Part shown: in pieces, positions 1 to 64,000 of the stretch
Layout of the letters: the number at the start of each line of letters is the position of its first letter
Position numbering within the stretch: the first letter of the stretch is position 1
Assembly (NCBI GenBank): GCA_001724265.1
Contig: MEDY01000041.1
Span: forward strand, 1 to 64,000
DNA from: Rhizaria sp. SCN 62-66
Lineage: Eukaryota
Length of the DNA stretch: 64,000 nt
Reading direction: 5' to 3'
Made by a program: the position numbers and the translations under genes
The notes under the pieces: generated by a model
What the model was told of the DNA's origin: nothing
Databases searched by the model: none
The model's input: the letters and a program-made list of their open reading frames with translations, nothing else

Positions 1-89
1 TTTTTTTTTTCTGCGGCGCTCTCGCTAACTTTCCCGCCCCCTCTGCTGCACTCCGCGTACATTTTTTTTTGTGGTCCGCGCGCGTCTAG

Positions 90-225
90 GGCCTCAGCAG
101 CGAGTTTCCGCGCATCACACCAAATGTCACCTCCCCGTGTCCGACCCACAGCTGCGGTCCGCCACTGCTGTCGGTCACTCAGGCCACTGCCACTCTGTCT
201 GGACCACACCTGCCCCGACATCGGG
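90..225 (+). other. Possible internal or terminal exon of a gene entering from left of the window
   Basis: Upstream GCTAAC (branch-point-like) and T-tracts, then a TAG acceptor ending at 89, a GC-richer segment, and a GTACGT donor-like site near 226. Frame and product are undetermined. Confidence 0.25.
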
Positions 226-545
226 GTACGTACTGTACGACGGACATGTGAGACTAATACACAAACGTGTACAACAACAACAACAACTGAACAAAAAATA
301 CTAGTACTAGTACTGTACATGTAAGTATATCAGACGACGTTGCACAGTTTCGCTTTCATAGTAATAGAAACAAGGTCATCACTTGAGCAAGATTAGATAT
401 TGCAGCTTCACTTTATTTTGCATTCTCTTAGTTGCTTTGTGAAAAAAATCGGCTAGATAATCAAAATTAAATTGACATAAGTCAAGTCACACTAAGTATA
501 TAATTCTTTCATCATGAGCACAAATTCTCTCTTCACAGACTGTTG

Positions 546-3065
546 TCATGCCCGCTTGCGTCCTCCCAGTGCAGACCCGCCACTGCCGCCACTGTGGGCC
601 GCAGGCAGCGCGAATGCCGGCAGTCGCGCGCCTGCCGTGAGGAGCCCCGCAATCGCCTCGTCAATGCTGTCGTGAGTCTGCGCACCAGTGTCATGTTCCT
701 CTGCCACATCAGAAGCACCACCGCCAGCGTGGCCATCATCATCGTTGATAGCGCCAGCAGCAGCAACGCGAGCGGCAAGAGGCGCCGCAGTGAGTGCGTT
801 CACAGTGCGAGCGCCGTCGTAAACAGCAGAGTGCGGCGCAGTGTTGTCTCGGCTGTAATGAAAGTCATGCTCGTCAGGTTCGTCGTCGCTGTCGACAAGA
901 TGTTGGTTCCCGTGACTACGGCCATTGACGTCGTCGTCGTCGTCATTATCTCCATTGTTACGGTAACGGTCAAAGTCGTCATCTGACGGTGACTGCGACA
1001 GAGCATCATCGTTCTCATCGCTGCCTTCGGAGCCCTGTCCCATTGCCATCTCAGCGCCATACTCGGCCTCCAGCACCCCCAGCGCCTGCGCGCGCTCGGC
1101 GGCCACGGCGGCCCCTCGGCGCGCGCGCGCGGCCGCGACCGCCGCGGCCTCAGCCGCCGCGGCCTCAGCAAGCTCCGCAGCAGCCGTAGCGGCCGTCGCA
1201 GCGGCGTCTCTGGCCGCACTGTCACGCCAATCAGTCCCGCCATCCCCAGCGCTGTTGTTGCGAACATCACTATGGTCGTTCTCTCTGCTACTGACGTGAT
1301 TGTTCTTGTTATCTTTGTTCGCGTCGTTATCGTCCTCGCTGTCGCCGCCGTGCTCCGGATCACCTAATTGCTCCAGCGCACGCAGCGCCGCGCTCAGCTC
1401 ATCCTGCGGCGTGGGGAACTGGTGCGGCGGCCAGTCAAAGTACGGGTTGGCCTCGATCTCGGCGAACGTCACCGCCGTGCTCTCGCCGGCACCAGCGCCG
1501 CCACCACCCGCGTGGCCACCACCCGCGGCGCCCTTTGCTCTGTTGCTGCTGCTGTTGCTGCCGTTGTTGTTGTTGCTACTGTTGCCTCGGGTCGGGCTGG
1601 GGCTGAGTGAGCGGCCCCCGCGCGCGCTGGTAGCCCCGCCAGTCTTGCTCCTCGCACTGCCGCGCGCGCTATTGGGGCCAGCGCCGCTTGCGAGGTCTTC
1701 ACGGGCTTTGCGGGTGGCGTGTGAGGCCACAGCGGCGTTATACGCGGCCTCTTCGGCGACTGCAACAGCCATTGAGCGCGCTGCGTCAAACAACGGCTTC
1801 AAAACTACATGTGAGCGGAACAAAGCAAAATACGTCGTAATGATGTGACCGGTGAGCATACTAGTATTACATCATATTAATAGGAAGTGAATATCACATA
1901 AGAAGGAAATCTACACACAAAATAAACAACAAAGCATTAAAACTACGTTGTATATGCCTCACGCGTCTGTCGTACGTACCCAGATGTTCTTCGGCAACAA
2001 CGTAGACGCTGAGTGCGCGGAGCCGATTGAACAGACAGGCCATGAGGTCGCCGGCGGCACGGCAGGCGAGTGTGACGAGGAAGCCTGAGTGAAAGCGCAG
2101 ACGCAGCAGCAGGCGCGAGCGGGCTTCAAACCAAACGTCGACCAAGTCACGCAGAGGCAGGTCCAGACAGAGCGGCAGCGGCAGTGGCGGAAGAGAAATA
2201 GCTGTGAGCGACTGCTGCTGCTGCTGCTGCGGGTCAGCGTCACCAGATTGCGGGGCCGCAGGAACAGCGGGGGTGTTTAGCGCGGCCATAACCTGTTGCG
2301 GGGACAAAGCAAGTTGTGTGTGTTTTGAGTAAAGTTCGAGTTGTACCATGGAAACGAATTATCAAATCAATAAATACCTGAGCGTTTTCAGATAGGTACC
2401 CTAAGGTTTATGACTGGATAGACACTGCATTGGCATTTCTTAAAGTCATGACACGTCATTTCATATATATAAGACTAATTACTATTAGTTTAACTTTGAA
2501 ATGACTTTTGAGCTGTCTTCAAAGTTAAAAGAATCGCGATGAGAAAAAAAGCTTCCCCCTCTGACACACTCACAAAGCAACGTACGTCGTCGTGAATGGA
2601 CATCATAACCGGCACGCCCGTCACTTTACTGATCTCGACGCTCCCGGCGCCCGCCGCCGCGGCTGCGGCCGCCCCGCCCCTGGTGACGGCTTCTGCGTGC
2701 TGCCGCAGCTTGGCGACGCGGAAGCGCGCAGCGTCGCAGGCGCGGTAGAAGCGGACGGCGCCGTGCTCCAGATGGACCTCGACGCGCGTGGCGAGCGCGG
2801 CGGCGGGCCACAGCGCCTGGCCAGCCGCGCGCAGCACGTGCGCGTCAAAGATGCGCGGCCGCGAGAGGTCGTCGACGAGCCCCTGCGGGTAGGCAGTGCG
2901 CGGCAGCGGGGACGGCTCCGACAGGGCGATGCCGACCTTGAACAGCACGCCCGCAGGCTTGCCGTCCAGCGCGCGCGCGGTCAGCCAGGGCGGCAGCGCG
3001 TGGTGCGGGCGCGCGCCGTCACGCACGCGGGGCGTGGCCGCCGCAGCCGCGGAGGCGCGGGACAT
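546..3065 (-). CDS. Hypothetical protein, probably 3 exons (3065-2586, 2292-1976, 1860-546), with an acidic low-complexity C-terminus
   Basis: Three GC-rich minus-strand ORFs join in frame across AT-rich introns 2293-2585 (GTACGT..CAG) and 1861-1975 (GTACGA..TAG). Ends in TGA. No family recognised. Confidence 0.5.
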
Positions 3066-3764
3066 GAAGCGCGAGAGAGAAGAACAAGCGATAGACTTGA
3101 GCGGGACAAGGACGCTGGCAGGAGTTGTGTTGGTTGTGGCGACAGCGTCGAGAGGCGTGCACAGGCAGCGTGATGTCGCAGCGGTCTGATGTAATACAGG
3201 GCGCAACAAGAAGTTGTGTGCGGTTCTATGAGGTTGAGTGGCAGAAGGTGGAGTTGGAGTGAGTTGAGGAAGCAGGGCGCCAGTCAGTCTTCTGAGGTAA
3301 GATATTTCGAGTGCTTTGAGCGAACATCATAAAGTCCACTAATATTATAAGAAAATCACAGCTCAAATATAAAAGTCTACTTGTCATTTATACCACATCG
3401 CCCCTGACGGAAAACTCGTCGAGGTATCTCGTCATGTTTAAACCTCATGCTCGCTCATCAACGCACAGAACACGAGTGACATGTGTGACAACAGTCACCA
3501 TGGTGAGGACGCCTCATGCAATCAAGAGTGGAATGACAGAGTATCAATATAGAAGTACCTTCTTCGTCGAAATTGTTAAACATTTAATTTGTATGAAATA
3601 AGCCTTAATTTAACTACACATGAGGAGAGTAGTACACAGAAGAAAGCCTCCCAACTGACCCTCTCCGCTACATGAGCGTGTTCTTACACACACAAAAAAG
3701 CTAGTTGAAGAGAGTTGGTCGCAAATAGGTGTTATTTGTTTCATAAACCGACCTTACGCCCTCT

Positions 3765-5867
3765 TCAACCCCAGATGCGCGACCAGAAGGAGCCCCCCTG
3801 TGCCTCCTCGGCCTTGTTGCCGCTGGCCGCGGCCTGCGGGGCCTCGCCGCTGCCGCTGGCGGAGGTGTCGAGGTACGCGAAGCCGTTGCCGGCGATGTCG
3901 AACAGGAAGGGCTTCGAAGCCGCGGGCACAAGCACGGGCGGGATGGCCACTAGGTCGAACTGGCGCCCCACCGCGCCCGCATCGAACGCCTCCAGACGGT
4001 CCATCAGCGGCGCCGTGTGCGCTGCGGCACCGGCATTCGCGCCACCAGCACTGCTACTGCCGCTGCTGCTGCTGGCGCTGCCGTTGGCAAGAGCGACGCC
4101 GGCAAGGCCCTCGCGCAGCGCGGCGGTCCTGGCGAGCTCCCTCTGCAGGACGCCGACGCGCGCCTTAACCCCCGCGGCCTCGCACGCGGCCTCGACGCCC
4201 GTCACCAGGTCCAGGTCGCTCACGAGGACGGACCCGCCCGCCGCGGCCGCGCCCGCCGCGCGCAGCGCCGCGGAGGCCTGCTGGCACCGAAGCTGGCAGC
4301 GGCCAAAGAGCGCGAGCGCCTCGCTAGGCCGGTGCGCGGCGGCGTAAGAGAGCGCGAGGAAGTAGACGCGCACGGCCGAAAAGGCGAGCTTGCGCGCGGG
4401 CAGGCTCGCCAGCCGCTCGCCATTGTCGCTCTCAGTCGTCGCCGTAGTCGCAGAGGCGGAGGAGGAGCCGACCGCGGCGTCGACGCCGCTGGCCTCGCTC
4501 TCGATGTCGGCGATGTTCTGCAGCAAGCGGTCGTACACGGTCACTAGCGCCGAGGGTTTGAGCGTCAGGCGCACGACGTTGCCGGCCGCAGCCGCGGCGC
4601 GGGCGGCGACGGCACCCTTCTCAAACTTGCGCGTAAGCGCGAGCGCGGTGCCGATGTTGCGCTCGAGCGTGGCCGACAGCCGGTGCACGTCGATGTAGTT
4701 CTTGAGCACCTGCAGCGCGCGCGCCTCGGCGACCACGGCCTCGGTCTTGACCTTGGCCTGTTGCAGCTCTTTGAGCGCGGCGCGCACCACCGCGCCCGCG
4801 TCGTCGTACACCGAGGCCAGCTTGTTGTACAGCGCGTTCTCGCTGTTGCCCGGAGCACTCGCAACAGCGCTCGCGTTGCCGGCGTTGGCGTTGGCGGTGT
4901 CGGCGTCGACGTTCTCGCTGCCGCGCGAGTCATCGACGCGCTTGAGCCGGTCATCGAGCCGCACGCGGAGCTTCTTTGCCTCGAGCAGCAGCACGCGCAG
5001 CTTCTCGCTCTGCACGGGCGCCGTGTGGCCGCGCCAGACGACCTCCTGCAGCTGCGCGCCATCGCTCTTGAGCGTCTGCTCGACCATGGCGCGCAGCCGC
5101 GCCTGGAGCTGCTCATCGCCGGCGCCCGTGTCGGCCGACAGCAGTTCCATTAGCGCCGCCGCGGCCTCGGGGTCGGCGCTGCGGAGCTGGGCGCCGCAGA
5201 GCGAGAGCAGCATGGCGATCTGCTGCGAGCGCTCGACACAGAGCGCCTTCAGGTCCAGGTCGGCCACGGCGGCGACCTGCTTGAGCACGGCGTCGGCGCG
5301 CGTGAAGAGCGCGGCCGCCGCGGCCCAGTCCTCCGTCTCGAGCTTGTGGCAACCCGAGAGCCAGTCGGCGTAGGCCTGCGTCTGCAGCTGCGTGGCGGCC
5401 GAGGCCGTGCTCTGCGCGAGCGCGAGCGCGGCGCGCGCGTGAGCTGCGGCCTTGGCGAGGCGGCGCACGATGTGCAGACGGCGCGTGTTCTTGTAGTTGT
5501 CCTCAGCCGACTGCTCGGCCTGCATCTCCAGCGCGTACGCCCACGCGCGCTCGGCCTGGACGAGTGGGAGCGTGAGGTGGTCGACCGTGGCGCACTCCTT
5601 GGCGGCCACGTCGCGGCGCTTGTAGCTCTTGGGCTTGTTGGTCGCCTGCAGCAGCTTCAGCAGCGTCCGGATCCGGTGCAGGCGCCGCGTGCAGTAGTGA
5701 TGGTAGCGGATGTACTGGCCGTCCTTAAGGCCGTTGCGCTGCTGCTGGCGCTTGAGATACTTGAGCACGTCCAGGTGCAGAGGGCTACCGATCGTCGTGG
5801 TTGAGGCTGCGACTGTGGCGGAGTCAGCGTCACTCATCTGCTGCTGAGTTTGAGCAGGGCTCGACAT
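3765..5867 (-). CDS. SRP68: Signal recognition particle subunit SRP68
   Basis: N-terminal QQRNGLKDGQYIRYHHYCTRRLHRIR, LVQAERAWAYA and RRLAKA; C-terminal IPPVLVPAASKPFLFDIA and ...FWSRIWG. These are typical SRP68 motifs. Single exon, TGA stop. Confidence 0.93.
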   Translation of the reverse strand: MSSPAQTQQQMSDADSATVAASTTTIGSPLHLDVLKYLKRQQQRNGLKDGQYIRYHHYCTRRLHRIRTLLKLLQATNKPKSYKRRDVAAKECATVDHLTLPLVQAERAWAYALEMQAEQSAEDNYKNTRRLHIVRRLAKAAAHARAALALAQSTASAATQLQTQAYADWLSGCHKLETEDWAAAAALFTRADAVLKQVAAVADLDLKALCVERSQQIAMLLSLCGAQLRSADPEAAAALMELLSADTGAGDEQLQARLRAMVEQTLKSDGAQLQEVVWRGHTAPVQSEKLRVLLLEAKKLRVRLDDRLKRVDDSRGSENVDADTANANAGNASAVASAPGNSENALYNKLASVYDDAGAVVRAALKELQQAKVKTEAVVAEARALQVLKNYIDVHRLSATLERNIGTALALTRKFEKGAVAARAAAAAGNVVRLTLKPSALVTVYDRLLQNIADIESEASGVDAAVGSSSASATTATTESDNGERLASLPARKLAFSAVRVYFLALSYAAAHRPSEALALFGRCQLRCQQASAALRAAGAAAAGGSVLVSDLDLVTGVEAACEAAGVKARVGVLQRELARTAALREGLAGVALANGSASSSSGSSSAGGANAGAAAHTAPLMDRLEAFDAGAVGRQFDLVAIPPVLVPAASKPFLFDIAGNGFAYLDTSASGSGEAPQAAASGNKAEEAQGGSFWSRIWG

Positions 5868-6490
5868 CTCAGTGCTGTGGACAGAAGAGCAAAAAGGGGC
5901 GTTGTGTGGCGACAAGAGATTGTAGAGTCAGATGGGTATGGCGCAAAATAGAGCGGGTGAGCAGAGAGGAGTGAGTGAGTGAGTCAGATGAGAGCGATAA
6001 GGTGGGGAAACGACGAGAGTGCGCGGGGATATTGGAGGGATAAATCAGGTTCTTATCAAGTATCTTAAAAATATAGTAAACAAAAACAAGTTTAGTACCA
6101 AGAAAAAGTGTCAACAGACCAGTTGGCGGTTGATAGAAGCCTCGCGAGACGTCCCAAGATATGCTGAATCACTCGCTGGCTGGGCCCAAAGTCAAGCCGT
6201 GGTCGATCCGTACACAGGGACTTGACTGGCGGCCTTCTCTGATCACCATATATCTCCACAGTCCTTCCGATAATAGAACTATCATTGCGAAGTCCAAGAA
6301 CAAGGATGTGGATTAGCTCTTAATTGTTAATTGGTCACGCTAAAGTCGAAGTATTTGTCTCAATACGGCTTTATTCCGATCGACGCTTCACTCACTCACC
6401 ACACATTCTTTCGCACACGCACCGTCCTCACCACGCCCGTTCCTGTTTGCTTCTCAGCTTCCCGCAGCTCGTGCGCGTTCTTGCCCTCGC

Positions 6491-9400
6491 ATGAGCTCGA
6501 ACTTTGCGCCCGACACGGTGCAGTTCAGCGCCCGCCTAACGGCGCGTATCCGCATGGCCGAGGCCGCGCGGCCGTTCCCGCTCGTGCAGGACGCCGTGGC
6601 GCCGCTCTTCGGCGGCAACGAGTCCGTCTCGTCCTCCTTTGACCACACGCACTTCCTGTACCGCCGCATGGCCTCGCTGTTTAAGCGCGACTTCCCCGCG
6701 GCGCAGTTCCCGCACCTGGGCGCGACGGCGGCGTGCCCCGCGGACCCGGCTTTCGTGACGGCGTACCGCTCCTTCTCGCGCCGCCTGCGCCGCCGCCGCG
6801 CGCTGCTGCCGCACATCCCCGTGCGCACGCGCATCTTCGACGAAGTGACGACGCACTGGCTGCGGCAGGTCGACGCGCACAACGCGGACCGCCGCGCGCA
6901 GGGTCTGGCGCCGCTGCCGGCGCAGGTCGTCATCCTTGGGGCCGGTTTCGACTCGAGGGCGTACCGGCTCCCCATCTTTGGCGACGACAGTGTCACCAGC
7001 GACAGCACGCAGAGCAGCGACGTGAGCGCCAGCAATGAGAGCAGTGGCGCCGCGAGTGCGCAGAGCGGCGACAACACCAATACCAGTGTCGAGGGGACGC
7101 GTTTCGAGCGCGTGACCGTGTTCGAGGTCGACCAGCACGACGTCCTGGCTTACAAGCAGTCCGTGCTCTCGCCTTCGACACCCTTCCCGCAGACCGTGTA
7201 CCCGCGCGGACACCCCGCCCGCGCCAGTGGCAGCGCGCCGCAGTCTGCGGACTCTGCCACAGGGACTACCACTGACACTGCGAGTGCAAGTGCCGAGACT
7301 GTGGAGAGTGACCCTGCGTACCCACGCGTTCCCGTGATCCGCGTCGTGGGCGACCTGGCGACGCGGTCGGCCCCCGAGAAGCCGCTGCTGCTGGTCAAAT
7401 GGCGCTCGCAGGAACGCCAGCGCCAGCAGGCGTCAGAGGCCGCCACTGTCAATACTGCCGCAGAGGCTGCTGCTGCCGCTCCAGCGGCGACGACGACAGA
7501 CGTCAACGCCGCGACTGCGAGAGCGAGTGCTACTGCGGCCGCGGCCGTGCGTGTGGCGGTCACGACCGAGGCGGACCTCGTCGCCGCGGCGCGCGGCCAC
7601 CCCGTCCCCGAGGGCTTCCGGGAGATCTCGATCTGGAACGGCAACAAGCATGGCGACATCACCCCCTCGTACCTTGCGCTGCTGGCCGCAGAGAAGGAGC
7701 AGGAGCAGCAGCGAAAGCTCGACGGCCACAGCGCTCCGACTGCTGCTGCTACTGCGACTGCGTTTGGTGCTGAGGCTGAGGCTGTGTCTGCCCCCGAGAA
7801 CATGGGGGGCGAGGAGAACCTGGGCAGCACGAGTACGGGCATGAGTACCAGTACCGGCGCCGAAGTCACCGTGGGCGCCGGTCTGGTCGACATGGTGAGC
7901 GGCTCCACGGGCGTCACCGGCGACAGCATCACCTACCGCGCCGCGCCGCGCAACCGGCAGAACAAGAACTCCTTTGCAGCCCCCGGCGCCGCGGCTGCCG
8001 CGGCCGCCGCCGCCGAGGCCGCCGCGACGGCCGCCGCCGCGGCCGCGGCCGCCGCGCTGCCGGGCGTGTCGGCCGCGGACGTGCCTGTGATCCCGCGCGC
8101 ATCGTGGCTGCTGTCCCTGCTCGCGCGCGGGTACGTGCCCAGCCGCCCGACGCTCTTCCTCGCCGAAGGGCTGTTCATGTACCTGCGGCCGTGCCACACC
8201 GCCGAGCTCTTCCCTATGCTCGGGCGCCTCTGCCAGGGCCACCCGCTGTCGTCGCTGCTGGCGGACCACTACTCTGCGCACGCCTCGCTGTCGGGCGCCG
8301 CCTACTACGACATCTTCTGCTCGGGGCTTGACCGCGAGGAGGTGGTGCCCACGCTCGTGCCCAGGTTTTCGCACTACAAGCTCGGCGTCATGGCGCCCGC
8401 GCGCTTCGTGCCCGTGCCCGCCGCCGCCCGCCGCAAGAGCAAAAACAAGAGCAATGGTAAGAATAACAAGAACACTGTGAAGCCTGAGTCAGAGACAGAG
8501 TCAACGGCGATGCATGACAGTCCTAGCTCTGCGTTTGCCGGCGGCCACGGCGTGAGCGGCTACACGGCGGGCTCCGCGGTCGCGCTGGCGGACTTGCCCG
8601 ATCTTGCCGACTTCCTGCGCTGCCCCTGGGCGCGCGTCGACGTCTCTGCGGGCGCCACGCTGCCTGACGTGGCCGACTACTGTGTCACCGAGGACATCGC
8701 CGCCGCAGAGGCCGTGCGGCTGCGCGAGACCGCCGCCGCCGAGACAGACTCTCGCGCCACCGCCGCGCTTGAGACTGTTGCTGAGACTGCGAATGACAAC
8801 GAGACTACTGTGGACGACAGAGCGGAGAGGGGGGTGGTCGCGACAACCGCGGGCGCCGTCGGCATCGGCCGCGCGAGCCACTTCGGCCGCGACGTCAAGG
8901 CGTGCCGCCCGATGCTGTGCGCCGCATGCACCGACAAGCGCTACAACAACAACAACAACAGCAGCAACGCGGACAACAACAGTGACAATGCCACCGCTGC
9001 GACTGTCAGCAGCAACGCGGACAGCAAGAGCAGCAGCGGCGCTCTCGTGAGCAACCACAACATCAACGCCTTCGTGAGCGACAACGCCCGCCTTGCTCCC
9101 CGCCCCGGCGCTGCTTGCTCCTCGGGCGCTGGTGGTGTTTTATGCGCCGACTGCGCCTCGTGCCTACAGTGCGCGGCGGTGCCTGGCGAGGCGTGCTGCC
9201 TGGCCGACTCGGTCCGCGTGCGCCGCCTCGCGCTGGGCCGCGTGGGCCGCCGCAAGGAGGTCTTTAACGACCAGGTGTCGGACTCGGAGCTGGAGGAGAG
9301 AGCAGGCAGAGACGACGGGCGCGGCGGCGTCATGAGGTTGTTCCCCACGGCCGACGCGGCGGCCACTGCGGCGCTGGGCAAGCGCGGCCGCGTCCGCAGG

Positions 9401-10600
9401 GCGCGCACGGGCAGCATTGCCAACATCTTCGAGAGCGGCAGCGACGACGACGACGAGGGCGACAGCGGCAGCGACACCGACGGCGTCGACCTCGACAGTG
9501 ATGATGACTACGACAGCGGGAGCGACGGCGAGAGCGCGGGCGGCGACCACGGCGGTTTTGGTAACAACATGAACACCGATACCACCGTCAACAAGAGCAC
9601 TGCGAACGGCGAGAACGCTGACGTCGCGCTCTCGCAGACTCCCAACGCCGCCGCGGGTGCTACGACTGCCGCGGGTTCGCAGCCGAGCCCGCAGGCGCAC
9701 TCGCCGTCGACTCACCAGTCCAAGCGCGCGCGCATCGCTGTCCCAGCGGTTTCGCTCTCTGCAACCAGCGACGGTAGCACGGGTACAGCGAACACGGAGA
9801 TCGCCGCGAGTGCGCGTGCGGGTCGTACAGTGCACGCTGTGACCTGGGAGCCGACCGCGCACCGCGCCGCGTTCGACGTCCCCCTGACGCTCACCGACGG
9901 CGCCAACACGTGGACTCTGCCCCCCGTCGACTGCTGCAACTTCTTCCGCCACAAGTCAGCGTGCCCCGCGAGCGTCAAGGCGCTGCGCCGCTCCTATGAC
10001 TTCCACGCGCTCGTGGCCCGCGAGGCGCGCCGCCGCGCCGCGCGAGAGCAGCGCGAGATGCGCCGCAAGATGCGCCGGATCCGCAACAGGCTTAACAAGT
10101 CGAGTGGCGATGACGCGGCGACCAACGAGGCCGGGACCGCTGCGGAGATCGCGGCGGCCGTGGCGGCGGCCGAGCCCGAGCCGCGCGAGTCGCTCAGGGG
10201 CGAGCTGGAGCTCAGGTGGTCGGCGGCGACGGTCGCTGCACTTGCTCAGACGCTCCTGCCGCCTGCCTCTGCTGCTGCCTCCACTGCCAATGTCACCGAG
10301 ACTGCGACTGGGACAGCGACTGAGACTGCTGTTGAGGCCGACGCCGCGGCTGTGTCCGAGTCGACTGCTGAGGCTGCCGAGGAGGGTAACGCCGACACTG
10401 ACAACCGCAACAACAACAACAGTGCTTGCGGCAAGGGCAGCAACAAGAAGGGCAAGGAGAACAACCCTCTGTGGGGCAAGCACAAGGCGCCGGGCGGCGG
10501 CAAGAAGCAGCAGCAGAGTGTGAAGCGCGTAGCGGGCGCGTGTCGCTGCATCCCCACCGTCAAGCGCGTCGAGTGCCTTGTCATCTGGGTCAAGGCTTGA
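6491..10600 (+). CDS. LCM/Ppm1-like class I SAM-dependent methyltransferase with large low-complexity inserts
   Basis: Motifs RTRIFDE, QVVILGAGFDSRAYRL, VFEVD, VVGDL and PTLFLAEGLFMYL are characteristic of the leucine-carboxyl-methyltransferase family. TGA stop. Start is uncertain. Confidence 0.8.
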   Translation: MSSNFAPDTVQFSARLTARIRMAEAARPFPLVQDAVAPLFGGNESVSSSFDHTHFLYRRMASLFKRDFPAAQFPHLGATAACPADPAFVTAYRSFSRRLRRRRALLPHIPVRTRIFDEVTTHWLRQVDAHNADRRAQGLAPLPAQVVILGAGFDSRAYRLPIFGDDSVTSDSTQSSDVSASNESSGAASAQSGDNTNTSVEGTRFERVTVFEVDQHDVLAYKQSVLSPSTPFPQTVYPRGHPARASGSAPQSADSATGTTTDTASASAETVESDPAYPRVPVIRVVGDLATRSAPEKPLLLVKWRSQERQRQQASEAATVNTAAEAAAAAPAATTTDVNAATARASATAAAAVRVAVTTEADLVAAARGHPVPEGFREISIWNGNKHGDITPSYLALLAAEKEQEQQRKLDGHSAPTAAATATAFGAEAEAVSAPENMGGEENLGSTSTGMSTSTGAEVTVGAGLVDMVSGSTGVTGDSITYRAAPRNRQNKNSFAAPGAAAAAAAAAEAAATAAAAAAAAALPGVSAADVPVIPRASWLLSLLARGYVPSRPTLFLAEGLFMYLRPCHTAELFPMLGRLCQGHPLSSLLADHYSAHASLSGAAYYDIFCSGLDREEVVPTLVPRFSHYKLGVMAPARFVPVPAAARRKSKNKSNGKNNKNTVKPESETESTAMHDSPSSAFAGGHGVSGYTAGSAVALADLPDLADFLRCPWARVDVSAGATLPDVADYCVTEDIAAAEAVRLRETAAAETDSRATAALETVAETANDNETTVDDRAERGVVATTAGAVGIGRASHFGRDVKACRPMLCAACTDKRYNNNNNSSNADNNSDNATAATVSSNADSKSSSGALVSNHNINAFVSDNARLAPRPGAACSSGAGGVLCADCASCLQCAAVPGEACCLADSVRVRRLALGRVGRRKEVFNDQVSDSELEERAGRDDGRGGVMRLFPTADAAATAALGKRGRVRRARTGSIANIFESGSDDDDEGDSGSDTDGVDLDSDDDYDSGSDGESAGGDHGGFGNNMNTDTTVNKSTANGENADVALSQTPNAAAGATTAAGSQPSPQAHSPSTHQSKRARIAVPAVSLSATSDGSTGTANTEIAASARAGRTVHAVTWEPTAHRAAFDVPLTLTDGANTWTLPPVDCCNFFRHKSACPASVKALRRSYDFHALVAREARRRAAREQREMRRKMRRIRNRLNKSSGDDAATNEAGTAAEIAAAVAAAEPEPRESLRGELELRWSAATVAALAQTLLPPASAAASTANVTETATGTATETAVEADAAAVSESTAEAAEEGNADTDNRNNNNSACGKGSNKKGKENNPLWGKHKAPGGGKKQQQSVKRVAGACRCIPTVKRVECLVIWVKA

Positions 10601-11058
10601 GTGGGGCCACCAGTCTGGAGGTGCGCCGCTTTCGCGAAGCACTTGTTGTGGTTGTGACGACTTGCAGCAGTGATGTATGATGAATGCGTTTTAATGTTAT
10701 TTTTTGCGTTACTGTTGTGATTTTTACTTCTATAAGAAATATCCACAATTAGATTCGATATGTTAGATTTGTCGTGTATTGTTTTCTTTTTGTCAATAGT
10801 GACGAGCTCGAGGCCAACTGTGACCTTCGATCGCGCAATTAAAGCGTTTGTAACTACACCGCGTGTCTATATAAGTTATCTAGATAAAACAAACTTAATT
10901 ACTCTTATTAATAAAGAACAACACTCATTCGAACAATAATCAATCTTTCAAATGGTTCGTCACCATATTGTAATGAACCAGGTCTCGAGTACTGGAGAAT
11001 GCTTGCACACAACTATGCATTGCGAGAAATGCGATTATGTTAATGGCGTAGCAAGAGT

Positions 11059-12990
11059 TCACCAGAACCACCAACCGCGACCGCCCGTGTTGCTATTCGC
11101 CGCAGGCGCAGCAGGAGTCGCAGGCGGAGTCGAGTTACCGGTGCTGTAGTGGATGCCGTCATTCATGAGCGTGCCACTCCGGGTGTTGGCCGAGTTATCG
11201 AGCGTAGGCGGGCTAGAGCTGCTGTAGTTAAACGCGCTCTTGTCGCTAATCCCACTGTCATAGTGACCAGAGCCAAAGTTCGCGCCCGCACCGGTGCCAG
11301 CACTCATGTTGAAGCTGTTGCCGTTGTTGTAGTTGTACGTATCACCACCGCCGCTGCTGCTGCTGTTGCTGCCGCTGCCCGAGTCGCTGTAGCCGAACTG
11401 CGGCCAGCCTTTCTGCTGCTCCTGCGCGCGGATCCGCTCCTGCTGCTCCTGCTGCACGAGGCGCCGCGCGAGCATGTGCTGCTCCTGCTGCTGCAGCTGC
11501 TGCGTCACCGTAGCGTGCTCCTGGCGCGCCACGGTGGCCTCAAAGCGCCGCTGCGCCTCGCGCCGCTGCTGCTCCTGCTGTTGCTTCGTCAGCACGCGTG
11601 CCTCGGCCGTGCCGGGCCGCTCCTGCTGCCGCTGCATCGCGCCCCAGTGCTCCTCCAGCAGGTCCTCCTGCGCGCGGTCGCCGTCCTCGCCCGCGCCGCT
11701 CTCGCCGCCGGTGCCGCCCAAGTACTGCTGCGACAGCGCCAGCACGTTCTCCTTAAGCTCCTTCTTGCGCCGCTCCTCCTCGTCGGCGCGCTGGCGCTCG
11801 CGCGCGATGGCCTTGGGCTCGGCGCGCCCGCGCACCCAGGGCTGCGCCGCCTCGATGAAGGCACGATGCCGCGCGGGTGGCGTCCGCGTAAAGTCGTACG
11901 GCGGCACGTCCGCCGTGCAGACAGCCTCCCAGTACGGATCGAATGTCGTGACTGCGCGCGCGCGCGTATGCAGAGGGGAACGTCATGATTCACGTGGTGA
12001 TGGAAAGTTATCAAGTGTGACAAAGTGAGAGAAATGATATTTTGTGATTTTTGAATAATTTTCGTGAAACTACATATATTATAAGAAAAAAGAGACAATA
12101 CATGTCATAGTAAATGACTTTTGCGAGATAGGTTTGTTTCATGAATATATTGAGGGAGACGTACAGTGCGCAATGCCTTCACGAGGATCTTTGGGGTACA
12201 CGACGGTCATGTTGCGTTCCTCAGGAGTCATCTTTTCGCCGTACTCCTCCGTCAGAGCGCGCATTTCACGCCAAATACGGAAGTAATCGACGCCGTTGTA
12301 GCACTGTTGTGGTTTCACAGCGTAGGAGTAAGTAACAACACACAAAACATAACGAAGTAAGTTTAGTATTTCTGTGCTTTTTAGTCCACGCAGGTCATAT
12401 TTCGGAAAATGAAAGTATATCAGAATGAAAACCATAAATTATCACGATAAACAGCTAATTTTAGTTGAAAGAGAGCACATGTACTCAAGAACAGGCATAA
12501 TAATAAAGTTATCTTCGAGTGTTTTCTTGTCGTGAATGTAGAGTTAACATGAAGTCGAGCGACGTACGTGGTAGGCAATGTCACCCAGAGGTGTGCGCTT
12601 GTCAAGCTGCAGCGCCTCAAAGCTCGCCTGCGCCATGTAGTCGCGCGGCGAGTGCTCGAAATAGCTCCCGATCGCGAAGCCGAACGCGGAGCCGACGCCG
12701 ATCCCCATGAGTGTGCGCAGCACGTGCGCGCGCGTCGACGGCAGTGTGCCCGCAAACAGCATGCGGTCCGACACAAACGCGACCGCGGCGGAGCCCAGGA
12801 ACTGCAGCGCGCGCGTGCCATTGTTCGTGTACCGCTCGGTTTGGTAGTGCGTTTTGATCCAGGGGTGGTCGAGCGAGCGGTACACGCAGGTGTAGTAGAG
12901 GTACGAGGAAATGATCTCAGGGTCCTTAGAGTACTTGAAGCGGCCCTTCAAAAACTCGCGGCCGCGCGTGTTCGAGGCCGTATGAGACAT
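11059..12990 (-). CDS. Hypothetical membrane protein, 3 exons (12990-12568, 12303-12165, 11951-11059), with two hydrophobic segments then a Gln-rich coiled coil
   Basis: GTACGT donors and CAG acceptors give a continuous frame (..AYH|CYNG..AH F|TTFDPYW..). Ends GRGWWFW-TGA. Confidence 0.7.
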
Positions 12991-13191
12991 GAAAGAGAGC
13001 GGGGTAGCGTAAAAACGCTAAGTAGGGCCGAGGCAGAGAGAGAAATCACGGAGGGAAAGAACGAAAACTGCGGAGCGAAGCGCGTTGAATAGAGAGAGAT
13101 GTGTGAGTCACAAGCGTTCTTATTGAGAAGTATTAAAAAGAGAAAATATTATAAAGTAGTAATTATATTTGAAAAGCTTGCTGACAGTCTA

Positions 13192-13203
13192 TTTGACGGT
13201 CAC
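13192..13203. promoter_or_regulatory. Candidate promoter element TTTGACGGTCAC (copy 1)
   Basis: An identical 12-mer occurs at 16979-16990. Both copies lie about 200-220 bp upstream of a minus-strand ATG. Confidence 0.35.
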
Positions 13204-13531
13204 TGAATTTACCAGTGCACATTTCAATCCTGCCGGACTTCACGCTTCGCCTCCGCACAGCGTACAACGAAGCCGCCATCACGATAAGAACCACTTTCAA
13301 GATTATATCTCTTTATGTTCAAATCCAATGAAGTTGAAATTGGGGAAAATAGAATAATTTAACACGTTGGATAGTATAAACAAGTTGTTATTTATTGTGT
13401 CACAATATGTACGCCTCTAAACTCAGACACAAATCACTGGCCCTCTCTACACACACCATGCGTCGTCACATGAAGCACTCAGGCATCACACGCACACGGC
13501 TCAATTAGAGCACATCGCGCCGCGACAGCCT

Positions 13532-15030
13532 TCAATTGTTGCCAAAGAAGCCGCCGCTGGCCTGCGGCTGCGCGGGAGCGGCGCTGAAGAAGCCTCCCGA
13601 CGCGGCGGGCGGAGCCGCAGTCGCCGCCGCACCGCCGCTTCCGCTTCCGCTGCTCGCGGCGGGGCGGCCCCAGTCCCCGCGGTCTCGGTCGCGGTCGCCG
13701 CGGTCCCGGCGCTCGCGCTCACGGTCGCGCTCACGGTCGCGGTCGTACCGCTCACGGTCATAGCGCTCACGGTCACGGTCGCGGTCGCCGCGGTCGCGGT
13801 CACTACGATCGCCGCTGACAGGGGCGGAGCTAGAGCTCGCGCTAGCGCCGGCAGCAGCATCGGCGACAGCAGGAGCACTGCTGCTGCTGCTGCTGGTGGT
13901 GGCAGTGTAGCGATCTTTGTCAAACTCGCGGTCGCGTTCGCGGTCGCGGTCGTAGTCGGGCCCGCGGTAGCGCTCGCGCTCGCGCTCACGGTCACGCTCG
14001 CTGCGCTGCTCGCGGTCACGGTCGCGGTCGCGGGGGAGGGACGGCGAGCGTGAGCGTGAGCGAGAGCGGGGACTGAGGCTGCGGCTGCGGCGACTGTAGC
14101 GGTCACGGTCGCGGTCACTGCGGTCGCGGCCACGGTCACGGCCGAAGTCGCGGTCGCCGCTGCGCCCACGGTCACCGCGGTCGCGGTCACCGACGACTCC
14201 CCAGCCGACATTGGAGCTGGAGCTGCTGCTGCTGCTGGAGCTCGAGCTGGCGCCGTGGCGGCCGCGGCGGAGCTTGTCAAGCTCCTGCCTCAGCCAGCGC
14301 GGGACGGCGCGGAAGTGGACGTAGTTGCAGACGCCGCCCATGGCGCAGCCGGAGCGCGACTCGTAGTCGCGGCAGGCGGCGTCGCGGAAGTTGGCCACGG
14401 GGGAGAACTCAGGCGCGAGAGAGATGCCCGCGAAGTAGCGGCCCGCCAGGCCGGCAGCCGCGGCGGCGGCGTCCTGGTCAGAGGCAAACTGGACAAGGGG
14501 GAGGAGATTGAGAAAGCGTGAAGAAAAAGGAGGACGAAGGGGAATAACACATGGAGTGAAAAGTTAGTGAGGCGAGGACGCAAGAAGAGTGTTTCAGAGA
14601 AGCCAGAAACAATTTGAGCACATTAAAAAGCTATCCAAAAGATAGATAAGAGTCGTTGCAGTCAAATCACATGCTGCATTTAAGAAACAGAGATAAGATA
14701 ATTAACAAAGAAGCTCGAAAGGAGAGGGAAACAAGGAGTGTTCTTCTAACGTACGCGAACGGCAACATTGCCCTTCATATGCTCTCCCAGGTTTTCGAAA
14801 ACGGCAATGTCTTCGACGGGGCCGTAGCGGGCAAGACCTCGCGCCATGTCTTCGAGGAAGTGCTCAAAGTAGGCCGAGTCGTCAGCCGTGTGAGCCGGCG
14901 GGATGTAGACGTGCGGGATGGTGAGCGTGGTCGAAGTGGTCGGCTTGACGTGCTTGCGGGAGCACCGATCACCGTGACGACAGCATCCTGTCTTCATGTA
15001 AAAAACACAAAAAGCAGAGTTACTGTCCAT
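13532..15030 (-). CDS. U2AF1: Splicing factor U2AF small subunit (U2AF35), 2 exons, intron 14489-14754
   Basis: CCCH finger CVFYMKTGCCRHGDRCSRKH, UHM segment ENLGEHMKGNVAVR|F..GRYFAG, EFSPVANFRDAAC, second finger CAMGGVCNYVH, then an RS/RD tail. Confidence 0.93.
13680..14190 (-). repeat. Coding (RD)n/(RS)n dipeptide repeats in the U2AF1 tail
   Basis: Tandem hexamer-like CGCGAC/CGTGAC repeats (cggtcg/cggtca on the + strand). Confidence 0.8.
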
Positions 15031-15704
15031 CTTTTCGGTTTTATATGCTCAGAGTTCGCCGACGGTCGAACAGGAGCACAGCGAGACTGATCTTTGCGAC
15101 CGTTTTCTGACGACACCGACCCAATGCGGCTCGGGCAACAGCCAATCAAAGTAAGATTTTTCTGTTGTACATGGATATCTCAATGAAAAAGGCTGTTGTG
15201 AGTGTTAATGCAGTTTTTTATGGTTTTAAATGCACCATTTAGTATTATTCTAAAATATGATATTGAATTGAAAGTTTATGATGCATTTCCAGGCGAATCC
15301 CGTGAAATGGCAAGTGACCATCAACATTGATGTTACTCACATTTTGACCGGATCTTGCAATCTAAATCGCCTAACTTTCAAAAGTCTCTTTGTAATCGAA
15401 CAGTCCCTAAGGGAATATATCTAGTAAGGCAGTATCAAGCATCAATTCCTTAATAAATGCTGTGGTCAGATAGAGCGCTTCACTGTGCCTAACAGAGTAA
15501 CACTTCAAATTGTATTTTAAGCTTAAGCTTTGCATTAACATGCAAAGCTATTCCATAAACTGACCCGAGCGAGTCAACATCCAACAAAAAAAGCGACAAA
15601 CAGTAGTTTTGTCTGACTGGCATCACGCCCTCCGGCACCTCACAGCACACATCACGGCACAGCGTCACGGCACATCATCTGACTCGGACCGACGCTCACA
15701 TCGC

Positions 15705-16761
15705 TCACATGGTAACCTTCTTGGCGACGGGCAGTCCGAACTCGTCCTTGAGCATCTCGATCTGCGCGCTCTCGCTCTGCTGCGTCACGCCGGCCTTCTC
15801 AGTGGCGGCGGTCTTCTTCGCCGTGGCCGCGTTGAGCAGGTAGTTGGGGATCTCGGTCTCGTCGGCCAGCTCGTCGCCCAGCTCGTCGAGCTCGGCCTCG
15901 AGCATCTCGTCGTCGAGCTCGTCGGGCACGGCGTAGGAGCGGCCCATGACTTCCTGCACCTCGTCGTGCATCTCCATCATGTCCATCATGTCGTCCTGCA
16001 GGTCCTCCAGCTCGTCCATGTCGAACTCCTTGAACGTCTTCTTGAGCTCTTTGTTGGCCGTCTTCATGGCCGCCACCGTCGTCGCGGTGTCCTTGAGCGA
16101 CGCCTGGAGAACGAGTCGAATGATGCAGTAACACAACAAAAAGCATAACGAAGATGAGAATGAATCAAAGCCATAGCAAGTATTCACAACCAATACGGTT
16201 ACTCAGCAAAGTTTAATAACTTAACGTTTTTAGTCAAATTAGTCAAAATAAAGATCATTTGAGGATGAAGCAGTCGATAAGTGTAAGTGCGACTGCTGAT
16301 GACGTGCCTGCGCGAACTTGGTCTGGTCGATGTTGAACTGCTGGTTGAACATGCCGTCGCGGTGCTTCTCGTACGTGTGGCGCTGGCGCAGCAGCTGCAC
16401 AGCGCGGCGCTTAATGCTCTCGCGCGCGGGGCCCTTGGTGCGGGCCATCTGCGCCTTGCACTTAAGGATCTCCTGGTCCAGTCTGCGTAAAGGCGAAATG
16501 AAGTTGCAAAAAGAGAGATTTGAAGACGTTGGTGAACTAGAGTCAAGTTGAAATAAGTACTAAAGTAGAAACACACGCTAATCGTAGTGAATGAAATTTA
16601 AAAGATGTTTCGTGAAGATCTGTGATAGGATAATGATAATGAACGTACGCCTGGATCTTGGCCTCCGTCTCGGAGATGCGTCCGCCGATCGAGGCGGAGG
16701 CGTCGTCGAGGGTCGCGGGCGGGCCGGTGTCCTTCTTCTTGCCAAAAAGACGGTTGAGCAT
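15705..16761 (-). CDS. VPS60: ESCRT-III Snf7-family protein Vps60/CHMP5, 3 exons (16761-16649, 16482-16308, 16103-15705)
   Basis: MLNRLFGKKK, KRRAVQLLRQRHTYE, QQFNIDQ..|ASLKDTATTVAAMK, EVQEVMGRSYAVP and C-terminal DEFGLP. Intron 2 has a GC donor. Confidence 0.92.
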
Positions 16762-16978
16762 GAGGTCTACGAGGTTGCAAGGGGACCGGTATGAGATGAA
16801 AGGGGGAAGTGAGAGCGTGATGGAGCGTGGGGCAGAAGGCGGCGAACGAAACCTCTTGTCGACTGACCACTGATCGTTCAGGCGAGATACCGGGGGTGAT
16901 ACGCAGGATTAAGATGATTTTATTAAACGATTGAAAACATGCGCCAAATGATAGTCAAGAAAGCAGGCCGAGCCATGC

Positions 16979-16990
16979 TTTGACGGTCAC
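16979..16990. promoter_or_regulatory. Candidate promoter element TTTGACGGTCAC (copy 2)
   Basis: Identical to 13192-13203; lies in the divergent VPS60/RNMT spacer. Confidence 0.35.
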
Positions 16991-17448
16991 AGAAGAGAGC
17001 TATGCTTGGCTTTCTTTGAGGGTGGGAACGTCGACGCTGGTCGCGCGTGCAATTCACCACAAACGATCTTCCATAACTTTGACCCAGATTATCTCTATCA
17101 CAGACAATATGTAACTAAAAATTAGTTCTAAATTCAAATAAAATGCTAAGACTAGTTTTATAAAACTTAAGTACTATCTCTCCAGAAGTGACATATGCGT
17201 GGATAAGTTGAGAGGCATGATAGGTCAAGTTGACTTCAACTGGCTCGACACAAACGAGAGACGAAAGATGGATGAGAGTCCTTTCTCCTTCGATCTGACT
17301 CGCGTCACACCAACCGTTGCTAGCTTTGTATTGCGCAAATCTGTAACAAAAACTACACTGGACTAGTTATATTTTAAGCGCACTTTGTAAAGCTACCACG
17401 GACAGCGTGTATTCGACGCTTTCCTCCTGCTCTTTTAGAGTCGCCAGC

Positions 17449-19686
17449 ATGTCGCAGCAGCAACGCATTCACGACGACATCTCGGCCATCAGCCAGACGG
17501 GCCGCGGCGGCATCGGCAGCGCGCCCGCACCTGGCGCCGCGGGCGGCCAGCAGCGCCGTCCCGCGCCTGCCTCCTGGGACGAAGACGCCGCGCGCATGCC
17601 GCGCCACAACCCCGCGCACTCGACCGACAGCACCAGCAGCAATAGCAGTAGTGCCAGCGCCGGTGCTGACCCGTTTGCGTCGGTGGGCTCCTTCTCGCAC
17701 GGTAACGCCTTTGGCAGCTCCGCGCCTAGCTACGGCGCACCTAGCGGTGACCGTGAGCGCGAGCGCAACAACTTCGTCCCCATGGACTACACGCAGCTCA
17801 ACAACGAGTCCCGCGGCGGCGGCGGTGGAGGTTACCACAGCAATAACAGCTTTCGCGGCGGACGCGGCGGCTTCAACAACAACCGCGGCGGCGGGGGCGG
17901 TGGCTTCCGCGGTGGCCGTGGCGGTGGCGGCGGCGGCGGTGGTGGTGGCTTCCGAGGCGGTCGTGGCGGCGGCCGCGGCGGTGGCCACGGCGGGGGCAGC
18001 GGCGGCGGTGGTGGTGGTTACTACGGAGGGAACAAGTACGAGCGTCAGTCTGCGGCGGTGAGCAGCGACACGGGCAACAGCGACTACGACGCCGTGGCGG
18101 CCTTTTACAACTCGAACCGGCAGAAGACGACGATCGGTCAGCGCACGCGATCGCCTATCTACCACCTCAAGAACTTGAACAACTGGATCAAGGCCATCCT
18201 CATCGTCGAGTACGCCAACCTCGCCATCCTCTGCACCGCGCCGCGCCCCGCGCTGCCCGCGCCCGGCACGCCGCCCGCCGCGCTGGCCGCCGCCGCGGCC
18301 GCCGCGGCCGCCGCGGGCAACAAGCTGCGCGTGCTGGACCTGTGCGGCGGCAAGGGTGGCGACCTGCGCAAGTTCTGCGATCTCAAGCTACAGCACTTCG
18401 TGCTCGCCGACATCGCCGCAGCCTCGGTTGACAGCGCCGTGGCGCGCATGCGAGACCTGCGCGACAAGAGCCGCATGCCCGAGATCCCCGTGTTGTTCTT
18501 GGCGGGGAACCTCTCGGCCGTGCGCATGCACGAGTTTCTCGCGCCCGCGCTCAGCTACAACCTCGTCTCGTGCCAGTTCGCCTTTCACTACTGCTTCCAG
18601 ACTGAGGCGGCGGCGCGGCGCATGCTTGAGAACGTGTCTGACCGGCTCGAGACGGGCGGCTTCTTTATCGCGACCGTGCCCGACTCGCGTGTCATCGTCC
18701 CGCGTCTGCGCAAGTCCGTTTCGGGCCGCTTCGGCAACCAGTTCTACGAGGTGTGCTTCGACGACACGCGGCCCGAGCGCGCGCACGAGAACCCGCAACG
18801 CGGGCGCACGACCGTGTTCCTGCCCTCGGAGCACTCGCCCGACGCGCCGGGCGGCGAGGACCTGGCTGCCGCGACGGCCGAGGACCGCGCGTACTGGGGA
18901 ACGCGCGACTTCCCCGCCGCGGCGCCCTTCGGCGTGCGCTACTGCTTCACGCTGATGGACGCCGTCGAGTGCACGCCCGAGTACCTGATCCACTTCCCGA
19001 CGCTGTGCGCGCTGGCGGCCGAGTACCACCTGCAGCCAGTGCTGCACGAGAACCTGCAGAGCTTCTTCGCGCGCAAGGTCGGCGCCACAATTGACTCGAC
19101 CGCCGCGCGCACTGAGGGCCGCCGCGCCGAGTCGGGCGTCGAGCTGCTGCGCACCATGGACGTGCTGCCCAGCGACGGCAAGGTCGTCCCCGAGCAGTGG
19201 GAGGCTGCGGGCGTCTACTGCGCCATCGCTTTCCAGAAGACTTCCCCCGAGTCCGCCGCCGCGGCCGCCGCGACTGCTGCGGCGACCGCAACCGCGACTG
19301 GCGTTGCCGCGGCGACGACCGGGGTGACTGGCCGCGTCCGCGCCGTTGCGGCGGGCGCGGCTGAGGAGGCCGCGGCCGTGCAGGAGACCAAGGGCGGGTT
19401 CGTCCCGCGCTCTGCAGACAGGTACCAGTACGTCTTAACTGAAAGCTTAAAGAGAGTGAAAAGCAACATGCAACTTTGAAAGTGTTCAATGTAGACTTTG
19501 TTTTGAATTTTGATGCTGAATTTTATGTTTTGAAGACTCGCTCATGCTTTTCTCTGTTTGTTTTTGCTTTGATTTTGTTTTGCTTTCGATGATAGACCTC
19601 CGCCGCCGGACGCGTCTGCGACTGCGCGGTACACTCTGTGCCCGATCAACCAGGCCACTGTGATCAACCTCAAGAACACACAGTGA
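17449..19686 (+). CDS. RNMT: mRNA cap guanine-N7 methyltransferase (Abd1/RNMT) with an N-terminal RGG region; last intron 19422 or 19428 to 19595
   Basis: VAAFYN, RTRSPIYHLKNLNNWIKA, VLDLCGGKGGDLRK, LVSCQFAFHYCF, GGFFIATVPD, FGVRYCFTL, PEYLIHF and YCAIAFQK. The final exon 19596-19686 stays in frame to TGA. Confidence 0.93.
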
Positions 19687-19915
19687 GCAACGTACAGTGA
19701 TTGGGGTAGACAACCAATGAAGACTAAACGCATGTGCATCAGTGATGATGAAGCATCACACCATGATTGAGAGAATGAACCATCTTTGTTTATGGCCAGA
19801 ATAAGAGCAATACACTTTAATTTATTGACGAACGCTAATTTTATTGCAGTTGGTCATCGAGTTGAAACATAACTAAAATGAACACTCCATTGTGCTGGGA
19901 CGTTGGTTATTGGCT

Positions 19916-22900
19916 TTACGCAAGCTTAGAGCGCTTCAAATCGTGCTTCGCAACCTGTGCGTCCACACTCTCCACACCGTCGTCCTCATCGTCGTCGTCA
20001 GCGTTTTTGGTGTTAGTATTGTTGCGCCGGCTGTTGAAGCTACTGTTGCTGCCACTATGACTGCAAACCTCCTAATCGTCGTCGTCGCCCGCGGCGCCGT
20101 CGACCGGCCTCCCGTTACGGAATTCGTCCTTGACGATCCCCAGCGCGAGCAGCGAGGGCGTGTTGCGGCCCCTGAACTCGCTGTCGAGCCCGAAGAGGAT
20201 GTCCTCGCGGAGCCGGAACGAGATGCACATCATCTGCTTCAGCGGGGCCACGTTGCGCACGTCGTGCACGTACACGCCGTAGCGCTCCAGGCTCTCGAGC
20301 ATCACCGCGCTGTCGTAGATCGTCGCGACGCCGCCGTTCGCAGCACCGGCACCGGCGGCGGCGTTAGACTTGTTGTCCTTGCCGTTGTTGTTCTGTGCGT
20401 TGGCCTTGTTGCCGCCCTTGGAGCCCGGGACGTCGCGGCGGACCACGTTGCGGTGCGCCGCTTGGTAGAACATCTCCTTGCCCTCCGGCAGCGCCACCTC
20501 ATTCGCGATCTCAGTCGCAGTAGCAGAGGCATCTGCGGCGGCGGCGGTGGCTGCGGCGGCGGCGGCGACGGTGATGGGCGCGGTGGCCTGCGAGAGCGCG
20601 TCGCGCGTGTCGGCGCACACATCGAGCGACCACTGCGACTGGTGGCCCAGCGACTGCGCCTGCGACAGGCACTGGGGCTCAGACTGCACGTCGAGCGGCT
20701 GCTGCAGGTCCAGATGCTGCGACGGCAGGGTCTGTTGCGACGCGAAGGGGAGCACCGAGGACGAAGACGACATGACGCTCGCGATGGTGTTCGCGCGCGA
20801 GATCGTGCTGTTCTTCTTGTTGTTCTTACCGTCCTTGCTATTAACGTTACTTAGAACAGGCGCGTCAACAAGGTACCCATCAGCACGCTCTGGCACGCTG
20901 TCGCCAGTCATGCCGTTGCCGTTGCTGCCGCGGCGGTAAGGCGTGCCGACGGCGTAGCCGAGGTGCTCCTCGCCCATGCGCATGGCGTCGCCGACCCAGT
21001 CGGCCTCACAGCGCGCGAAGCAGTAGCAGTGCACCGTCGGCGCGCGCAGCCCCGCCGCGCGTAGATGCGCCAGAGTCACCGTCAACACTGGCCCAGACTG
21101 GGACTGCGAATCCGAGCCCGAGTCAGACTGAGAGATCGAGAGAGCAGGGGCAGTGAGGGACTCGGAGGCGGCGGTGTTGCTGCTCGAATCATTGTCGTTG
21201 CTGACGTTGGACTGGGGGATAACGATGGGGGCGCTGGTGTCGAGCCTGACGTGCTTGAGCAGAGCGGCCGCGTCCACGGCCACGGTCGCGCCGTAGCCGC
21301 CTGTGGGCGCGTCGCCGGCGCTGCATCCGCTGGGCGCCGCGGTGGCCACGGGGCCGTCCAGCGCGGTGAGGCCGAGCAAGGCTGCCCACTCGGTGTGCAC
21401 GCGGACACGCGGGCCGCTCGCAGCAGCAGCAGCAGCAGCGTCAGTAGCTTTGCCTTCAGTCACAATTGCGTTAGTAGGGACGGAGGAGCCGTAGAGGCGT
21501 GCGCGCGCGGACGCAGCGTCAGTCGCCAGGGTGTCCACACTCGTCACAGCCGAACCAGCAGCGCCGGCAGCGGTCGCCGTGGCGGCGGCGGCCTCGGCGG
21601 CGGCGATGAGAGTCTTATCGGCCGCGACCTGCGACTCAGTTAACGGGACCGGGGCCATGACCCAGGGCGCCAGCGCCGCGGGGACCGTGCTGCCGTAGTG
21701 CTCTGCGTGCGCGGGACCGAAAAACTGCGCGGGCAGCGCGGGGTAGTCGCTCAGCAGCCCCGCGAGACTGCGCGTCGTCGTCATCGCGTTGGTCACCGCA
21801 GCAGCATCAGTCGCGGCCGCAGGGGCGGGCGAGTAGAGTCCGTTGAAGACGTCAAGGAAAGTGACGGCCGAGGCGGGGAGGTTCATGATGACGTGGTCGA
21901 ACCATGGCACGACGCGCGCCTGGGGGCCGCCCGTCGCGGGGTAGGTCTCGGCGGCGGGCGCAGGGCGGCCCGGCGCCGAGGCCAGGGGCAGCGCGCGGGC
22001 CGCAATCGCGGCGCGGGGCGGCAGCGAGAGCAGCCGCTGGAGAGCCTGGAGCAGCTGCTGGCGGGCCGTGGCACGGATCAGCGCGCGCGCGTCGGCGTTG
22101 AGCACCGAGAGCTTCGAAGACGCGCGGTTGCGCAGAGAGTTCCTAAGTGAGGAAAAAAACCAGAGAAACAAACGAAGAGCAATTAAAATTGAGATAAAAT
22201 AGAAAATGAGATTTTGATAAATTTAAATTTGTTATAATTTGAGGAATATGTGCTAGTGAAATGTGATCGTACCTGTAGAGGTAGAGCGCGGACTTGGGGT
22301 TGAGGTCCGAGGCCCAGACCTCGCAGCCGCTCTGCGCAGCTGGGACCGCGAACGGGCCCACGCCCGCGAAGGGATCCAGCACAAATGACACGGGCGCGCG
22401 GCTCGCGTTAAGGGCCGACGCCGACGGGGGCTTGATGGTGACGCCGCCGACCTTCTTGGCGGCAGGCTTCGCTCCCGTCTCGCTCGCAGCCTTCTTTAAG
22501 TCACAGTCGGTGGTACTGTTGCTGGCGGCGCTGCCGTTGCGCTGGCGCTCGCCCTGCGCAGTCATAATCTGGACCACACGTCGGTGCTCCGTCTGCAGCC
22601 GCGAGTTCCAGTACACCTCGCCGAAGTCGAACTCGAACTCGGTCCCGTGCTCGTAGACCACCGTCATCAGCGATCCGTCGTACCCGTATCGGCCCTCGCC
22701 CGCAGCACTCGCTGCAGCAGCACCGGCGGCGTCGGTCACACCGGAGTCGCTGCTGCTGTTGTTGCCATCTGAGGCGACGACGGCGACGATGGAGCCCTTT
22801 GCGTCGCCGGAGCCTTTGAAGTAGTAAAAGTCGCTCTCAGCGTCGCCGCTCTTGCCCGCCGCGCCCGCATGCGACCGGGCACTCTTGGCGGCCAGCACCT

Positions 22901-23861
22901 CGGCCTGGAAGTTGCGGTACACGTTGTCGATGGCGCCGACCTTGTTGACGACAGTGCGGAGCGTGTAGGACTTGCTGAGGATGACGCGGCCGATGACGTG
23001 CTTGTACGGCAGCTGTTCGTCGCGCAGGTTCACGTGCGCAATGTGCCCAATCAGCGAGTACGACTGCGGGATCGGCGTGTGCGGCGGCAGCAGCGCCGTG
23101 AGGATGTTGTCCGTGCTGAAGGACTCGTAGCCCAGAGTCAGCCGGTATGGCGCCACGGTGCAGCCCAGCGACGCCAGCACGGCCTTGATGGGGCCGGGGG
23201 CGACGCCCTGCACGTTCACCGTGTGCTGCGCGCCCGGGGCCGTCAGCGCGCGCTCCAGCGACGCGTAGTCGGTGATGTCCGTGGAGAGCAGCACACGGCG
23301 GAACGCTTGACTGCCCTGTTGGTCGTCCTTGTCAGCAGCGCTTGCAGGGTGAGTGTTGGGGCAGTGGGGCGCGTCGGCAACAACGTGCTTAATCTGCGGG
23401 ATCTGACAGCCTAGGTTGGCGGCCCTGAGCGCGTTGACGAGCGCGCTGGTGCTGCGCGCGGGCACGCGCAGCGACAGCAGCGGCACGGTCACGTTGAACG
23501 CAGAGAGGTCGAGCTCGGGAGAGTAGAAGCGCGATGGCGGCGGCGGGCGCAAGCGCGTGGGTTTGAGGACCTTGTTGACGGCGTTGTTGAAGGTGTTGAG
23601 CGCGGCGTCAGCGTTGATCAGAGCGACGTCGGCCGTGTCTGCGGCGGCAGTCGTGCTTGCGTTGACATTGTTGGGAGGGAGGAGCTTGAGGATGTGCGTG
23701 AGTGAGCCGGGGCGCACAACGCCCGTAAGCGGATTGATAAACGCGGCGGCCGCAAGGCTGGTCGCCATGGTCGTGTAGGACTCGAGCTCGGCGGAAGAGA
23801 GTGAGGGACAGAGAGACGCGACAGTCGGGTCCGTCGGAGGGGCGAAGCCGCTGGTTGACAT
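19916..23861 (-). CDS. TRM5: tRNA (guanine-37-N1)-methyltransferase Trm5, intron 22143-22272; contains an in-frame TAG at 20072-20074 (ends there if TAG is a stop)
   Basis: SYSLIGHIAHVNLR, TVVNKVGAIDNVYRNF, FDFGEVYWNSRLQTEH, DPFAGVGPFAVPAA, DLNP, FDHVIMNLP, VHCYCF and VHDVRNVAPLKQMMCISFRL. Family identity is solid; the 3' end depends on the meaning of TAG. Confidence 0.9.
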
Positions 23862-24618
23862 CGAAGTAAGGCGGAAAGTGCACTGCAACAGCAGGAGGGC
23901 GCGACAACACACACGAAAGAAGAGAGTGCGTGGAGTGGGCTCAGTGCCAAGAAAGTGCTCGAGTCGCGCGGCGGGGGGAACAGCGGCGACAAAGGTCACG
24001 CACGAAAAGAAGGTGCGGAGTTGCTACGAAGGTGTACAGCAATGTGAAAACAAGTTAGAAGATGATGAGAAATAAATTCAAGATTTATGATGAAGCATCT
24101 GTCTGAAGATCATCGTAAATTTATGCTTGACGACTGGAATGGCGAGATATGGCTCTGCGGATTTCGTCCTCCGAGCCGATGGCTTCGGCACGTCCGCAGT
24201 CACCACAAACCTCGAAAGCAGTGCCACTCACAGCATAAAAGATTGATTCGCAGAGTGAAACTGGGACTGGTGTTAATGAGAGTGAGAGAAAGTTTAGAAG
24301 AACACTTGATATGTATTATTTTATTGGCCTTAATACTTGAAATCAAAATCACCGTTCGTCAGAGCGTCTAAAGCCACAACAAACAGCGAGCAAAGGTCAC
24401 TACAAAACAGAACCATAAGTAAAGCAATTAGCACACAAGGCACTTTGTGCACCGTCTATGAAACTCAAACTTTACTATTTTTAAGCTAAGAAAACAAAAA
24501 CCAGCGAATAGTACGTTCACACACAAAAGATAAGCGCAACAAAGCATTCCCAAGGTTTGCAATGATCGCTCAGTGACTCATGTTTCGTAGGTGTAATCGA
24601 CAATGCATTGTGCGTTGC

Positions 24619-27233
24619 TCAGACCTTGGTGAGAGCGGCGACGAGCAGCGCCCAGTTGAGGAACTTGAACCCGGCCTCCTCAAGCGCGACGACCCTGGCG
24701 TGGAGGCGCTCGAACGAGGCCATGCCGCCGCGCTTGACGAGCGCGCCCATGCCCTTGGAGATCACGGTCACGGGGTCCGTCGGCAGCTCGAGCACGAGCG
24801 CATGCACGTACGCCGTAATCTCGCCTTCGAGCCGCGCAGCCAGCCCGGCGTCCTCGTCCACGGGCTTGACACGCGCGGCCGCGGCCTGCGAGGAGACGGA
24901 GAGCTCGACGGCCTCGACCAGCTCTTGTAGCGAGTCGAACCGTGCGTGCTCGGCCTCGAGCTGCATCAGCCGGCCCAACAGCACGTGCACGTCCTCGCAC
25001 GCGCGCAGCAGCGGGTCGAGCGAGGCCGGCACGACCGAGTCGACGGCGTTGCCCAGCATGCCGCGCGGCCCACACGCGTTGCTGCGCGTGAGCAGGTTGT
25101 ACACGGCCGCGCGCACGGCGTTGGGGAACGTGCCTTTCTCCTTGCATGACACGGCGATAGCGCTAGCGAGCTCGTTCATCGATGCAAAGCGGTGGCCCGC
25201 CGTCTCAAGCGCGCGGATCGTCGACAAGCAGAGCTGCAGGTCGCCGCCGGCCGCGGAGAGAAGCGCGGCGAGCCCGGCGTAGGTGCAGAGCACGGCGCCG
25301 TTGTCGCCCTCGAAGATGGCCGACTCGCCGCCCAGGAAGAGCACCAGGTCGCCCATGTCGTCGGTGAACTGCAGCACCTCGAGTGAGCCGACCTCGAAGT
25401 CGTGCTGCGGGTCCTTGAGCGCGTACACCACCGGCGGCTGCCCCACGCCCACGGGGTGGCGCAGCACCTCGATCAGGTCCACCGTCGCGCGGCCCACCAC
25501 GGGCGCGTCCGCAAGGTCCTGCGGGCCCTGGCCGACGCAGATAAGCACGTCGAAGAAGTTGGAGCTGTGTGGGGCGAAGGCCAACATGCACGCCGCCTGG
25601 TAGTCGGGGCTCAGCGCGTTGGCCACGGCGGGCGTATAAGCCACCAGCGTCGGGTCCTGCCCCGGCTCGGCCGACCACACCGCGCAGAGGGTCGAGAACT
25701 GGCCGCGCTCGCTCAGGTGCGCCGGCAGGTTCGTTGCCGAGAAGGTCACGAGCACGGGGCGCTCACCGCCCAGCTGCGCGGCCGCGGCGCGGCGCTCCGC
25801 CAGCGCGGCCTCGTCCTCCTTGCGGTACTGCTCCAGCAGGAGTCGCTCCTCCTCTTCCGCTGCGGCGGTCGCGGCGGCGGCGGCGGCAGCGGCGGCGGCG
25901 GCGGCGGCCTCGGCGTCGGCGTCGGCGGCGCTGTCGCGGAAAAAGCGCTTGCCGTGCTGGCCGCGCACGCCGGCGCTGGTGAGCGCGCTGGCACCGTTCG
26001 CGCCACCTCTGCCGTGGCCCTCGTCGTCTTCGCCGCCGCTGGGGGAGTCGCCGTCGCCCGAGAGCTGCAGCGTGGGGCCCGCGGCAATGGCGGCGGCCAC
26101 GGCCGCGGCCTCCTGCTCCTCGTCCTCGGAGTCATCCTGGATGTCCAGCATGCGGTCCACCGCAGACATGTTGGCCTGGGAAGAAAGAAAGAGAACACAA
26201 AAAACGCAAAAGAGTGTCGATATGTGTTAGGGTCAGGGTGTGAGAGTGTGAAGATAGAGCCAAAAAACATTAAGAGAGAATCGATAATAAAAACAACAAC
26301 ACATGAGTTTAAGTATAGTATCTTTAGTTGATTTGATTCAAGACATACCTGACGCGCCTCCTTCTCGGCGCGCTTCTTGGCCCTGCGGGCCTCGAACTCC
26401 TTCATCTGCTGCTCGCGGAAGCGCGCGATCTCCTCCTGCCTGGCGGCCTCCTCCGCGCGCGCCTTCTCGGCGTCGTCAGCGGCGATCTGCTTCGCCAGCG
26501 TGTCGGCCAGCGCCTTGCGTCGCGCCTCGGCGTCCATGGCCCTGCGCTTGCGCTCCTGCTCCGCGCGCGCCTTCTCCCACTCCTCCTTCTTGCGCCGCTT
26601 CTCGGCCTCGCGCTTGGCCGACTCGGCCTCCGCGCGCAGCGCCGCGGCGCGGAGCTCCTTGAGCCGCTGCGCTTCTGCGTCGAGCACCTCCATGCTCTGG
26701 CTGGGCGCCATCGGCAACAGGTGCTCACGGCCCAGCAGCGCGCCCGTCATCGCACCCTGCACCGCGCTCGAGGTCTGGAAAAAGCCGGAGGGCAGGAACA
26801 GGTTCGCCAGCGCCTCCTCCGACGCCGCGCTCGACTGCGCCAGCGGCGGCTGCGACTGGCCGGCCGCGTAGTTGCTCAGCAGCGCGCCCGCATCGCCGTC
26901 CGCGCTGCTGCCACTGCTGGCGTCGGCGCGGCCGCCCGGGAGCATGCCGAGGTGCTGCAGCGCGCAGCAGACAAAGCCGGCGGAGATGATGGCGCCGTGG
27001 TGCTTGCTGAGCTCGGCGTTGCGCTCCAGCGACGCAGCCCACTGGCGCAAGAACTCGCTGGCCAGGATGCTGTGCTGACCCGAACGGGATGAGAGGAACA
27101 TCTCGACCAGGTGGGCGACTTCTTCGTCGCTGAAGACGATTTTGAGCGAAGCGTCAGACTGCACCATGTGTGCGAAGAGGCCCAGCAGGTCGACGTACTG
27201 CAGCTCGTCGGGTGACCAGTTGATGATGTCGTA

Positions 27234-27264
<31 letters not shown>

Positions 27265-28598
27265 TGCCCGTCGTGGCTGTCGTCGTCATCGTCGTCGTCG
27301 TCCTTGAGCTCGAGATTCTCCTCCTCAAAGTTGACGTCGTCCGCCTGCACCGAGCTCCGCGACCGGCCGACGCCGTTGCCGCTGCCGTTGCTGCCCTTGC
27401 GGCCGCTGACGTGCTTGCGGCCGCCGCCGGCCGCGCGCGAGCGGTGCCCGCTCACGCCACCCGCGGCGGAGGCGTTGACGAGCCGCGCCCGGCGCGCGGC
27501 CTCATCGCGCTTCTTGCGCTCCTCGACGGCCTTGGTGGCCATTGCGGCGCTGGTGCCGCCGATATCTCCCGCGAGCCCGGCCTCCTCGCGCTCGCGGCGG
27601 ACCTCCTCCAGCACCTTGTCGCGCTCGGCCTGCGGGTCAAAGCCCACATCCGCGGCCACAATGCCGCGCATATACTCGGTGATGAGATCGCCCTCGCGCA
27701 GCCGCGCGCGCAGGCGCTGGCGCACCGATGCCGCGCACTGCTCGGCCTCGTTGCGCAGCGCCGCGCGCCGCGCCGCGTAGGCGGTAACGGCGGCCTCCAT
27801 GTGCGCCTGGTGCTCTGGCTGCACGTGCACGGCCAGCAGCTGCGTCGCTAGCCACTGCAGCAGCGGCGCCAGCTCGACCTGCACGCGGGCCTCGGTGAAG
27901 GAGCGGCCCAGCAGCGGCTGCAGGTACTGGTGCAGGCGCGCGTGGAGCTGGCGCCGGCGCACGTGGCGCGGGTCGCCGTGCGCAACGGCGTTGAGCGGGT
28001 CCTTGCTGTCGTCGGCCAGCGGCAGCGAATACTCGTTGCTAAACTTGATGCCCGAGAGCGTGCGGCGGTGCTGCTGCGCGGCGAAGGTGGAGCCGACGAC
28101 GTTGGCCTTGCGCATCGGGTGCGGCGTGACCGTCGGCGGCCGCTTCGAGGGCTCGCCGGGAAAGAACGTCGGCCGGATGCAGACCTCGTTGCACTGGTCC
28201 ATGACTTCGCGCAGCGTGACGGAGCGGACGCCGTAGGCCGTGGCGAGGATGACCGACACGGTGTCGTAGGTAACGCCGTCCTCCATCGCTTTGTCCGAGA
28301 TGGAGATCAGCCCCACGCGGTCCCAGCGGTCCAGGTCGATTTGCGGCGCCAGGTGCAGCGACTGGATGCGATTCGCCATGTTGCGCGCCATTTCGTCGCG
28401 CACGGGGATGCCCAGCAGGAACGTGCGGGACGACATGAGGATGATGTCGAGGCTGCGCAGCTGGTGCAGCGCCAGGGTCGGGCGCTCGGGGCCGGAGCCA
28501 TAGCGCACGGAGGACGCCGACGAAGAGGAAAGCGTGGAGGAGGACGACGACGTCGTGCGGTTCCGGTGGAACACACTGCGGGAGATGGTCGCGCCCAT
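24619..28598 (-). CDS. Multidomain protein: myristoylation-like N-terminus, degenerate permuted papain-like motifs, coiled coil and C2-like domain; intron 26176-26348
   Basis: The CAG|GTATGT donor and CAG|GCC acceptor join the 950-aa and 516-aa ORFs in frame. Starts MGATIS. The C2-like stretch runs VTFSATNLP...TPAVANALSPDY...VGRATVDLIEVL. TGA stop. Confidence 0.7.
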
Positions 28599-29614
28599 CG
28601 TTGCTACTGTGTCACAAGGTCAATCACAACACGTGTGCGCCTGAGGTGCTGCTGTGTATGAAGGACGGACAAACAACCGGACAGGGCGCGAGCGGCGGGG
28701 CTCGGGGTTGTCGCAGAAGAGTCGAAAAAGAGTGCGTCTCTTGTTCTGGCTCTCGAGAAGAAGAGAGGTTGAGTTGAGAGACTGTAATAAGGGAAAATGG
28801 GGAGGAGGAGTGTTATGCATGTTAGTGAGGCATAGAAGTAAAATAAAGAGTGTAAACGCGTATAGTAACAAATAACAAATCGAATACAAGAGTAAGACTG
28901 ATATAGAAATCATCTATGACCTCGCAGGGCAGAGCTATGTTGACGTTTCGGAGCGTTTGCTGAGTGAATGCACGCTCGAAGGGATGGTCTGTGTAGGACC
29001 ATGACGTTAAGCTCAGAAGACACAAAAGGAGAAAATAACAAATCGCCAATAGACTCCACAAGAAAATAGGCATGCATGCGCCGGTGTCGTCACTTAGTGG
29101 CGCTTTATCCTCTTAAAGTTCCTCCTCTCGTACGAAGTAACTGTCGTCTCTCCGACCGATGACCGTGGGCACTCCCACAGTCACTTTGACCCGATCTTTT
29201 CGTCCTTCAGTTGACACCTTTCCCATCGATGCCTTAAGTCATGCTTGCGAGTGATAATATAATCTTTGGTTTATATTTACTATCTTTAATCATTTTTTCT
29301 CCAGTCGACTCCTTCCTCGTCTTCGACCCACTTAGACTTTGCTGTGTCCCAATTTGACCACAAACGATTTCCTCAATCTTATTTCAGATCCAGCGCTTTC
29401 ACCTCACGTATGTTTCTTACTTTGATTGCTCATTCATGTTTAACACTTGTTTTCACTTTAGACACACTACTTTTCTTGCAACTACACAAGGAAATTACAA
29501 CGTAAATCCTTCCAAGGAAGTAGACAAACAGGCAACACAACCTCGAGTCTTTGTCTTCTTTCACACTGAGCACTCACGCAGAATAGCCCACAACTTGTTT
29601 AATCGCTCCGACAC

Positions 29615-30658
29615 ATGGGTAGCAAGTGCTCTACGGAGGACGCGTCCTGTAAGAAAAATCCTGGCGGCAACAGCAACAACCATAATGCGCCCGGCAACAA
29701 GCTGAAAAACGGCAACAACGCCAGCAAGCAGCAAAAGCAGCCCAGTTTCCCTCTTAAGGAGCCCGAGTTCGCCTCATTCTCCGCAAACCACTTCGGCCAG
29801 CACCCGATCCCCGCCGCGTTTTACTGCAAGCGCCTGCTGACTCGGTACCCGCGGCTCAACTTCGACCCCGACCTGTTCCAGCTCCAGGTCGCCAGCGTGC
29901 GCGAGGTGGCGCGCGACGGTAACTGTTTCTATGCCGCCTGCATCTACGCCGCCGCGGAGTTCCTTGCGAAGAACCCCACGCACGCCTTAGCCGACCAGTT
30001 TGCGCCGACATTCACCGCGTTAGCCGCCCGCGCAGAGTCCGAGTTCAACCCCCCTAGCGGGGGCAGCAACATCAGCTGCGGTGTCCGCAACAGGCGCGCG
30101 CTGCCTCCGAACGAGGACACCGGCCCGATCGACACCGCGCCCCTGCTGGCGCTGCTCCGCACTGCGCGCGAGGGCGGCACCCCCGCGCTGGCGGCCGCGC
30201 TGCCCGCGTTCCTTGCTGACGGCGGGCTGTATCATGCCGTGCGGCTCATGCGTGGCGCGCTGGCGGCGCGGCTGCGCGACTGCTACAACGACGTCTTCCC
30301 GTTCCTGCCCGAGCAATATCAGGACGGCGACGACGACGGCGGCGACTTCAACAGCGGCTTTGAGCGCTTCCTGCGGTTCGAGGTGCTGCAGATGAGCGAG
30401 AGCGCGGACAGTCTGCAGATCTACCACACGGCCGAGATGCTGCGGCCGCTCGGGCTTGGCGTCCGCGTGCTGCGCGCCGAGGGCGGCCGCGAGGAGGCCT
30501 TCCCGGAAGGCCTGGCGCCGCACAGCCCCGCGGTCACGCTCCTGCACACGCCGGGGCACTTCGAGCTCCTGTACCTGCTCTCGGAGGAGCACAGCAGCGG
30601 CCAGAATGGGGGCGATTCAGAGTTGAAGGAAGGGCTTGGTGGTGATGGTGACTTTTGA
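29615..30658 (+). CDS. Otubain-like OTU deubiquitinase (peptidase C65)
   Basis: Catalytic Cys motif REVARDGNCFY, His motif LLHTPGHFELLY, and VLQMSESAD. Single exon, TGA stop. Confidence 0.85.
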   Translation: MGSKCSTEDASCKKNPGGNSNNHNAPGNKLKNGNNASKQQKQPSFPLKEPEFASFSANHFGQHPIPAAFYCKRLLTRYPRLNFDPDLFQLQVASVREVARDGNCFYAACIYAAAEFLAKNPTHALADQFAPTFTALAARAESEFNPPSGGSNISCGVRNRRALPPNEDTGPIDTAPLLALLRTAREGGTPALAAALPAFLADGGLYHAVRLMRGALAARLRDCYNDVFPFLPEQYQDGDDDGGDFNSGFERFLRFEVLQMSESADSLQIYHTAEMLRPLGLGVRVLRAEGGREEAFPEGLAPHSPAVTLLHTPGHFELLYLLSEEHSSGQNGGDSELKEGLGGDGDF

Positions 30659-31131
30659 AATCTATATTCGTGACTAGCACAGAGTTGTTTGTTCTTGTCT
30701 CTGTCCTTGCTTTTTGTAGACGTAAATCGTTTAGTTTTTCCACAATTCAATCATCAACATAGCGGTGTGATACTGTCAGTTGCGCTGAGGCTGTGGACAC
30801 TGTTGTCACGGGTGTTGGACCAAGATTTTTGTTTTTAGGCGGCGTGACGTATGTTTTTGCGTTGCGGTGTTTGCAAGAGATCAATCCGCACATAGCTTGT
30901 CCGACGCGCTTCATGTGTCCGCAGCTACGCTTGTTAGTATAATTTAATAGCATGTGCTGCTCCGCTGTGAATGCACTTGTACAATGAATACATTTGTACA
31001 GTACAAATATAAATATAGAGTTGATTTACAATACAATGTGAGTAGCTGTAGTAATGTAATGTGTGTGATGTACATGTGATCCAACATGTCGATGAGTTCG
31101 AGAAAACATATGTCTTCCTAATTTTGTGACA

Positions 31132-31438
31132 GCGTGATGGGTATGGGTGGTCTCATTGTAACGCGTCCTTTGATCACAAAACCATCGGGAAGGTAGTTGT
31201 TATGCAAGCAATCGACGCTACGCGTGCAACGTTGAAAGATGAGCTTTTTCAGGAGGTCGAGGGCTTTGTTCGGGTACAGCTCAACGGGCAAGATGGCAAA
31301 ATGGTCACTGACAGAGTGACTGTGACTGTGCACTACGAGTCTGCGCTCCATGCACAAAGACATGCGTTGAGTGCACGCGAGGGTGCGATGACGAACGGGC
31401 TTCTGTGGATGCGCGTGCTGTCTTATTACGTTATTTAA
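31132..31438 (+). other. Orphan exon-like ORF or gene fragment (about 100 codons)
   Basis: An open frame follows a TTTTGTGACAG acceptor-like site (RDGYGWSH...SYYVI-TAA). Its GC content is lower than in neighbouring genes and no upstream exon was found. Confidence 0.25.
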
Positions 31439-31890
31439 TTCTCTGCAATGCAACTAAGTGAGACTCAAAGACATGCCAAGTTGAGCAAAGAGCGATCGTC
31501 AGTGATTGTAGGTGTATTTATAGGTCGACGCAATGAACAGTAAGATGAATATTTGTTTGAGTTCGCCCTAAAGAGCGAGAATACACTACTAAACTAAAAA
31601 TCCCATTGTAGAGCGCACGAATACATTGTAGTTATGTATTGTTTGTTCATATTTACACAAAGACTTCGATACACACACAAATAATCAGTGTGGCCTCAAG
31701 AATCGAGCCGATTCTAAGTCAGAGCAGGCGCCTCAAGAGCTCGACACCAGTGCAGTTCGTTGACAAGTAGTATCGTCAACTTATTAGAAACACGAGCTCA
31801 TACATAGCTCTGGTTGGCTGTTGTTCAGCCACTTCAATCCTCACGGTCATTAGTCAGTACGTATTCATTCGCGCTCGTGAACCAGCCGCG

Positions 31891-32490
31891 TCACTTGCGC
31901 TTGATGAGGAAGTACATGCCCATGAAGAGCGCGAAGATGAACAACACCAGGTAGCACATGTAGCTCCCGCCGCCCGACTCGAGCAGCTTGGTGACCTTCT
32001 TGAGCGTCTGCGTCATGGCGCCACCCGCCGTGGTGAACGCGTCATCGACGTCGTCCAGGTAGCTCGACTTGGACTCCTTTCCGATCTCGATCGTGAGCTG
32101 CCGCAGCACGCCCACCTTGTCGTTCAGCTCGTCGATGAGCTCGTCGTTAGCCTCCTCATACAGCCGGTCGTGGCGCTCCTGCACCGCGCGCCGCTGCCGC
32201 TGCGGGTCGTGGGCCAAGTGACTGTATGCACCGCTGCTACCACTGACGGCGCCAGCGCCAGCGCCGAGGCCGGAGCCCGAGGAGGAGACGAAGGCGTTCT
32301 GGGCACTGCGCTGGCGCGGGTCGCTCGGGGAAGGACCAAAGAGGCTGCTGCCGTAGCTGTGCGGGGGAAAAAACGAACAAAGCGGAGAAGGACAAAGAAA
32401 TGCAATGTTAGACAGGAACGGAAGTGAGTGATCGCTAAATGGGGAGAGTTCGTCGCACAAAGAAAAGAAAGAGACGTACGAATCACCCAT
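31891..32490 (-). CDS. BET1: Qc-SNARE Bet1/Sft1-like protein, 2 exons (32490-32480, 32356-31891)
   Basis: SNARE motif EEANDELIDELNDKVGVLRQLTIEIGKE and a C-terminal transmembrane helix YMCYLVLFIFALFMGMYFLIKRK. Intron is GTACGT..CAG. Confidence 0.85.
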   Translation of the reverse strand: MGDSYVSFFSLCDELSPFSDHSLPFLSNIAFLCPSPLCSFFPPHSYGSSLFGPSPSDPRQRSAQNAFVSSSGSGLGAGAGAVSGSSGAYSHLAHDPQRQRRAVQERHDRLYEEANDELIDELNDKVGVLRQLTIEIGKESKSSYLDDVDDAFTTAGGAMTQTLKKVTKLLESGGGSYMCYLVLFIFALFMGMYFLIKRK

Positions 32491-32929
32491 AGTATAGAAG
32501 ATAACAACTACCGAGGTTGTGTTATGGAGGCCTTAGAGACAAGGCAAGAAGGATCGAAGAGCTGGAGAGAGGAGGGAAGCGAAGGATGACGAAGCAGGAA
32601 CGTGGTGTTTAAGGTGAGTTGTGAAAAGTGCTCGGACGAGAACGAGATCAATACCAGATATGAATTAATAAGAATATAATGTTATCGATAGTAGAAGAAA
32701 TTGCATGAAGCAGAAAACCTCGAGATTAACGGTCATTGGATGGCATGCGACTTTGGGAAAGTCGGGGCAAGCGACGTGACACAGCTGGTGGCTGGAACCG
32801 GGGCTGTGGTTGGCGCCTTGCTGCATTTACTTCATCGAGCTCGTTCACCATCAAAAGTCCGTCTCCAAGTTTAAACACAAGAAAACTACGATAAAAAGGT
32901 TGAATTTCTGACTGTTGTTAAATTACTTC

Positions 32930-35070
32930 ATGTCAAGGTCGCTTGATACGCTTCCATTTCCGCCTCACTGGCGCGGTACGTTTGCTTTGTTGTCGTCCCT
33001 CGCACCCCGCTCTTATTCCCACCGTGATCGCGCCTCACAACCTTCATCTCTTTATCCCAAACTTCCCCAGCGGCTCTGAAAAGCGCGAACTTTCTCACAG
33101 ACGCGGATGTGCTGTCCACGAAGGCGCACCGCCTGGCGCGCGAGACGAGCCTGACGCGCGAGGAGGCCGAGCACATCCGCCGCATCACTCGCGCGCACGC
33201 CGCCTCGCTGCCCCCCGTCCTTGCGCACCCCGGTGCAGCTGCCACAGCAGCGGCAGCGGGGTCCGCATTCGCCGCGGACGCCGCGAGTGCTGGCGCGACC
33301 ACAAACCCCGCACATGCAGTGGCTGGCCCAGTGCAGGCGGTGACTGGCCCCGGGCGCGCGGTGACGGCGCTGGAGCTGGCGCGCCACGGCGGCGTCTACG
33401 CGCTTGCCAGCCGCGCCGCCGCCTCGGCCTCCGCTTAGCAGCAGCCGCAGCAGCAGAGGGAGACGACGCCCGTGTGGGTGGTTGAGAAGCGCGCGCCGAC
33501 CGCGCTTGAGCTGCAGCTCTTTTATCGCAGCAACAACGCCGCGAACACGACGATCAACGACGGCGACAGTGCGAGCAGCGCGAGCGGCGCAAGTGCGGGT
33601 GCGAGCGCGAGTGCCGCGGACGCAGCCGCTGACGAAACTGATACCAAAGAGAACGCTACCGTCGACATCAATAGCGCAAGCTCTACTCGCGCTCGCGACC
33701 GTAATCAGCAGCTGCAGCAGCAGCAACATTCTCAGCAGCAGCAGCACCGTCCCCTGTTCCCTTCTCTCTTCCCGTCTCTATTCCCCCATACTACTTACCG
33801 CACACGCACTGACGCTGCGTCTGCGTCCGGTCTCGGCGCGAGCGCCGCTGCGCCTTCATCTGCGGCCTCTGCGGCCTCCGCAGCCGCGGCTGCGTCCGTG
33901 TCATCGGCCGTGTACCCCGTGGTCACGCTTGTGCGCGGCATTGACGCGCTCCTCGGCGGCGGACTCCAGCGTGGGCTTGTGACCGAGCTGGCGGGTGCGC
34001 CGGGTGCTGGCAAGACGCAGCTGGCGCTGCAGGCCGCGTGCGCCGTTGCGCTGCCCGCCGCGGTCGGCGGCTGCGACGGCGAGGTCATCTACATCGACGC
34101 CGAGGGCGCCGTGCGGCCCGGCCGGCTGCGCGAGATCGCGGAGGGCGTCGCTGCTAGGGTCGCCGCAGTAAACGAGGCCACACGTGCGCTGGCGCTCGCG
34201 GAGGCGGCGGCAGCGGCGGAGGCGGCGACCAAGCAGAGCCTTATTGGCGACGACGATGGTGGCGACGATGGTGGCGATCACAAGAATGACTCTGGTGCTT
34301 GTCCACAGAGCCCCGCACAACGCGCCCCCGCACAACGCGCCCCCGCACAACGCGCCCCCGCGCACAGCGCTCCCGCGCTGCTGTCGCTGAGCGCGGACGA
34401 CGTCCTGCGGCGCATCCATCTCATGCTGCCGCTAGACCGGACCGAGACGGCCGCGGCTGTGCGCGCGCTGCCGCAGCTGCTGGCGGCGCGGCCGCGCGTG
34501 TGCCTCGTCGTCGTCGACTCGGTCGCCACGCACTTCCGCGTCGCGCCGCTCGCGAGCCCCGGCTTCGCGGTCAACAGCGCTGGCTCCAACACAGCAGGGA
34601 TCACCGCGGGCGGCGCGGGCGTCGTGGCTGTGGCTGAGACTGTGCGCGCGCGCGCCGAGGCTGTGGCGATGCTCGCGGCGCAGCTGCAAGCCGTGGCCTG
34701 TGCGCGCGGCGTTGCCGTGCTCAGCGTGAACCAGGTCACCCTCAAGGACACCAACACCAACGCCAACGCCAACGCCGGCACAGCGAGCAGCGCCAGCGCG
34801 TTCGCTGCGGGCGACCGCGACCGCGAGCGTGAGCGCGAGCATGAGCGTGAGAGGCGGCTGGTGCCTGTGTTCGCGGACGCGTGGGCGCCGCTTTGCGCGT
34901 ACCGGCTCATGCTCTTCTGGCGCAGGGGCCGGCGCGTAGCGAGGCTCACCAAGGCGCCCGTGTGCGGCGGCCGCGAGTGCGAGTACGTCGTCTGCGAGAC
35001 CGGCGTCCAGGACGTTGAGCAGGAGCAAGACCAAGAGTTTGATCAAGATCAAGAGCAAGAACAAGACTGA
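32930..35070 (+). CDS. RAD51C: RAD51 paralogue RAD51C; intron 32976-33070; in-frame TAG at 33436-33438
   Basis: The spliced N-terminus MSRSLDTLPFPPHWRAALKSANFLTDADVLSTKAHRLARETSLTREEA resembles the RAD51C N-domain. Also IDALLGGGL, Walker A ELAGAPGAGKTQLALQ, GGCDGEVIYIDAEG, Walker B LVVVDSVA, SVNQVT and RLMLFW. Confidence 0.85.
34311..34360 (+). repeat. Coding minisatellite, 15-bp unit CCCCGCACAACGCGC x3 (PAQRA repeats)
   Basis: Three perfect tandem copies plus a partial copy, inside RAD51C. Confidence 0.9.
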
Positions 35071-35271
35071 GAGTCGAGAGCAGCCTCGTGACTACGGTTT
35101 AAATAACATGATATAGATTCAAGTTATATAGATTTGGAATGACATTGGTAATAATAAATGTATTAATTATACGAATACATATTTAAAGGATAAACTAATG
35201 TAAATAATTTTATCTCTCGTAAGAAAGATCAACAGTCCCAAATTTGTTTCTCCTCACAATTGTTTAGTCGC

Positions 35272-38200
35272 TCACTCGCTCTCGAGTCCAGGCGGTGCAG
35301 GCAACAGCCCCAAGCGATCAAAGAACATCTTGATGGCGTCCGCAGTGGCCATAACGCCGTAGACCTCGATGCGCTCGAATAGCACGGCGCGGCGGTAGCC
35401 GTCGCGCACGATGCCCAGCGCGGACCGCACGTGCTGGTGGGCGCGCCGCCGCTGCAGCCGCGCGCGCACGCGCCGCCACAGCCGCTGGATCTTGACTGCG
35501 GCCTTGTAGCGCATCTGCCGCTCGAGGGCCTGCTCCTGCGCCGTCTGCAGCTGGCGCTTGACCGAGCGACTCACGGCCGCGAGCCCGGCGCGGATGCGCA
35601 CGGCGGCGTGGAGCTTGATGAAGGCCAGCGCCGAGACAAGCAGCGTCGGTGTGCTCAGCAGCGCGCGCACCGTCGGGGCGGCGTGCTCGCTGTCGGCGGC
35701 GAAGTGCTGTTGCTTCTGCTGCTCATGGTCACTTTGTGACTTGTGACTACTGCTCGTCTTGCTGGCGCTGTCAGGATGGTTCTTGTCGTCACCCGCAGTT
35801 TTGTGGTCGCCGTGGTCGTCGCCGGTGCTCTTGCGGTGGCTCGCGGCCTGCGCTTCCTCGCGCTTCCGCCGCATCGCCAACTTCTCGCGCCACGCAATCT
35901 GCACCAGCGTCACAAGCGCATTCACGTACGCAACTTGCTCCTTCGCCACCAGCTGCTGCGACCGCTGCGCCTTGCGTGCCAAGAACCCGCGGACACCGTT
36001 CTGCAGCACCTTGACCGCCGCCGTGGCCTTGGCGGGCGTGGTGCCGTACTCCTTGACCAGCTTGTACCGGCGCCGCTCGCGCACGCCGCGCCAGCGCCGC
36101 TGAATCTGCACGGCCGCGCGCTCAAGCACGGTGCGCCGACGCTGCCGGAACGCGCGCCACGCGCGCTGGATCACCAGGGCGGCGTGCGCACGTGCGCGGG
36201 CCTCAAGAGTGCGCGCGCGCGCCGCGAGCCTGCGCCGCCACGCGCGCTGGATCACGACCGCGGCCTGCGTGGCGCGCATCTCGCGGGGCGGGAAGTGGCT
36301 CCACGACCGCAGCTGCGGCGCAGCGAGCGTGGCCGCGAACACGCGGAACCGGTCTTCGGCAGCGGCCTCCGCGGCGGCGGCTGCGGTCGCCGCGGCGGTC
36401 GCAGTCGCGCGGGCGAGAGCAAGCGCGCTGGCGGCCGAGCCAGTGCTGGCGTGGGTCGCTGCCGCAGCGGCCGCGGCAGCGGCAGAGGCCGAGGCGGCGG
36501 CCGCAGCGGTCGCGGCAGCCATTCTCGTCGCCACTGCCTTTCCGTTGGTGAGGTCAATCGTAGCGGTACTGTTTGCGTTATTGGCGTTCGTGTAGTTATT
36601 GGCGTTGTTGTTGGCGTTCTCTCTCCGGGCCGCGCGCTGTAGCTTCGACTTGACTGCTCCCCAGTCGACGAGCTCGGACAGAGACGGCGGCCGCCCGCCT
36701 CCGCAGAGCGCCACGAGAGCCCGGCCGCCGCTCACAACAAGGCTGTTACTACCAGCGCTTGCACTTGCGTCGCTATAGCCATAGCTGGTCGAGTTGCTGT
36801 TCACAGATTGAGCGCCGCAGTCTCCGATTGCAGCAACGGGAACCCAAGCGTAGCTGTACGGCGTGTCTGCAGTCTCGAACTGACTGCCGGGTGGCTGCGA
36901 CACGGCGTCCGCTGCCGCAACTGACACGAGCGCTGGCGGCGGAAAGTGTGCAAAGGGGAATGCGCCGAAGTTGACGCTGATCGACGGCGGCGTCGGTGCA
37001 GTCGTCGCAGTCGACAGCGCTGCGAACAGAGCTGCAGAGGCTGCCGAGGCATCGTGACCGAGCGCTGCAGTTGCGGCGTCATCACCGTTGCCACTCCCAC
37101 TACCCGCAGCGCCAGACTCGGGGTCCGCGCCAGTCACAGAGGTCGCGGCGGCGGCGGAGGCAAAGAAGCCGCGGGAACGCGTGCGTGCGTGGCCAGCAGC
37201 GCGCATCGCCGCTGTCTCCGGGTTACCAGTGTTGCCGCTCGCGGGGCCGTGGTTAGCCCCCATAATGCCGCTACTGCGCGGGTTCAGCATGCCTGACCCG
37301 CCAGAGCCGGACGCAGCCGCTGACGCCGAGGACGACGAGAGGAGCTGCTGCAGTGCAATCTGCGACTGCGACGGCGCTGCCGCAGCCGCTAGCGCGCCCG
37401 CAGCGCCCCACGCGTCGCTCTCACCCAACACAACGCCGTTGGCGCCCGCGCCCGCAGCGGGGTTGCGGCGTCCCTGCGCGTTGTGCGCGGCTGCGGCGGC
37501 GCTGAGCCGCGCGTCGCGCGCGATGCGGTGCCACAGCGCAGGGTCCTGGCTCGGCAGCGCGGGCGTCGCGTGCTCGCCGTCTCCGCCTGAGCGCCCGAAG
37601 CGCGCCGGCGGCGCCGCGGCGGCTGCGGCGGCAGCGGCCGCGGCAAATGCGGCGGCGCGCAGCAGGCGGCGGGCGCCTGACGTGCCGGCGCGGGGCGCGC
37701 GCGGGAGTGTGAGTGCGGCTGCCACAGGCGCGCTGGAGTCGCGGGAAGAGCCCGCGCCGGCGCCCGCTGTGGCCGCGATCACGGCAGAAGCTGCAGCGGC
37801 AAGAGAGAACGCTGCTGCACTCGATTTATCATTGGCATTCGCACTCGCGCTATTACCACTGCTGTTGGTGTTGCTGCTGGCATTAAGAGGGCTCGAGTTG
37901 GGGCTGGCGTTTGAGTTCGAGGGCGAGAGCGTCGAGGCGGGCGCTGTTGCAGCCGCAAGCGCCAGTTTGGCTCCGATGGAGATTGCGGGGCCTACCGCGG
38001 CGTTACGGCCGGTCTGGAGAGGGAGGGAGAGCACCGTGGACGCGAGGGCGAGGGACTGGGGCCGACGTATCTGCGGCGGCTGAGACTGCTGGTGTTGCTG
38101 CGACGACGAGGATGCAGGAGCAAGAGCGGTTGATGACAGAGACATATTCGCATCGCCACTGATACCGCTGTTGAGCGCGTTCGTGCCAGAGCTCTTGCGC

Positions 38201-41200
38201 GCGCCGCTGCTGCTTCCGGTCCGGACGCGGGTGACGCTGGAGCGCCTGCTGCCGGGCCGGCTGCCACTGCCAGAGCTGCCGCCAGTGTTGGCGTTTGCCG
38301 CGGAGGACGAGGGAGTGCCCAGTTTGCCCCCAGATGCGCGCTTACCGGCGCTGGTGCCATTGTTCGCGGGCGGCGAAAGCGGGCCTGAGGCGCGCGAGGC
38401 GGGGCGGGAAGCGGGGCGGGACGAGCCTGGAGCCGGGGAAGCTGCTCGCGACTGAGTGCGCGACTGGGAGCGCGACTGCAAGTCCGAGTGGGGCTGGGAG
38501 TCGGGGCGCAGCTCCGGCCGTGACTGCGAGCGCGACTGCGGGGGAGGAGTAGCTGAGCCAGCATCAACACCAGCGCGCGCAGTCGCGTTGTCATCACGCA
38601 TCTTGCTGCCATCGCTGGTGTTGTTCGTAGTGCTAGAGGCAGTGTTAGCAGTGGCGTTCACGACTGTGTTGCTGCTGCTGCCGCCTCGTGACTGTGTGCC
38701 GCGCGAGTGAGAGCGCGACCCAGGCCTTTGCTCATCGGCAACGGGAGTTGCGCTGTTCTCGCGGTCGCTTTCACTGACACTCAGCGCGGCAGAGCCCTTA
38801 CGCGAGTGCTTGCCGACGGAGCTCTTGCGCGAGTGAGACGCCCCACCCAGAGAGCCCCTCGCAGGGTTAATCGCTGCACTTGCATTCGCGTTGTTAGGCT
38901 TGCCAGTCTCAGGCCCACTGGTTACAGCAGCAGCAACCTTTTGTTGCTGAGGTTGCTGTTGCGGGGGAGATGCATGTACGCCTACGAGCTGCGACTGGGG
39001 CGCTTGTGCGTTGCCTCCACCGACGCTAGCGCCGCTGTTGGTATTCGCGCTGGCGCTGGGGAGGTACGACTCGCCGACGGCGTCGACGGCGGCCGTGCCC
39101 AGCAGCGCCACGGCCGGCCGCATCACTTGCGCGGCCAGCGCCGCGGCCTGCGCTGCCCGCTCGCGCGGCCCCCACATCATCGCGTCGGCACCGAAGACGG
39201 CAAGGAAGGGTCCACCGTCGGCGGCGACGTAGAGCGTGCCGCCGCTGAGGTCGATCATGAACGACACCACGCATGCCGCGGACGGCCGCGGCAGCGCGCT
39301 GGGGTCGTGCGTGAACATGCAGCGCACGGGGGCACTAAGAACGCAGCCGTTCGCGCCGGCGGAGATCGTGCCCGCGCTTGAGAACACGACGCCGCTGTTG
39401 CTGGTGCTGTTAAGGTTGGGGGCGGCGTCTGCGGACAGGGGCGCAACCCAGCGCAGCGAGCCGGGCACGCCGGGCGCGGGGGAGGCAGCGGGCACAGCGA
39501 CGGCCGGGTCCGGGCCGTGGTCGCGCACTACCTTGTACACGGCGCCGAGCACGCTGAGGCCGACGCCGGCGCCGAGGCCGAACCCGCCCAGAGACATAAC
39601 GGGGTTGGAGCTGCTGCTGGAGTTCGCGTGCGACTGGGCGATGATGGGCGCGCCGTCCGGACCAGGGGCCGCGTTCACCGTCAGTGCCGGCGCGCCGACG
39701 ACGCCGGGCAGCGTGATGCCGCCCCAGACGAGCGTGCCGTCGGAGCACAGCGCCATGCCGCGGCTGTGCGTGTGGCCAAAGGAAAAGGCCGCCGCGGGTG
39801 CCGGCCGCGCGCGGTCGCCGACGCCGCTGCCGCTAGGATTCGCGCCGTTCGCAGACGCGGTCGCAGGGTTTGACTGCAGTTGCGCCGCGGCAGGAGGCAG
39901 GTCCAACGGATCGCTAATGACACCGGGAATACTATTGCTGCCATGAGCGCCGTGATTGTGGCTGTGCGAGGGAAAGCGGTTTGAGTCCGAGTCGCTGTCG
40001 CTTTGGCTCCCGTCGTTGCTGCCGTTCAAAACAGGCTTACTGCTACTGTGGGACTTAGCACTGAGCTTGCGGCCGTACGCGCCCCCGCTGCTGCCGTGCT
40101 CAGAGTCTGCGACGCTGTCAGCATGCGTAGCGCGATGAGACTCGTCCTCGTTGCTGTCTTCAGCATCATCGCCGCGAGACATTGCCGCAGCAGCCTCAGC
40201 CTCAGCAGCAGCAGCGGCGGCAGCAGCAGCGGCGGCGGCCGTGGCAGCTGCAGTCGCAGCCGCCGCCGCCGTTACATTAGAGCCTCCACTGGCATTGCCG
40301 GCGTTGCTCCCGGCAGCAACAGTGCCACTGGCAGCAGCCACCGCTTGCCCGCCCGCCGCAGCCGCAGCGGCCGCAGCAGCCGCCGCTGCAGCAGCAGCCG
40401 TGGCCCTGGCCCTGCGCGCGGCCCGCGCAGCGCGGTCCCTGGCGGCGCGCGCGCGCTTGAGCTGCTTCGGCGGCGCGGCGGTGGCGACGTGCGCGACGCC
40501 GGCCATCCAGCTCTCGCGCGTGCCGTGCGCGTGCAGCTCCCAGTAGCTGCGCGCGAAGCGGGTCAGGTAGTGCACGTAGCGCGCCACGGCGGCGCGCGCG
40601 GCCAGCACGGCCTGCGGCTGCGTCATCGCAGACAGCGCGGTCGCCGCCGAGACCAGGGTTGCCCACGCGGCGCCCACGCCCGTCGGCAGGAGCTGCGGCT
40701 GCGGCTGCTGCTGGCCGCCTGCAGCGGAGTTGCCGGTGTGGCCCGACCCAGATGCGGGAGCCGTGGAGGCTGCGGGGAGAATATCCGGGATGTCCACCAG
40801 GGACGAGAGACTGAGGCCGTGCTGCGAGACCAGGCTGAGCAGCACGAGAGCGCGCGCGAGGGCCGCCGGAGCCACATACGCCGCATTCAGGTTGGGGTTC
40901 GCAGTTGCGGCGTTGTTGCTGCCGTCGGCAGAGCTGGCGTCAGGAGGGAACGGAAACACGCAGGATCCCGGGGGCGCGGCGGCGACGAGCGCAGCCCTGA
41001 GCTCGTCGGCAACCACGGGCACCGAGGCCGAGGCCGAGAGCTGCGTCCAGCGGCGGCCCACGTGCTCCGCCGCCTGCGACAGCGCGTGCGTGAGCAACAC
41101 GTCGAGCTTCGCCAGCGACGCCGGCGGCGCGTTGACCGTGGAGCCACCCGTCGAGTTGGCGCTCGCGCTGGCGAGGCCGAGCGCGGTTGAGGCCGCCGCG

Positions 41201-44200
41201 CTGGCCGCCGCGACGCCCGCGGCCGAGGCGCCCCCGGCGGCGGCGTCCGCGGTGCCGGCGATGTCAGCAGCAATGGCGGCGGCGCGCCACTGGCGCAGCA
41301 CAGCCTCGGCGACGCCAGGCGCGGCGGTGAGCAGCAGCTCGAGCTGGTCCCACGGCTGCGAGGGCAGGAAGGCGGACGGCAGGAGGTCCGCAATGATGAC
41401 GGCGGCCACGGTCGCGCACGAGGCGTAGTCGCCGCGGGAGCGCGCGAAGGCCAGCAGCGCGTCGGAGCGGGACGGCAGCTGCGACGCGAACGACACGCCG
41501 CGGCCGCTCATGTCGACCATAGACGCCGCCGAGGCGCCGCCACCGCCGCCGCCGTACCTGCCTGTGCTGTTGCTGTGGTGGTGGCTAGAGGTGGGCGCGA
41601 TGGTCGCCATCGATGACGCGGGCAGCAGCGGGGCCGCGCCGGGCGCCAGGACGACGCCGCCGGGGCCGGGCGTCGAGGCCAGCGGCGCCGAGTCGAGCCG
41701 TGGCAACGGCAGCGCGGCGGCCGCAGCGGCGGGACGCAGGGCGCCGGCGCTCGCGGTGTTGGCGCTGCTGTTGATGAGGCTGATGGTCGTGTCCAGAGGA
41801 GCTGCCGCCGCGCCATTAGCGCTGATGGACTGTGTCGCAGAGAACGGAGCCGGTCCAGTGACGCGCGAGCCCGCGAACACGAGCGGGTGGTGGTGACTGG
41901 ACTCGCCACCCTCTTCGTAGACAACTAAACTGCGAGCGCTCGCGCTACTGCTGCTCGCACTGCTGCCACCGTATGACGCGGTAAGCGTCGACAGCGCTGC
42001 CATTGCTTCCGTCCCGGCAGCCTTATTCCGCGCACCCGCCCCAGCGCCAGCGTTTTGCTGCTGGTAGGCCGTGTACGCGCTCCCCTGCGCCGCGGCGGGC
42101 GCGCCGCCGCCGAAGCCAAGCAGCAGCCCGGGGGCGCGGTATGCGCGGTGCGTCAGCGTCGCGATGCTGTACCCGCCCACACTAGCGCTGTTGCAGTTGG
42201 CTGCGTTGGCATTCGCACTGTTGACGTGAGCGTTGTTGGCGTTGACATTAGCGTTCGAGAGCGGGGCGGGAGGGAGCCGGGGGATGATGTGCAGCGGGCG
42301 CGAGCCGAACGCGTAGCCCCAAGTCGGCGCGAGCAGAGCCCACAGCGCGCAGAGCGAGGGGGACACCGCGCCCGCGCCCAGGGCAAGCCCGTTGCCGCCG
42401 CTGGCGCTGTTGTGGAGGGACTTTGCGATGGTGAGCGCGGTGGGCGACGCCGCTGAGGACAGTGAAAGCGGCGACACCTCAGCGGAGCCGCCGTTCGCAC
42501 CGAGAGTGCCGGAGTTGCTGGGTAGCGCCAGGTGCTGAGCGTTCTCGGCAGTGCTCTGGTTGCGCCTGTGCTTGAACCCGCCGCCGCCGCCACCAGCGTT
42601 GCTGTTGTTGTAATTGGCCGTGGCCAGCAGCAGCCCTGTCGGCGATGCCAAATCCGCAGCCAGCCCGCTAAACACACTGATACCAGCGTTGGCACCGGTC
42701 GCGTTCGGGCCGTAGCGGCCGCTGCGCGCCGCCGCGGTGGCCTCAACGAGCCCCGCCCACATTTCGGCGACTGCGTTGTCGGTCACGGGCGCGCGCGACT
42801 GGTTGCGGAGCACCGCGCCGGCCCAGTGTGTGACCGTGGGCGCGTGCGCGGGCACGTGCAGCGTGACTGATGCAGAGGCCGGGTCCAGGCGCAGGCGGGA
42901 GACCTCGGCCGCAGCGGTCATGTCCGAAACCAGGCGCAGCGGCGGCACGCGCAGTGCACTGCCCTTGCCGCCGCCGCTGGAGCCACTCGTGCTGCCGCCA
43001 TGGGCGTGCGCCTGGGTCGCGGTGGGGGCGAGCCGGGCCCATAGCTGCGCGGCGGCGGACGCGGCGCCGAGAGACGGCGCGGGGCCGGATAAGGCGCGCA
43101 GCATGAGCAGGAACGGGGACAGCCGGCCCTGCGCCTGGCCCTGTCCCTGCGACTGCGGCTGCTGAGCTGTCTTGTTGTCGCTGTTGCTCTCAACCGCTGT
43201 GCCACTGCTACTGCTCCCACCGGCGTTGGTGTTGTTGGAAAGCGTGTTGGCCGCGGCGTCGACCAGCTGGGACGGAGTGAGCCCCAGCTCCCACCGCACG
43301 CCGGCCTCGGCCGCAGTCGCGCCGACGCCGCCGTTCACGCCGCCGCCGCGCTTATTGTTGTTGCCGTTGCCAGAGCTAGGCCCGGTCACCGTGCCTGCGC
43401 CCACCCCGGCAAGGCCATTGCCCCTGCCAATAGAGCTTGAGCCGGCGCTGATGCCGCCACTGGCGCTGCCATCGTAGCCCGAAGAGCCCTCAGCAACAGT
43501 CGCGTTCAGCACCGCGCTGACGGCTGGGTCAAGCGGCGCCGCGCCGTAGGGCGCGACAGCGTCCGCGTCCCGCGCAACGGAGCCGAACGCGGCGCCGACG
43601 ACCGGCGGCGGGGGGAGCGGGAAGGCCGCCGCGGCCACGGACGCGGGCGCGGCGGCGCGGGCGGCCTTGGCGGCGGGCGCGGCGGCGCCGAGGCGGGCCA
43701 GGTCGCCCGTGGTGCGCGAGTAGGTGTACGCGGCGTTGACGTACGGCAGCAGCGCGGAGCAGAAGACAAGCGAGAGCGGGTACGGCAACAGCGACGCCAT
43801 CGCCACGCCGGGGTCGTTCTCGCCGCTGCCGCTGCTGTCGAGGCTGTCGGCAGCGCCGGAGCCCATGAGACGCGCCTGCGGCTGCAGCAGCGACTGCGCG
43901 GTATCGCCGCCGGTCGCGCCCGCGCCAGTGCTTGACGGAGCGAGCGGCCCGTAGAGAAGCAGCGAGGGGTCGAGCACCCTGTTGTCGTGCAGCGCCATTG
44001 CACGTTTGACGACGGCAGCGCTGTTGCTGTTACCCGAGCCCTCGCCATTCTCGCCGCCCTCGACTGCGGCGACGACGACGGTGCTGCCGCTCACTGTGCC
44101 CGCGTTCGTGCCCGCACCGCCGCCCTGCTGCTGCTGCAGCGGCGCGATGCTGCTGACTGCGTCAGCGGCGTCCTGCCCGAGGCGCCCCAGCAGTGCGCAC

Positions 44201-46869
44201 GTGGCGGCGTGGCCCGCGGCCCTGGCGCCGGCCTCGGCGTCGGCCCGCGCCCACAGCGCCCGCGCCAGCTCGCCCTGCTCGGCCCGCAGCGCCGCCACGC
44301 GCGCGGCGTCGCCGACCTGCGCGCGGAGCTGCAGCCGCTGCCGCGCCTCGCGCCGCGCCGCGGGGGCCACAATGCACGCGATGGCGTCAGCCTCGAGCGC
44401 GGACACCTCGTCGCGCAGTTCCATCTGGCTTGCAAACGCGGCGGCGCGGCGGCGCGCGGCCGTGCGGGCCGCGGCGGCGGCGGCGGCGCGCGCGGCTGAA
44501 GTTGCCTGCAGGTCACGCGCATGGGCCGCAAAGCGCGCGAGCAGCGTGGTGACGCCGCGGGCGCGCGCCACGTCTGTGTGCGGGATCGACAAGCGTACTG
44601 CGAGCGGCCAGGGCAGCGCCGCCAGCGGGTGCGGCGGCGGCGGCGCGGCGGGCGCCAGCACAGGTAGCCCAGCGCCCGCACTCCCGCTAGTACTGGCGCT
44701 GCTGCTGTTGTTGCTCTGAGAGAAAATTGACGTGAGCGCGGGATCAACGGCGATGATCATGCAGGGGTAGTAAAACGGCGACGGGACAAGCAGAGACAGC
44801 GCGCGGCGAGCCGCGGTCACCGCTGCAGCAGCAGGAGCAGCGGCAGCCATGGCGGCGGCGGCGGCAGCGGCGACAGAGGTGCTAACGGTTAGAGCGAGCG
44901 CGCGCGGGCCGACGTGTGCGTTGCTGAGATTCGTGCTGGCCTCCTTGGCGGCGGGGGGCGTCGGGACGAACGCGGACGCGAAGACTGAGACGGTGCTTGG
45001 AGAGATAGGGCTCGTAGGGCTGTTGAGATTAGCGGCGGCAACAGCAGATGCAGCGGCCCTGCTGGTTGCAATCTCATGGTCGTTGTCGCTGACGCTGTCA
45101 TCATCGCCATTGATGTTGTCGTTGTAGCTGTAGTCTCCACTGACCTTGATCTTGATCTTGTCCCTGTCATCGCCGTGCTCATCGTCGCTGTCGTCGTTGT
45201 CGTCAGCAAGAGCCGACTGATTGCGACTGCTGCTGCTGCTGCTGACCGCGGTCCCTGCTGCTGCGGCCGCCGCAGTGGCTGCAGTCGCCGAGTCCGAGTC
45301 CGAGTCCGTCAGGGTCACACTGGCGCTGATGCTGCCGTTCACAGTCGTGTTCTCGGCTGCTGTACTGTTGGCGCCAGTACTGCCATCGTCGTAGCCAAGA
45401 TCTTGCCGCCCATCCGCCTTCAACGGCGATCTTGAGAAAGAACTGGGCGCAGCGGTGGCGGCCGCTTCGTTGCGCATCAGCGTTGCCAGTGGCACGAGCG
45501 CAGGCGTGATGCCCAGCAGCCTCGTGTTGGCTGCATTCGCGCCAGAGCCGGCGCCAATGAACAGCCTGCTGCTGCTCCTGCTGGTGCTGCCGCTGAAGTC
45601 GTCGCCGTGCACATTGTTCCCGCCGGCGGCGTACGAGTCTGATTCGGAGCCGAACGACGCGCGCCTGCTGCTGCGGCCGCTGTTGGGCCGGCTGCCCGTC
45701 CCGCTTCCGCTGCCACCAAAGCCCGCCGCCGCGGCCGCCGCGGCGGTGGCGGTGGTGTTGACGCCCAGCATGGCCACGCGCGCGCCGCCGTGCGGCGAGA
45801 TGGAGCGGGTGCCGTACGTCAAAACGCCGTCAGAGTACCCGTGACCACCGGTACCGCCGTTGTTGCTGCTGCTGTTGGCCTGTTGCGCAAGGAGGAGCTG
45901 CTGCTGCTGCAGCTGCGCCGCTTTCTGCTGCTGCTGCTGCTGCCGCTGAATGAGCGTCGTGATCGCGACCAGCGCGCTGAGCGACACCGGCGCGACGTCG
46001 GGCTCATGCTCCGAGCCGTCGGCAGCCGAATCGCCGCCGCCGCCGCCGCCGTCGACGTCGTCGTCGTCACTGCCGCTGCCGCTCGCGCTGTGGATGGCGG
46101 AGAGCGGGGACGAGCCGCGCAGCGCGAGATTATTCGCATTCGCACTTATACTCGCAGTCGCATTCGTATTGGTATTCGCGCCGCCCGGACTAGCACCACC
46201 AGCGCCAGTGGCGGCGCTAGAGCCTGAGCTGGTCGCGTTGGGGCGCGGGGTTCGGGCCGAGCGCGGCGTGCCCTTGCTGCTGTTGAGCGTGAACAGCGTG
46301 GGCTCCTCTCGCAGCGCGGGCAGAGGCGTGTGCAGGGAACCTTCCAGCGCGTTGCCGCCAATGTTGGCGCTGTTGCCGCTGTTGGTGTCGGTGAAGCGGT
46401 TGGGGTAGTGGCCCAGTGGTGGCAGCAGTGGGTCCGAGCTCCCTGTGTTGCCGCTGCCGTGCCCGTGCCCGTGACCGTGAGCGTGAGCGTGGCCGCTGGA
46501 AGTGACCGTGGGCGCCGCAGCCGAGGTCGAGGCGTAGTCGCGGGCAATGCGCGCCAGGGTCGCCGCGGCAAGGCGCTTAGCCTTGGGCGTGTAGCCGGCG
46601 GCGGCCGCGCCGGCCGGCGCTGAGGGCATAGGGAGCACCGTGTCTGCAATGGTCGACGTTGACGCTGAGGAAGATGACTGAGGGCGCGGGGTGGAGCCGG
46701 ATACAGGCGTCCCCGGGGGATGCGGCTGCATGGGACCCAAGGTCACGGTTGCGACAGTAGTTGGACCAGCAGGAGCAGTGCTGCTCGCGCTAGCACTCGC
46801 AGTAGCAGTGCCACCGCTGACCTGGGGGCGACTGCCCGAGCGGGGAGTGCCCGGGATGGCGGGAAGCAT
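35272..46869 (-). CDS. Giant (3865 aa) low-complexity protein with dispersed SPRY-like segments and C-terminal IQ motifs
   Basis: Uninterrupted 11.6-kb ORF bounded by AT-rich spacers. IQ motifs: AAVVIQRAWRR, AALVIQRAWRAF, AAVQIQRRWRG, LQNGVRGFLARK, AAVKIQRLWRR. SPRY-like segments: VVSFMIDLSGGTLYV, MRPAVAL, ISVNFGAFPF. Confidence 0.8.
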   Translation of the reverse strand: MLPAIPGTPRSGSRPQVSGGTATASASASSTAPAGPTTVATVTLGPMQPHPPGTPVSGSTPRPQSSSSASTSTIADTVLPMPSAPAGAAAAGYTPKAKRLAAATLARIARDYASTSAAAPTVTSSGHAHAHGHGHGHGSGNTGSSDPLLPPLGHYPNRFTDTNSGNSANIGGNALEGSLHTPLPALREEPTLFTLNSSKGTPRSARTPRPNATSSGSSAATGAGGASPGGANTNTNATASISANANNLALRGSSPLSAIHSASGSGSDDDDVDGGGGGGDSAADGSEHEPDVAPVSLSALVAITTLIQRQQQQQQKAAQLQQQQLLLAQQANSSSNNGGTGGHGYSDGVLTYGTRSISPHGGARVAMLGVNTTATAAAAAAAGFGGSGSGTGSRPNSGRSSRRASFGSESDSYAAGGNNVHGDDFSGSTSRSSSRLFIGAGSGANAANTRLLGITPALVPLATLMRNEAAATAAPSSFSRSPLKADGRQDLGYDDGSTGANSTAAENTTVNGSISASVTLTDSDSDSATAATAAAAAAGTAVSSSSSSRNQSALADDNDDSDDEHGDDRDKIKIKVSGDYSYNDNINGDDDSVSDNDHEIATSRAAASAVAAANLNSPTSPISPSTVSVFASAFVPTPPAAKEASTNLSNAHVGPRALALTVSTSVAAAAAAAMAAAAPAAAAVTAARRALSLLVPSPFYYPCMIIAVDPALTSIFSQSNNSSSASTSGSAGAGLPVLAPAAPPPPHPLAALPWPLAVRLSIPHTDVARARGVTTLLARFAAHARDLQATSAARAAAAAAARTAARRRAAAFASQMELRDEVSALEADAIACIVAPAARREARQRLQLRAQVGDAARVAALRAEQGELARALWARADAEAGARAAGHAATCALLGRLGQDAADAVSSIAPLQQQQGGGAGTNAGTVSGSTVVVAAVEGGENGEGSGNSNSAAVVKRAMALHDNRVLDPSLLLYGPLAPSSTGAGATGGDTAQSLLQPQARLMGSGAADSLDSSGSGENDPGVAMASLLPYPLSLVFCSALLPYVNAAYTYSRTTGDLARLGAAAPAAKAARAAAPASVAAAAFPLPPPPVVGAAFGSVARDADAVAPYGAAPLDPAVSAVLNATVAEGSSGYDGSASGGISAGSSSIGRGNGLAGVGAGTVTGPSSGNGNNNKRGGGVNGGVGATAAEAGVRWELGLTPSQLVDAAANTLSNNTNAGGSSSSGTAVESNSDNKTAQQPQSQGQGQAQGRLSPFLLMLRALSGPAPSLGAASAAAQLWARLAPTATQAHAHGGSTSGSSGGGKGSALRVPPLRLVSDMTAAAEVSRLRLDPASASVTLHVPAHAPTVTHWAGAVLRNQSRAPVTDNAVAEMWAGLVEATAAARSGRYGPNATGANAGISVFSGLAADLASPTGLLLATANYNNSNAGGGGGGFKHRRNQSTAENAQHLALPSNSGTLGANGGSAEVSPLSLSSAASPTALTIAKSLHNSASGGNGLALGAGAVSPSLCALWALLAPTWGYAFGSRPLHIIPRLPPAPLSNANVNANNAHVNSANANAANCNSASVGGYSIATLTHRAYRAPGLLLGFGGGAPAAAQGSAYTAYQQQNAGAGAGARNKAAGTEAMAALSTLTASYGGSSASSSSASARSLVVYEEGGESSHHHPLVFAGSRVTGPAPFSATQSISANGAAAAPLDTTISLINSSANTASAGALRPAAAAAALPLPRLDSAPLASTPGPGGVVLAPGAAPLLPASSMATIAPTSSHHHSNSTGRYGGGGGGASAASMVDMSGRGVSFASQLPSRSDALLAFARSRGDYASCATVAAVIIADLLPSAFLPSQPWDQLELLLTAAPGVAEAVLRQWRAAAIAADIAGTADAAAGGASAAGVAAASAAASTALGLASASANSTGGSTVNAPPASLAKLDVLLTHALSQAAEHVGRRWTQLSASASVPVVADELRAALVAAAPPGSCVFPFPPDASSADGSNNAATANPNLNAAYVAPAALARALVLLSLVSQHGLSLSSLVDIPDILPAASTAPASGSGHTGNSAAGGQQQPQPQLLPTGVGAAWATLVSAATALSAMTQPQAVLAARAAVARYVHYLTRFARSYWELHAHGTRESWMAGVAHVATAAPPKQLKRARAARDRAARAARRARATAAAAAAAAAAAAAAAGGQAVAAASGTVAAGSNAGNASGGSNVTAAAAATAAATAAAAAAAAAAAAEAEAAAAMSRGDDAEDSNEDESHRATHADSVADSEHGSSGGAYGRKLSAKSHSSSKPVLNGSNDGSQSDSDSDSNRFPSHSHNHGAHGSNSIPGVISDPLDLPPAAAQLQSNPATASANGANPSGSGVGDRARPAPAAAFSFGHTHSRGMALCSDGTLVWGGITLPGVVGAPALTVNAAPGPDGAPIIAQSHANSSSSSNPVMSLGGFGLGAGVGLSVLGAVYKVVRDHGPDPAVAVPAASPAPGVPGSLRWVAPLSADAAPNLNSTSNSGVVFSSAGTISAGANGCVLSAPVRCMFTHDPSALPRPSAACVVSFMIDLSGGTLYVAADGGPFLAVFGADAMMWGPRERAAQAAALAAQVMRPAVALLGTAAVDAVGESYLPSASANTNSGASVGGGNAQAPQSQLVGVHASPPQQQPQQQKVAAAVTSGPETGKPNNANASAAINPARGSLGGASHSRKSSVGKHSRKGSAALSVSESDRENSATPVADEQRPGSRSHSRGTQSRGGSSSNTVVNATANTASSTTNNTSDGSKMRDDNATARAGVDAGSATPPPQSRSQSRPELRPDSQPHSDLQSRSQSRTQSRAASPAPGSSRPASRPASRASGPLSPPANNGTSAGKRASGGKLGTPSSSAANANTGGSSGSGSRPGSRRSSVTRVRTGSSSGARKSSGTNALNSGISGDANMSLSSTALAPASSSSQQHQQSQPPQIRRPQSLALASTVLSLPLQTGRNAAVGPAISIGAKLALAAATAPASTLSPSNSNASPNSSPLNASSNTNSSGNSASANANDKSSAAAFSLAAAASAVIAATAGAGAGSSRDSSAPVAAALTLPRAPRAGTSGARRLLRAAAFAAAAAAAAAAAPPARFGRSGGDGEHATPALPSQDPALWHRIARDARLSAAAAAHNAQGRRNPAAGAGANGVVLGESDAWGAAGALAAAAAPSQSQIALQQLLSSSSASAAASGSGGSGMLNPRSSGIMGANHGPASGNTGNPETAAMRAAGHARTRSRGFFASAAAATSVTGADPESGAAGSGSGNGDDAATAALGHDASAASAALFAALSTATTAPTPPSISVNFGAFPFAHFPPPALVSVAAADAVSQPPGSQFETADTPYSYAWVPVAAIGDCGAQSVNSNSTSYGYSDASASAGSNSLVVSGGRALVALCGGGRPPSLSELVDWGAVKSKLQRAARRENANNNANNYTNANNANSTATIDLTNGKAVATRMAAATAAAAASASAAAAAAAAATHASTGSAASALALARATATAAATAAAAAEAAAEDRFRVFAATLAAPQLRSWSHFPPREMRATQAAVVIQRAWRRRLAARARTLEARARAHAALVIQRAWRAFRQRRRTVLERAAVQIQRRWRGVRERRRYKLVKEYGTTPAKATAAVKVLQNGVRGFLARKAQRSQQLVAKEQVAYVNALVTLVQIAWREKLAMRRKREEAQAASHRKSTGDDHGDHKTAGDDKNHPDSASKTSSSHKSQSDHEQQKQQHFAADSEHAAPTVRALLSTPTLLVSALAFIKLHAAVRIRAGLAAVSRSVKRQLQTAQEQALERQMRYKAAVKIQRLWRRVRARLQRRRAHQHVRSALGIVRDGYRRAVLFERIEVYGVMATADAIKMFFDRLGLLPAPPGLESE

Positions 46870-47726
46870 GAGCGGGGCGAGTTACGAGGGCAAGAAGCCC
46901 AACAGAGGATGATTTAAGAACAACAAAGCACTTGATACTATAGGTGTGGTGTACACGCAATGAAAGATCAAAGAGCTGCAAACATACAGAGGAAAGAACA
47001 GAGTGGGCAGTCATGATGAGCCAAGTCGTTACTACGGATCTAAAATCACGGACAGCTTATCAAAATAGTCAGTTATGATAATTTAATTAGAATATAACCT
47101 CTAACTGTCAACAATACATATAAATTAGCAGCATAAATTTGATTTGACGACATATTCATGACATACTGCCTTCTCAAAATCCTAAGTTAATTCCCTACCT
47201 CTCGCCACTCTTACGGCGCCTGAGACAACCACTGCCGATTTTGCATTTTAGTTCGCATACCAACGCATTACTGAGCTACTAGAGTATCAAATGAAGATCG
47301 AAAGTGTTCAGCAGGTTTTGAATATTTATGTACATTGGTTTTATTGTTTCTTAGTTTACTTATTATAAGCTAAAACATCACTATTTCTTCTATACTAACC
47401 TCGCCTTAACTTAGCTTCGCTTTGATTTGCTTTGCGGACTGAGCCGTTTCTATCAGCTCAGCCTCTTAACAGCCTTGCCATAGCGAGCTCATGACACACA
47501 ATATGTTGCAGCTGCTACAAACAGCACACTCACACACCGTATCACGAAAACACTCAATCTTCTGTTTCTTTTCAACTCACTCCAGCAGACAGCACAATAC
47601 ACACCATCGTCGTTCTGATAATCAAATACAACGAAGGCGTACATTTAGCAGTTATTTACTTTGTTCTAGTCAACTCGTGTGCGTGTGTTTGCACTTGTCT
47701 CGCCCGACGACTGTCGGACAGACTGC

Positions 47727-49633
47727 TTAGTAGTGGTTGTGGGCGGGGCCGCGCGGGTCGTTCTTGGCGCCGAGCGTGATGGCGTCATCGATGCGGATGA
47801 TCGTGATCGCGGCCTCAACAGCGAAACGGATCATCTTGATCTTGCCCATGGCGGGCTCGAGCACGCCCGCGCGGAGGTTGTTGCGCACCTTGCCCTCATC
47901 GAGGTCGAGCCCGGTCCACTTGTACTCCTCCTTGCTCGGGTCAGACTGCGACGCGCTGTGGTACGCGCGCAGCTGCGCCGCCAGGTCGATGGCGTCGTAG
48001 GCGCCGTTGACGGCGAGCGTCTTGGGGATGACGAGCAGCGCCTGCGCAAAGGCCTCGACAGCGAGGCGCTCGCGCGTGGCCATCTTCTCGGCCACCGACT
48101 CCATGTGCACCGACAGCGCACCCTCGATGCAGCCGCCGCCGGGGAGCACCTTCTTGCTCTCCAGGCAGCGCTTGACGGCGCACATGGCGTCGTGCAGCGA
48201 GCGGTCGATCTCGTCCAGCAGGTAGTCGTTGGCGCCGCGCAGGATGATCGACTGCGAGCTCTTGGCGGAGCAGCCCTTGATGTAGATGAGCTCGCCGTCA
48301 CCGACCTTGGACTCGGCGACCTCCTCGGCCGTGCCGAAAACCGACTCGTCGACGGACTCGGCACCGTCCTCGTCGGCCAGCGACAGCAGCACCTTGCCGC
48401 CCGTGGAGGCCGCGATGGCCATGAGGTCCGACTTCTTGCAGCGGCGCACGGCCATCACCTTGCGGTCCACGAAGCACTTGAGCGCCATGTCGTCGATGCC
48501 CTTGGTGGTGAGGATCACGTTGGCGCCGGCGTCGAGCAGCATGTTGATGCGGTCCTTGGTGATGCCGGCCTCGCGGTCGCGGATGTTCTGCAGCTTGGTG
48601 GGGTCGTTGACGAGCACCTGGACGCCCATGCCCAGTTGCTGCTTGCGCAGGTCGATGTCCAGCAGCGCGATCTTGGCGTTGCGGATAACCGTGGGCATGC
48701 CCTGCGCGGCGCGCACGCAGTTGAGCGCGAAGCCGGGGACGAGCTCCGACTCGCGGGCCGACTTGCCGTGCGCCTTGAGGATGTTGATCGAGTTGATGGG
48801 GTACTTGGACTTGCCCGTCTTAGAGGGCTGCTCCACGGCCGTGACGGCGTCGACGGCGAGCTTGGCGAAGAAGTCGCTCTCGTTGCCGATGATCTTGGAG
48901 GACATCGAGGTGCGGGCGATGTTCATGATGGCGTCCTCGGGCAGCGCAGACACCTCGGTGGTCATCGTCTCCTTGATGTAGCGGCACGCCTCCTTCTTGG
49001 CGTAGTTGAAGCCGGAGATGATCGAGGTGGGGTGCACCTTCTGCTTGACGAGCTCGTTGGCGGCGCGGAGCAGCTCCGAGGCGAGGATGACGACCGAGGT
49101 GGTACCGTCGCCGACCTCCTGGTCCTGCAGGTTGGAGAGCTCGACGAGCACCTTAGCCGCGGGGTGCTGCACGTCGAGCTGCTTCAGGATCGTGGCACCA
49201 TCGTTGGTGATGTTGACGTCGCCGAGGTCGTCAACAAGCATCTTGTCGAGACCGGTGGGGCCGAGGGAGGACTTGACGATGTTGGCGAGCGCGATGACGG
49301 CCGTCACGTTCTGAGAGCGGACGTCCTGACCACGCTTGATGTCGCCGTTGATGGCAGCTGCGGCGGACACTGTGAGGATGACAAGAAGATCCAGGTGAAC
49401 GCGAGTAAAAGAGAGTTAAAGAGAAAGATCGTGTGAGAAGAGAGGTGAGTGGCATGGTCATGGAAAGGCGTGGGGCAGTGCGAATAGACTAGTAGAGCGC
49501 GAGCAAAGAGAGCCTCCAAACGTTCGGGAATATTGCCGGAGCGAAACAAGAAAAATAGCGCTATTGCGGAAAAATGAAGACGACGAGGTGATACAACAGG
49601 GATACACGACGTAAGTTGGCCGAACGACGTACT
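47727..49633 (-). CDS. CCT1: Chaperonin CCT subunit alpha (TCP-1 alpha); the start codon is split by intron 49370-49632
   Basis: GQDVRSQNV, VKSSLGPTGLDKMLVDDLGDVNITNDGATIL, QDQEVGDGTTSVV, IILRGAN and GVLEPAMGK. TAA stop. Confidence 0.96.
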
Positions 49634-50340
49634 GGTTGTGTGTGACCGAAGCCTATACAAGAGGGGAAAGAAAAGAGCGAGCAGGCACGAGCAATCGCGA
49701 ACGGTAGGCGTGTGTCAGATGAGTGGCGATATCAGGCATAGTTGAGCGCGTTAGAAGGTAGAAGCATATTCGACCAATAATTTACGTGAAAAAAATACTA
49801 GGCGACGCGTCTAATCCCTAAACCCATGGCCCTGGCGCGCGCTATACCTTCTGTTAGTTTGGCCCGAGTTCAAATTCCGCACAGTTGTTTCTCGCCAGCA
49901 CCGACAGGCCAAACCGTATCCAACCCGCACCAGGGAAACGCCTATGAGAGATAACGCTAAAGTATGTAAATGATATGGATCCAATAGTTATCGAAATCAC
50001 GAAGGATTCGTTAAATCCCACAATTAACACCCTGTAAGGCCTTGTTCATCGAACGCGTGGTCCGTTAAAGACTAAGTGACCGTGGGCAGCTCCCAAGCTT
50101 GCTCACAGTCACTGGTCACTGGCTCGCAGCTCGCTGCGACTGGCTGTGGAGGTGCGAAAAATACAAACACAGCTTGAACACATGCGAGGTGTTGATCTAA
50201 GAATTAAATATTTCAGCTATGTATTATACACTGAGTTAGTCACGCAAAAATCACATTATTACTACATAAACTCACATATCACGCTACCAAAGCGCTACAA
50301 AAAGCATCACAAATACAATAGTAACATCACGGCAGCTTGC

Positions 50341-51539
50341 TTACTCGGACGCGGTCTTCTTGCCTTCGAGCTCGGCCTCAAGCTTGGCAAGCTGCTCCGC
50401 GGAGACGGTCTCGAGCACGGTGTCGACCCACTCCTCGACGCCCTTGATCTCGGGCACGTAGTGCATGAGCATGTTCTGGATGCCGTGCTTGAGCGTCGCG
50501 CCGCTGCTGGGGCAGCCGGAGCACGAGCCTGCGACGAGAGAAAGCGAGATGACAGCAAAGACGGGGTGAGTCAGTGAGAAACTAGGTGGTAGATAATTCA
50601 AAGTTTGTTTCAAAGCAACAGAGCATCTTGTGACAGTATCAAAACAAAACTTCGAAGCAGTTTCGAAGCAGTCATATTAATGCGTACAGACAAGTAGTCA
50701 TTCAACAACGGATATAGCCAAATTCCTGTGATGATATAAAAGAATATCCGCGTACCCTTCATGAGGAGCCAGACGATCCTGTCTGCATCGAGCTTGATGA
50801 ACTCGATGTCGCCGCCGTCTTCCATGACCGAGGGCCGCACGCGCATGTCGATGATCTCCTTGATCAGCTCCACGGTCTCCTCGTCGCCGGGCAGGCAGGG
50901 CTGCTCGAGCGAGGCCGCGCCCGCGGCACCCGTGTCGGCGGCGACGATGGGCTGCCCCGTGGCGTAGGCGTCTGTGATGGCGGCGAACACCTGCGGCTTG
51001 AGCGGCATCCAGTCGACGCCGTCGTCGACCGTCACCGTCACGAAATCGGCGCCGAACATCACGCTCGACACGCCCTCGAGCAGCAGGACGGCGTAGGCCA
51101 GCGGGGACTGCTGCTTGGCGATCCCGCGGTTGCTAGCGTCGAAGGACGCCACGGGCGTGGCCACGGCGTCAGTCGTGGGCAGCACCTCGCGACCCGGGAG
51201 GAACTTCAGCGAGCGCGGGTTCGGCGTCGGCTGCACCTGGATAAACATCGACCGCGCGGGAGCTGCGGCGACGGTTACGGGGAGCAGCACCAGACGGGCG
51301 TTAGGAGACGCGCGCGACAGAGGGCGCGAGAGGAAAGAGGACGTCGAGAAGGTGCGAGCGATGGCGGGGACGGCGACACGGGGCGCTGCAGCGGAGGAAC
51401 AGGACGCATGGGAAGCAAAAGCAGAGAGCGAGGAGAAAGAAAAGCGTGCAAGGGGCGCAGCGGAAGTGCGCATGGCGGAAGAGGCCGCGGAGAGCGCAGG
51501 CTGGGCAGCAGCGCGGAGTTTGAGGACGCGACCGAACAT
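50341..51539 (-). CDS. NFU1: Mitochondrial Fe-S cluster carrier NFU1, intron 50529-50755
   Basis: Arg/Ser/Ala-rich presequence, [31 protein letters not shown], and spliced [32 protein letters not shown] stop. Confidence 0.95.
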
Positions 51540-52466
51540 CTGTGGCGAGTGGCACGGAAAAGTAGAGGCATTGTGGAGGATCGTGAGAGATTTAGTAAGC
51601 ATAAAAAAGGGAAAATAAACTATATTGTTTTTAAAAACGCGCTAAGACACTGCCGTTTCTATTGATCGATCGGAATATCATCTACGCCCTACGCTTTATC
51701 GGCGACTACCGCAGCGCTTGACTGGCCACCAGTCCTCTGGCCGTTGCCAGTTCAGCCAACAGTGTCTAGTAAATCAAGTTAACACGGCATAAGAGGCATA
51801 AGATGAAGTCGAATGGATGTGAGAGCGTCGAGTAATATCGAGAGCAAATCAATGCGCGAGAAACCAAGCTGTATTATGAAATGATGGGATGAGATAAGTT
51901 GCATTTAACAAACAAAGGTGTTTGTTAACGAGCACGCCGCCTGTAAGCCAGGCAAAAGGAAGAGGGGTGAGACCGAGAACAACAGCAACAACGGTAGCAG
52001 TAACACTAACAAAGACGACAATGAACGGCATTGTAGCAGTTGTCGTTGCGGACGCTGACGTCGAAGGGATGACAGAATAAAAATCGCGCTCCTAGTCAAG
52101 CATTGCATGATACCGACTGAGGGGTCAATATCAAGCAATGCGAGTACACGAGAGTCTTGAGAACAGATGCAATGAGAAAAATAAATTCAACAATCGAAGA
52201 ATCAAATATACACAATCGGAATGATGATCTAGATACAAGTGCACGTGAGTGCTTAGAATCGAGAAAACCAGGCAAAAAAGCAGCACGACACACAAGCCCG
52301 ACACGGTTGCAGCAAACACACTGCAGTAGCGTTCAGCCAAGCGTACACATGCGTAAGAAGCGCGTGGTGGCAACTCCAAAACTAAGTCCGCGGCAGTGCG
52401 GCTCATATCTTAGTAGACCAACGGCGGCTTAAATTCTTCGACATGTTGGGACGACTGTGGGCTGAC

Positions 52467-55400
52467 TTACTGCGTTGCGTTGGCGCGATCGATGTCGGGC
52501 TTGACCATGGTCATGAAGACCTGGGCCAGGTCCGTGTTGTTGACGCTGTAGCTGGAGACGGCCAGACGCACCTTGTTCTCCTCGACGCGGCGAAATACTG
52601 TCGCCAGCGTCGTCGCGCGCTGGTCGACGGTGAACTTGAGCGTCTGGCCGTGCGCTGACACCCACACGACACCGGGGAACGTGGTCTGCATGAAGCCGGC
52701 GATGTCCTGGTGCGCCTCCTCGGGCGCCGTGATCGTGACCTGGAAGCCGGAGCCGAAGCGCTCCTTGAGGTGCGTGGCCGTGCCGAGGCAGCGCAACCCG
52801 CCGCTGACCATGATGCCGATGCGGTTGCACAGCGCCTCGCACTCCTCCATCAGGTGTGTGGTCAGGATAACGGAACGGTTGGCCATCGTGGACGAGATGA
52901 GGCGCCACATCGAGCGGCGCGCCTGCGGGTCGATGCCGGTCGAGGGCTCGTCCAGGATCACGATCGGCGGGTTGCCGATGAGCGCGATGCCGACCGAGAG
53001 CTTGCGCTTGTTGCCGCCCGAGAGCGTGTCGGCGCGCTTGTTGGCGTACTCCTCGAGCGTCAGGTGGCGGATCAGCGCGGTCACGGCGCGGTCGACGTTG
53101 AAGCTAGCGACGCCCTTAAGGCGCGCGAACATGTTCAGGTTCTCGCGGACCGAGAGCTGCGGGGTGAAGGCGTCGAACTGGGGGCAGTAGCCGATGACCT
53201 GGGAGATGGCGCTGGCGTTGGTGAGGAGATCGAAGCCGCTGACGGTGGCCGTGCCGCTCGTGGGCTCGACATCACCAGTGACCATCTTCATCGCAGTCGT
53301 CTTACCAGCGCCGTTGGCACCGAGGAAGCCGAAGCACTCGCCCTTGGAGATCGAGTACGCGAGGTCCGAGACGGCGATGAAGGGCGCGCCCGTGGGAGTC
53401 TTGTACACCTTGCGGAGGCCGCGCAGCACGACGGGGAAGCGCTCGCTGTTGTCGTAGTCGCCGCGCAGCACGGCGGTGTGCTCAGCCGCCACGTCGGCGT
53501 CCTGCGGCGCGGCGCGCTCCTGGGGCGTGGGGAACATGATGTTCGCGGGCGTGCGCGCGAGTAGACGCGAAACGGCCCCGGTCTCGATGATGATAAGCAC
53601 GGCCAAGTAGAGCACGAACGACGCGACCATGCCGATGATGCTGCTGCCGGCGCGCTCGAACGAGAGGAGATCCGAGGTGTCGTTAGCAATCATGGTGGCG
53701 ACGAGACCCCAGACGAGGTTGGCGGGCGGAACCAGGAACACCAGGCCGCGGATGACACCTTCGGGCATGTTGATGAAGGAGGCGAGCGCATAGAGCAGCA
53801 TCACGCCGAGGCAGAGAACGTAGTTGAGGATGTAGATGAACGTCTGTGAGCGCGCGGGCTTGTCGGCCAGGAACGAGAGCATGTACGAGAAGGGGATCGA
53901 GGAGATGACAAAGAGCCAGTAGAGCAGCGCGGCGATGCCGAAGCGGGTGCCCATGTACATCTCCGAAATGCCGAAGGCGATGTTGCAGATGAAGATGACG
54001 AAGAATGGCAGGATGGAGCACGTGATGTCCCACATGGCGTGGCTGAGCCAGTACGTGATGCGCGACGCGCCCGAGATAAGCTGCAGGTGCTTGCTATTGT
54101 TGACGCGCTCCTGCACGATAAAGTAGGCGAAGCCCGAGATGACCATGAGCGCCACCATGACCATGCCGAAGCACGCGGCCACGGTGAGGAAGATGGCCTG
54201 CACAGCGCGGTTGTTGGTGAAGCTGCTCTCGCTGACCTCGACGTCGAGCGTCGGCGCGGGGCCCTTGCGGCCGAGCGCCTTGTGGCCCATCCGCAGCACG
54301 GCGTTGGTCATCGACACCAGCGTCGCGGGCAGTGCGTCGGGCGTGGTGATGTTGACTGCAATCGACAACGACAGCTTGCTCACGGTCGCGACCGAGGGCA
54401 GCGCGGGGACGTTCTCGGCGCCGCACGCCATCACCATCGCCGGGTACAGCAGCGCGCGCGAGCCGCGGAGCTCGAGCTGCTGGGTCAGATTGTTCAGCGA
54501 CGTGGGGTCCGCGCAAGTCACGTCGGCGAACTCGGCGGGGACGTCGGCACGCACCAGCTCGACGCCGTCGCTGTCGAGGTACGATGCGTAGCCAGTCATC
54601 AGGTCGCGCGCGGCCGCGGTCTCGGAGCCCAGCACGGGGGCGTAGACGGTGCGCGGGGCCGGGTAGAGGTCTTGGAACGCCAGCGGGCGCACGCTGCCGA
54701 AGTTGAAGACGAAGATCTGGACGAAGAAGAGGATACCGACGTACATGAGGATGGGGTTCATGAGCTGCCAGCGCAGGTGCGCGCCGTCGCGGAAGCTCGC
54801 GAGCGCACGCTTCTTATACAGCGCCGAGAAGAGCATGCACGCGACGCCGCGGTTGAGGCGGCGCGCGGCGTAGTCGTCGCCCCACATGTCGCTATCATCG
54901 CCCTCGCCCTCGGAGCCGCCGAGGGGGCCGCCCAACAGGGGCACGCTGTTGCTGATGCTGCTGCTGTTGTTGTTGCTACCAGAGCCGTAGCCTGTGTCAG
55001 CGGCGGCAGCGGCAGCGGCGGCGCGCGTCTCGTCGCTGTCGTCGTCGTTGACTGAGGCGGCGTTGGCGACGTTGAGGAAGACCTCCGTGAGCGACGTGAT
55101 GGTGACAGCGTAGGCCTCGACGCCCAGTGCGGCGCGCTCCGACTCGAGCGAGTCAAGCACGGGCGGCAGCGCCGAGACCGCGGCCATGGGCACCGCGTAC
55201 ACGATCACGCCCGCAGCGTCCGAGAGCAGCGTGAGCGCGGGCAGGAGCCGGCGCAGGTGCGTGTCGATGCGGGAGCCGCTGGTGGTGGTGACGCCCGCAC
55301 TGCCGGTAAAGCCGAGCGGGACCGGGGAGGCGAGGCCTTCCGCGGCCACGCCCGGCTGCGCGTGGCTGGCGCTGTTGTGCACTGCGGCGGCCGCGGTGCG

Positions 55401-57936
55401 CTCGGAGACCTTGGTAATGGTGAGCGTGTAGCCGGCGCCGTACGTCTGCTTGAGGTAGTGGACCGAGCCCATGGTCTGGAGCGAGCCGTCGGCCATGATG
55501 GCCACGCGGTCGCAGATCTCGGCCTCCTCCATCGAGTGCGTCGTGAGCACGATGGCGCGGTTCGCGCGCTCCTGCTGCAGCAACGCGCGCACCGAGGCCT
55601 GCGCCGCGACGTCCAGTCCTGAAGTCGGCTCGTCCAGGATCACCAGCTGCGGGTCACCGATCAGCGCCATGGCGAGCGACACGCGGCGCTTCTGCCCGCC
55701 CGAGAGCGTGCTGATCTGCGCCTCGGCCTTGCAGTCGCCCGCGGGACCCAGTCCGACGCGGTCGATCCAATCGTTCACAGCGCGCTCGCGCAGCGCCTCG
55801 GGGACGTTCTTGAGACGCGCGAAGATGTCGATGTGCTGGCGCACAGTGAGGTTGGGGTACTGGACGTCGTGCTGCGGGCAGATGCCCAGCGAGCGGCGCA
55901 CTAGGTCCATGTCGGTGCGGATGTCGTAGCCGTTGACGCGCGCGCTGCCGCCAGAGGGGCGATACAGGCCGGTCAGCATGTTGATCGTCGTCGTTTTACC
56001 AGCGCCGTTGTGGCCCAGCAGCGCGAAGAGCTCGCCGCGGTAGATGTCGAAGTTGAGCTTCTTGACGGCGACAAAGCCGCCGAAGGACTTGCGGAGACCG
56101 CGAATCTTGATCGACTCGTTGCCCAGGAGCGCGCCCACGGGGGGCTCAACGCGCGCATTGGGGTGCACGGGCGCGGGGGCGTTGAAGACGACGTCGTCGA
56201 CGGAGTAGCTGTCCTCGTCCTGCTCGGCGTCAAGGTTGCCGTAGCCGCTGCTGCTGCCATCACCGTTGACGAGCGAAGCGCCGAGTCCGCTGGCGCTGCC
56301 ACCGCGGCGCGCGCGGCTGCGGGAGACGCAGGGCCAGTAGCGCGGCATGCAGGGAAAGAATATGGGCTTGGGGACGCCGAACTCGCTGGGCATGACCTGC
56401 TGCGCGTAAATAGAGAGGATGAGCATGACAACGGTGCTAACGACCATCATGCCCAGGCCCGTGGCGACGGTGAAGCCGTTGCCGACGGCGATGTTGGAGA
56501 GCGTGACGGCCTCGACGTAGACAGTGCGGGCGAAGATCTCCTTGAGTGTGAAGGACAGCGCGCAGCTGGGGATGAGGCACACTAGCGCCATGAAGTGCGG
56601 GTTCGAGGTCTGCGAGACGCCGAACACGGCGGCGCTGGCGAGCGTGTAGGCAAACGAGCCCACGAGCTGCGCCGTGCGCGCGGTGGAGAAAAAGGTCGAG
56701 ATAAACAGCGCGTAGGCGATGTTGGCGAGCGCGCTGAGGAAGAAGACGAGGAACATGACGATGAAGGACACGTTATTGATGATCGAGACGGCGGAGATGA
56801 GTGCGATAAGCAGCGCCGTGACCGTCATGGTGATGGCGAAGACGATCGCCCAGGAGCCCAGCAGAGCGGTGACGGGGGCGCCCATCATGCGCATGAGCTC
56901 GAACATGCGCGTCTCCTTCTCCATGACGATCGAGGTGAGCACCTGCATGAAGCCGATCGAGATGACGGCGGTGATGATGAAGGGCAGCATCGACGACGTC
57001 GAGGAAAAAAATTTCGACTTCTTGATCGGCAGTAACGCCTCCGAGGCGACGGTGTAGGTGAACGAGGCGGAGACTTCGGCGGCCGTGGGCAGCGTGTCCT
57101 GTGGGTTGAAGCGGACGGCGCCGTGCTGCTGCAGCACGCGCGCGCGCACGGCCTCGACCAGCATGAAGGCGCCGTTGGACAGGAACTGGTCGTAGCCGAT
57201 GCTGCTGTCGCGGTAGTCGTCGCTAATGAAGGATGGGTTGTAGTTAAAGTATGAGACGGGGTAGGCTGTGCGGATGCGCACGGTGTGGATGTTGTCTTTC
57301 TCGTCGTAAGACTCAGAGACGCCCGCAGCGACGTCGGTGGTATAGTAGTCGGTCACGGCTTTGTTGAGCTCCTTCTCCGTCTCGTAGTATAGAATGTTGG
57401 CCGCGGGCAGGGTGGTGTTTTGCGTGAGAATGGCGATGAAATCGTTGTAGGACTCAGTAGGCCCAGCATAACCGATAAAGTAGTTGTTGCTACGGAAGCT
57501 TTCGATGCCTTTGTTCAGGGTAAAGTCAGTCTGGCGCAGAGCAGCGGGCAAGCCAGGAAGCAATGAGGTGACCTCATCACCGTCGATGATGAGAAAGAGT
57601 AGGAAAGGGATGAGAGGAACAAGGACCTCAATCAACACGCTCTTCCTGTGATCATGAGCAAGGCGAGGAAGAGGAGGGCGGCAACGGAGAGGCAAAAACA
57701 AAGTGACAGAAAAACAACAGAAATGAGTGAATAGAAAACACAGGTCTAATCAATATTCAAATAGTTTCGCTTCTTAGAAGTTGTGCTATAACGCAGTAAA
57801 GTGTGAGTTAGGAGGATGAGACGTCGACGGGCTAGGGGTGGATGCTTCACGGCTTCTTGACATTTCTCATGTTGACGTACCAAGCACGACGCCTAAGCGT
57901 GTAGTTTTTAAACAACAAATTCTTCATTTGTGTCAT
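52467..57936 (-). CDS. Full-size ABC transporter of subfamily A; intron 57646-57880
   Basis: N-terminal KNLLFKNYTLRRRAW|K, IVMEKETRMFELMRMMG, and two nucleotide-binding domains (LLGHNGAGKTT/LSGGQKRR/LDEPTSGLD; FLGANGAGKTT/LSGGNKRKL/LDEPSTGID). TAA stop. Confidence 0.95.
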
Positions 57937-58515
57937 AGCGAAAAAAGAGAAATTAGGCCCGAAAAGGAACCAGGAACCGCTCGTTTTGTTCGTCACACAA
58001 AGTTTACGGCAACCGTCATGTCAACACCGATCCAATCCAACCACAAAAAAAAATTTACTTTTCGGCGACGTGACCGCTTCATGCAAAGTTGCCCTGCAAC
58101 GCCAAGTTTTCTGTCTTTTACACTCTACAACACACTTTGTTTTTCAGAGAATAAACCTGTTTTCAAGATGAAAAATACTAGAAAAACGAGTAAGATATGT
58201 GGTGACTGAGTTGTACATGATACTACGACAAATTTCCAGCATTTTGCATCCCATCCTTCACTTTTGCCGTGTGTGAGAGCGCGGACTGCATACTCTCATC
58301 ATGCCTACAAAAGCACATTAATGAACATCTATAATCGAAAGCATACATATGTTGTCTTTTACATATGATGTATTAGTTATAGCACAGAGCTGATACATTG
58401 AAGCACTAGATATGACTTGAATTCACTTATATTAATAACATGGGTCACCTTCACCTTGCACAACAGCCAAAGCCACTGCAATGCACTGTGTGTCTACAAC
58501 ATTGCGATCGGGGTC

Positions 58516-61500
58516 TCACCGTGCTCCGGGCTCGCGCCTACGGGCCCGGGCCGCAACTTGCGCATCCACGTGCTCATTTGCAGCCGCTGCCGCAGCCGCC
58601 GCTGCTGCGGCAGTGGCAGCGGCACGCGCGTCGTTGTTGTCACGCATTTCAACAGGAGCAGCACCACGAGCGGCATCCCGTGCAGCAGCAGCAGCAGCAG
58701 CAGCGGCGTCGGTCGCGGCGTCCAGTTCGCGCTCCATGCGTCCCGCGCGGCGCACCATGGCGCTGACGTCCTGGCGGCACGTGGGACACGCGCTGCTGCG
58801 CTCGAACCACTTCTTGACGCACGCGACGTGGAACGGGTGCATGCACGGCGGGCGCGTGATCTCGGCGCCGACCTCGAACGCGTCCAGACACACGGGGCAC
58901 TCAACGTCAACCATGGCCGCCGCCATCGACGCTGTGACCGTGGCGCGCGCCAGCGCGTGCAGGACGCTGCGCTGCAGAGGGCCGTCGAGGTCGCGGGCGG
59001 CGCGCTGTGCGAGCCGACCCTGCATGAGGTGGACGATGGGGCCGACGTCCTCCACCTCAGCCAGGCGGCGCATCATCCTTGCAAAGCCCTCGTCGCCGCT
59101 GTCGTTGTCGCTCGAGTCAAACATGTGGTTGCGGCCGCCGCCGCCGTCGCCGCCGACGCCGTCGTCGTAGTCGCTGTGAAACTCGTCGGACATGGCTGCG
59201 TCCGAGTCAGCCTCAAAGGACGCGTCGCCGTCCTCGTCTTCGTCCTCATCCTCGTCGTCGCCGCTGTCGTCGGTGCCGCTCATGCCGACGGGGCGGGCGA
59301 CGTCGCTGTCGCTGGGGCTCGTATCGCCGTCGCCACTGCTCGCGCCAGACGTGGTGTCAGACACGTCCGACCCGCTGAGGTCCTCGTCCGAGCCATCCAC
59401 GGCGCGGAACAGCGAGTCCAGCTCCCCCTCGTCGTACGCCACGCCGTTGATCAAATTGCCGTTATCACCGCGGTTAGCAGCGTTGGCGCGGTCGTTCGCG
59501 GCGGCGGGGCGGCGGAACACAGGGTCGTTGGCGCTCAGCTCGCGGTCGCTATCGTGATCGCTCACCTGCGCCGCGCCTCCATCGCCGCCAGCACGCGCAA
59601 CGTGTTGCTGCGCGCGCTCTCCGCGGTTGTCACGGTCGAAGCTCTCGTCGCGGTCGCGGCGGTCACGACCGGAGCCCTCCCCTGCGGCGGCGACGGCGGC
59701 GATGCGTTGGCGGCGCTGCAGGCGGGCCGCGCGGCGCTGCCCGGCGACCTCGTCCCGCCGCCGTTGCACCGCCGCGGGGTCCGGCTGCCACCCGTCCTCG
59801 TCTCCATCTCCGTCCGCGCCTGCGCGCCCGGCGGCGGCGGAGGCGGCGGCGGCGGCGTCGCGCCAGAGCGCGCGGTGCTCGGCGTGGAAGGCCTCGCGCC
59901 GCGCCGCGCGCCGCGCCTCGCGCCGCGCCACCTGCTCGGCGCGCCGCTCGCGTCGTGCCTCACGCATCTGCCGGCGCTCGTCCCGGTGATCGAGGCGCAG
60001 CGCACGGCGGCCGAGCGCCGCGCCGCGGCGCTGGAGCCAGCGCTCGCGGCGCTGCGCGTCACGTTCTTCCGCGAGCGCTTGGTGGCGCCGGGCCGCCTCG
60101 TCCGCGGCGCGTTCGCCGCCGTTGCCGGCGTTGCGGCCGTTGCGGGCGGGAATGGCGGGCCTGGCCGCCAGGCCCCGGAGCGCGACGTCACGGGCCGCCT
60201 CTGCGTTGCGGCGGGCCGCATCCGCGTTCCGCTGGGCCTCGGCAGCGTCGCGGGCATTAATCGCGACCACTTCGCGGACGAGCTCGGCATATTCGAGTGC
60301 GCCGCCGGCGTCCCGATGGAGGTGTGCATGCCCGAAGTGTGCGCGCCCCCCCGCGCGCGCGCCGCCGTCTTCGTTAGCGAGCCGCACGTGCGCGGCCTCG
60401 CTGCACACGCACATCTGGTCCGTGGCCCACGTCTGCGCGGTCAGCGGCAGCGCGGCGGCCGAGAGCAACCCCCGACAGTGGCGCCAATCAAGCAACTGGG
60501 TCATGAGGCGCAAGGTCCGCGCGGCGTCCGCACCGGGGTCGCCGAGCGGGGGAACGCCGCCGCTGCAGACTACAGCAAACGCGGCAGCGGTGTCCGAGGC
60601 CGGGAGGTAGTCAAGCAAAGCAAGTTGCTGGCTGCGACCCGCGCGCACAGCACCGACCCCAGCGCCAGCATCCGCGCTGGCGCCAGCGTTCCCGGCACTA
60701 GAACCGTCAGAAAGAGCAGCACTGCCGTTCGCACTCACACTTGCAGCGTTCGCCGCCGCTGCCGCCGCAGCAGCAGCAGCAGCGGCCGCAGCCGCAGTGG
60801 TAGTGAAAAGGGCAGAGGCACTCGCGTGCGCGGCACGAGCGTTGCCGTCCGCCGCGGGGGCGTTGTGGGACAGAAGCGGCAGCATCTGTGCATGCAACAC
60901 AGTGTAACCCAGCTTGTCGAACGCATTGCAGGTGTATCCCGCAGATGCGGCCCGCCCCGGCCGCGCGCGCAAGTCGGCCTCGCGCGCCTGGGTCCAGTTA
61001 AGCTCGTCCTCGGGCGTCACGGCCGCCGTTGCAGCTAGCTCGAGCGCCGCCGCAGCGGCCGCAGCCCGCGCGGCGGCCAGTTGTGCCGTCAGATCTGCGC
61101 GCACGGCCCGCTGCGCAGCGCTGTCGGCCTGGCCCGCTGGCGCCGCCTCCGCCGCCAAGGCAACGCAACGAGTCTCGCAGAGGCGCAGCGCCCGGGCGAG
61201 CGCCGCCGCGTCCGCGCAGGCCCGCGCGGCAGCGTCGCAAACGTGCCCGTACCTGTGTGCATGCATCCGGTGCTCCGCAGCCAGCGCGGGCGCAGCGCTG
61301 ATCTCCAGCTCGACGTGCGTGCGCGTGCCGACGCAGCCCCACACGACGGCGCGGTGCCCGTACGGCGCGCGCACCACGGCCACGGGCGCGCCCTCGGCCG
61401 CGGCTACGGGCACCGCGCCGGCCGCGGCCACGGGCGCAGGACGGTCGCGCGCGAGGGCCAGGTGCGCGTTCATGACGCGGTGCGTGGCCTGCGCCAATGC

Positions 61501-62853
61501 GTGCGAGGGCGCGCTGGCGGGAGGGTTCGTGGACCCATCCACGGACGCGCCCAGGGACGTGCTCAGGATCACGTGCGCGGGCACGAACGGCGCCCGGACC
61601 GAGTCTTGAATCGCGAGAGTAACGGCGGGGGCTGCTGCTGCTGGAGCTGCAGCGGCAGCGGCTGCAAGCAAGCTGGCGTGTTGACACTGTGCATTGATGT
61701 CGTGATTTTCGGCATCATCGGAGACACACGGCGCGTCTTGGGACCCAAATGACCCAGACAGAGGTGTTAACGAGCTGGTCGCAGACAAAGCCGTAAGGAA
61801 GGTGATAGCGTGCCTCTTGATCGCCCTCGTTAGGGTTTCCGCGGCGGGGGCTGCAGCCGCGGCCTCACTTTGAGGCGGCGCAGCCTGGCTTCCCGCGAGC
61901 GACGACGACTCTTGCGCTGCTTGCTGCGGGGAGTTTTGTGCGAGCGCCGAGTTCACCGCCTGGCGGGCCTCAGCTTCCACATCCTCGGCAAACGTGCCTT
62001 CCCGTCTCTGCATATCAGTCTGCAGCTCTGTGGTGTAGTCTTGGAGCGCATGTGCCAGCGGGTACTCGCGCTCGGTGTCGTCGTAGTGCCGGTAGCGGAT
62101 GCAGGCACCATCGCGCGGCACGCACAGCTCCACGCCGTACACCACGGGCTCGCCGAACAGGTCCGCCGCGTGCAGGTCGCCCATGCGCACTGGCAGCGCC
62201 ACGTGCTGCTGCGGCTGCGGCTGCGGGTGCTGCAGTTGTTGCTGCCGCCCCGGCTGTCTCTGCTGCTGCGGGTCGCCGGCGGCGGCGTAGGCGGGTGCGA
62301 GGCGCGCGAGCTGCGCCAGCCGCTCCGTGAGCAGAAACATGAACGCGTCGCGCAGCGTGCTTTGGTCCCACTCGGCGAGGCTGGGCGGAAGCCATAGGCG
62401 GATGCGCACACGTTGCAACAGGAAGTCGGGCGCGTCGCGCGCGGGTTCCGGCGCCAGCACCGAGGCCGGGGGCGCCAGGCCCAGCGGCCGCACGGCCACA
62501 GTCGCGGGCAGCGGGCGCAGGAAGAGCAGCGGGAACAGGCGGGCGGCGGCCGCGGGGCTGAGGTACACCGTGTCGTCGCGGGGAGGCCCGTTTCCGTCGG
62601 CGCAGGAGTAGCGGGCGGCGACGGCCGGGGGGAAGCGGGTCGACAGCAGAAACGGGCATTCAGGCGCCGTGGGGTAGTTAGGAAACTGGAGCGCAATAAG
62701 CCAGTTGTCGCGCGCGTTGCAGCTAAGGCGGGTGGCGTCAGTGAGGTAGACTATTGCGTCGTCAGCTGCGTTGGCAGAGGCATCGGTGCCCCATGCTGCA
62801 GGGTCGAGCACGCTCAGACGCAGCGGACGGGCGTCCCAGACTTGCGCTGACAT
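58516..62853 (-). CDS. RING-H2 E3 ubiquitin ligase-like protein
   Basis: C-terminal CPVCLDAFEVGAEITRPPCMHPFHVACVKKWFERSSACPTCR, preceded by acidic and Arg-rich coiled regions. Start is taken at MSAQVW and is uncertain. TGA stop. Confidence 0.85.
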   Translation of the reverse strand: MSAQVWDARPLRLSVLDPAAWGTDASANAADDAIVYLTDATRLSCNARDNWLIALQFPNYPTAPECPFLLSTRFPPAVAARYSCADGNGPPRDDTVYLSPAAAARLFPLLFLRPLPATVAVRPLGLAPPASVLAPEPARDAPDFLLQRVRIRLWLPPSLAEWDQSTLRDAFMFLLTERLAQLARLAPAYAAAGDPQQQRQPGRQQQLQHPQPQPQQHVALPVRMGDLHAADLFGEPVVYGVELCVPRDGACIRYRHYDDTEREYPLAHALQDYTTELQTDMQRREGTFAEDVEAEARQAVNSALAQNSPQQAAQESSSLAGSQAAPPQSEAAAAAPAAETLTRAIKRHAITFLTALSATSSLTPLSGSFGSQDAPCVSDDAENHDINAQCQHASLLAAAAAAAPAAAAPAVTLAIQDSVRAPFVPAHVILSTSLGASVDGSTNPPASAPSHALAQATHRVMNAHLALARDRPAPVAAAGAVPVAAAEGAPVAVVRAPYGHRAVVWGCVGTRTHVELEISAAPALAAEHRMHAHRYGHVCDAAARACADAAALARALRLCETRCVALAAEAAPAGQADSAAQRAVRADLTAQLAAARAAAAAAALELAATAAVTPEDELNWTQAREADLRARPGRAASAGYTCNAFDKLGYTVLHAQMLPLLSHNAPAADGNARAAHASASALFTTTAAAAAAAAAAAAAAANAASVSANGSAALSDGSSAGNAGASADAGAGVGAVRAGRSQQLALLDYLPASDTAAAFAVVCSGGVPPLGDPGADAARTLRLMTQLLDWRHCRGLLSAAALPLTAQTWATDQMCVCSEAAHVRLANEDGGARAGGRAHFGHAHLHRDAGGALEYAELVREVVAINARDAAEAQRNADAARRNAEAARDVALRGLAARPAIPARNGRNAGNGGERAADEAARRHQALAEERDAQRRERWLQRRGAALGRRALRLDHRDERRQMREARRERRAEQVARREARRAARREAFHAEHRALWRDAAAAASAAAGRAGADGDGDEDGWQPDPAAVQRRRDEVAGQRRAARLQRRQRIAAVAAAGEGSGRDRRDRDESFDRDNRGERAQQHVARAGGDGGAAQVSDHDSDRELSANDPVFRRPAAANDRANAANRGDNGNLINGVAYDEGELDSLFRAVDGSDEDLSGSDVSDTTSGASSGDGDTSPSDSDVARPVGMSGTDDSGDDEDEDEDEDGDASFEADSDAAMSDEFHSDYDDGVGGDGGGGRNHMFDSSDNDSGDEGFARMMRRLAEVEDVGPIVHLMQGRLAQRAARDLDGPLQRSVLHALARATVTASMAAAMVDVECPVCLDAFEVGAEITRPPCMHPFHVACVKKWFERSSACPTCRQDVSAMVRRAGRMERELDAATDAAAAAAAAARDAARGAAPVEMRDNNDARAAATAAAAAAAAAAANEHVDAQVAARARRREPGAR

Positions 62854-63564
62854 CGTGCACAGAGAGGCAAGATACGTAGCCCTCTGACAATGCACGTAGA
62901 CTAGCGAACGGCACTCTGAGGCAAACCTGTGTTGTTTGAAATGGGTGAGAAAAGAGGTCGTTGAGGGATGAGACATCACTGGATTGTAGCAGCATTTCAA
63001 CAGCTCCGATGTAGCTATAAGAGCGCCCACAGAAGATAATCAATAAAGGACAAATATAAAAGCTGAATTTAAAACATGACCCGGCTAAAAATTAAGATAA
63101 ATCGGCCGGTGGCACGTCGATAGTATTAGTTTTCCAAGCTGGACTGCAAGCGCCAAGGGACGCCGCGAGCCCACCACAAACGCAGCGAGAGATACATTTC
63201 TTGTGATATCTTATTAATTTCAATGTTGAATGTAAGATTGAGCGAGTCAGCCGTTTAACTTTCACAATATATGTATTTTATTGTACAAAATACACGTGCC
63301 TGCATGACTACAATATGAGTACAGCGCGATATGTTCGATGTGAAAGAGGAGAGTATCAAGAAAGCATGAGGATGGGCTAGCCGATGATTTACTAGGAGCA
63401 TTTTTCGAGAAGATAAAGTTAATCTTTGAACAATTTGATTGATTATTAGATACGTTGGGAACATGTGGTTTTATTGAAACGGCTTAGTCTGTGATCGAAT
63501 GTGCTTTTGTCGCAGGATATCGCATGGAAGTTCCACGCACTTCGGAACCTGTCCCCGCCTCGTG

Positions 63565-63914
63565 TCACAAACGACGTTCGCATTTGCCCAGCATGCAGCA
63601 ATGCAACAGAGTTGTTACGACCTCCACAGTTTCCATGACACGTCTTGGTGGCACCTTAGGCAGTTTTCCCCTACCGAACCACCAGCCGACGCACTCGGCG
63701 CGGACCGGATACTTTGCACGGCCGCCGCCGTACCCTTGCTCGTGACTGTGCCCGTGACCGTGGCTATGGCTGCGGCTGTGACCGTAGCAGTGGTCGTGAG
63801 GGAACGCACCCTCACCTCCGGATGCGTTCGCAGTGTGGCTGTGTGGCCATGACTGAAGCAGTCTCCGTGACTACGGTGCCACGGTCACAGTCACGGTCAC
63901 GGCCAGATCCGTAG
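63565..63914 (-). CDS. Putative 3' exon of a gene entering from the right edge (His/Gly-rich; in-frame TAG at 63871-63873)
   Basis: After an ACTTAG acceptor-like site the frame reads TDLAVTVTVTVAP*SRRLLQSWPHSHTANASGGEGAFPHDHCYGHSRSHSHGHGHSHEQGYGGG... to TGA. No homology recognised. Confidence 0.4.
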
Positions 63915-64000
63915 CTAAGTTAGGCAGAATCGAGTGCACACAGAGCAGGAATGAGATTGTGGACAAATTCAGATCGTGGCGTTTGTACACACAACATATA

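Follow-up and report, generated by a model that had tools for sequence, protein, structure and literature searches.

UAG-only codes in nuclear genomes

Fewer than about ten lineages are known in which the nuclear code gives UAG and UAA separate meanings, according to the relevant sections of two reports (PMC5304391, PMC11687900). One is the rhizarian exLh (Sainouroidea, Cercozoa), in which, according to Panek et al. 2017 (PMC5304391), UAG encodes Leu and translation stops at UAA and UGA. Section 8 of that paper describes Iotanema spirale (Fornicata), where UAG encodes Gln and is scarce, making up about 8% of Gln codons. Passages of PMC11687900 list further UAG-only reassignments in phyllopharyngean ciliates (Leu, Gln), Protocruzia tuzeti (Gln), and the green alga Scotinosphaera (Ser).

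We analyzed one 64-kb stretch of DNA (the window, 64,000 nucleotides) in which UAG probably also serves as a rare sense codon; the candidate amino acids are Gln, Leu, and Glu. We place the probability of this reading at roughly 0.7. As in the published account of exLh, which belongs to the same supergroup and broadly the same subgroup, UAG alone appears affected while UAA and UGA remain stops. However, the portion of PMC5304391 describing exLh counts 384 in-frame UAGs across 71 genes, about 5 per gene, whereas the window contains 2 TAGs in about 19 genes. Stops in exLh are mostly UAA (56 of 71) and those of the window mainly TGA (13 of 19), and we count the GC3-rich composition of the window genes (about 0.8-0.9) as a further difference. 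We therefore do not class the window with the exLh code or lineage, because UAG is very rare, TGA is preferred over TAA, and Leu is one candidate among several.

The code described for Iotanema spirale is likewise limited to UAG and used at low frequency, but it comes from an unrelated supergroup, and usage in the window would be far lower (2 TAG against 393 CAG/CAA codons, the latter counted in 11,503 training codons). The ciliate and Scotinosphaera codes, as summarized in PMC11687900, share the uncoupling of UAA from UAG and the use of UAG as sense. These belong to other lineages and were inferred from genome- or transcriptome-wide data together with tRNA, in contrast to the case made here, which comprises two codons in one 64-kb window.

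Source of the sequence

In a CCT1 tree, the source fell inside Rhizaria (support 100/98) and, there, inside a cercozoan clade (98/95). The host is an uncultured, GC-rich cercozoan from wastewater and bioreactor samples. Scanning metagenome_contigs with CCT1 left 80 loci, the best at 69% identity, and genome_contigs yielded 5 loci; neither set included the contig from which the window derives or a closely related one. The same scan of viral_contigs gave 0 matches. One locus (L084), an intron-rich eukaryotic CCT1 in a contig labelled as a Nitrospirales MAG, was set aside because it was no nearer to the window than other rhizarians.

An in-frame TAG within RAD51C

The RAD51C gene comprises the following features.

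32930..32975, plus strand: RAD51C exon 1, from the ATG; MSRSLDTLPFPPHWR plus 1 base
32976..33070, plus strand: RAD51C intron 1, 95 nt, GTACG...CCCAG, pyrimidine-rich
33071..35070, plus strand: RAD51C exon 2, a single open frame except for the TAG; stop TGA at 35068-35070
33436..33438, plus strand: RAD51C TAG, in frame, codon 138; joins ORFs 33028-33438 and 33439-35070

Gene structure was supported by P0129, a full-length RAD51C ortholog from a relative. Exon 1 was identical to the first 15 residues of P0129 at 11 of 15 positions (E 3e-08), and removal of intron 1 restored the frame (...WR-A-ALKSANF, compared with ...WRNALEAANF in P0129). Exon 2 matched Pfam Rad51 (E 5.8e-21), and RAD51C chains were the top PDB matches (E 4.4e-27).

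The TAG lies 17 codons past the conserved linker motif TALELARHGGV, which is common to the window protein, P0129, P0131, and P0146, and ahead of the ATPase core, which continues in the same frame. The alignment of the first 132 residues of exon 2 with P0129 extends to the TAG and crosses it (E 2e-13). Codon-usage scores over 40 codons on each side were +0.40 and +0.36 per codon, in agreement with the first-pass annotation, which had placed this TAG in coding-like sequence. Walker A begins at 33994. As the first in-frame ATG past the TAG (34423) falls 143 codons after Walker A, production of the ATPase requires translation through the TAG. With the ortholog aligned on both sides, this TAG lies inside a single conserved protein; it is one of two in-frame sites in all.

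The residue opposite the TAG differed between alignments. BLASTP paired it with Leu of P0129, in a gapped, low-complexity stretch with a single ortholog, and MAFFT paired it with Glu of P0129, in a low-complexity, unconserved stretch. Homology of the N-terminal part was visible only through P0129; when this part was searched alone by phmmer against PDB and Pfam, nothing significant was returned. A word-based search for RAD51C homologs gave 1 match and was swamped by low-complexity words.

A second in-frame TAG in TRM5

The second site closes the exon 2 ORF of TRM5.

22273..23861, minus strand: TRM5 exon 1; the ORF has its first ATG at 23861-23859; Pfam matches are TYW2_N_2 and the beginning of the TRM5/TYW2 methyltransferase domain
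22143..22272, minus strand: TRM5 intron, 130 nt, AT-rich, GTACG...CTTAG
19916..22142, minus strand: TRM5 exon 2, including a 51-codon tail past the TAG; stop TAA at 19918-19916
20072..20074, minus strand: TRM5 TAG, in frame, 52 codons ahead of the TAA; closes the exon 2 ORF

The ORFs at 22143-24023 and 20072-22222 differ in frame across the intron, which has the donor CTACAG/GTACG and overlaps a low-GC island (22126-22293). An ORF ending in TAG at 22143-22145 (minus strand) was rejected as a gene end, as this triplet forms the last three bases of the intron. Translation of exon 2 revealed the conserved motifs HVIMNLPASA and VRNVAPLKQMMCISFRL.

Past the TAG, the frame stays open for 51 codons before reaching the TAA. 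The tail scored +0.22 in frame versus -0.72 and -1.04 in the other frames, with GC of 0.55/0.39/0.67 at codon positions 1/2/3. Among 21,058 intergenic 153-nt windows, just 0.5% were both open and as high-scoring. Overall, the composition of the tail was intermediate (GC 0.52-0.54 vs 0.68 upstream). A search of the protein collection with the C-terminal region of TRM5 returned the window's own protein only. Both TAGs lie in poorly conserved, low-complexity segments, and neither is aligned to a conserved residue column.

A third TAG, which the first-pass annotation had also counted as lying in coding-like sequence, behaved differently.

63871..63873, minus strand: third TAG, present, with no support as coding

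In none of the three frames examined did any 10-codon block around it score above about zero, and the site had no Pfam match.

Stop codon usage in the window

We found 19 gene ends. Excluding TRM5, 13 of 18 were TGA, 5 of 18 TAA, and none TAG. The earlier tally of 13 TGA, 3 TAA, and no TAG is therefore confirmed for TGA and TAG and revised upward for TAA. TAG makes up 22% of all stop triplets in the window. Finding 0 TAG among 18 ends has a probability of 0.018 if the TAG share is 0.20 and of 0.006 if it is 0.25; for this small sample it spans 0.006-0.05 depending on the share assumed. Apart from TRM5, UAG is without terminator use in the window (0 of 18 gene ends), a small sample.

UAA and UGA still terminate at expected C-termini. 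CCT1 ends in TAA at 547 aa, compared with 545-548 in its homologs, and the terminal exon of NFU1 has its TAA past the NifU motif, as the first-pass annotation had reported for both genes. The TAA of ABCA lies 23 residues beyond the C-terminal R1 domain. RAD51C ends in TGA, and its alignment with PDB RAD51C reaches residue 664 of 665. Past the 18 TGA and TAA gene ends, the frame closes within 2-33 codons and the downstream score was negative in 17 of 18 cases, the exception being a 2-codon stretch.

We then scanned 751 stop triplets with 20 open codons on either side. Coding-like sequence flanked 22 of these on both sides, every one of them a TAG. Twenty of the 22 were antisense to genes, as the complement of CTA Leu codons, and the only two on the sense strand were the RAD51C and TRM5 sites. 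Flanks of 10 codons gave a less clean result: the RAD51C TAG was the only TAG to pass, the TRM5 TAG failed, and two TGAs passed (51719 and the annotated stop at 31891). In-frame TAG usage amounted to 2 in about 16,460 ORF codons.

Both TAGs were unchanged in independently assembled contigs. The RAD51C TAG was spanned in four runs (X8 rec31, X5 rec23, X4 rec15, and X2 rec7) and the TRM5 TAG by a DNA contig (X4 rec9, covering 19500-20329), with 0 other letters at either site. The 281-nt contig X8 rec31 derives from a polyA metatranscriptome library, in which DNA may be present, and covers 33234-33514 without gap or change. The possibility that CAG or GAG stands in place of TAG found no backing, as no variant letter is listed at either site among the contigs matched to the window. 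Contig joints consisted of short-sided (20-27 nt) matches in repeats, hence no splicing was read from them; neither the RAD51C nor the TRM5 intron appears among the 15/40 joints listed. RNA-run bins without cover were given no evidential weight.

Alternative explanations

The alternative that survives best, which we nonetheless consider unlikely, retains the standard code. Here, a recent nonsense mutation inactivated RAD51C, TRM5 either ends normally at its TAG or was shortened by another nonsense mutation, nearly neutral, that removed a dispensable tail, and other TAG stops are missing through sampling noise and TGA bias. RAD51 paralogs have been lost in some lineages, and a TRM5 protein stopping at the TAG keeps every conserved motif. 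At a TAG share of 0.20, 19 ends would include no more than 1 TAG with a probability of 0.08. Given codon usage, 69% of the single-step changes that create a stop codon in these genes yield TAG; that both sites are TAG therefore cannot separate reassignment from two recent nonsense mutations. The contigs carrying the TAGs also represent near-identical strains (109/109 residues, start residue aside, and 698/699), and within one near-clonal strain a mutation of recent origin could have become fixed in every carrier.

Against this, the standard code needs three separate coincidences in 19 genes. The first is a null allele of RAD51C, a conserved repair gene, in which 543 codons and the Walker motifs are otherwise intact. 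The second is an open tail as coding-like as that of TRM5 past the sole TAG "stop", and the third is the complete lack of other TAG stops. The same TAGs also recur in assemblies from samples dated 2015 to 2025.

Considerably less probable is that UAG is generally a stop, with leaky termination or gene-specific programmed readthrough producing RAD51C and an extended TRM5 isoform via near-cognate decoding. The very low usage of TAG would suit this model, and the TAG CAG CAG of RAD51C partly resembles CAR-YYA, a readthrough context motif. However, TRM5 has a dissimilar context (TAG GAG GTT), and the 120 nt past each TAG fold no better than shuffled sequences (z +0.68 and +0.57). Readthrough also leaves unexplained why TAG terminates none of the 18 other gene ends, and it would be unusual for an essential ATPase to depend wholly on an inefficient process.

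Finally, it is very improbable that the TAGs sit in unrecognized introns, are edited out of the RNA, or are assembly errors: RAD51C does have one intron and its TAG can be bracketed by an in-frame GT...AG pair (33394-33438, 45 nt), but that stretch is GC-rich with donor GTCTAC whereas both observed introns are AT-rich with GTACG donors, no such pair surrounds the TRM5 TAG, the polyA contig crosses the RAD51C site ungapped and unchanged, and independent DNA assemblies agree at both sites. Splicing RAD51C exon 1 straight to the AG of the TAG was tried and rejected, as it shifts the frame into a TGA 16 codons on.

UAG as a probable rare sense codon

UAG is probably sense because two genes carry TAG within coding-like sequence and TAG ends none of the genes in the window. 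The first-pass annotation had proposed sense UAG alongside UAA and UGA stops; this is the best-supported reading for two of its three sites and for the stop tally, the third site lending no support.

Under sense decoding, UAG would no longer end translation in nuclear genes and would on rare occasions specify an amino acid; termination would be left to UAA and, mainly, UGA. A tRNA with anticodon CUA would be predicted to decode UAG, and eRF1 would be expected to recognize it inefficiently. Neither component is encoded locally: no tRNA genes were found in the 64-kb window (ARAGORN; Rfam), and the eRF1 gene is absent from it. Very low UAG usage together with zero TAG stops would fit an early stage following the loss of UAG as a stop and its subsequent capture.

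Whether this represents an independent, very young UAG reassignment at the codon-capture stage in a GC-rich cercozoan wastewater clade, and a second code change within Rhizaria, we regard as an even bet. If true, UAG has gone as a terminator and come back only a handful of times, in unconstrained protein segments. This would offer a rare view of the intermediate state predicted by codon-capture models and would suggest that such code changes recur in Rhizaria.

In the protein collection, the N-terminus of RAD51C and TRM5 are present as fragments that stop at the TAG (P0130 and P0279). Gene callers already cut this organism's proteins at TAG, so wastewater metagenomes would carry systematic annotation errors for these protists.

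UAG as a probable rare sense codon

UAG is probably a rare sense codon in this organism (we put the probability at about 70%), with UAA and UGA remaining stops. The first-pass annotation had placed three TAG codons inside coding sequence. Two of these, in RAD51C and TRM5, were indeed flanked on both sides by coding-like sequence. The third showed no coding signal in any frame examined and no Pfam match, and is set aside.

33436-33438, plus strand: in-frame TAG of RAD51C
20072-20074, minus strand: in-frame TAG of TRM5
63871-63873, minus strand: TAG at the third site
32976-33070: RAD51C intron 1
22143-22272, minus strand: TRM5 intron

The RAD51C and TRM5 introns were the two clear ones of the window, AT- or pyrimidine-rich and both with a GTACG donor. 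Removal of the TRM5 intron joined the conserved ...ASDLNPKSALYLYR to NSLRNR...NADARALI, followed by HVIMNLPASA. An ORF apparently ending in TAG at 22143-22145 was rejected as a gene end, as this TAG is the acceptor of the TRM5 intron.

The RAD51C codon

RAD51C was reconstructed from an ATG at 32930, with a first exon of 15 codons plus one base. An exhaustive phmmer search matched RAD51C to P0129 (E 4.5e-67), a full-length orthologue of 534 aa from a relative. Exon 1 agreed with the start of P0129 at 11 of 15 residues (E 3e-08), and the first 132 residues of exon 2 aligned to it with 40% identity (E 2e-13), reaching across the TAG. Seventeen codons upstream of the TAG lies the motif TALELARHGGV, which three other aligned RAD51C proteins share. 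Downstream, Pfam placed the Rad51 ATPase core in the same frame, and the best PDB matches were RAD51C chains (E 4.4e-27). The first in-frame ATG after the TAG, at 34423, is 143 codons past Walker A (33994); a functional RAD51C can thus be made only if the TAG is translated.

The protein also carries a low-complexity insert of ~140 residues ahead of the ATPase core, absent from P0129. Within 33340-33900, the linker motif TALEL occurs once on each side of the TAG (upstream as TALELARHGG, downstream as TALELQLFYRS), a doubling that may be a local duplication.

The TRM5 codon

The TRM5 TAG lies 45 residues past the conserved VRNVAPLKQMMCISFRL motif, so that a stop there would be harmless to the protein. 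Beyond it the frame stayed open for 51 codons, to a TAA at 19916-19918. This tail had a codon-usage score of +0.22 per codon in frame vs -0.72 and -1.04 in the other frames, and coding periodicity was evident in GC at positions 1/2/3 (0.55/0.39/0.67). Among 21,058 intergenic windows matched to it in length, only 0.5% were both open and equally high-scoring. After the 18 TGA or TAA stops at gene ends, the frame closed within 2-33 codons and the downstream score was negative in 17. Counting against a coding tail, its GC was intermediate (0.52-0.54), and the TRM5 TAG failed a stricter 10-codon test that two TGA codons passed. A protein search for relatives of the tail matched only the window's own protein.

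At ~1,270 codons (19916-23861, minus strand), this TRM5 looks far longer than is usual for such proteins, owing to low-complexity inserts rich in Ala, Ser, and Asn. RAD51C and further genes in the window show similar expansion. The read-through tail ends in ...KRSKLA (19919-19933, minus strand); with SKL one residue from the C-terminus, this is no canonical peroxisomal signal.

Stop usage and alternative explanations

The 19 gene ends comprised 13 TGA, 5 TAA, and that of TRM5, which is TAA if the TAG is read through. The earlier statement that the other gene models never end in TAG held for all 18 ends other than TRM5. TAG made up 22% of all stop triplets in the window. Were its share of gene ends 0.20, 18 ends would lack it with a probability of 0.018, falling to 0.006 for a share of 0.25. 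The 64-kb window contained no tRNA genes.

A standard code with recent nonsense mutations is unlikely. Given the codon usage seen here, 69% of the nonsense mutations reachable in a single step yield TAG, so the identity of the codon is no argument against two such events, and contigs with TAG-ended fragments all came from one near-identical strain. However, a standard code needs a null RAD51C allele whose 543-codon frame is otherwise intact, a coding-like open tail behind the sole TAG "stop" (that of TRM5), and no other TAG stop, three coincidences within 19 genes. A rare UAG sense codon explains RAD51C, the TRM5 tail, and the lack of TAG stops together.

Leaky or programmed readthrough of UAG is less plausible still, with no special RNA structure found after the RAD51C or TRM5 TAG. 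An artefact is highly improbable: a polyA metatranscriptome contig (33234-33514) spans the RAD51C TAG unchanged, as do another run labelled as cDNA and two DNA assemblies made from other samples. The CAG or GAG that reads might have revealed at this site did not appear, as no variant letter was reported among the covering contigs. RNA libraries may contain DNA, so their cover of this TAG is supporting evidence and not proof.

Relation to known UAG-only codes

Reassignment of UAG only is described for the rhizarian exLh (a member of Sainouroidea, Cercozoa; Leu) and Iotanema spirale (Gln) (PMC5304391), and for Scotinosphaera (Ser), Protocruzia, and phyllopharyngean ciliates (PMC11687900). A UAG-sense code here is credible but unproven, and would join this rare kind. 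exLh has ~5 TAG codons per gene and prefers TAA as its stop, whereas the window has 2 per ~19 genes and prefers TGA; base composition also differs. In exLh, Ala replaces the eRF1 residue that corresponds to human Leu69 (PMC5304391). Full-text literature searches turned up, among the listed titles and abstract openings, no report of a UAG-sense code in a wastewater cercozoan.

As to the amino acid, the RAD51C TAG precedes a CAG run, and that of TRM5 follows an Asp run and precedes GAG. The RAD51C codon fell opposite Leu (BLASTP) or Glu (MAFFT) of P0129, in low-complexity sequence where alignment is unreliable.

Source organism and gene content

GC was high throughout (0.53-0.73 per 2 kb). Genes were long, almost without introns, and on both strands, with GC3 of ~0.8-0.9. 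Pfam named SRP68, a leucine carboxyl methyltransferase-like protein, Snf7, mRNA cap N7-methyltransferase, TRM5/TYW2, otubain, a RAD51 family member, an IQ-motif giant protein, CCT1, NFU1, an ABCA transporter, and a RING protein. DNA of the window was present in bioreactor and wastewater metagenome runs from seven studies, and runs X1-X4 contained 79-99% of its sampled words.

CCT1 had relatives at 77-80% identity, and the best named matches, at 65-67%, came from the rhizarians Mataza, Lapot, Paulinella, Amorphochlora, and Plasmodiophora. In a maximum-likelihood tree of 19 CCT1 rows, a placement resting on this single gene, the window formed a clade with three further sequences (support 100/100), nested with cercozoans (98/95) and these in turn within Rhizaria (100/98). 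Another CCT1 gene found in the contig scan (L084, locus 9340-15157) has ~10 exons and comes from a 48%-GC eukaryote. It sits in a 2.83-Mb contig labelled as a Nitrospirales bacterium MAG, so either the contig or its bin seems to be of eukaryotic origin or chimeric.

At 25234-25513, one contig from the polyA RNA run carried 9 mismatches over 280 letters (~97% identity), among them G>C at 25270 and 25288. This points to another strain or species, slightly diverged, in the sample. Two long, high-scoring ORFs on the minus strand, 24619-26226 and 25746-28619, overlap in different frames, and neither had a Pfam match. An AT-rich island (26163-26370) looks like an intron joining both into one gene of ~1,300 aa.

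Follow-up and report, generated by a model that had tools for sequence, protein, structure and literature searches.

A TAG codon inside an otherwise intact RAD51C gene and the possible use of TAG as a sense codon

The RAD51C gene of the window (the whole stretch of DNA analysed, 64,000 nucleotides) carries a genuine in-frame TAG, which is present in RNA-type libraries and is not spliced out there. On balance, TAG seems no longer to act as a terminator in this uncultured wastewater protist and to be translated, with TGA and TAA still terminating. RAD51C would then be a working gene whose mRNA keeps UAG at codon 138 and yields one protein of 681 residues, the UAG falling in a flexible linker from the N-terminal domain to the ATPase core. 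A TYW2-like gene with a second TAG would likewise be read through its UAG for 51 codons to a TAA. Decoding would presumably depend on a tRNA with anticodon CUA, on an eRF1 that does not recognise UAG, or on both. The very low use of TAG could mean that the change is young or that the codon is poorly tolerated.

The RAD51C gene and its orthologue

The TAG stands in the string GCC TCC GCT TAG CAG CAG CCG CAG CAG CAG (33427-33456), exactly the letters from which the original prediction set out. That prediction also described a frame open from a spliced ATG at 32930 to TGA at 35070 except for this codon, and the exon model in Table 1 bears this out: the TAG is the sole interruption of a spliced frame of 681 codons, and the 543 codons downstream of it contain no further stop or frameshift. 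If translated, the peptide across the junction would read ...AASASA-X-QQPQQQR. There is no methionine in the translation between the TAG and Walker A, so the ATPase half has no AUG start of its own.

Table 1. Coordinates of the RAD51C locus and of the TYW2-like gene end within the window
Feature	Position	Strand	Description
RAD51C exon 1	32930-32975	+	ATG, 15 codons and first base of codon 16; translation MSRSLDTLPFPPHWR
RAD51C intron 1	32976-33070	+	95 nt, GTACGTTT...TTCCCCAG, 54% G+C
RAD51C exon 2 before TAG	33071-33435	+	N-terminal helical domain, disordered stretch, TALELARHGGV helix
In-frame TAG	33436-33438	+	codon 138
RAD51C coding after TAG	33439-35067	+	low-complexity linker, ATPase core: Walker A GAPGAGKTQ, Walker B LVVVDS
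RAD51C terminator TGA	35068-35070	+	G+C 0.63 to 0.27 past TGA; 8 in-frame stops within 51 codons
Second TAG	20072-20074	-	apparent end of TYW2-like gene, ...GAAGDDDD TAG
Extension past TYW2-like TAG	19919-20071	-	51 in-frame codons, coding-like, GC3 0.67
TAA closing TYW2-like extension	19916-19918	-	then G+C 0.36, 5 in-frame stops within 51 codons

The gene gives a Pfam Rad51 match (5e-21) around Walker A. A profile made from the window protein and its orthologue, compared with solved structures, matches RAD51C chains best (E ~1e-34), with three segments aligned (Walker A, Walker B and the C-terminal strands). Weaker matches of the same profile are to RadA (2e-23), RAD51B (3e-18), RAD51 (6e-16) and XRCC3 (1e-11). 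By these E-values the gene appears closer to RAD51C than to RAD51, RadA, RAD51B or XRCC3, which supports the identity originally proposed. The accompanying claim, that the gene is not decayed and its motifs are intact, agrees with an alignment of 40 RAD51C-like sequences in which the window gene keeps 19 of 19 invariant columns. Within the 64-kb window no gene for a RAD51C partner (RAD51B, RAD51D, XRCC2 or XRCC3) was found.

An AlphaFold model built on the same 40-sequence alignment and numbered from exon 2 has a mean pLDDT of 68.6. The N-terminal helical domain is modelled as helices at 2-46 (pLDDT 84-97 over residues 1-50), and the ATPase core has pLDDT above 90. The TAG, residue 123 of exon 2, ends a helix (100-122) and adjoins residues 124-143, where pLDDT is below 50; by the model it probably lies in a disordered linker from the N-terminal domain to the ATPase core. 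Animal RAD51C of the BCDX2 and CX3 complexes (8faz_C, 8gja_A) resembles the window protein in Walker A and B, the N-terminal helical domain, the ATPase core and a TALEL-type linker helix joining to the core. The window protein differs in being about twice as long, through low-complexity inserts, and in carrying the in-frame TAG.

A HMMER scan of 1.84 billion representatives returned one close orthologue, P0129 (534 aa, E 6e-67), from a related organism, as well as P0130, which is the window's own 109-aa N-terminal RAD51C fragment ending at the TAG. A word-based search with the C-terminal half of RAD51C gave distant paralogues only; the orthologue surfaced in the full HMMER scan. P0129 is one continuous protein whose alignment flanks the TAG: it runs from the N-terminus as far as TALEVARRGGV (TALELARHGGV in the window gene) and resumes in the linker to take in the whole core. 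On the N-terminal side it stops some 3-7 residues short of the TAG, the part of exon 2 before the TAG pairing with P0129 residues 17-117. The alignment with orthologues suggested along with the original prediction thus finds an uninterrupted protein, colinear on both flanks. Behind the TAG, about 85 low-complexity residues are absent from P0129, and the TAG lies at the start of these residues.

The P0129 cluster has 6 members, in 534-aa spliced forms and in 522-aa forms that start inside the intron. At the start of the 534-aa forms stands MSRAISTLPFPPRWRNALEAANF, which spans the junction of exons 1 and 2, against MSRSLDTLPFPPHWR-A-ALKSANF in the window gene, and their N-terminus MSRAISTLPFPPRWR is matched by the exon 1 translation MSRSLDTLPFPPHWR. 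Since the cluster holds both forms, the position of intron 1 is common to both organisms, and transcript and genomic versions of the related organism exist.

Occurrence in DNA and RNA libraries

Logan contigs of four runs (X3, X4, X5 and X8) were compared with positions 17001-37000 of the window. X4, from a separate study (2025), looks like DNA, its depth in spacers being even, and contributes a 3.8-kb contig over 30538-34340. X5, a cDNA library from a third study (2024), has a contig over 33256-33946, and X8, a polyA metatranscriptome, one over 33234-33514. None of the three shows any other letter than the window does, and no alternative letter at 33436 occurs in the contigs compared, the listed pieces over this position being those of X4, X5 and X8. 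In the spacer bins 23671-24337, 28340-29006 and 32342-33008 the depth of X5 and X8 is 0-0.64, against 3-11 over RAD51C, whereas X3 and X4 have depths of 3.6-21 there; X5 and X8 thus show the pattern of RNA. Their contigs are unspliced and colinear with the DNA across 33234-33946. RAD51C exon 1 and intron 1 have almost no RNA cover, and an intron joint of any gene is absent from the 15 joints listed (111 more exist), so that splicing as such is not demonstrated in these libraries. Such contigs show presence and not absence: minor variants are dropped, and a spliced form of low abundance or another allele could be missed.

Sequence divergence among the four runs amounts to 6 base differences in 20 kb, i.e. 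they are nearly clonal. Three studies carry the TAG allele, through the source run (2015) and later runs dated 2024 and 2025. X5 carries the automatic label 'probably DNA', contrary to its RNA-like depth pattern.

This stretch occurs in runs dated 2015 to 2025, which are metagenomes of bioreactors, wastewater, activated sludge and fuel cells. The CCT-alpha of the window is 77-80% identical to metagenomic proteins, and the named matches that come closest are Plasmodiophora (66%), Amorphochlora (65%) and oomycetes (~62%), which point to a SAR protist, maybe a rhizarian. A metagenome scan with CCT-alpha gave nothing closer than 69% identity among the matches listed. Prokaryotic genome contigs, scanned for stray contigs of this organism, yielded archaeal thermosomes only, and the TAG region had no exact counterpart there.

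Gene ends, codon usage and a second TAG

Coding sequence in the window is GC-rich (GC3 ~0.8-0.9), spacers are AT-rich, and the short introns have GTACG donors. Nineteen gene ends could be placed, 10 from genes with a Pfam match and 9 from ORF length and coding score alone; 13 are TGA, 6 are TAA and none is TAG. A crude base rate is available from 80 protist CCT-alpha contigs among the matches listed, 8 of them dropped for length: TAG ends 15 of 72, and 5 of 20 at GC3 of at least 0.7. At p = 0.21 the probability of no TAG among 19 ends is ~0.011. Counting the TYW2-like TAG as a true end, the probability of at most one in 19 is ~0.07 at the 21% base rate. Within genes, TAG occurs twice in ~16,000 codons (a count that took in 24 segments, one of them out of frame), five times more rarely than the rarest sense codon, ATA (n=11), and it is absent from ORFs of 3869, 1760, 1507 and 1418 codons. 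No tRNA genes or Rfam matches were found within the 64-kb window.

All stops on both strands with 40 open codons on each side were ranked by a codon-usage score derived from seven long genes. The TAG at 20074 (minus strand) comes first and the TAG at 33436 (plus strand) second; most others are antisense to known genes. Plus-strand TAGs at 50965, 53920, 56647 and 56713 also scored well and were rejected as antisense to NFU1 and ABCA genes. ORF starts preceded by TAG at 12544, 16239, 22143 and 50610 (minus strand) were set aside, the upstream sequence being non-coding or intron. In-frame UAGs in otherwise intact genes number two, and RNA-type contigs span the one in RAD51C.

The gene with the second TAG has Pfam matches to TYW2_N_2 and TRM5-TYW2. 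Its junction, if translated, would read ...DDDD-X-EVCSHSGSNSSFNSR, in the codon context TAG GAG GTT, and the DNA around it is confirmed by an X3 contig (18576-20501) and an X4 contig (19309-20329). The extension scores +0.38 in frame and -0.52 and -1.22 out of frame, and the drop in G+C appears only past the TAA. The 50 codons after the RAD51C TAG reach the same in-frame score, +0.38, with negative values for both alternative frames. Past either TAG the sequence is free of stops, and G+C stays at 0.54-0.67. Each of the 19 TGA and TAA ends is followed within 51 codons by 1-8 in-frame stops, with a coding score of -0.94 to +0.01 and a drop in G+C. The search for relatives of the TYW2-like tail gave no other match than the 699-aa ORF of the window itself, which runs up to the TAG.

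Competing explanations and known UAG reassignments

Removal of the TAG from the mRNA, either as the last bases of an in-frame intron with its donor at 33340 or 33361 or as part of an intron's interior, is highly improbable. Both TAGs do lie within TTAG, the real introns of the window close with TTAG or CCAG, and in-frame GT sites exist at 33340, 33361 and 33394. However, there is no GTACG donor in 33071-33438, and an intron ending at 33438 would need GTGACT at 33340 or GTGACG at 33361 instead. Its G+C would be 78-80%, against 27-54% in three real introns with GTACG donors, and its removal would cost the conserved TALEL helix, which the orthologue retains. The contigs of X8 (33234-33514) and X5 (33256-33946) run colinear with the DNA, with no joint listed there. 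A 3' splice site had been named as an alternative in the original prediction, which also described the upstream sequence as GC-rich, codon-like and lacking a GTACG donor. The description is confirmed; the splice site is now unlikely, with donor, composition, orthologue and RNA-type contigs all contrary to it, the last showing no intron end at 33438. A sequencing error, likewise named at the outset, has become unlikely too. Two studies besides that of the source supply X4, X5 and X8, whose identical letters exclude an assembly error, and the C at 33436 that would have spoken for an error is absent from the contigs compared. RNA editing of UAG to CAG is at odds with the T that RNA-type contigs read at 33436; error or editing would be as surprising as an intron, and nothing came to light in favour of either. 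Even taken together, intron, error and editing have very little probability.

Under a standard code, the RAD51C TAG could be a young CAG>TAG null allele, heterozygous or fixed in a clone that dispenses with the gene, and this we rate as the main rival, though unlikely. Its counterpart for the TYW2-like gene, that the TAG is a true end, newly and harmlessly gained in the tail, is no more probable. The first codon of a CAG run needs just one transition to become TAG, the four runs come from a nearly clonal population, TAG is otherwise absent from the codons counted, both sites would tolerate truncation or lie in dispensable tails, and contigs from which minor variants are dropped cannot reveal a second allele. 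Yet two independent recent stop gains among 19 genes would be required with no other decay, in a RAD51C that keeps every invariant column and whose downstream frame is free of stops and frameshifts, the same allele would have to recur across runs of 2015, 2024 and 2025 from three studies, and the lack of TAG ends in the other 18 genes would be left unexplained (P(<=1/19) ~0.07). Leaky or programmed readthrough at both TAGs by near-cognate or natural suppressor tRNAs, also under the standard code, is less probable still, and so are the products that it predicts, a fraction of full-length RAD51C and a longer isoform of TYW2. Readthrough that lengthens a protein at its C-terminus, as it would in the TYW2 case, is a known phenomenon, and a readthrough context with a CAR start is known from TMV and yeast; the RAD51C TAG, followed by C and CAG, is partly like it, but the TYW2-like context has no such motif. 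Folding of the RNA 3' of the two TAGs gave no stable structure (z = +1.0 and +1.7 relative to shuffled sequence) and was no better than at two true terminators. It would also be unusual for the catalytic half of a repair protein to depend on a leak, and none of the 18 other genes ends in TAG, though some would be expected to if TAG still stops translation.

For TAG as a translated codon, glutamine is a plausible meaning, favoured by general precedent and by the CAG run behind the RAD51C TAG, which is one transition from CAG. At this TAG a BLASTP local alignment pairs the codon with Leu and MAFFT gives a gap, at a low-complexity site where the pairing is not reliable. The TYW2-like context DDDD_EV would suit Glu as well as Gln, and leucine or glutamate could also be meant. 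The segments around both TAGs are low in complexity, non-conserved and probably disordered, and as such sites would tolerate truncation (the TYW2 tail) or any residue, no amino acid is assignable. Since most single-base nonsense mutations in GC3-rich genes would give TAG, judging from codon usage, it is weak evidence that both codons are TAG and neither is TGA or TAA. Of the original proposal that TAG encodes Gln, the translation of TAG is supported, by a second TAG with coding sequence behind it and by 0 of 19 TAG ends, though unproven; glutamine in particular is not, given the disagreement of BLASTP (Leu) and MAFFT (gap) and two non-conserved sites.

Nuclear code changes outside ciliates are known from a handful of lineages, and one ciliate reportedly has UAA and UAG differing in meaning. 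The strongly GC-rich coding sequence of the window is unlike that of ciliates. Reassignment of UAG with UAA kept as a stop was, according to the study that describes it, first reported in 2017 (PMC5304391). In Iotanema spirale (Fornicata), as set out there by Panek et al. 2017, UAG means Gln, UAA and UGA are stops, and UAG accounts for ~8% of the codons for Gln, 204 in-frame cases being counted across 126 genes (PMC5304391). The window resembles Iotanema, as described, in that UAG alone would be changed, ends no gene (none of 19 in the window), is scarce as a sense codon and most likely would mean Gln. It differs in belonging to an unrelated lineage and in having 2 UAGs in ~19 genes, ~0.4% of Gln codons if they are Gln. 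In Rhizaria sp. exLh (Sainouroidea), the same paper gives UAG as Leu, and as the commonest Leu codon in the proteasome genes, with UAA as the main stop (PMC5304391). This too, by that account, is a non-ciliate protist with UAG alone reassigned; the CCT-alpha of the window also matches Rhizaria, and the one local alignment that sets the RAD51C TAG opposite Leu would fit, unreliable as that pairing is. In the window, by comparison with the usage given for exLh, UAG is almost absent and TGA is the main stop. In phyllopharyngean ciliates UAG is reported as Leu or Gln, with suppressor tRNAs in two genomes (McGowan et al. 2024, PMC11687900). As presented there, UAG alone changes and the case was uncovered by mining environmental genome data, as here, but sense UAG is widespread and UAA the preferred stop (PMC11687900), against the rare UAG of the window, whose CCT-alpha has its best named matches in Rhizaria and oomycetes. 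Among the literature matches listed, no code change was found for Cercozoa or wastewater protists.

Standard-code gene callers split or truncate the genes of a TAG-decoding organism, and in databases the N-terminal part of RAD51C is entered as a protein of 109 aa, while the TYW2-like ORF stops at its TAG. Should the TAG be a nonsense allele after all, it would be an ordinary young null allele of a repair gene. As to the translated TAG, we tentatively entertain an incipient nuclear code change, in which TAG has been lost as a terminator and its sense use has just begun, at ~1 per 8,000 codons. Just as tentatively, sense TAG might so far be confined to disordered, low-complexity segments of proteins. 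If true, this would be the sparsest-use UAG reassignment known and a test case for stop-codon capture, with prior disappearance of the codon set against ambiguous decoding. A translated TAG, if real, would be a further UAG-only reassignment, unusual for the rarity of the codon's use; it would constitute a further independent change of a nuclear code and add a lineage outside ciliates, and the rarity of the codon might mark an early stage.

Repeat around the RAD51C TAG

The in-frame TAG of RAD51C lies between the two copies of a direct repeat, which are spaced 135 nt (45 codons) apart so that the frame is kept, and which encode the peptides RAVTALEL and RAPTALEL. The linker helix motif is thereby doubled, one copy preceding the TAG and one following it. 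In the orthologue P0129, an uninterrupted RAD51C protein of a related organism, the first copy alone is present. The repeat looks like an old partial in-frame duplication inside the lineage-specific insert.

Features of the window
Feature	Position	Strand	Remarks
Direct repeat, 25 nt	33354-33378 and 33489-33513	+	copies 84% identical
Unbroken ORF, 3869 codons	35272-46881	-	coding score moderate
Intron start	32976		donor GTACGTTT
Intron start	22272	-	donor GTACGATC
Intron start	14754	-	donor GTACGTTA
Intron start	~50735	-	donor GTACGCGG
Small gene	14489-15048	-	first exon reads MDSNSAFCVFYMKTGCCRHGDRCSRKH...
ORF, 1418 codons, with leucine carboxyl methyltransferase domain	6344-10600	+	
TYW2-like gene	19916-23790	-	

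Variation among runs

Comparison of positions 17001-37000 (20 kb) with sequencing runs of 2015-2025 from several studies gave only 6 single-base differences from the window, together with one 3-base insertion (35363) and the replacement of one 89-nt spacer stretch (29235-29325). Across wastewater systems the organism appears nearly clonal.

Introns and a small gene

Introns spotted by eye in the window all begin with GTACG (4/4), and the three 3' ends located among these four consist of a pyrimidine-rich tract followed by TAG or CAG. This uniformity of donors is unusually high. Judged by eye from its first exon, the small gene is similar to that for the U2AF small subunit, a splicing factor of the CCCH zinc-finger type. 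The TAG that seems to end this gene sits within the donor of the gene's intron, GTACGTTAG.

Possible wybutosine-pathway neighbours

The leucine carboxyl methyltransferase domain is present in TYW4/LCMT2 proteins; the ORF encoding one here, ~10 kb from the TYW2-like gene, could for that reason belong to the same pathway. The window may thus contain, at no great distance from each other, two genes for wybutosine modification of tRNA.
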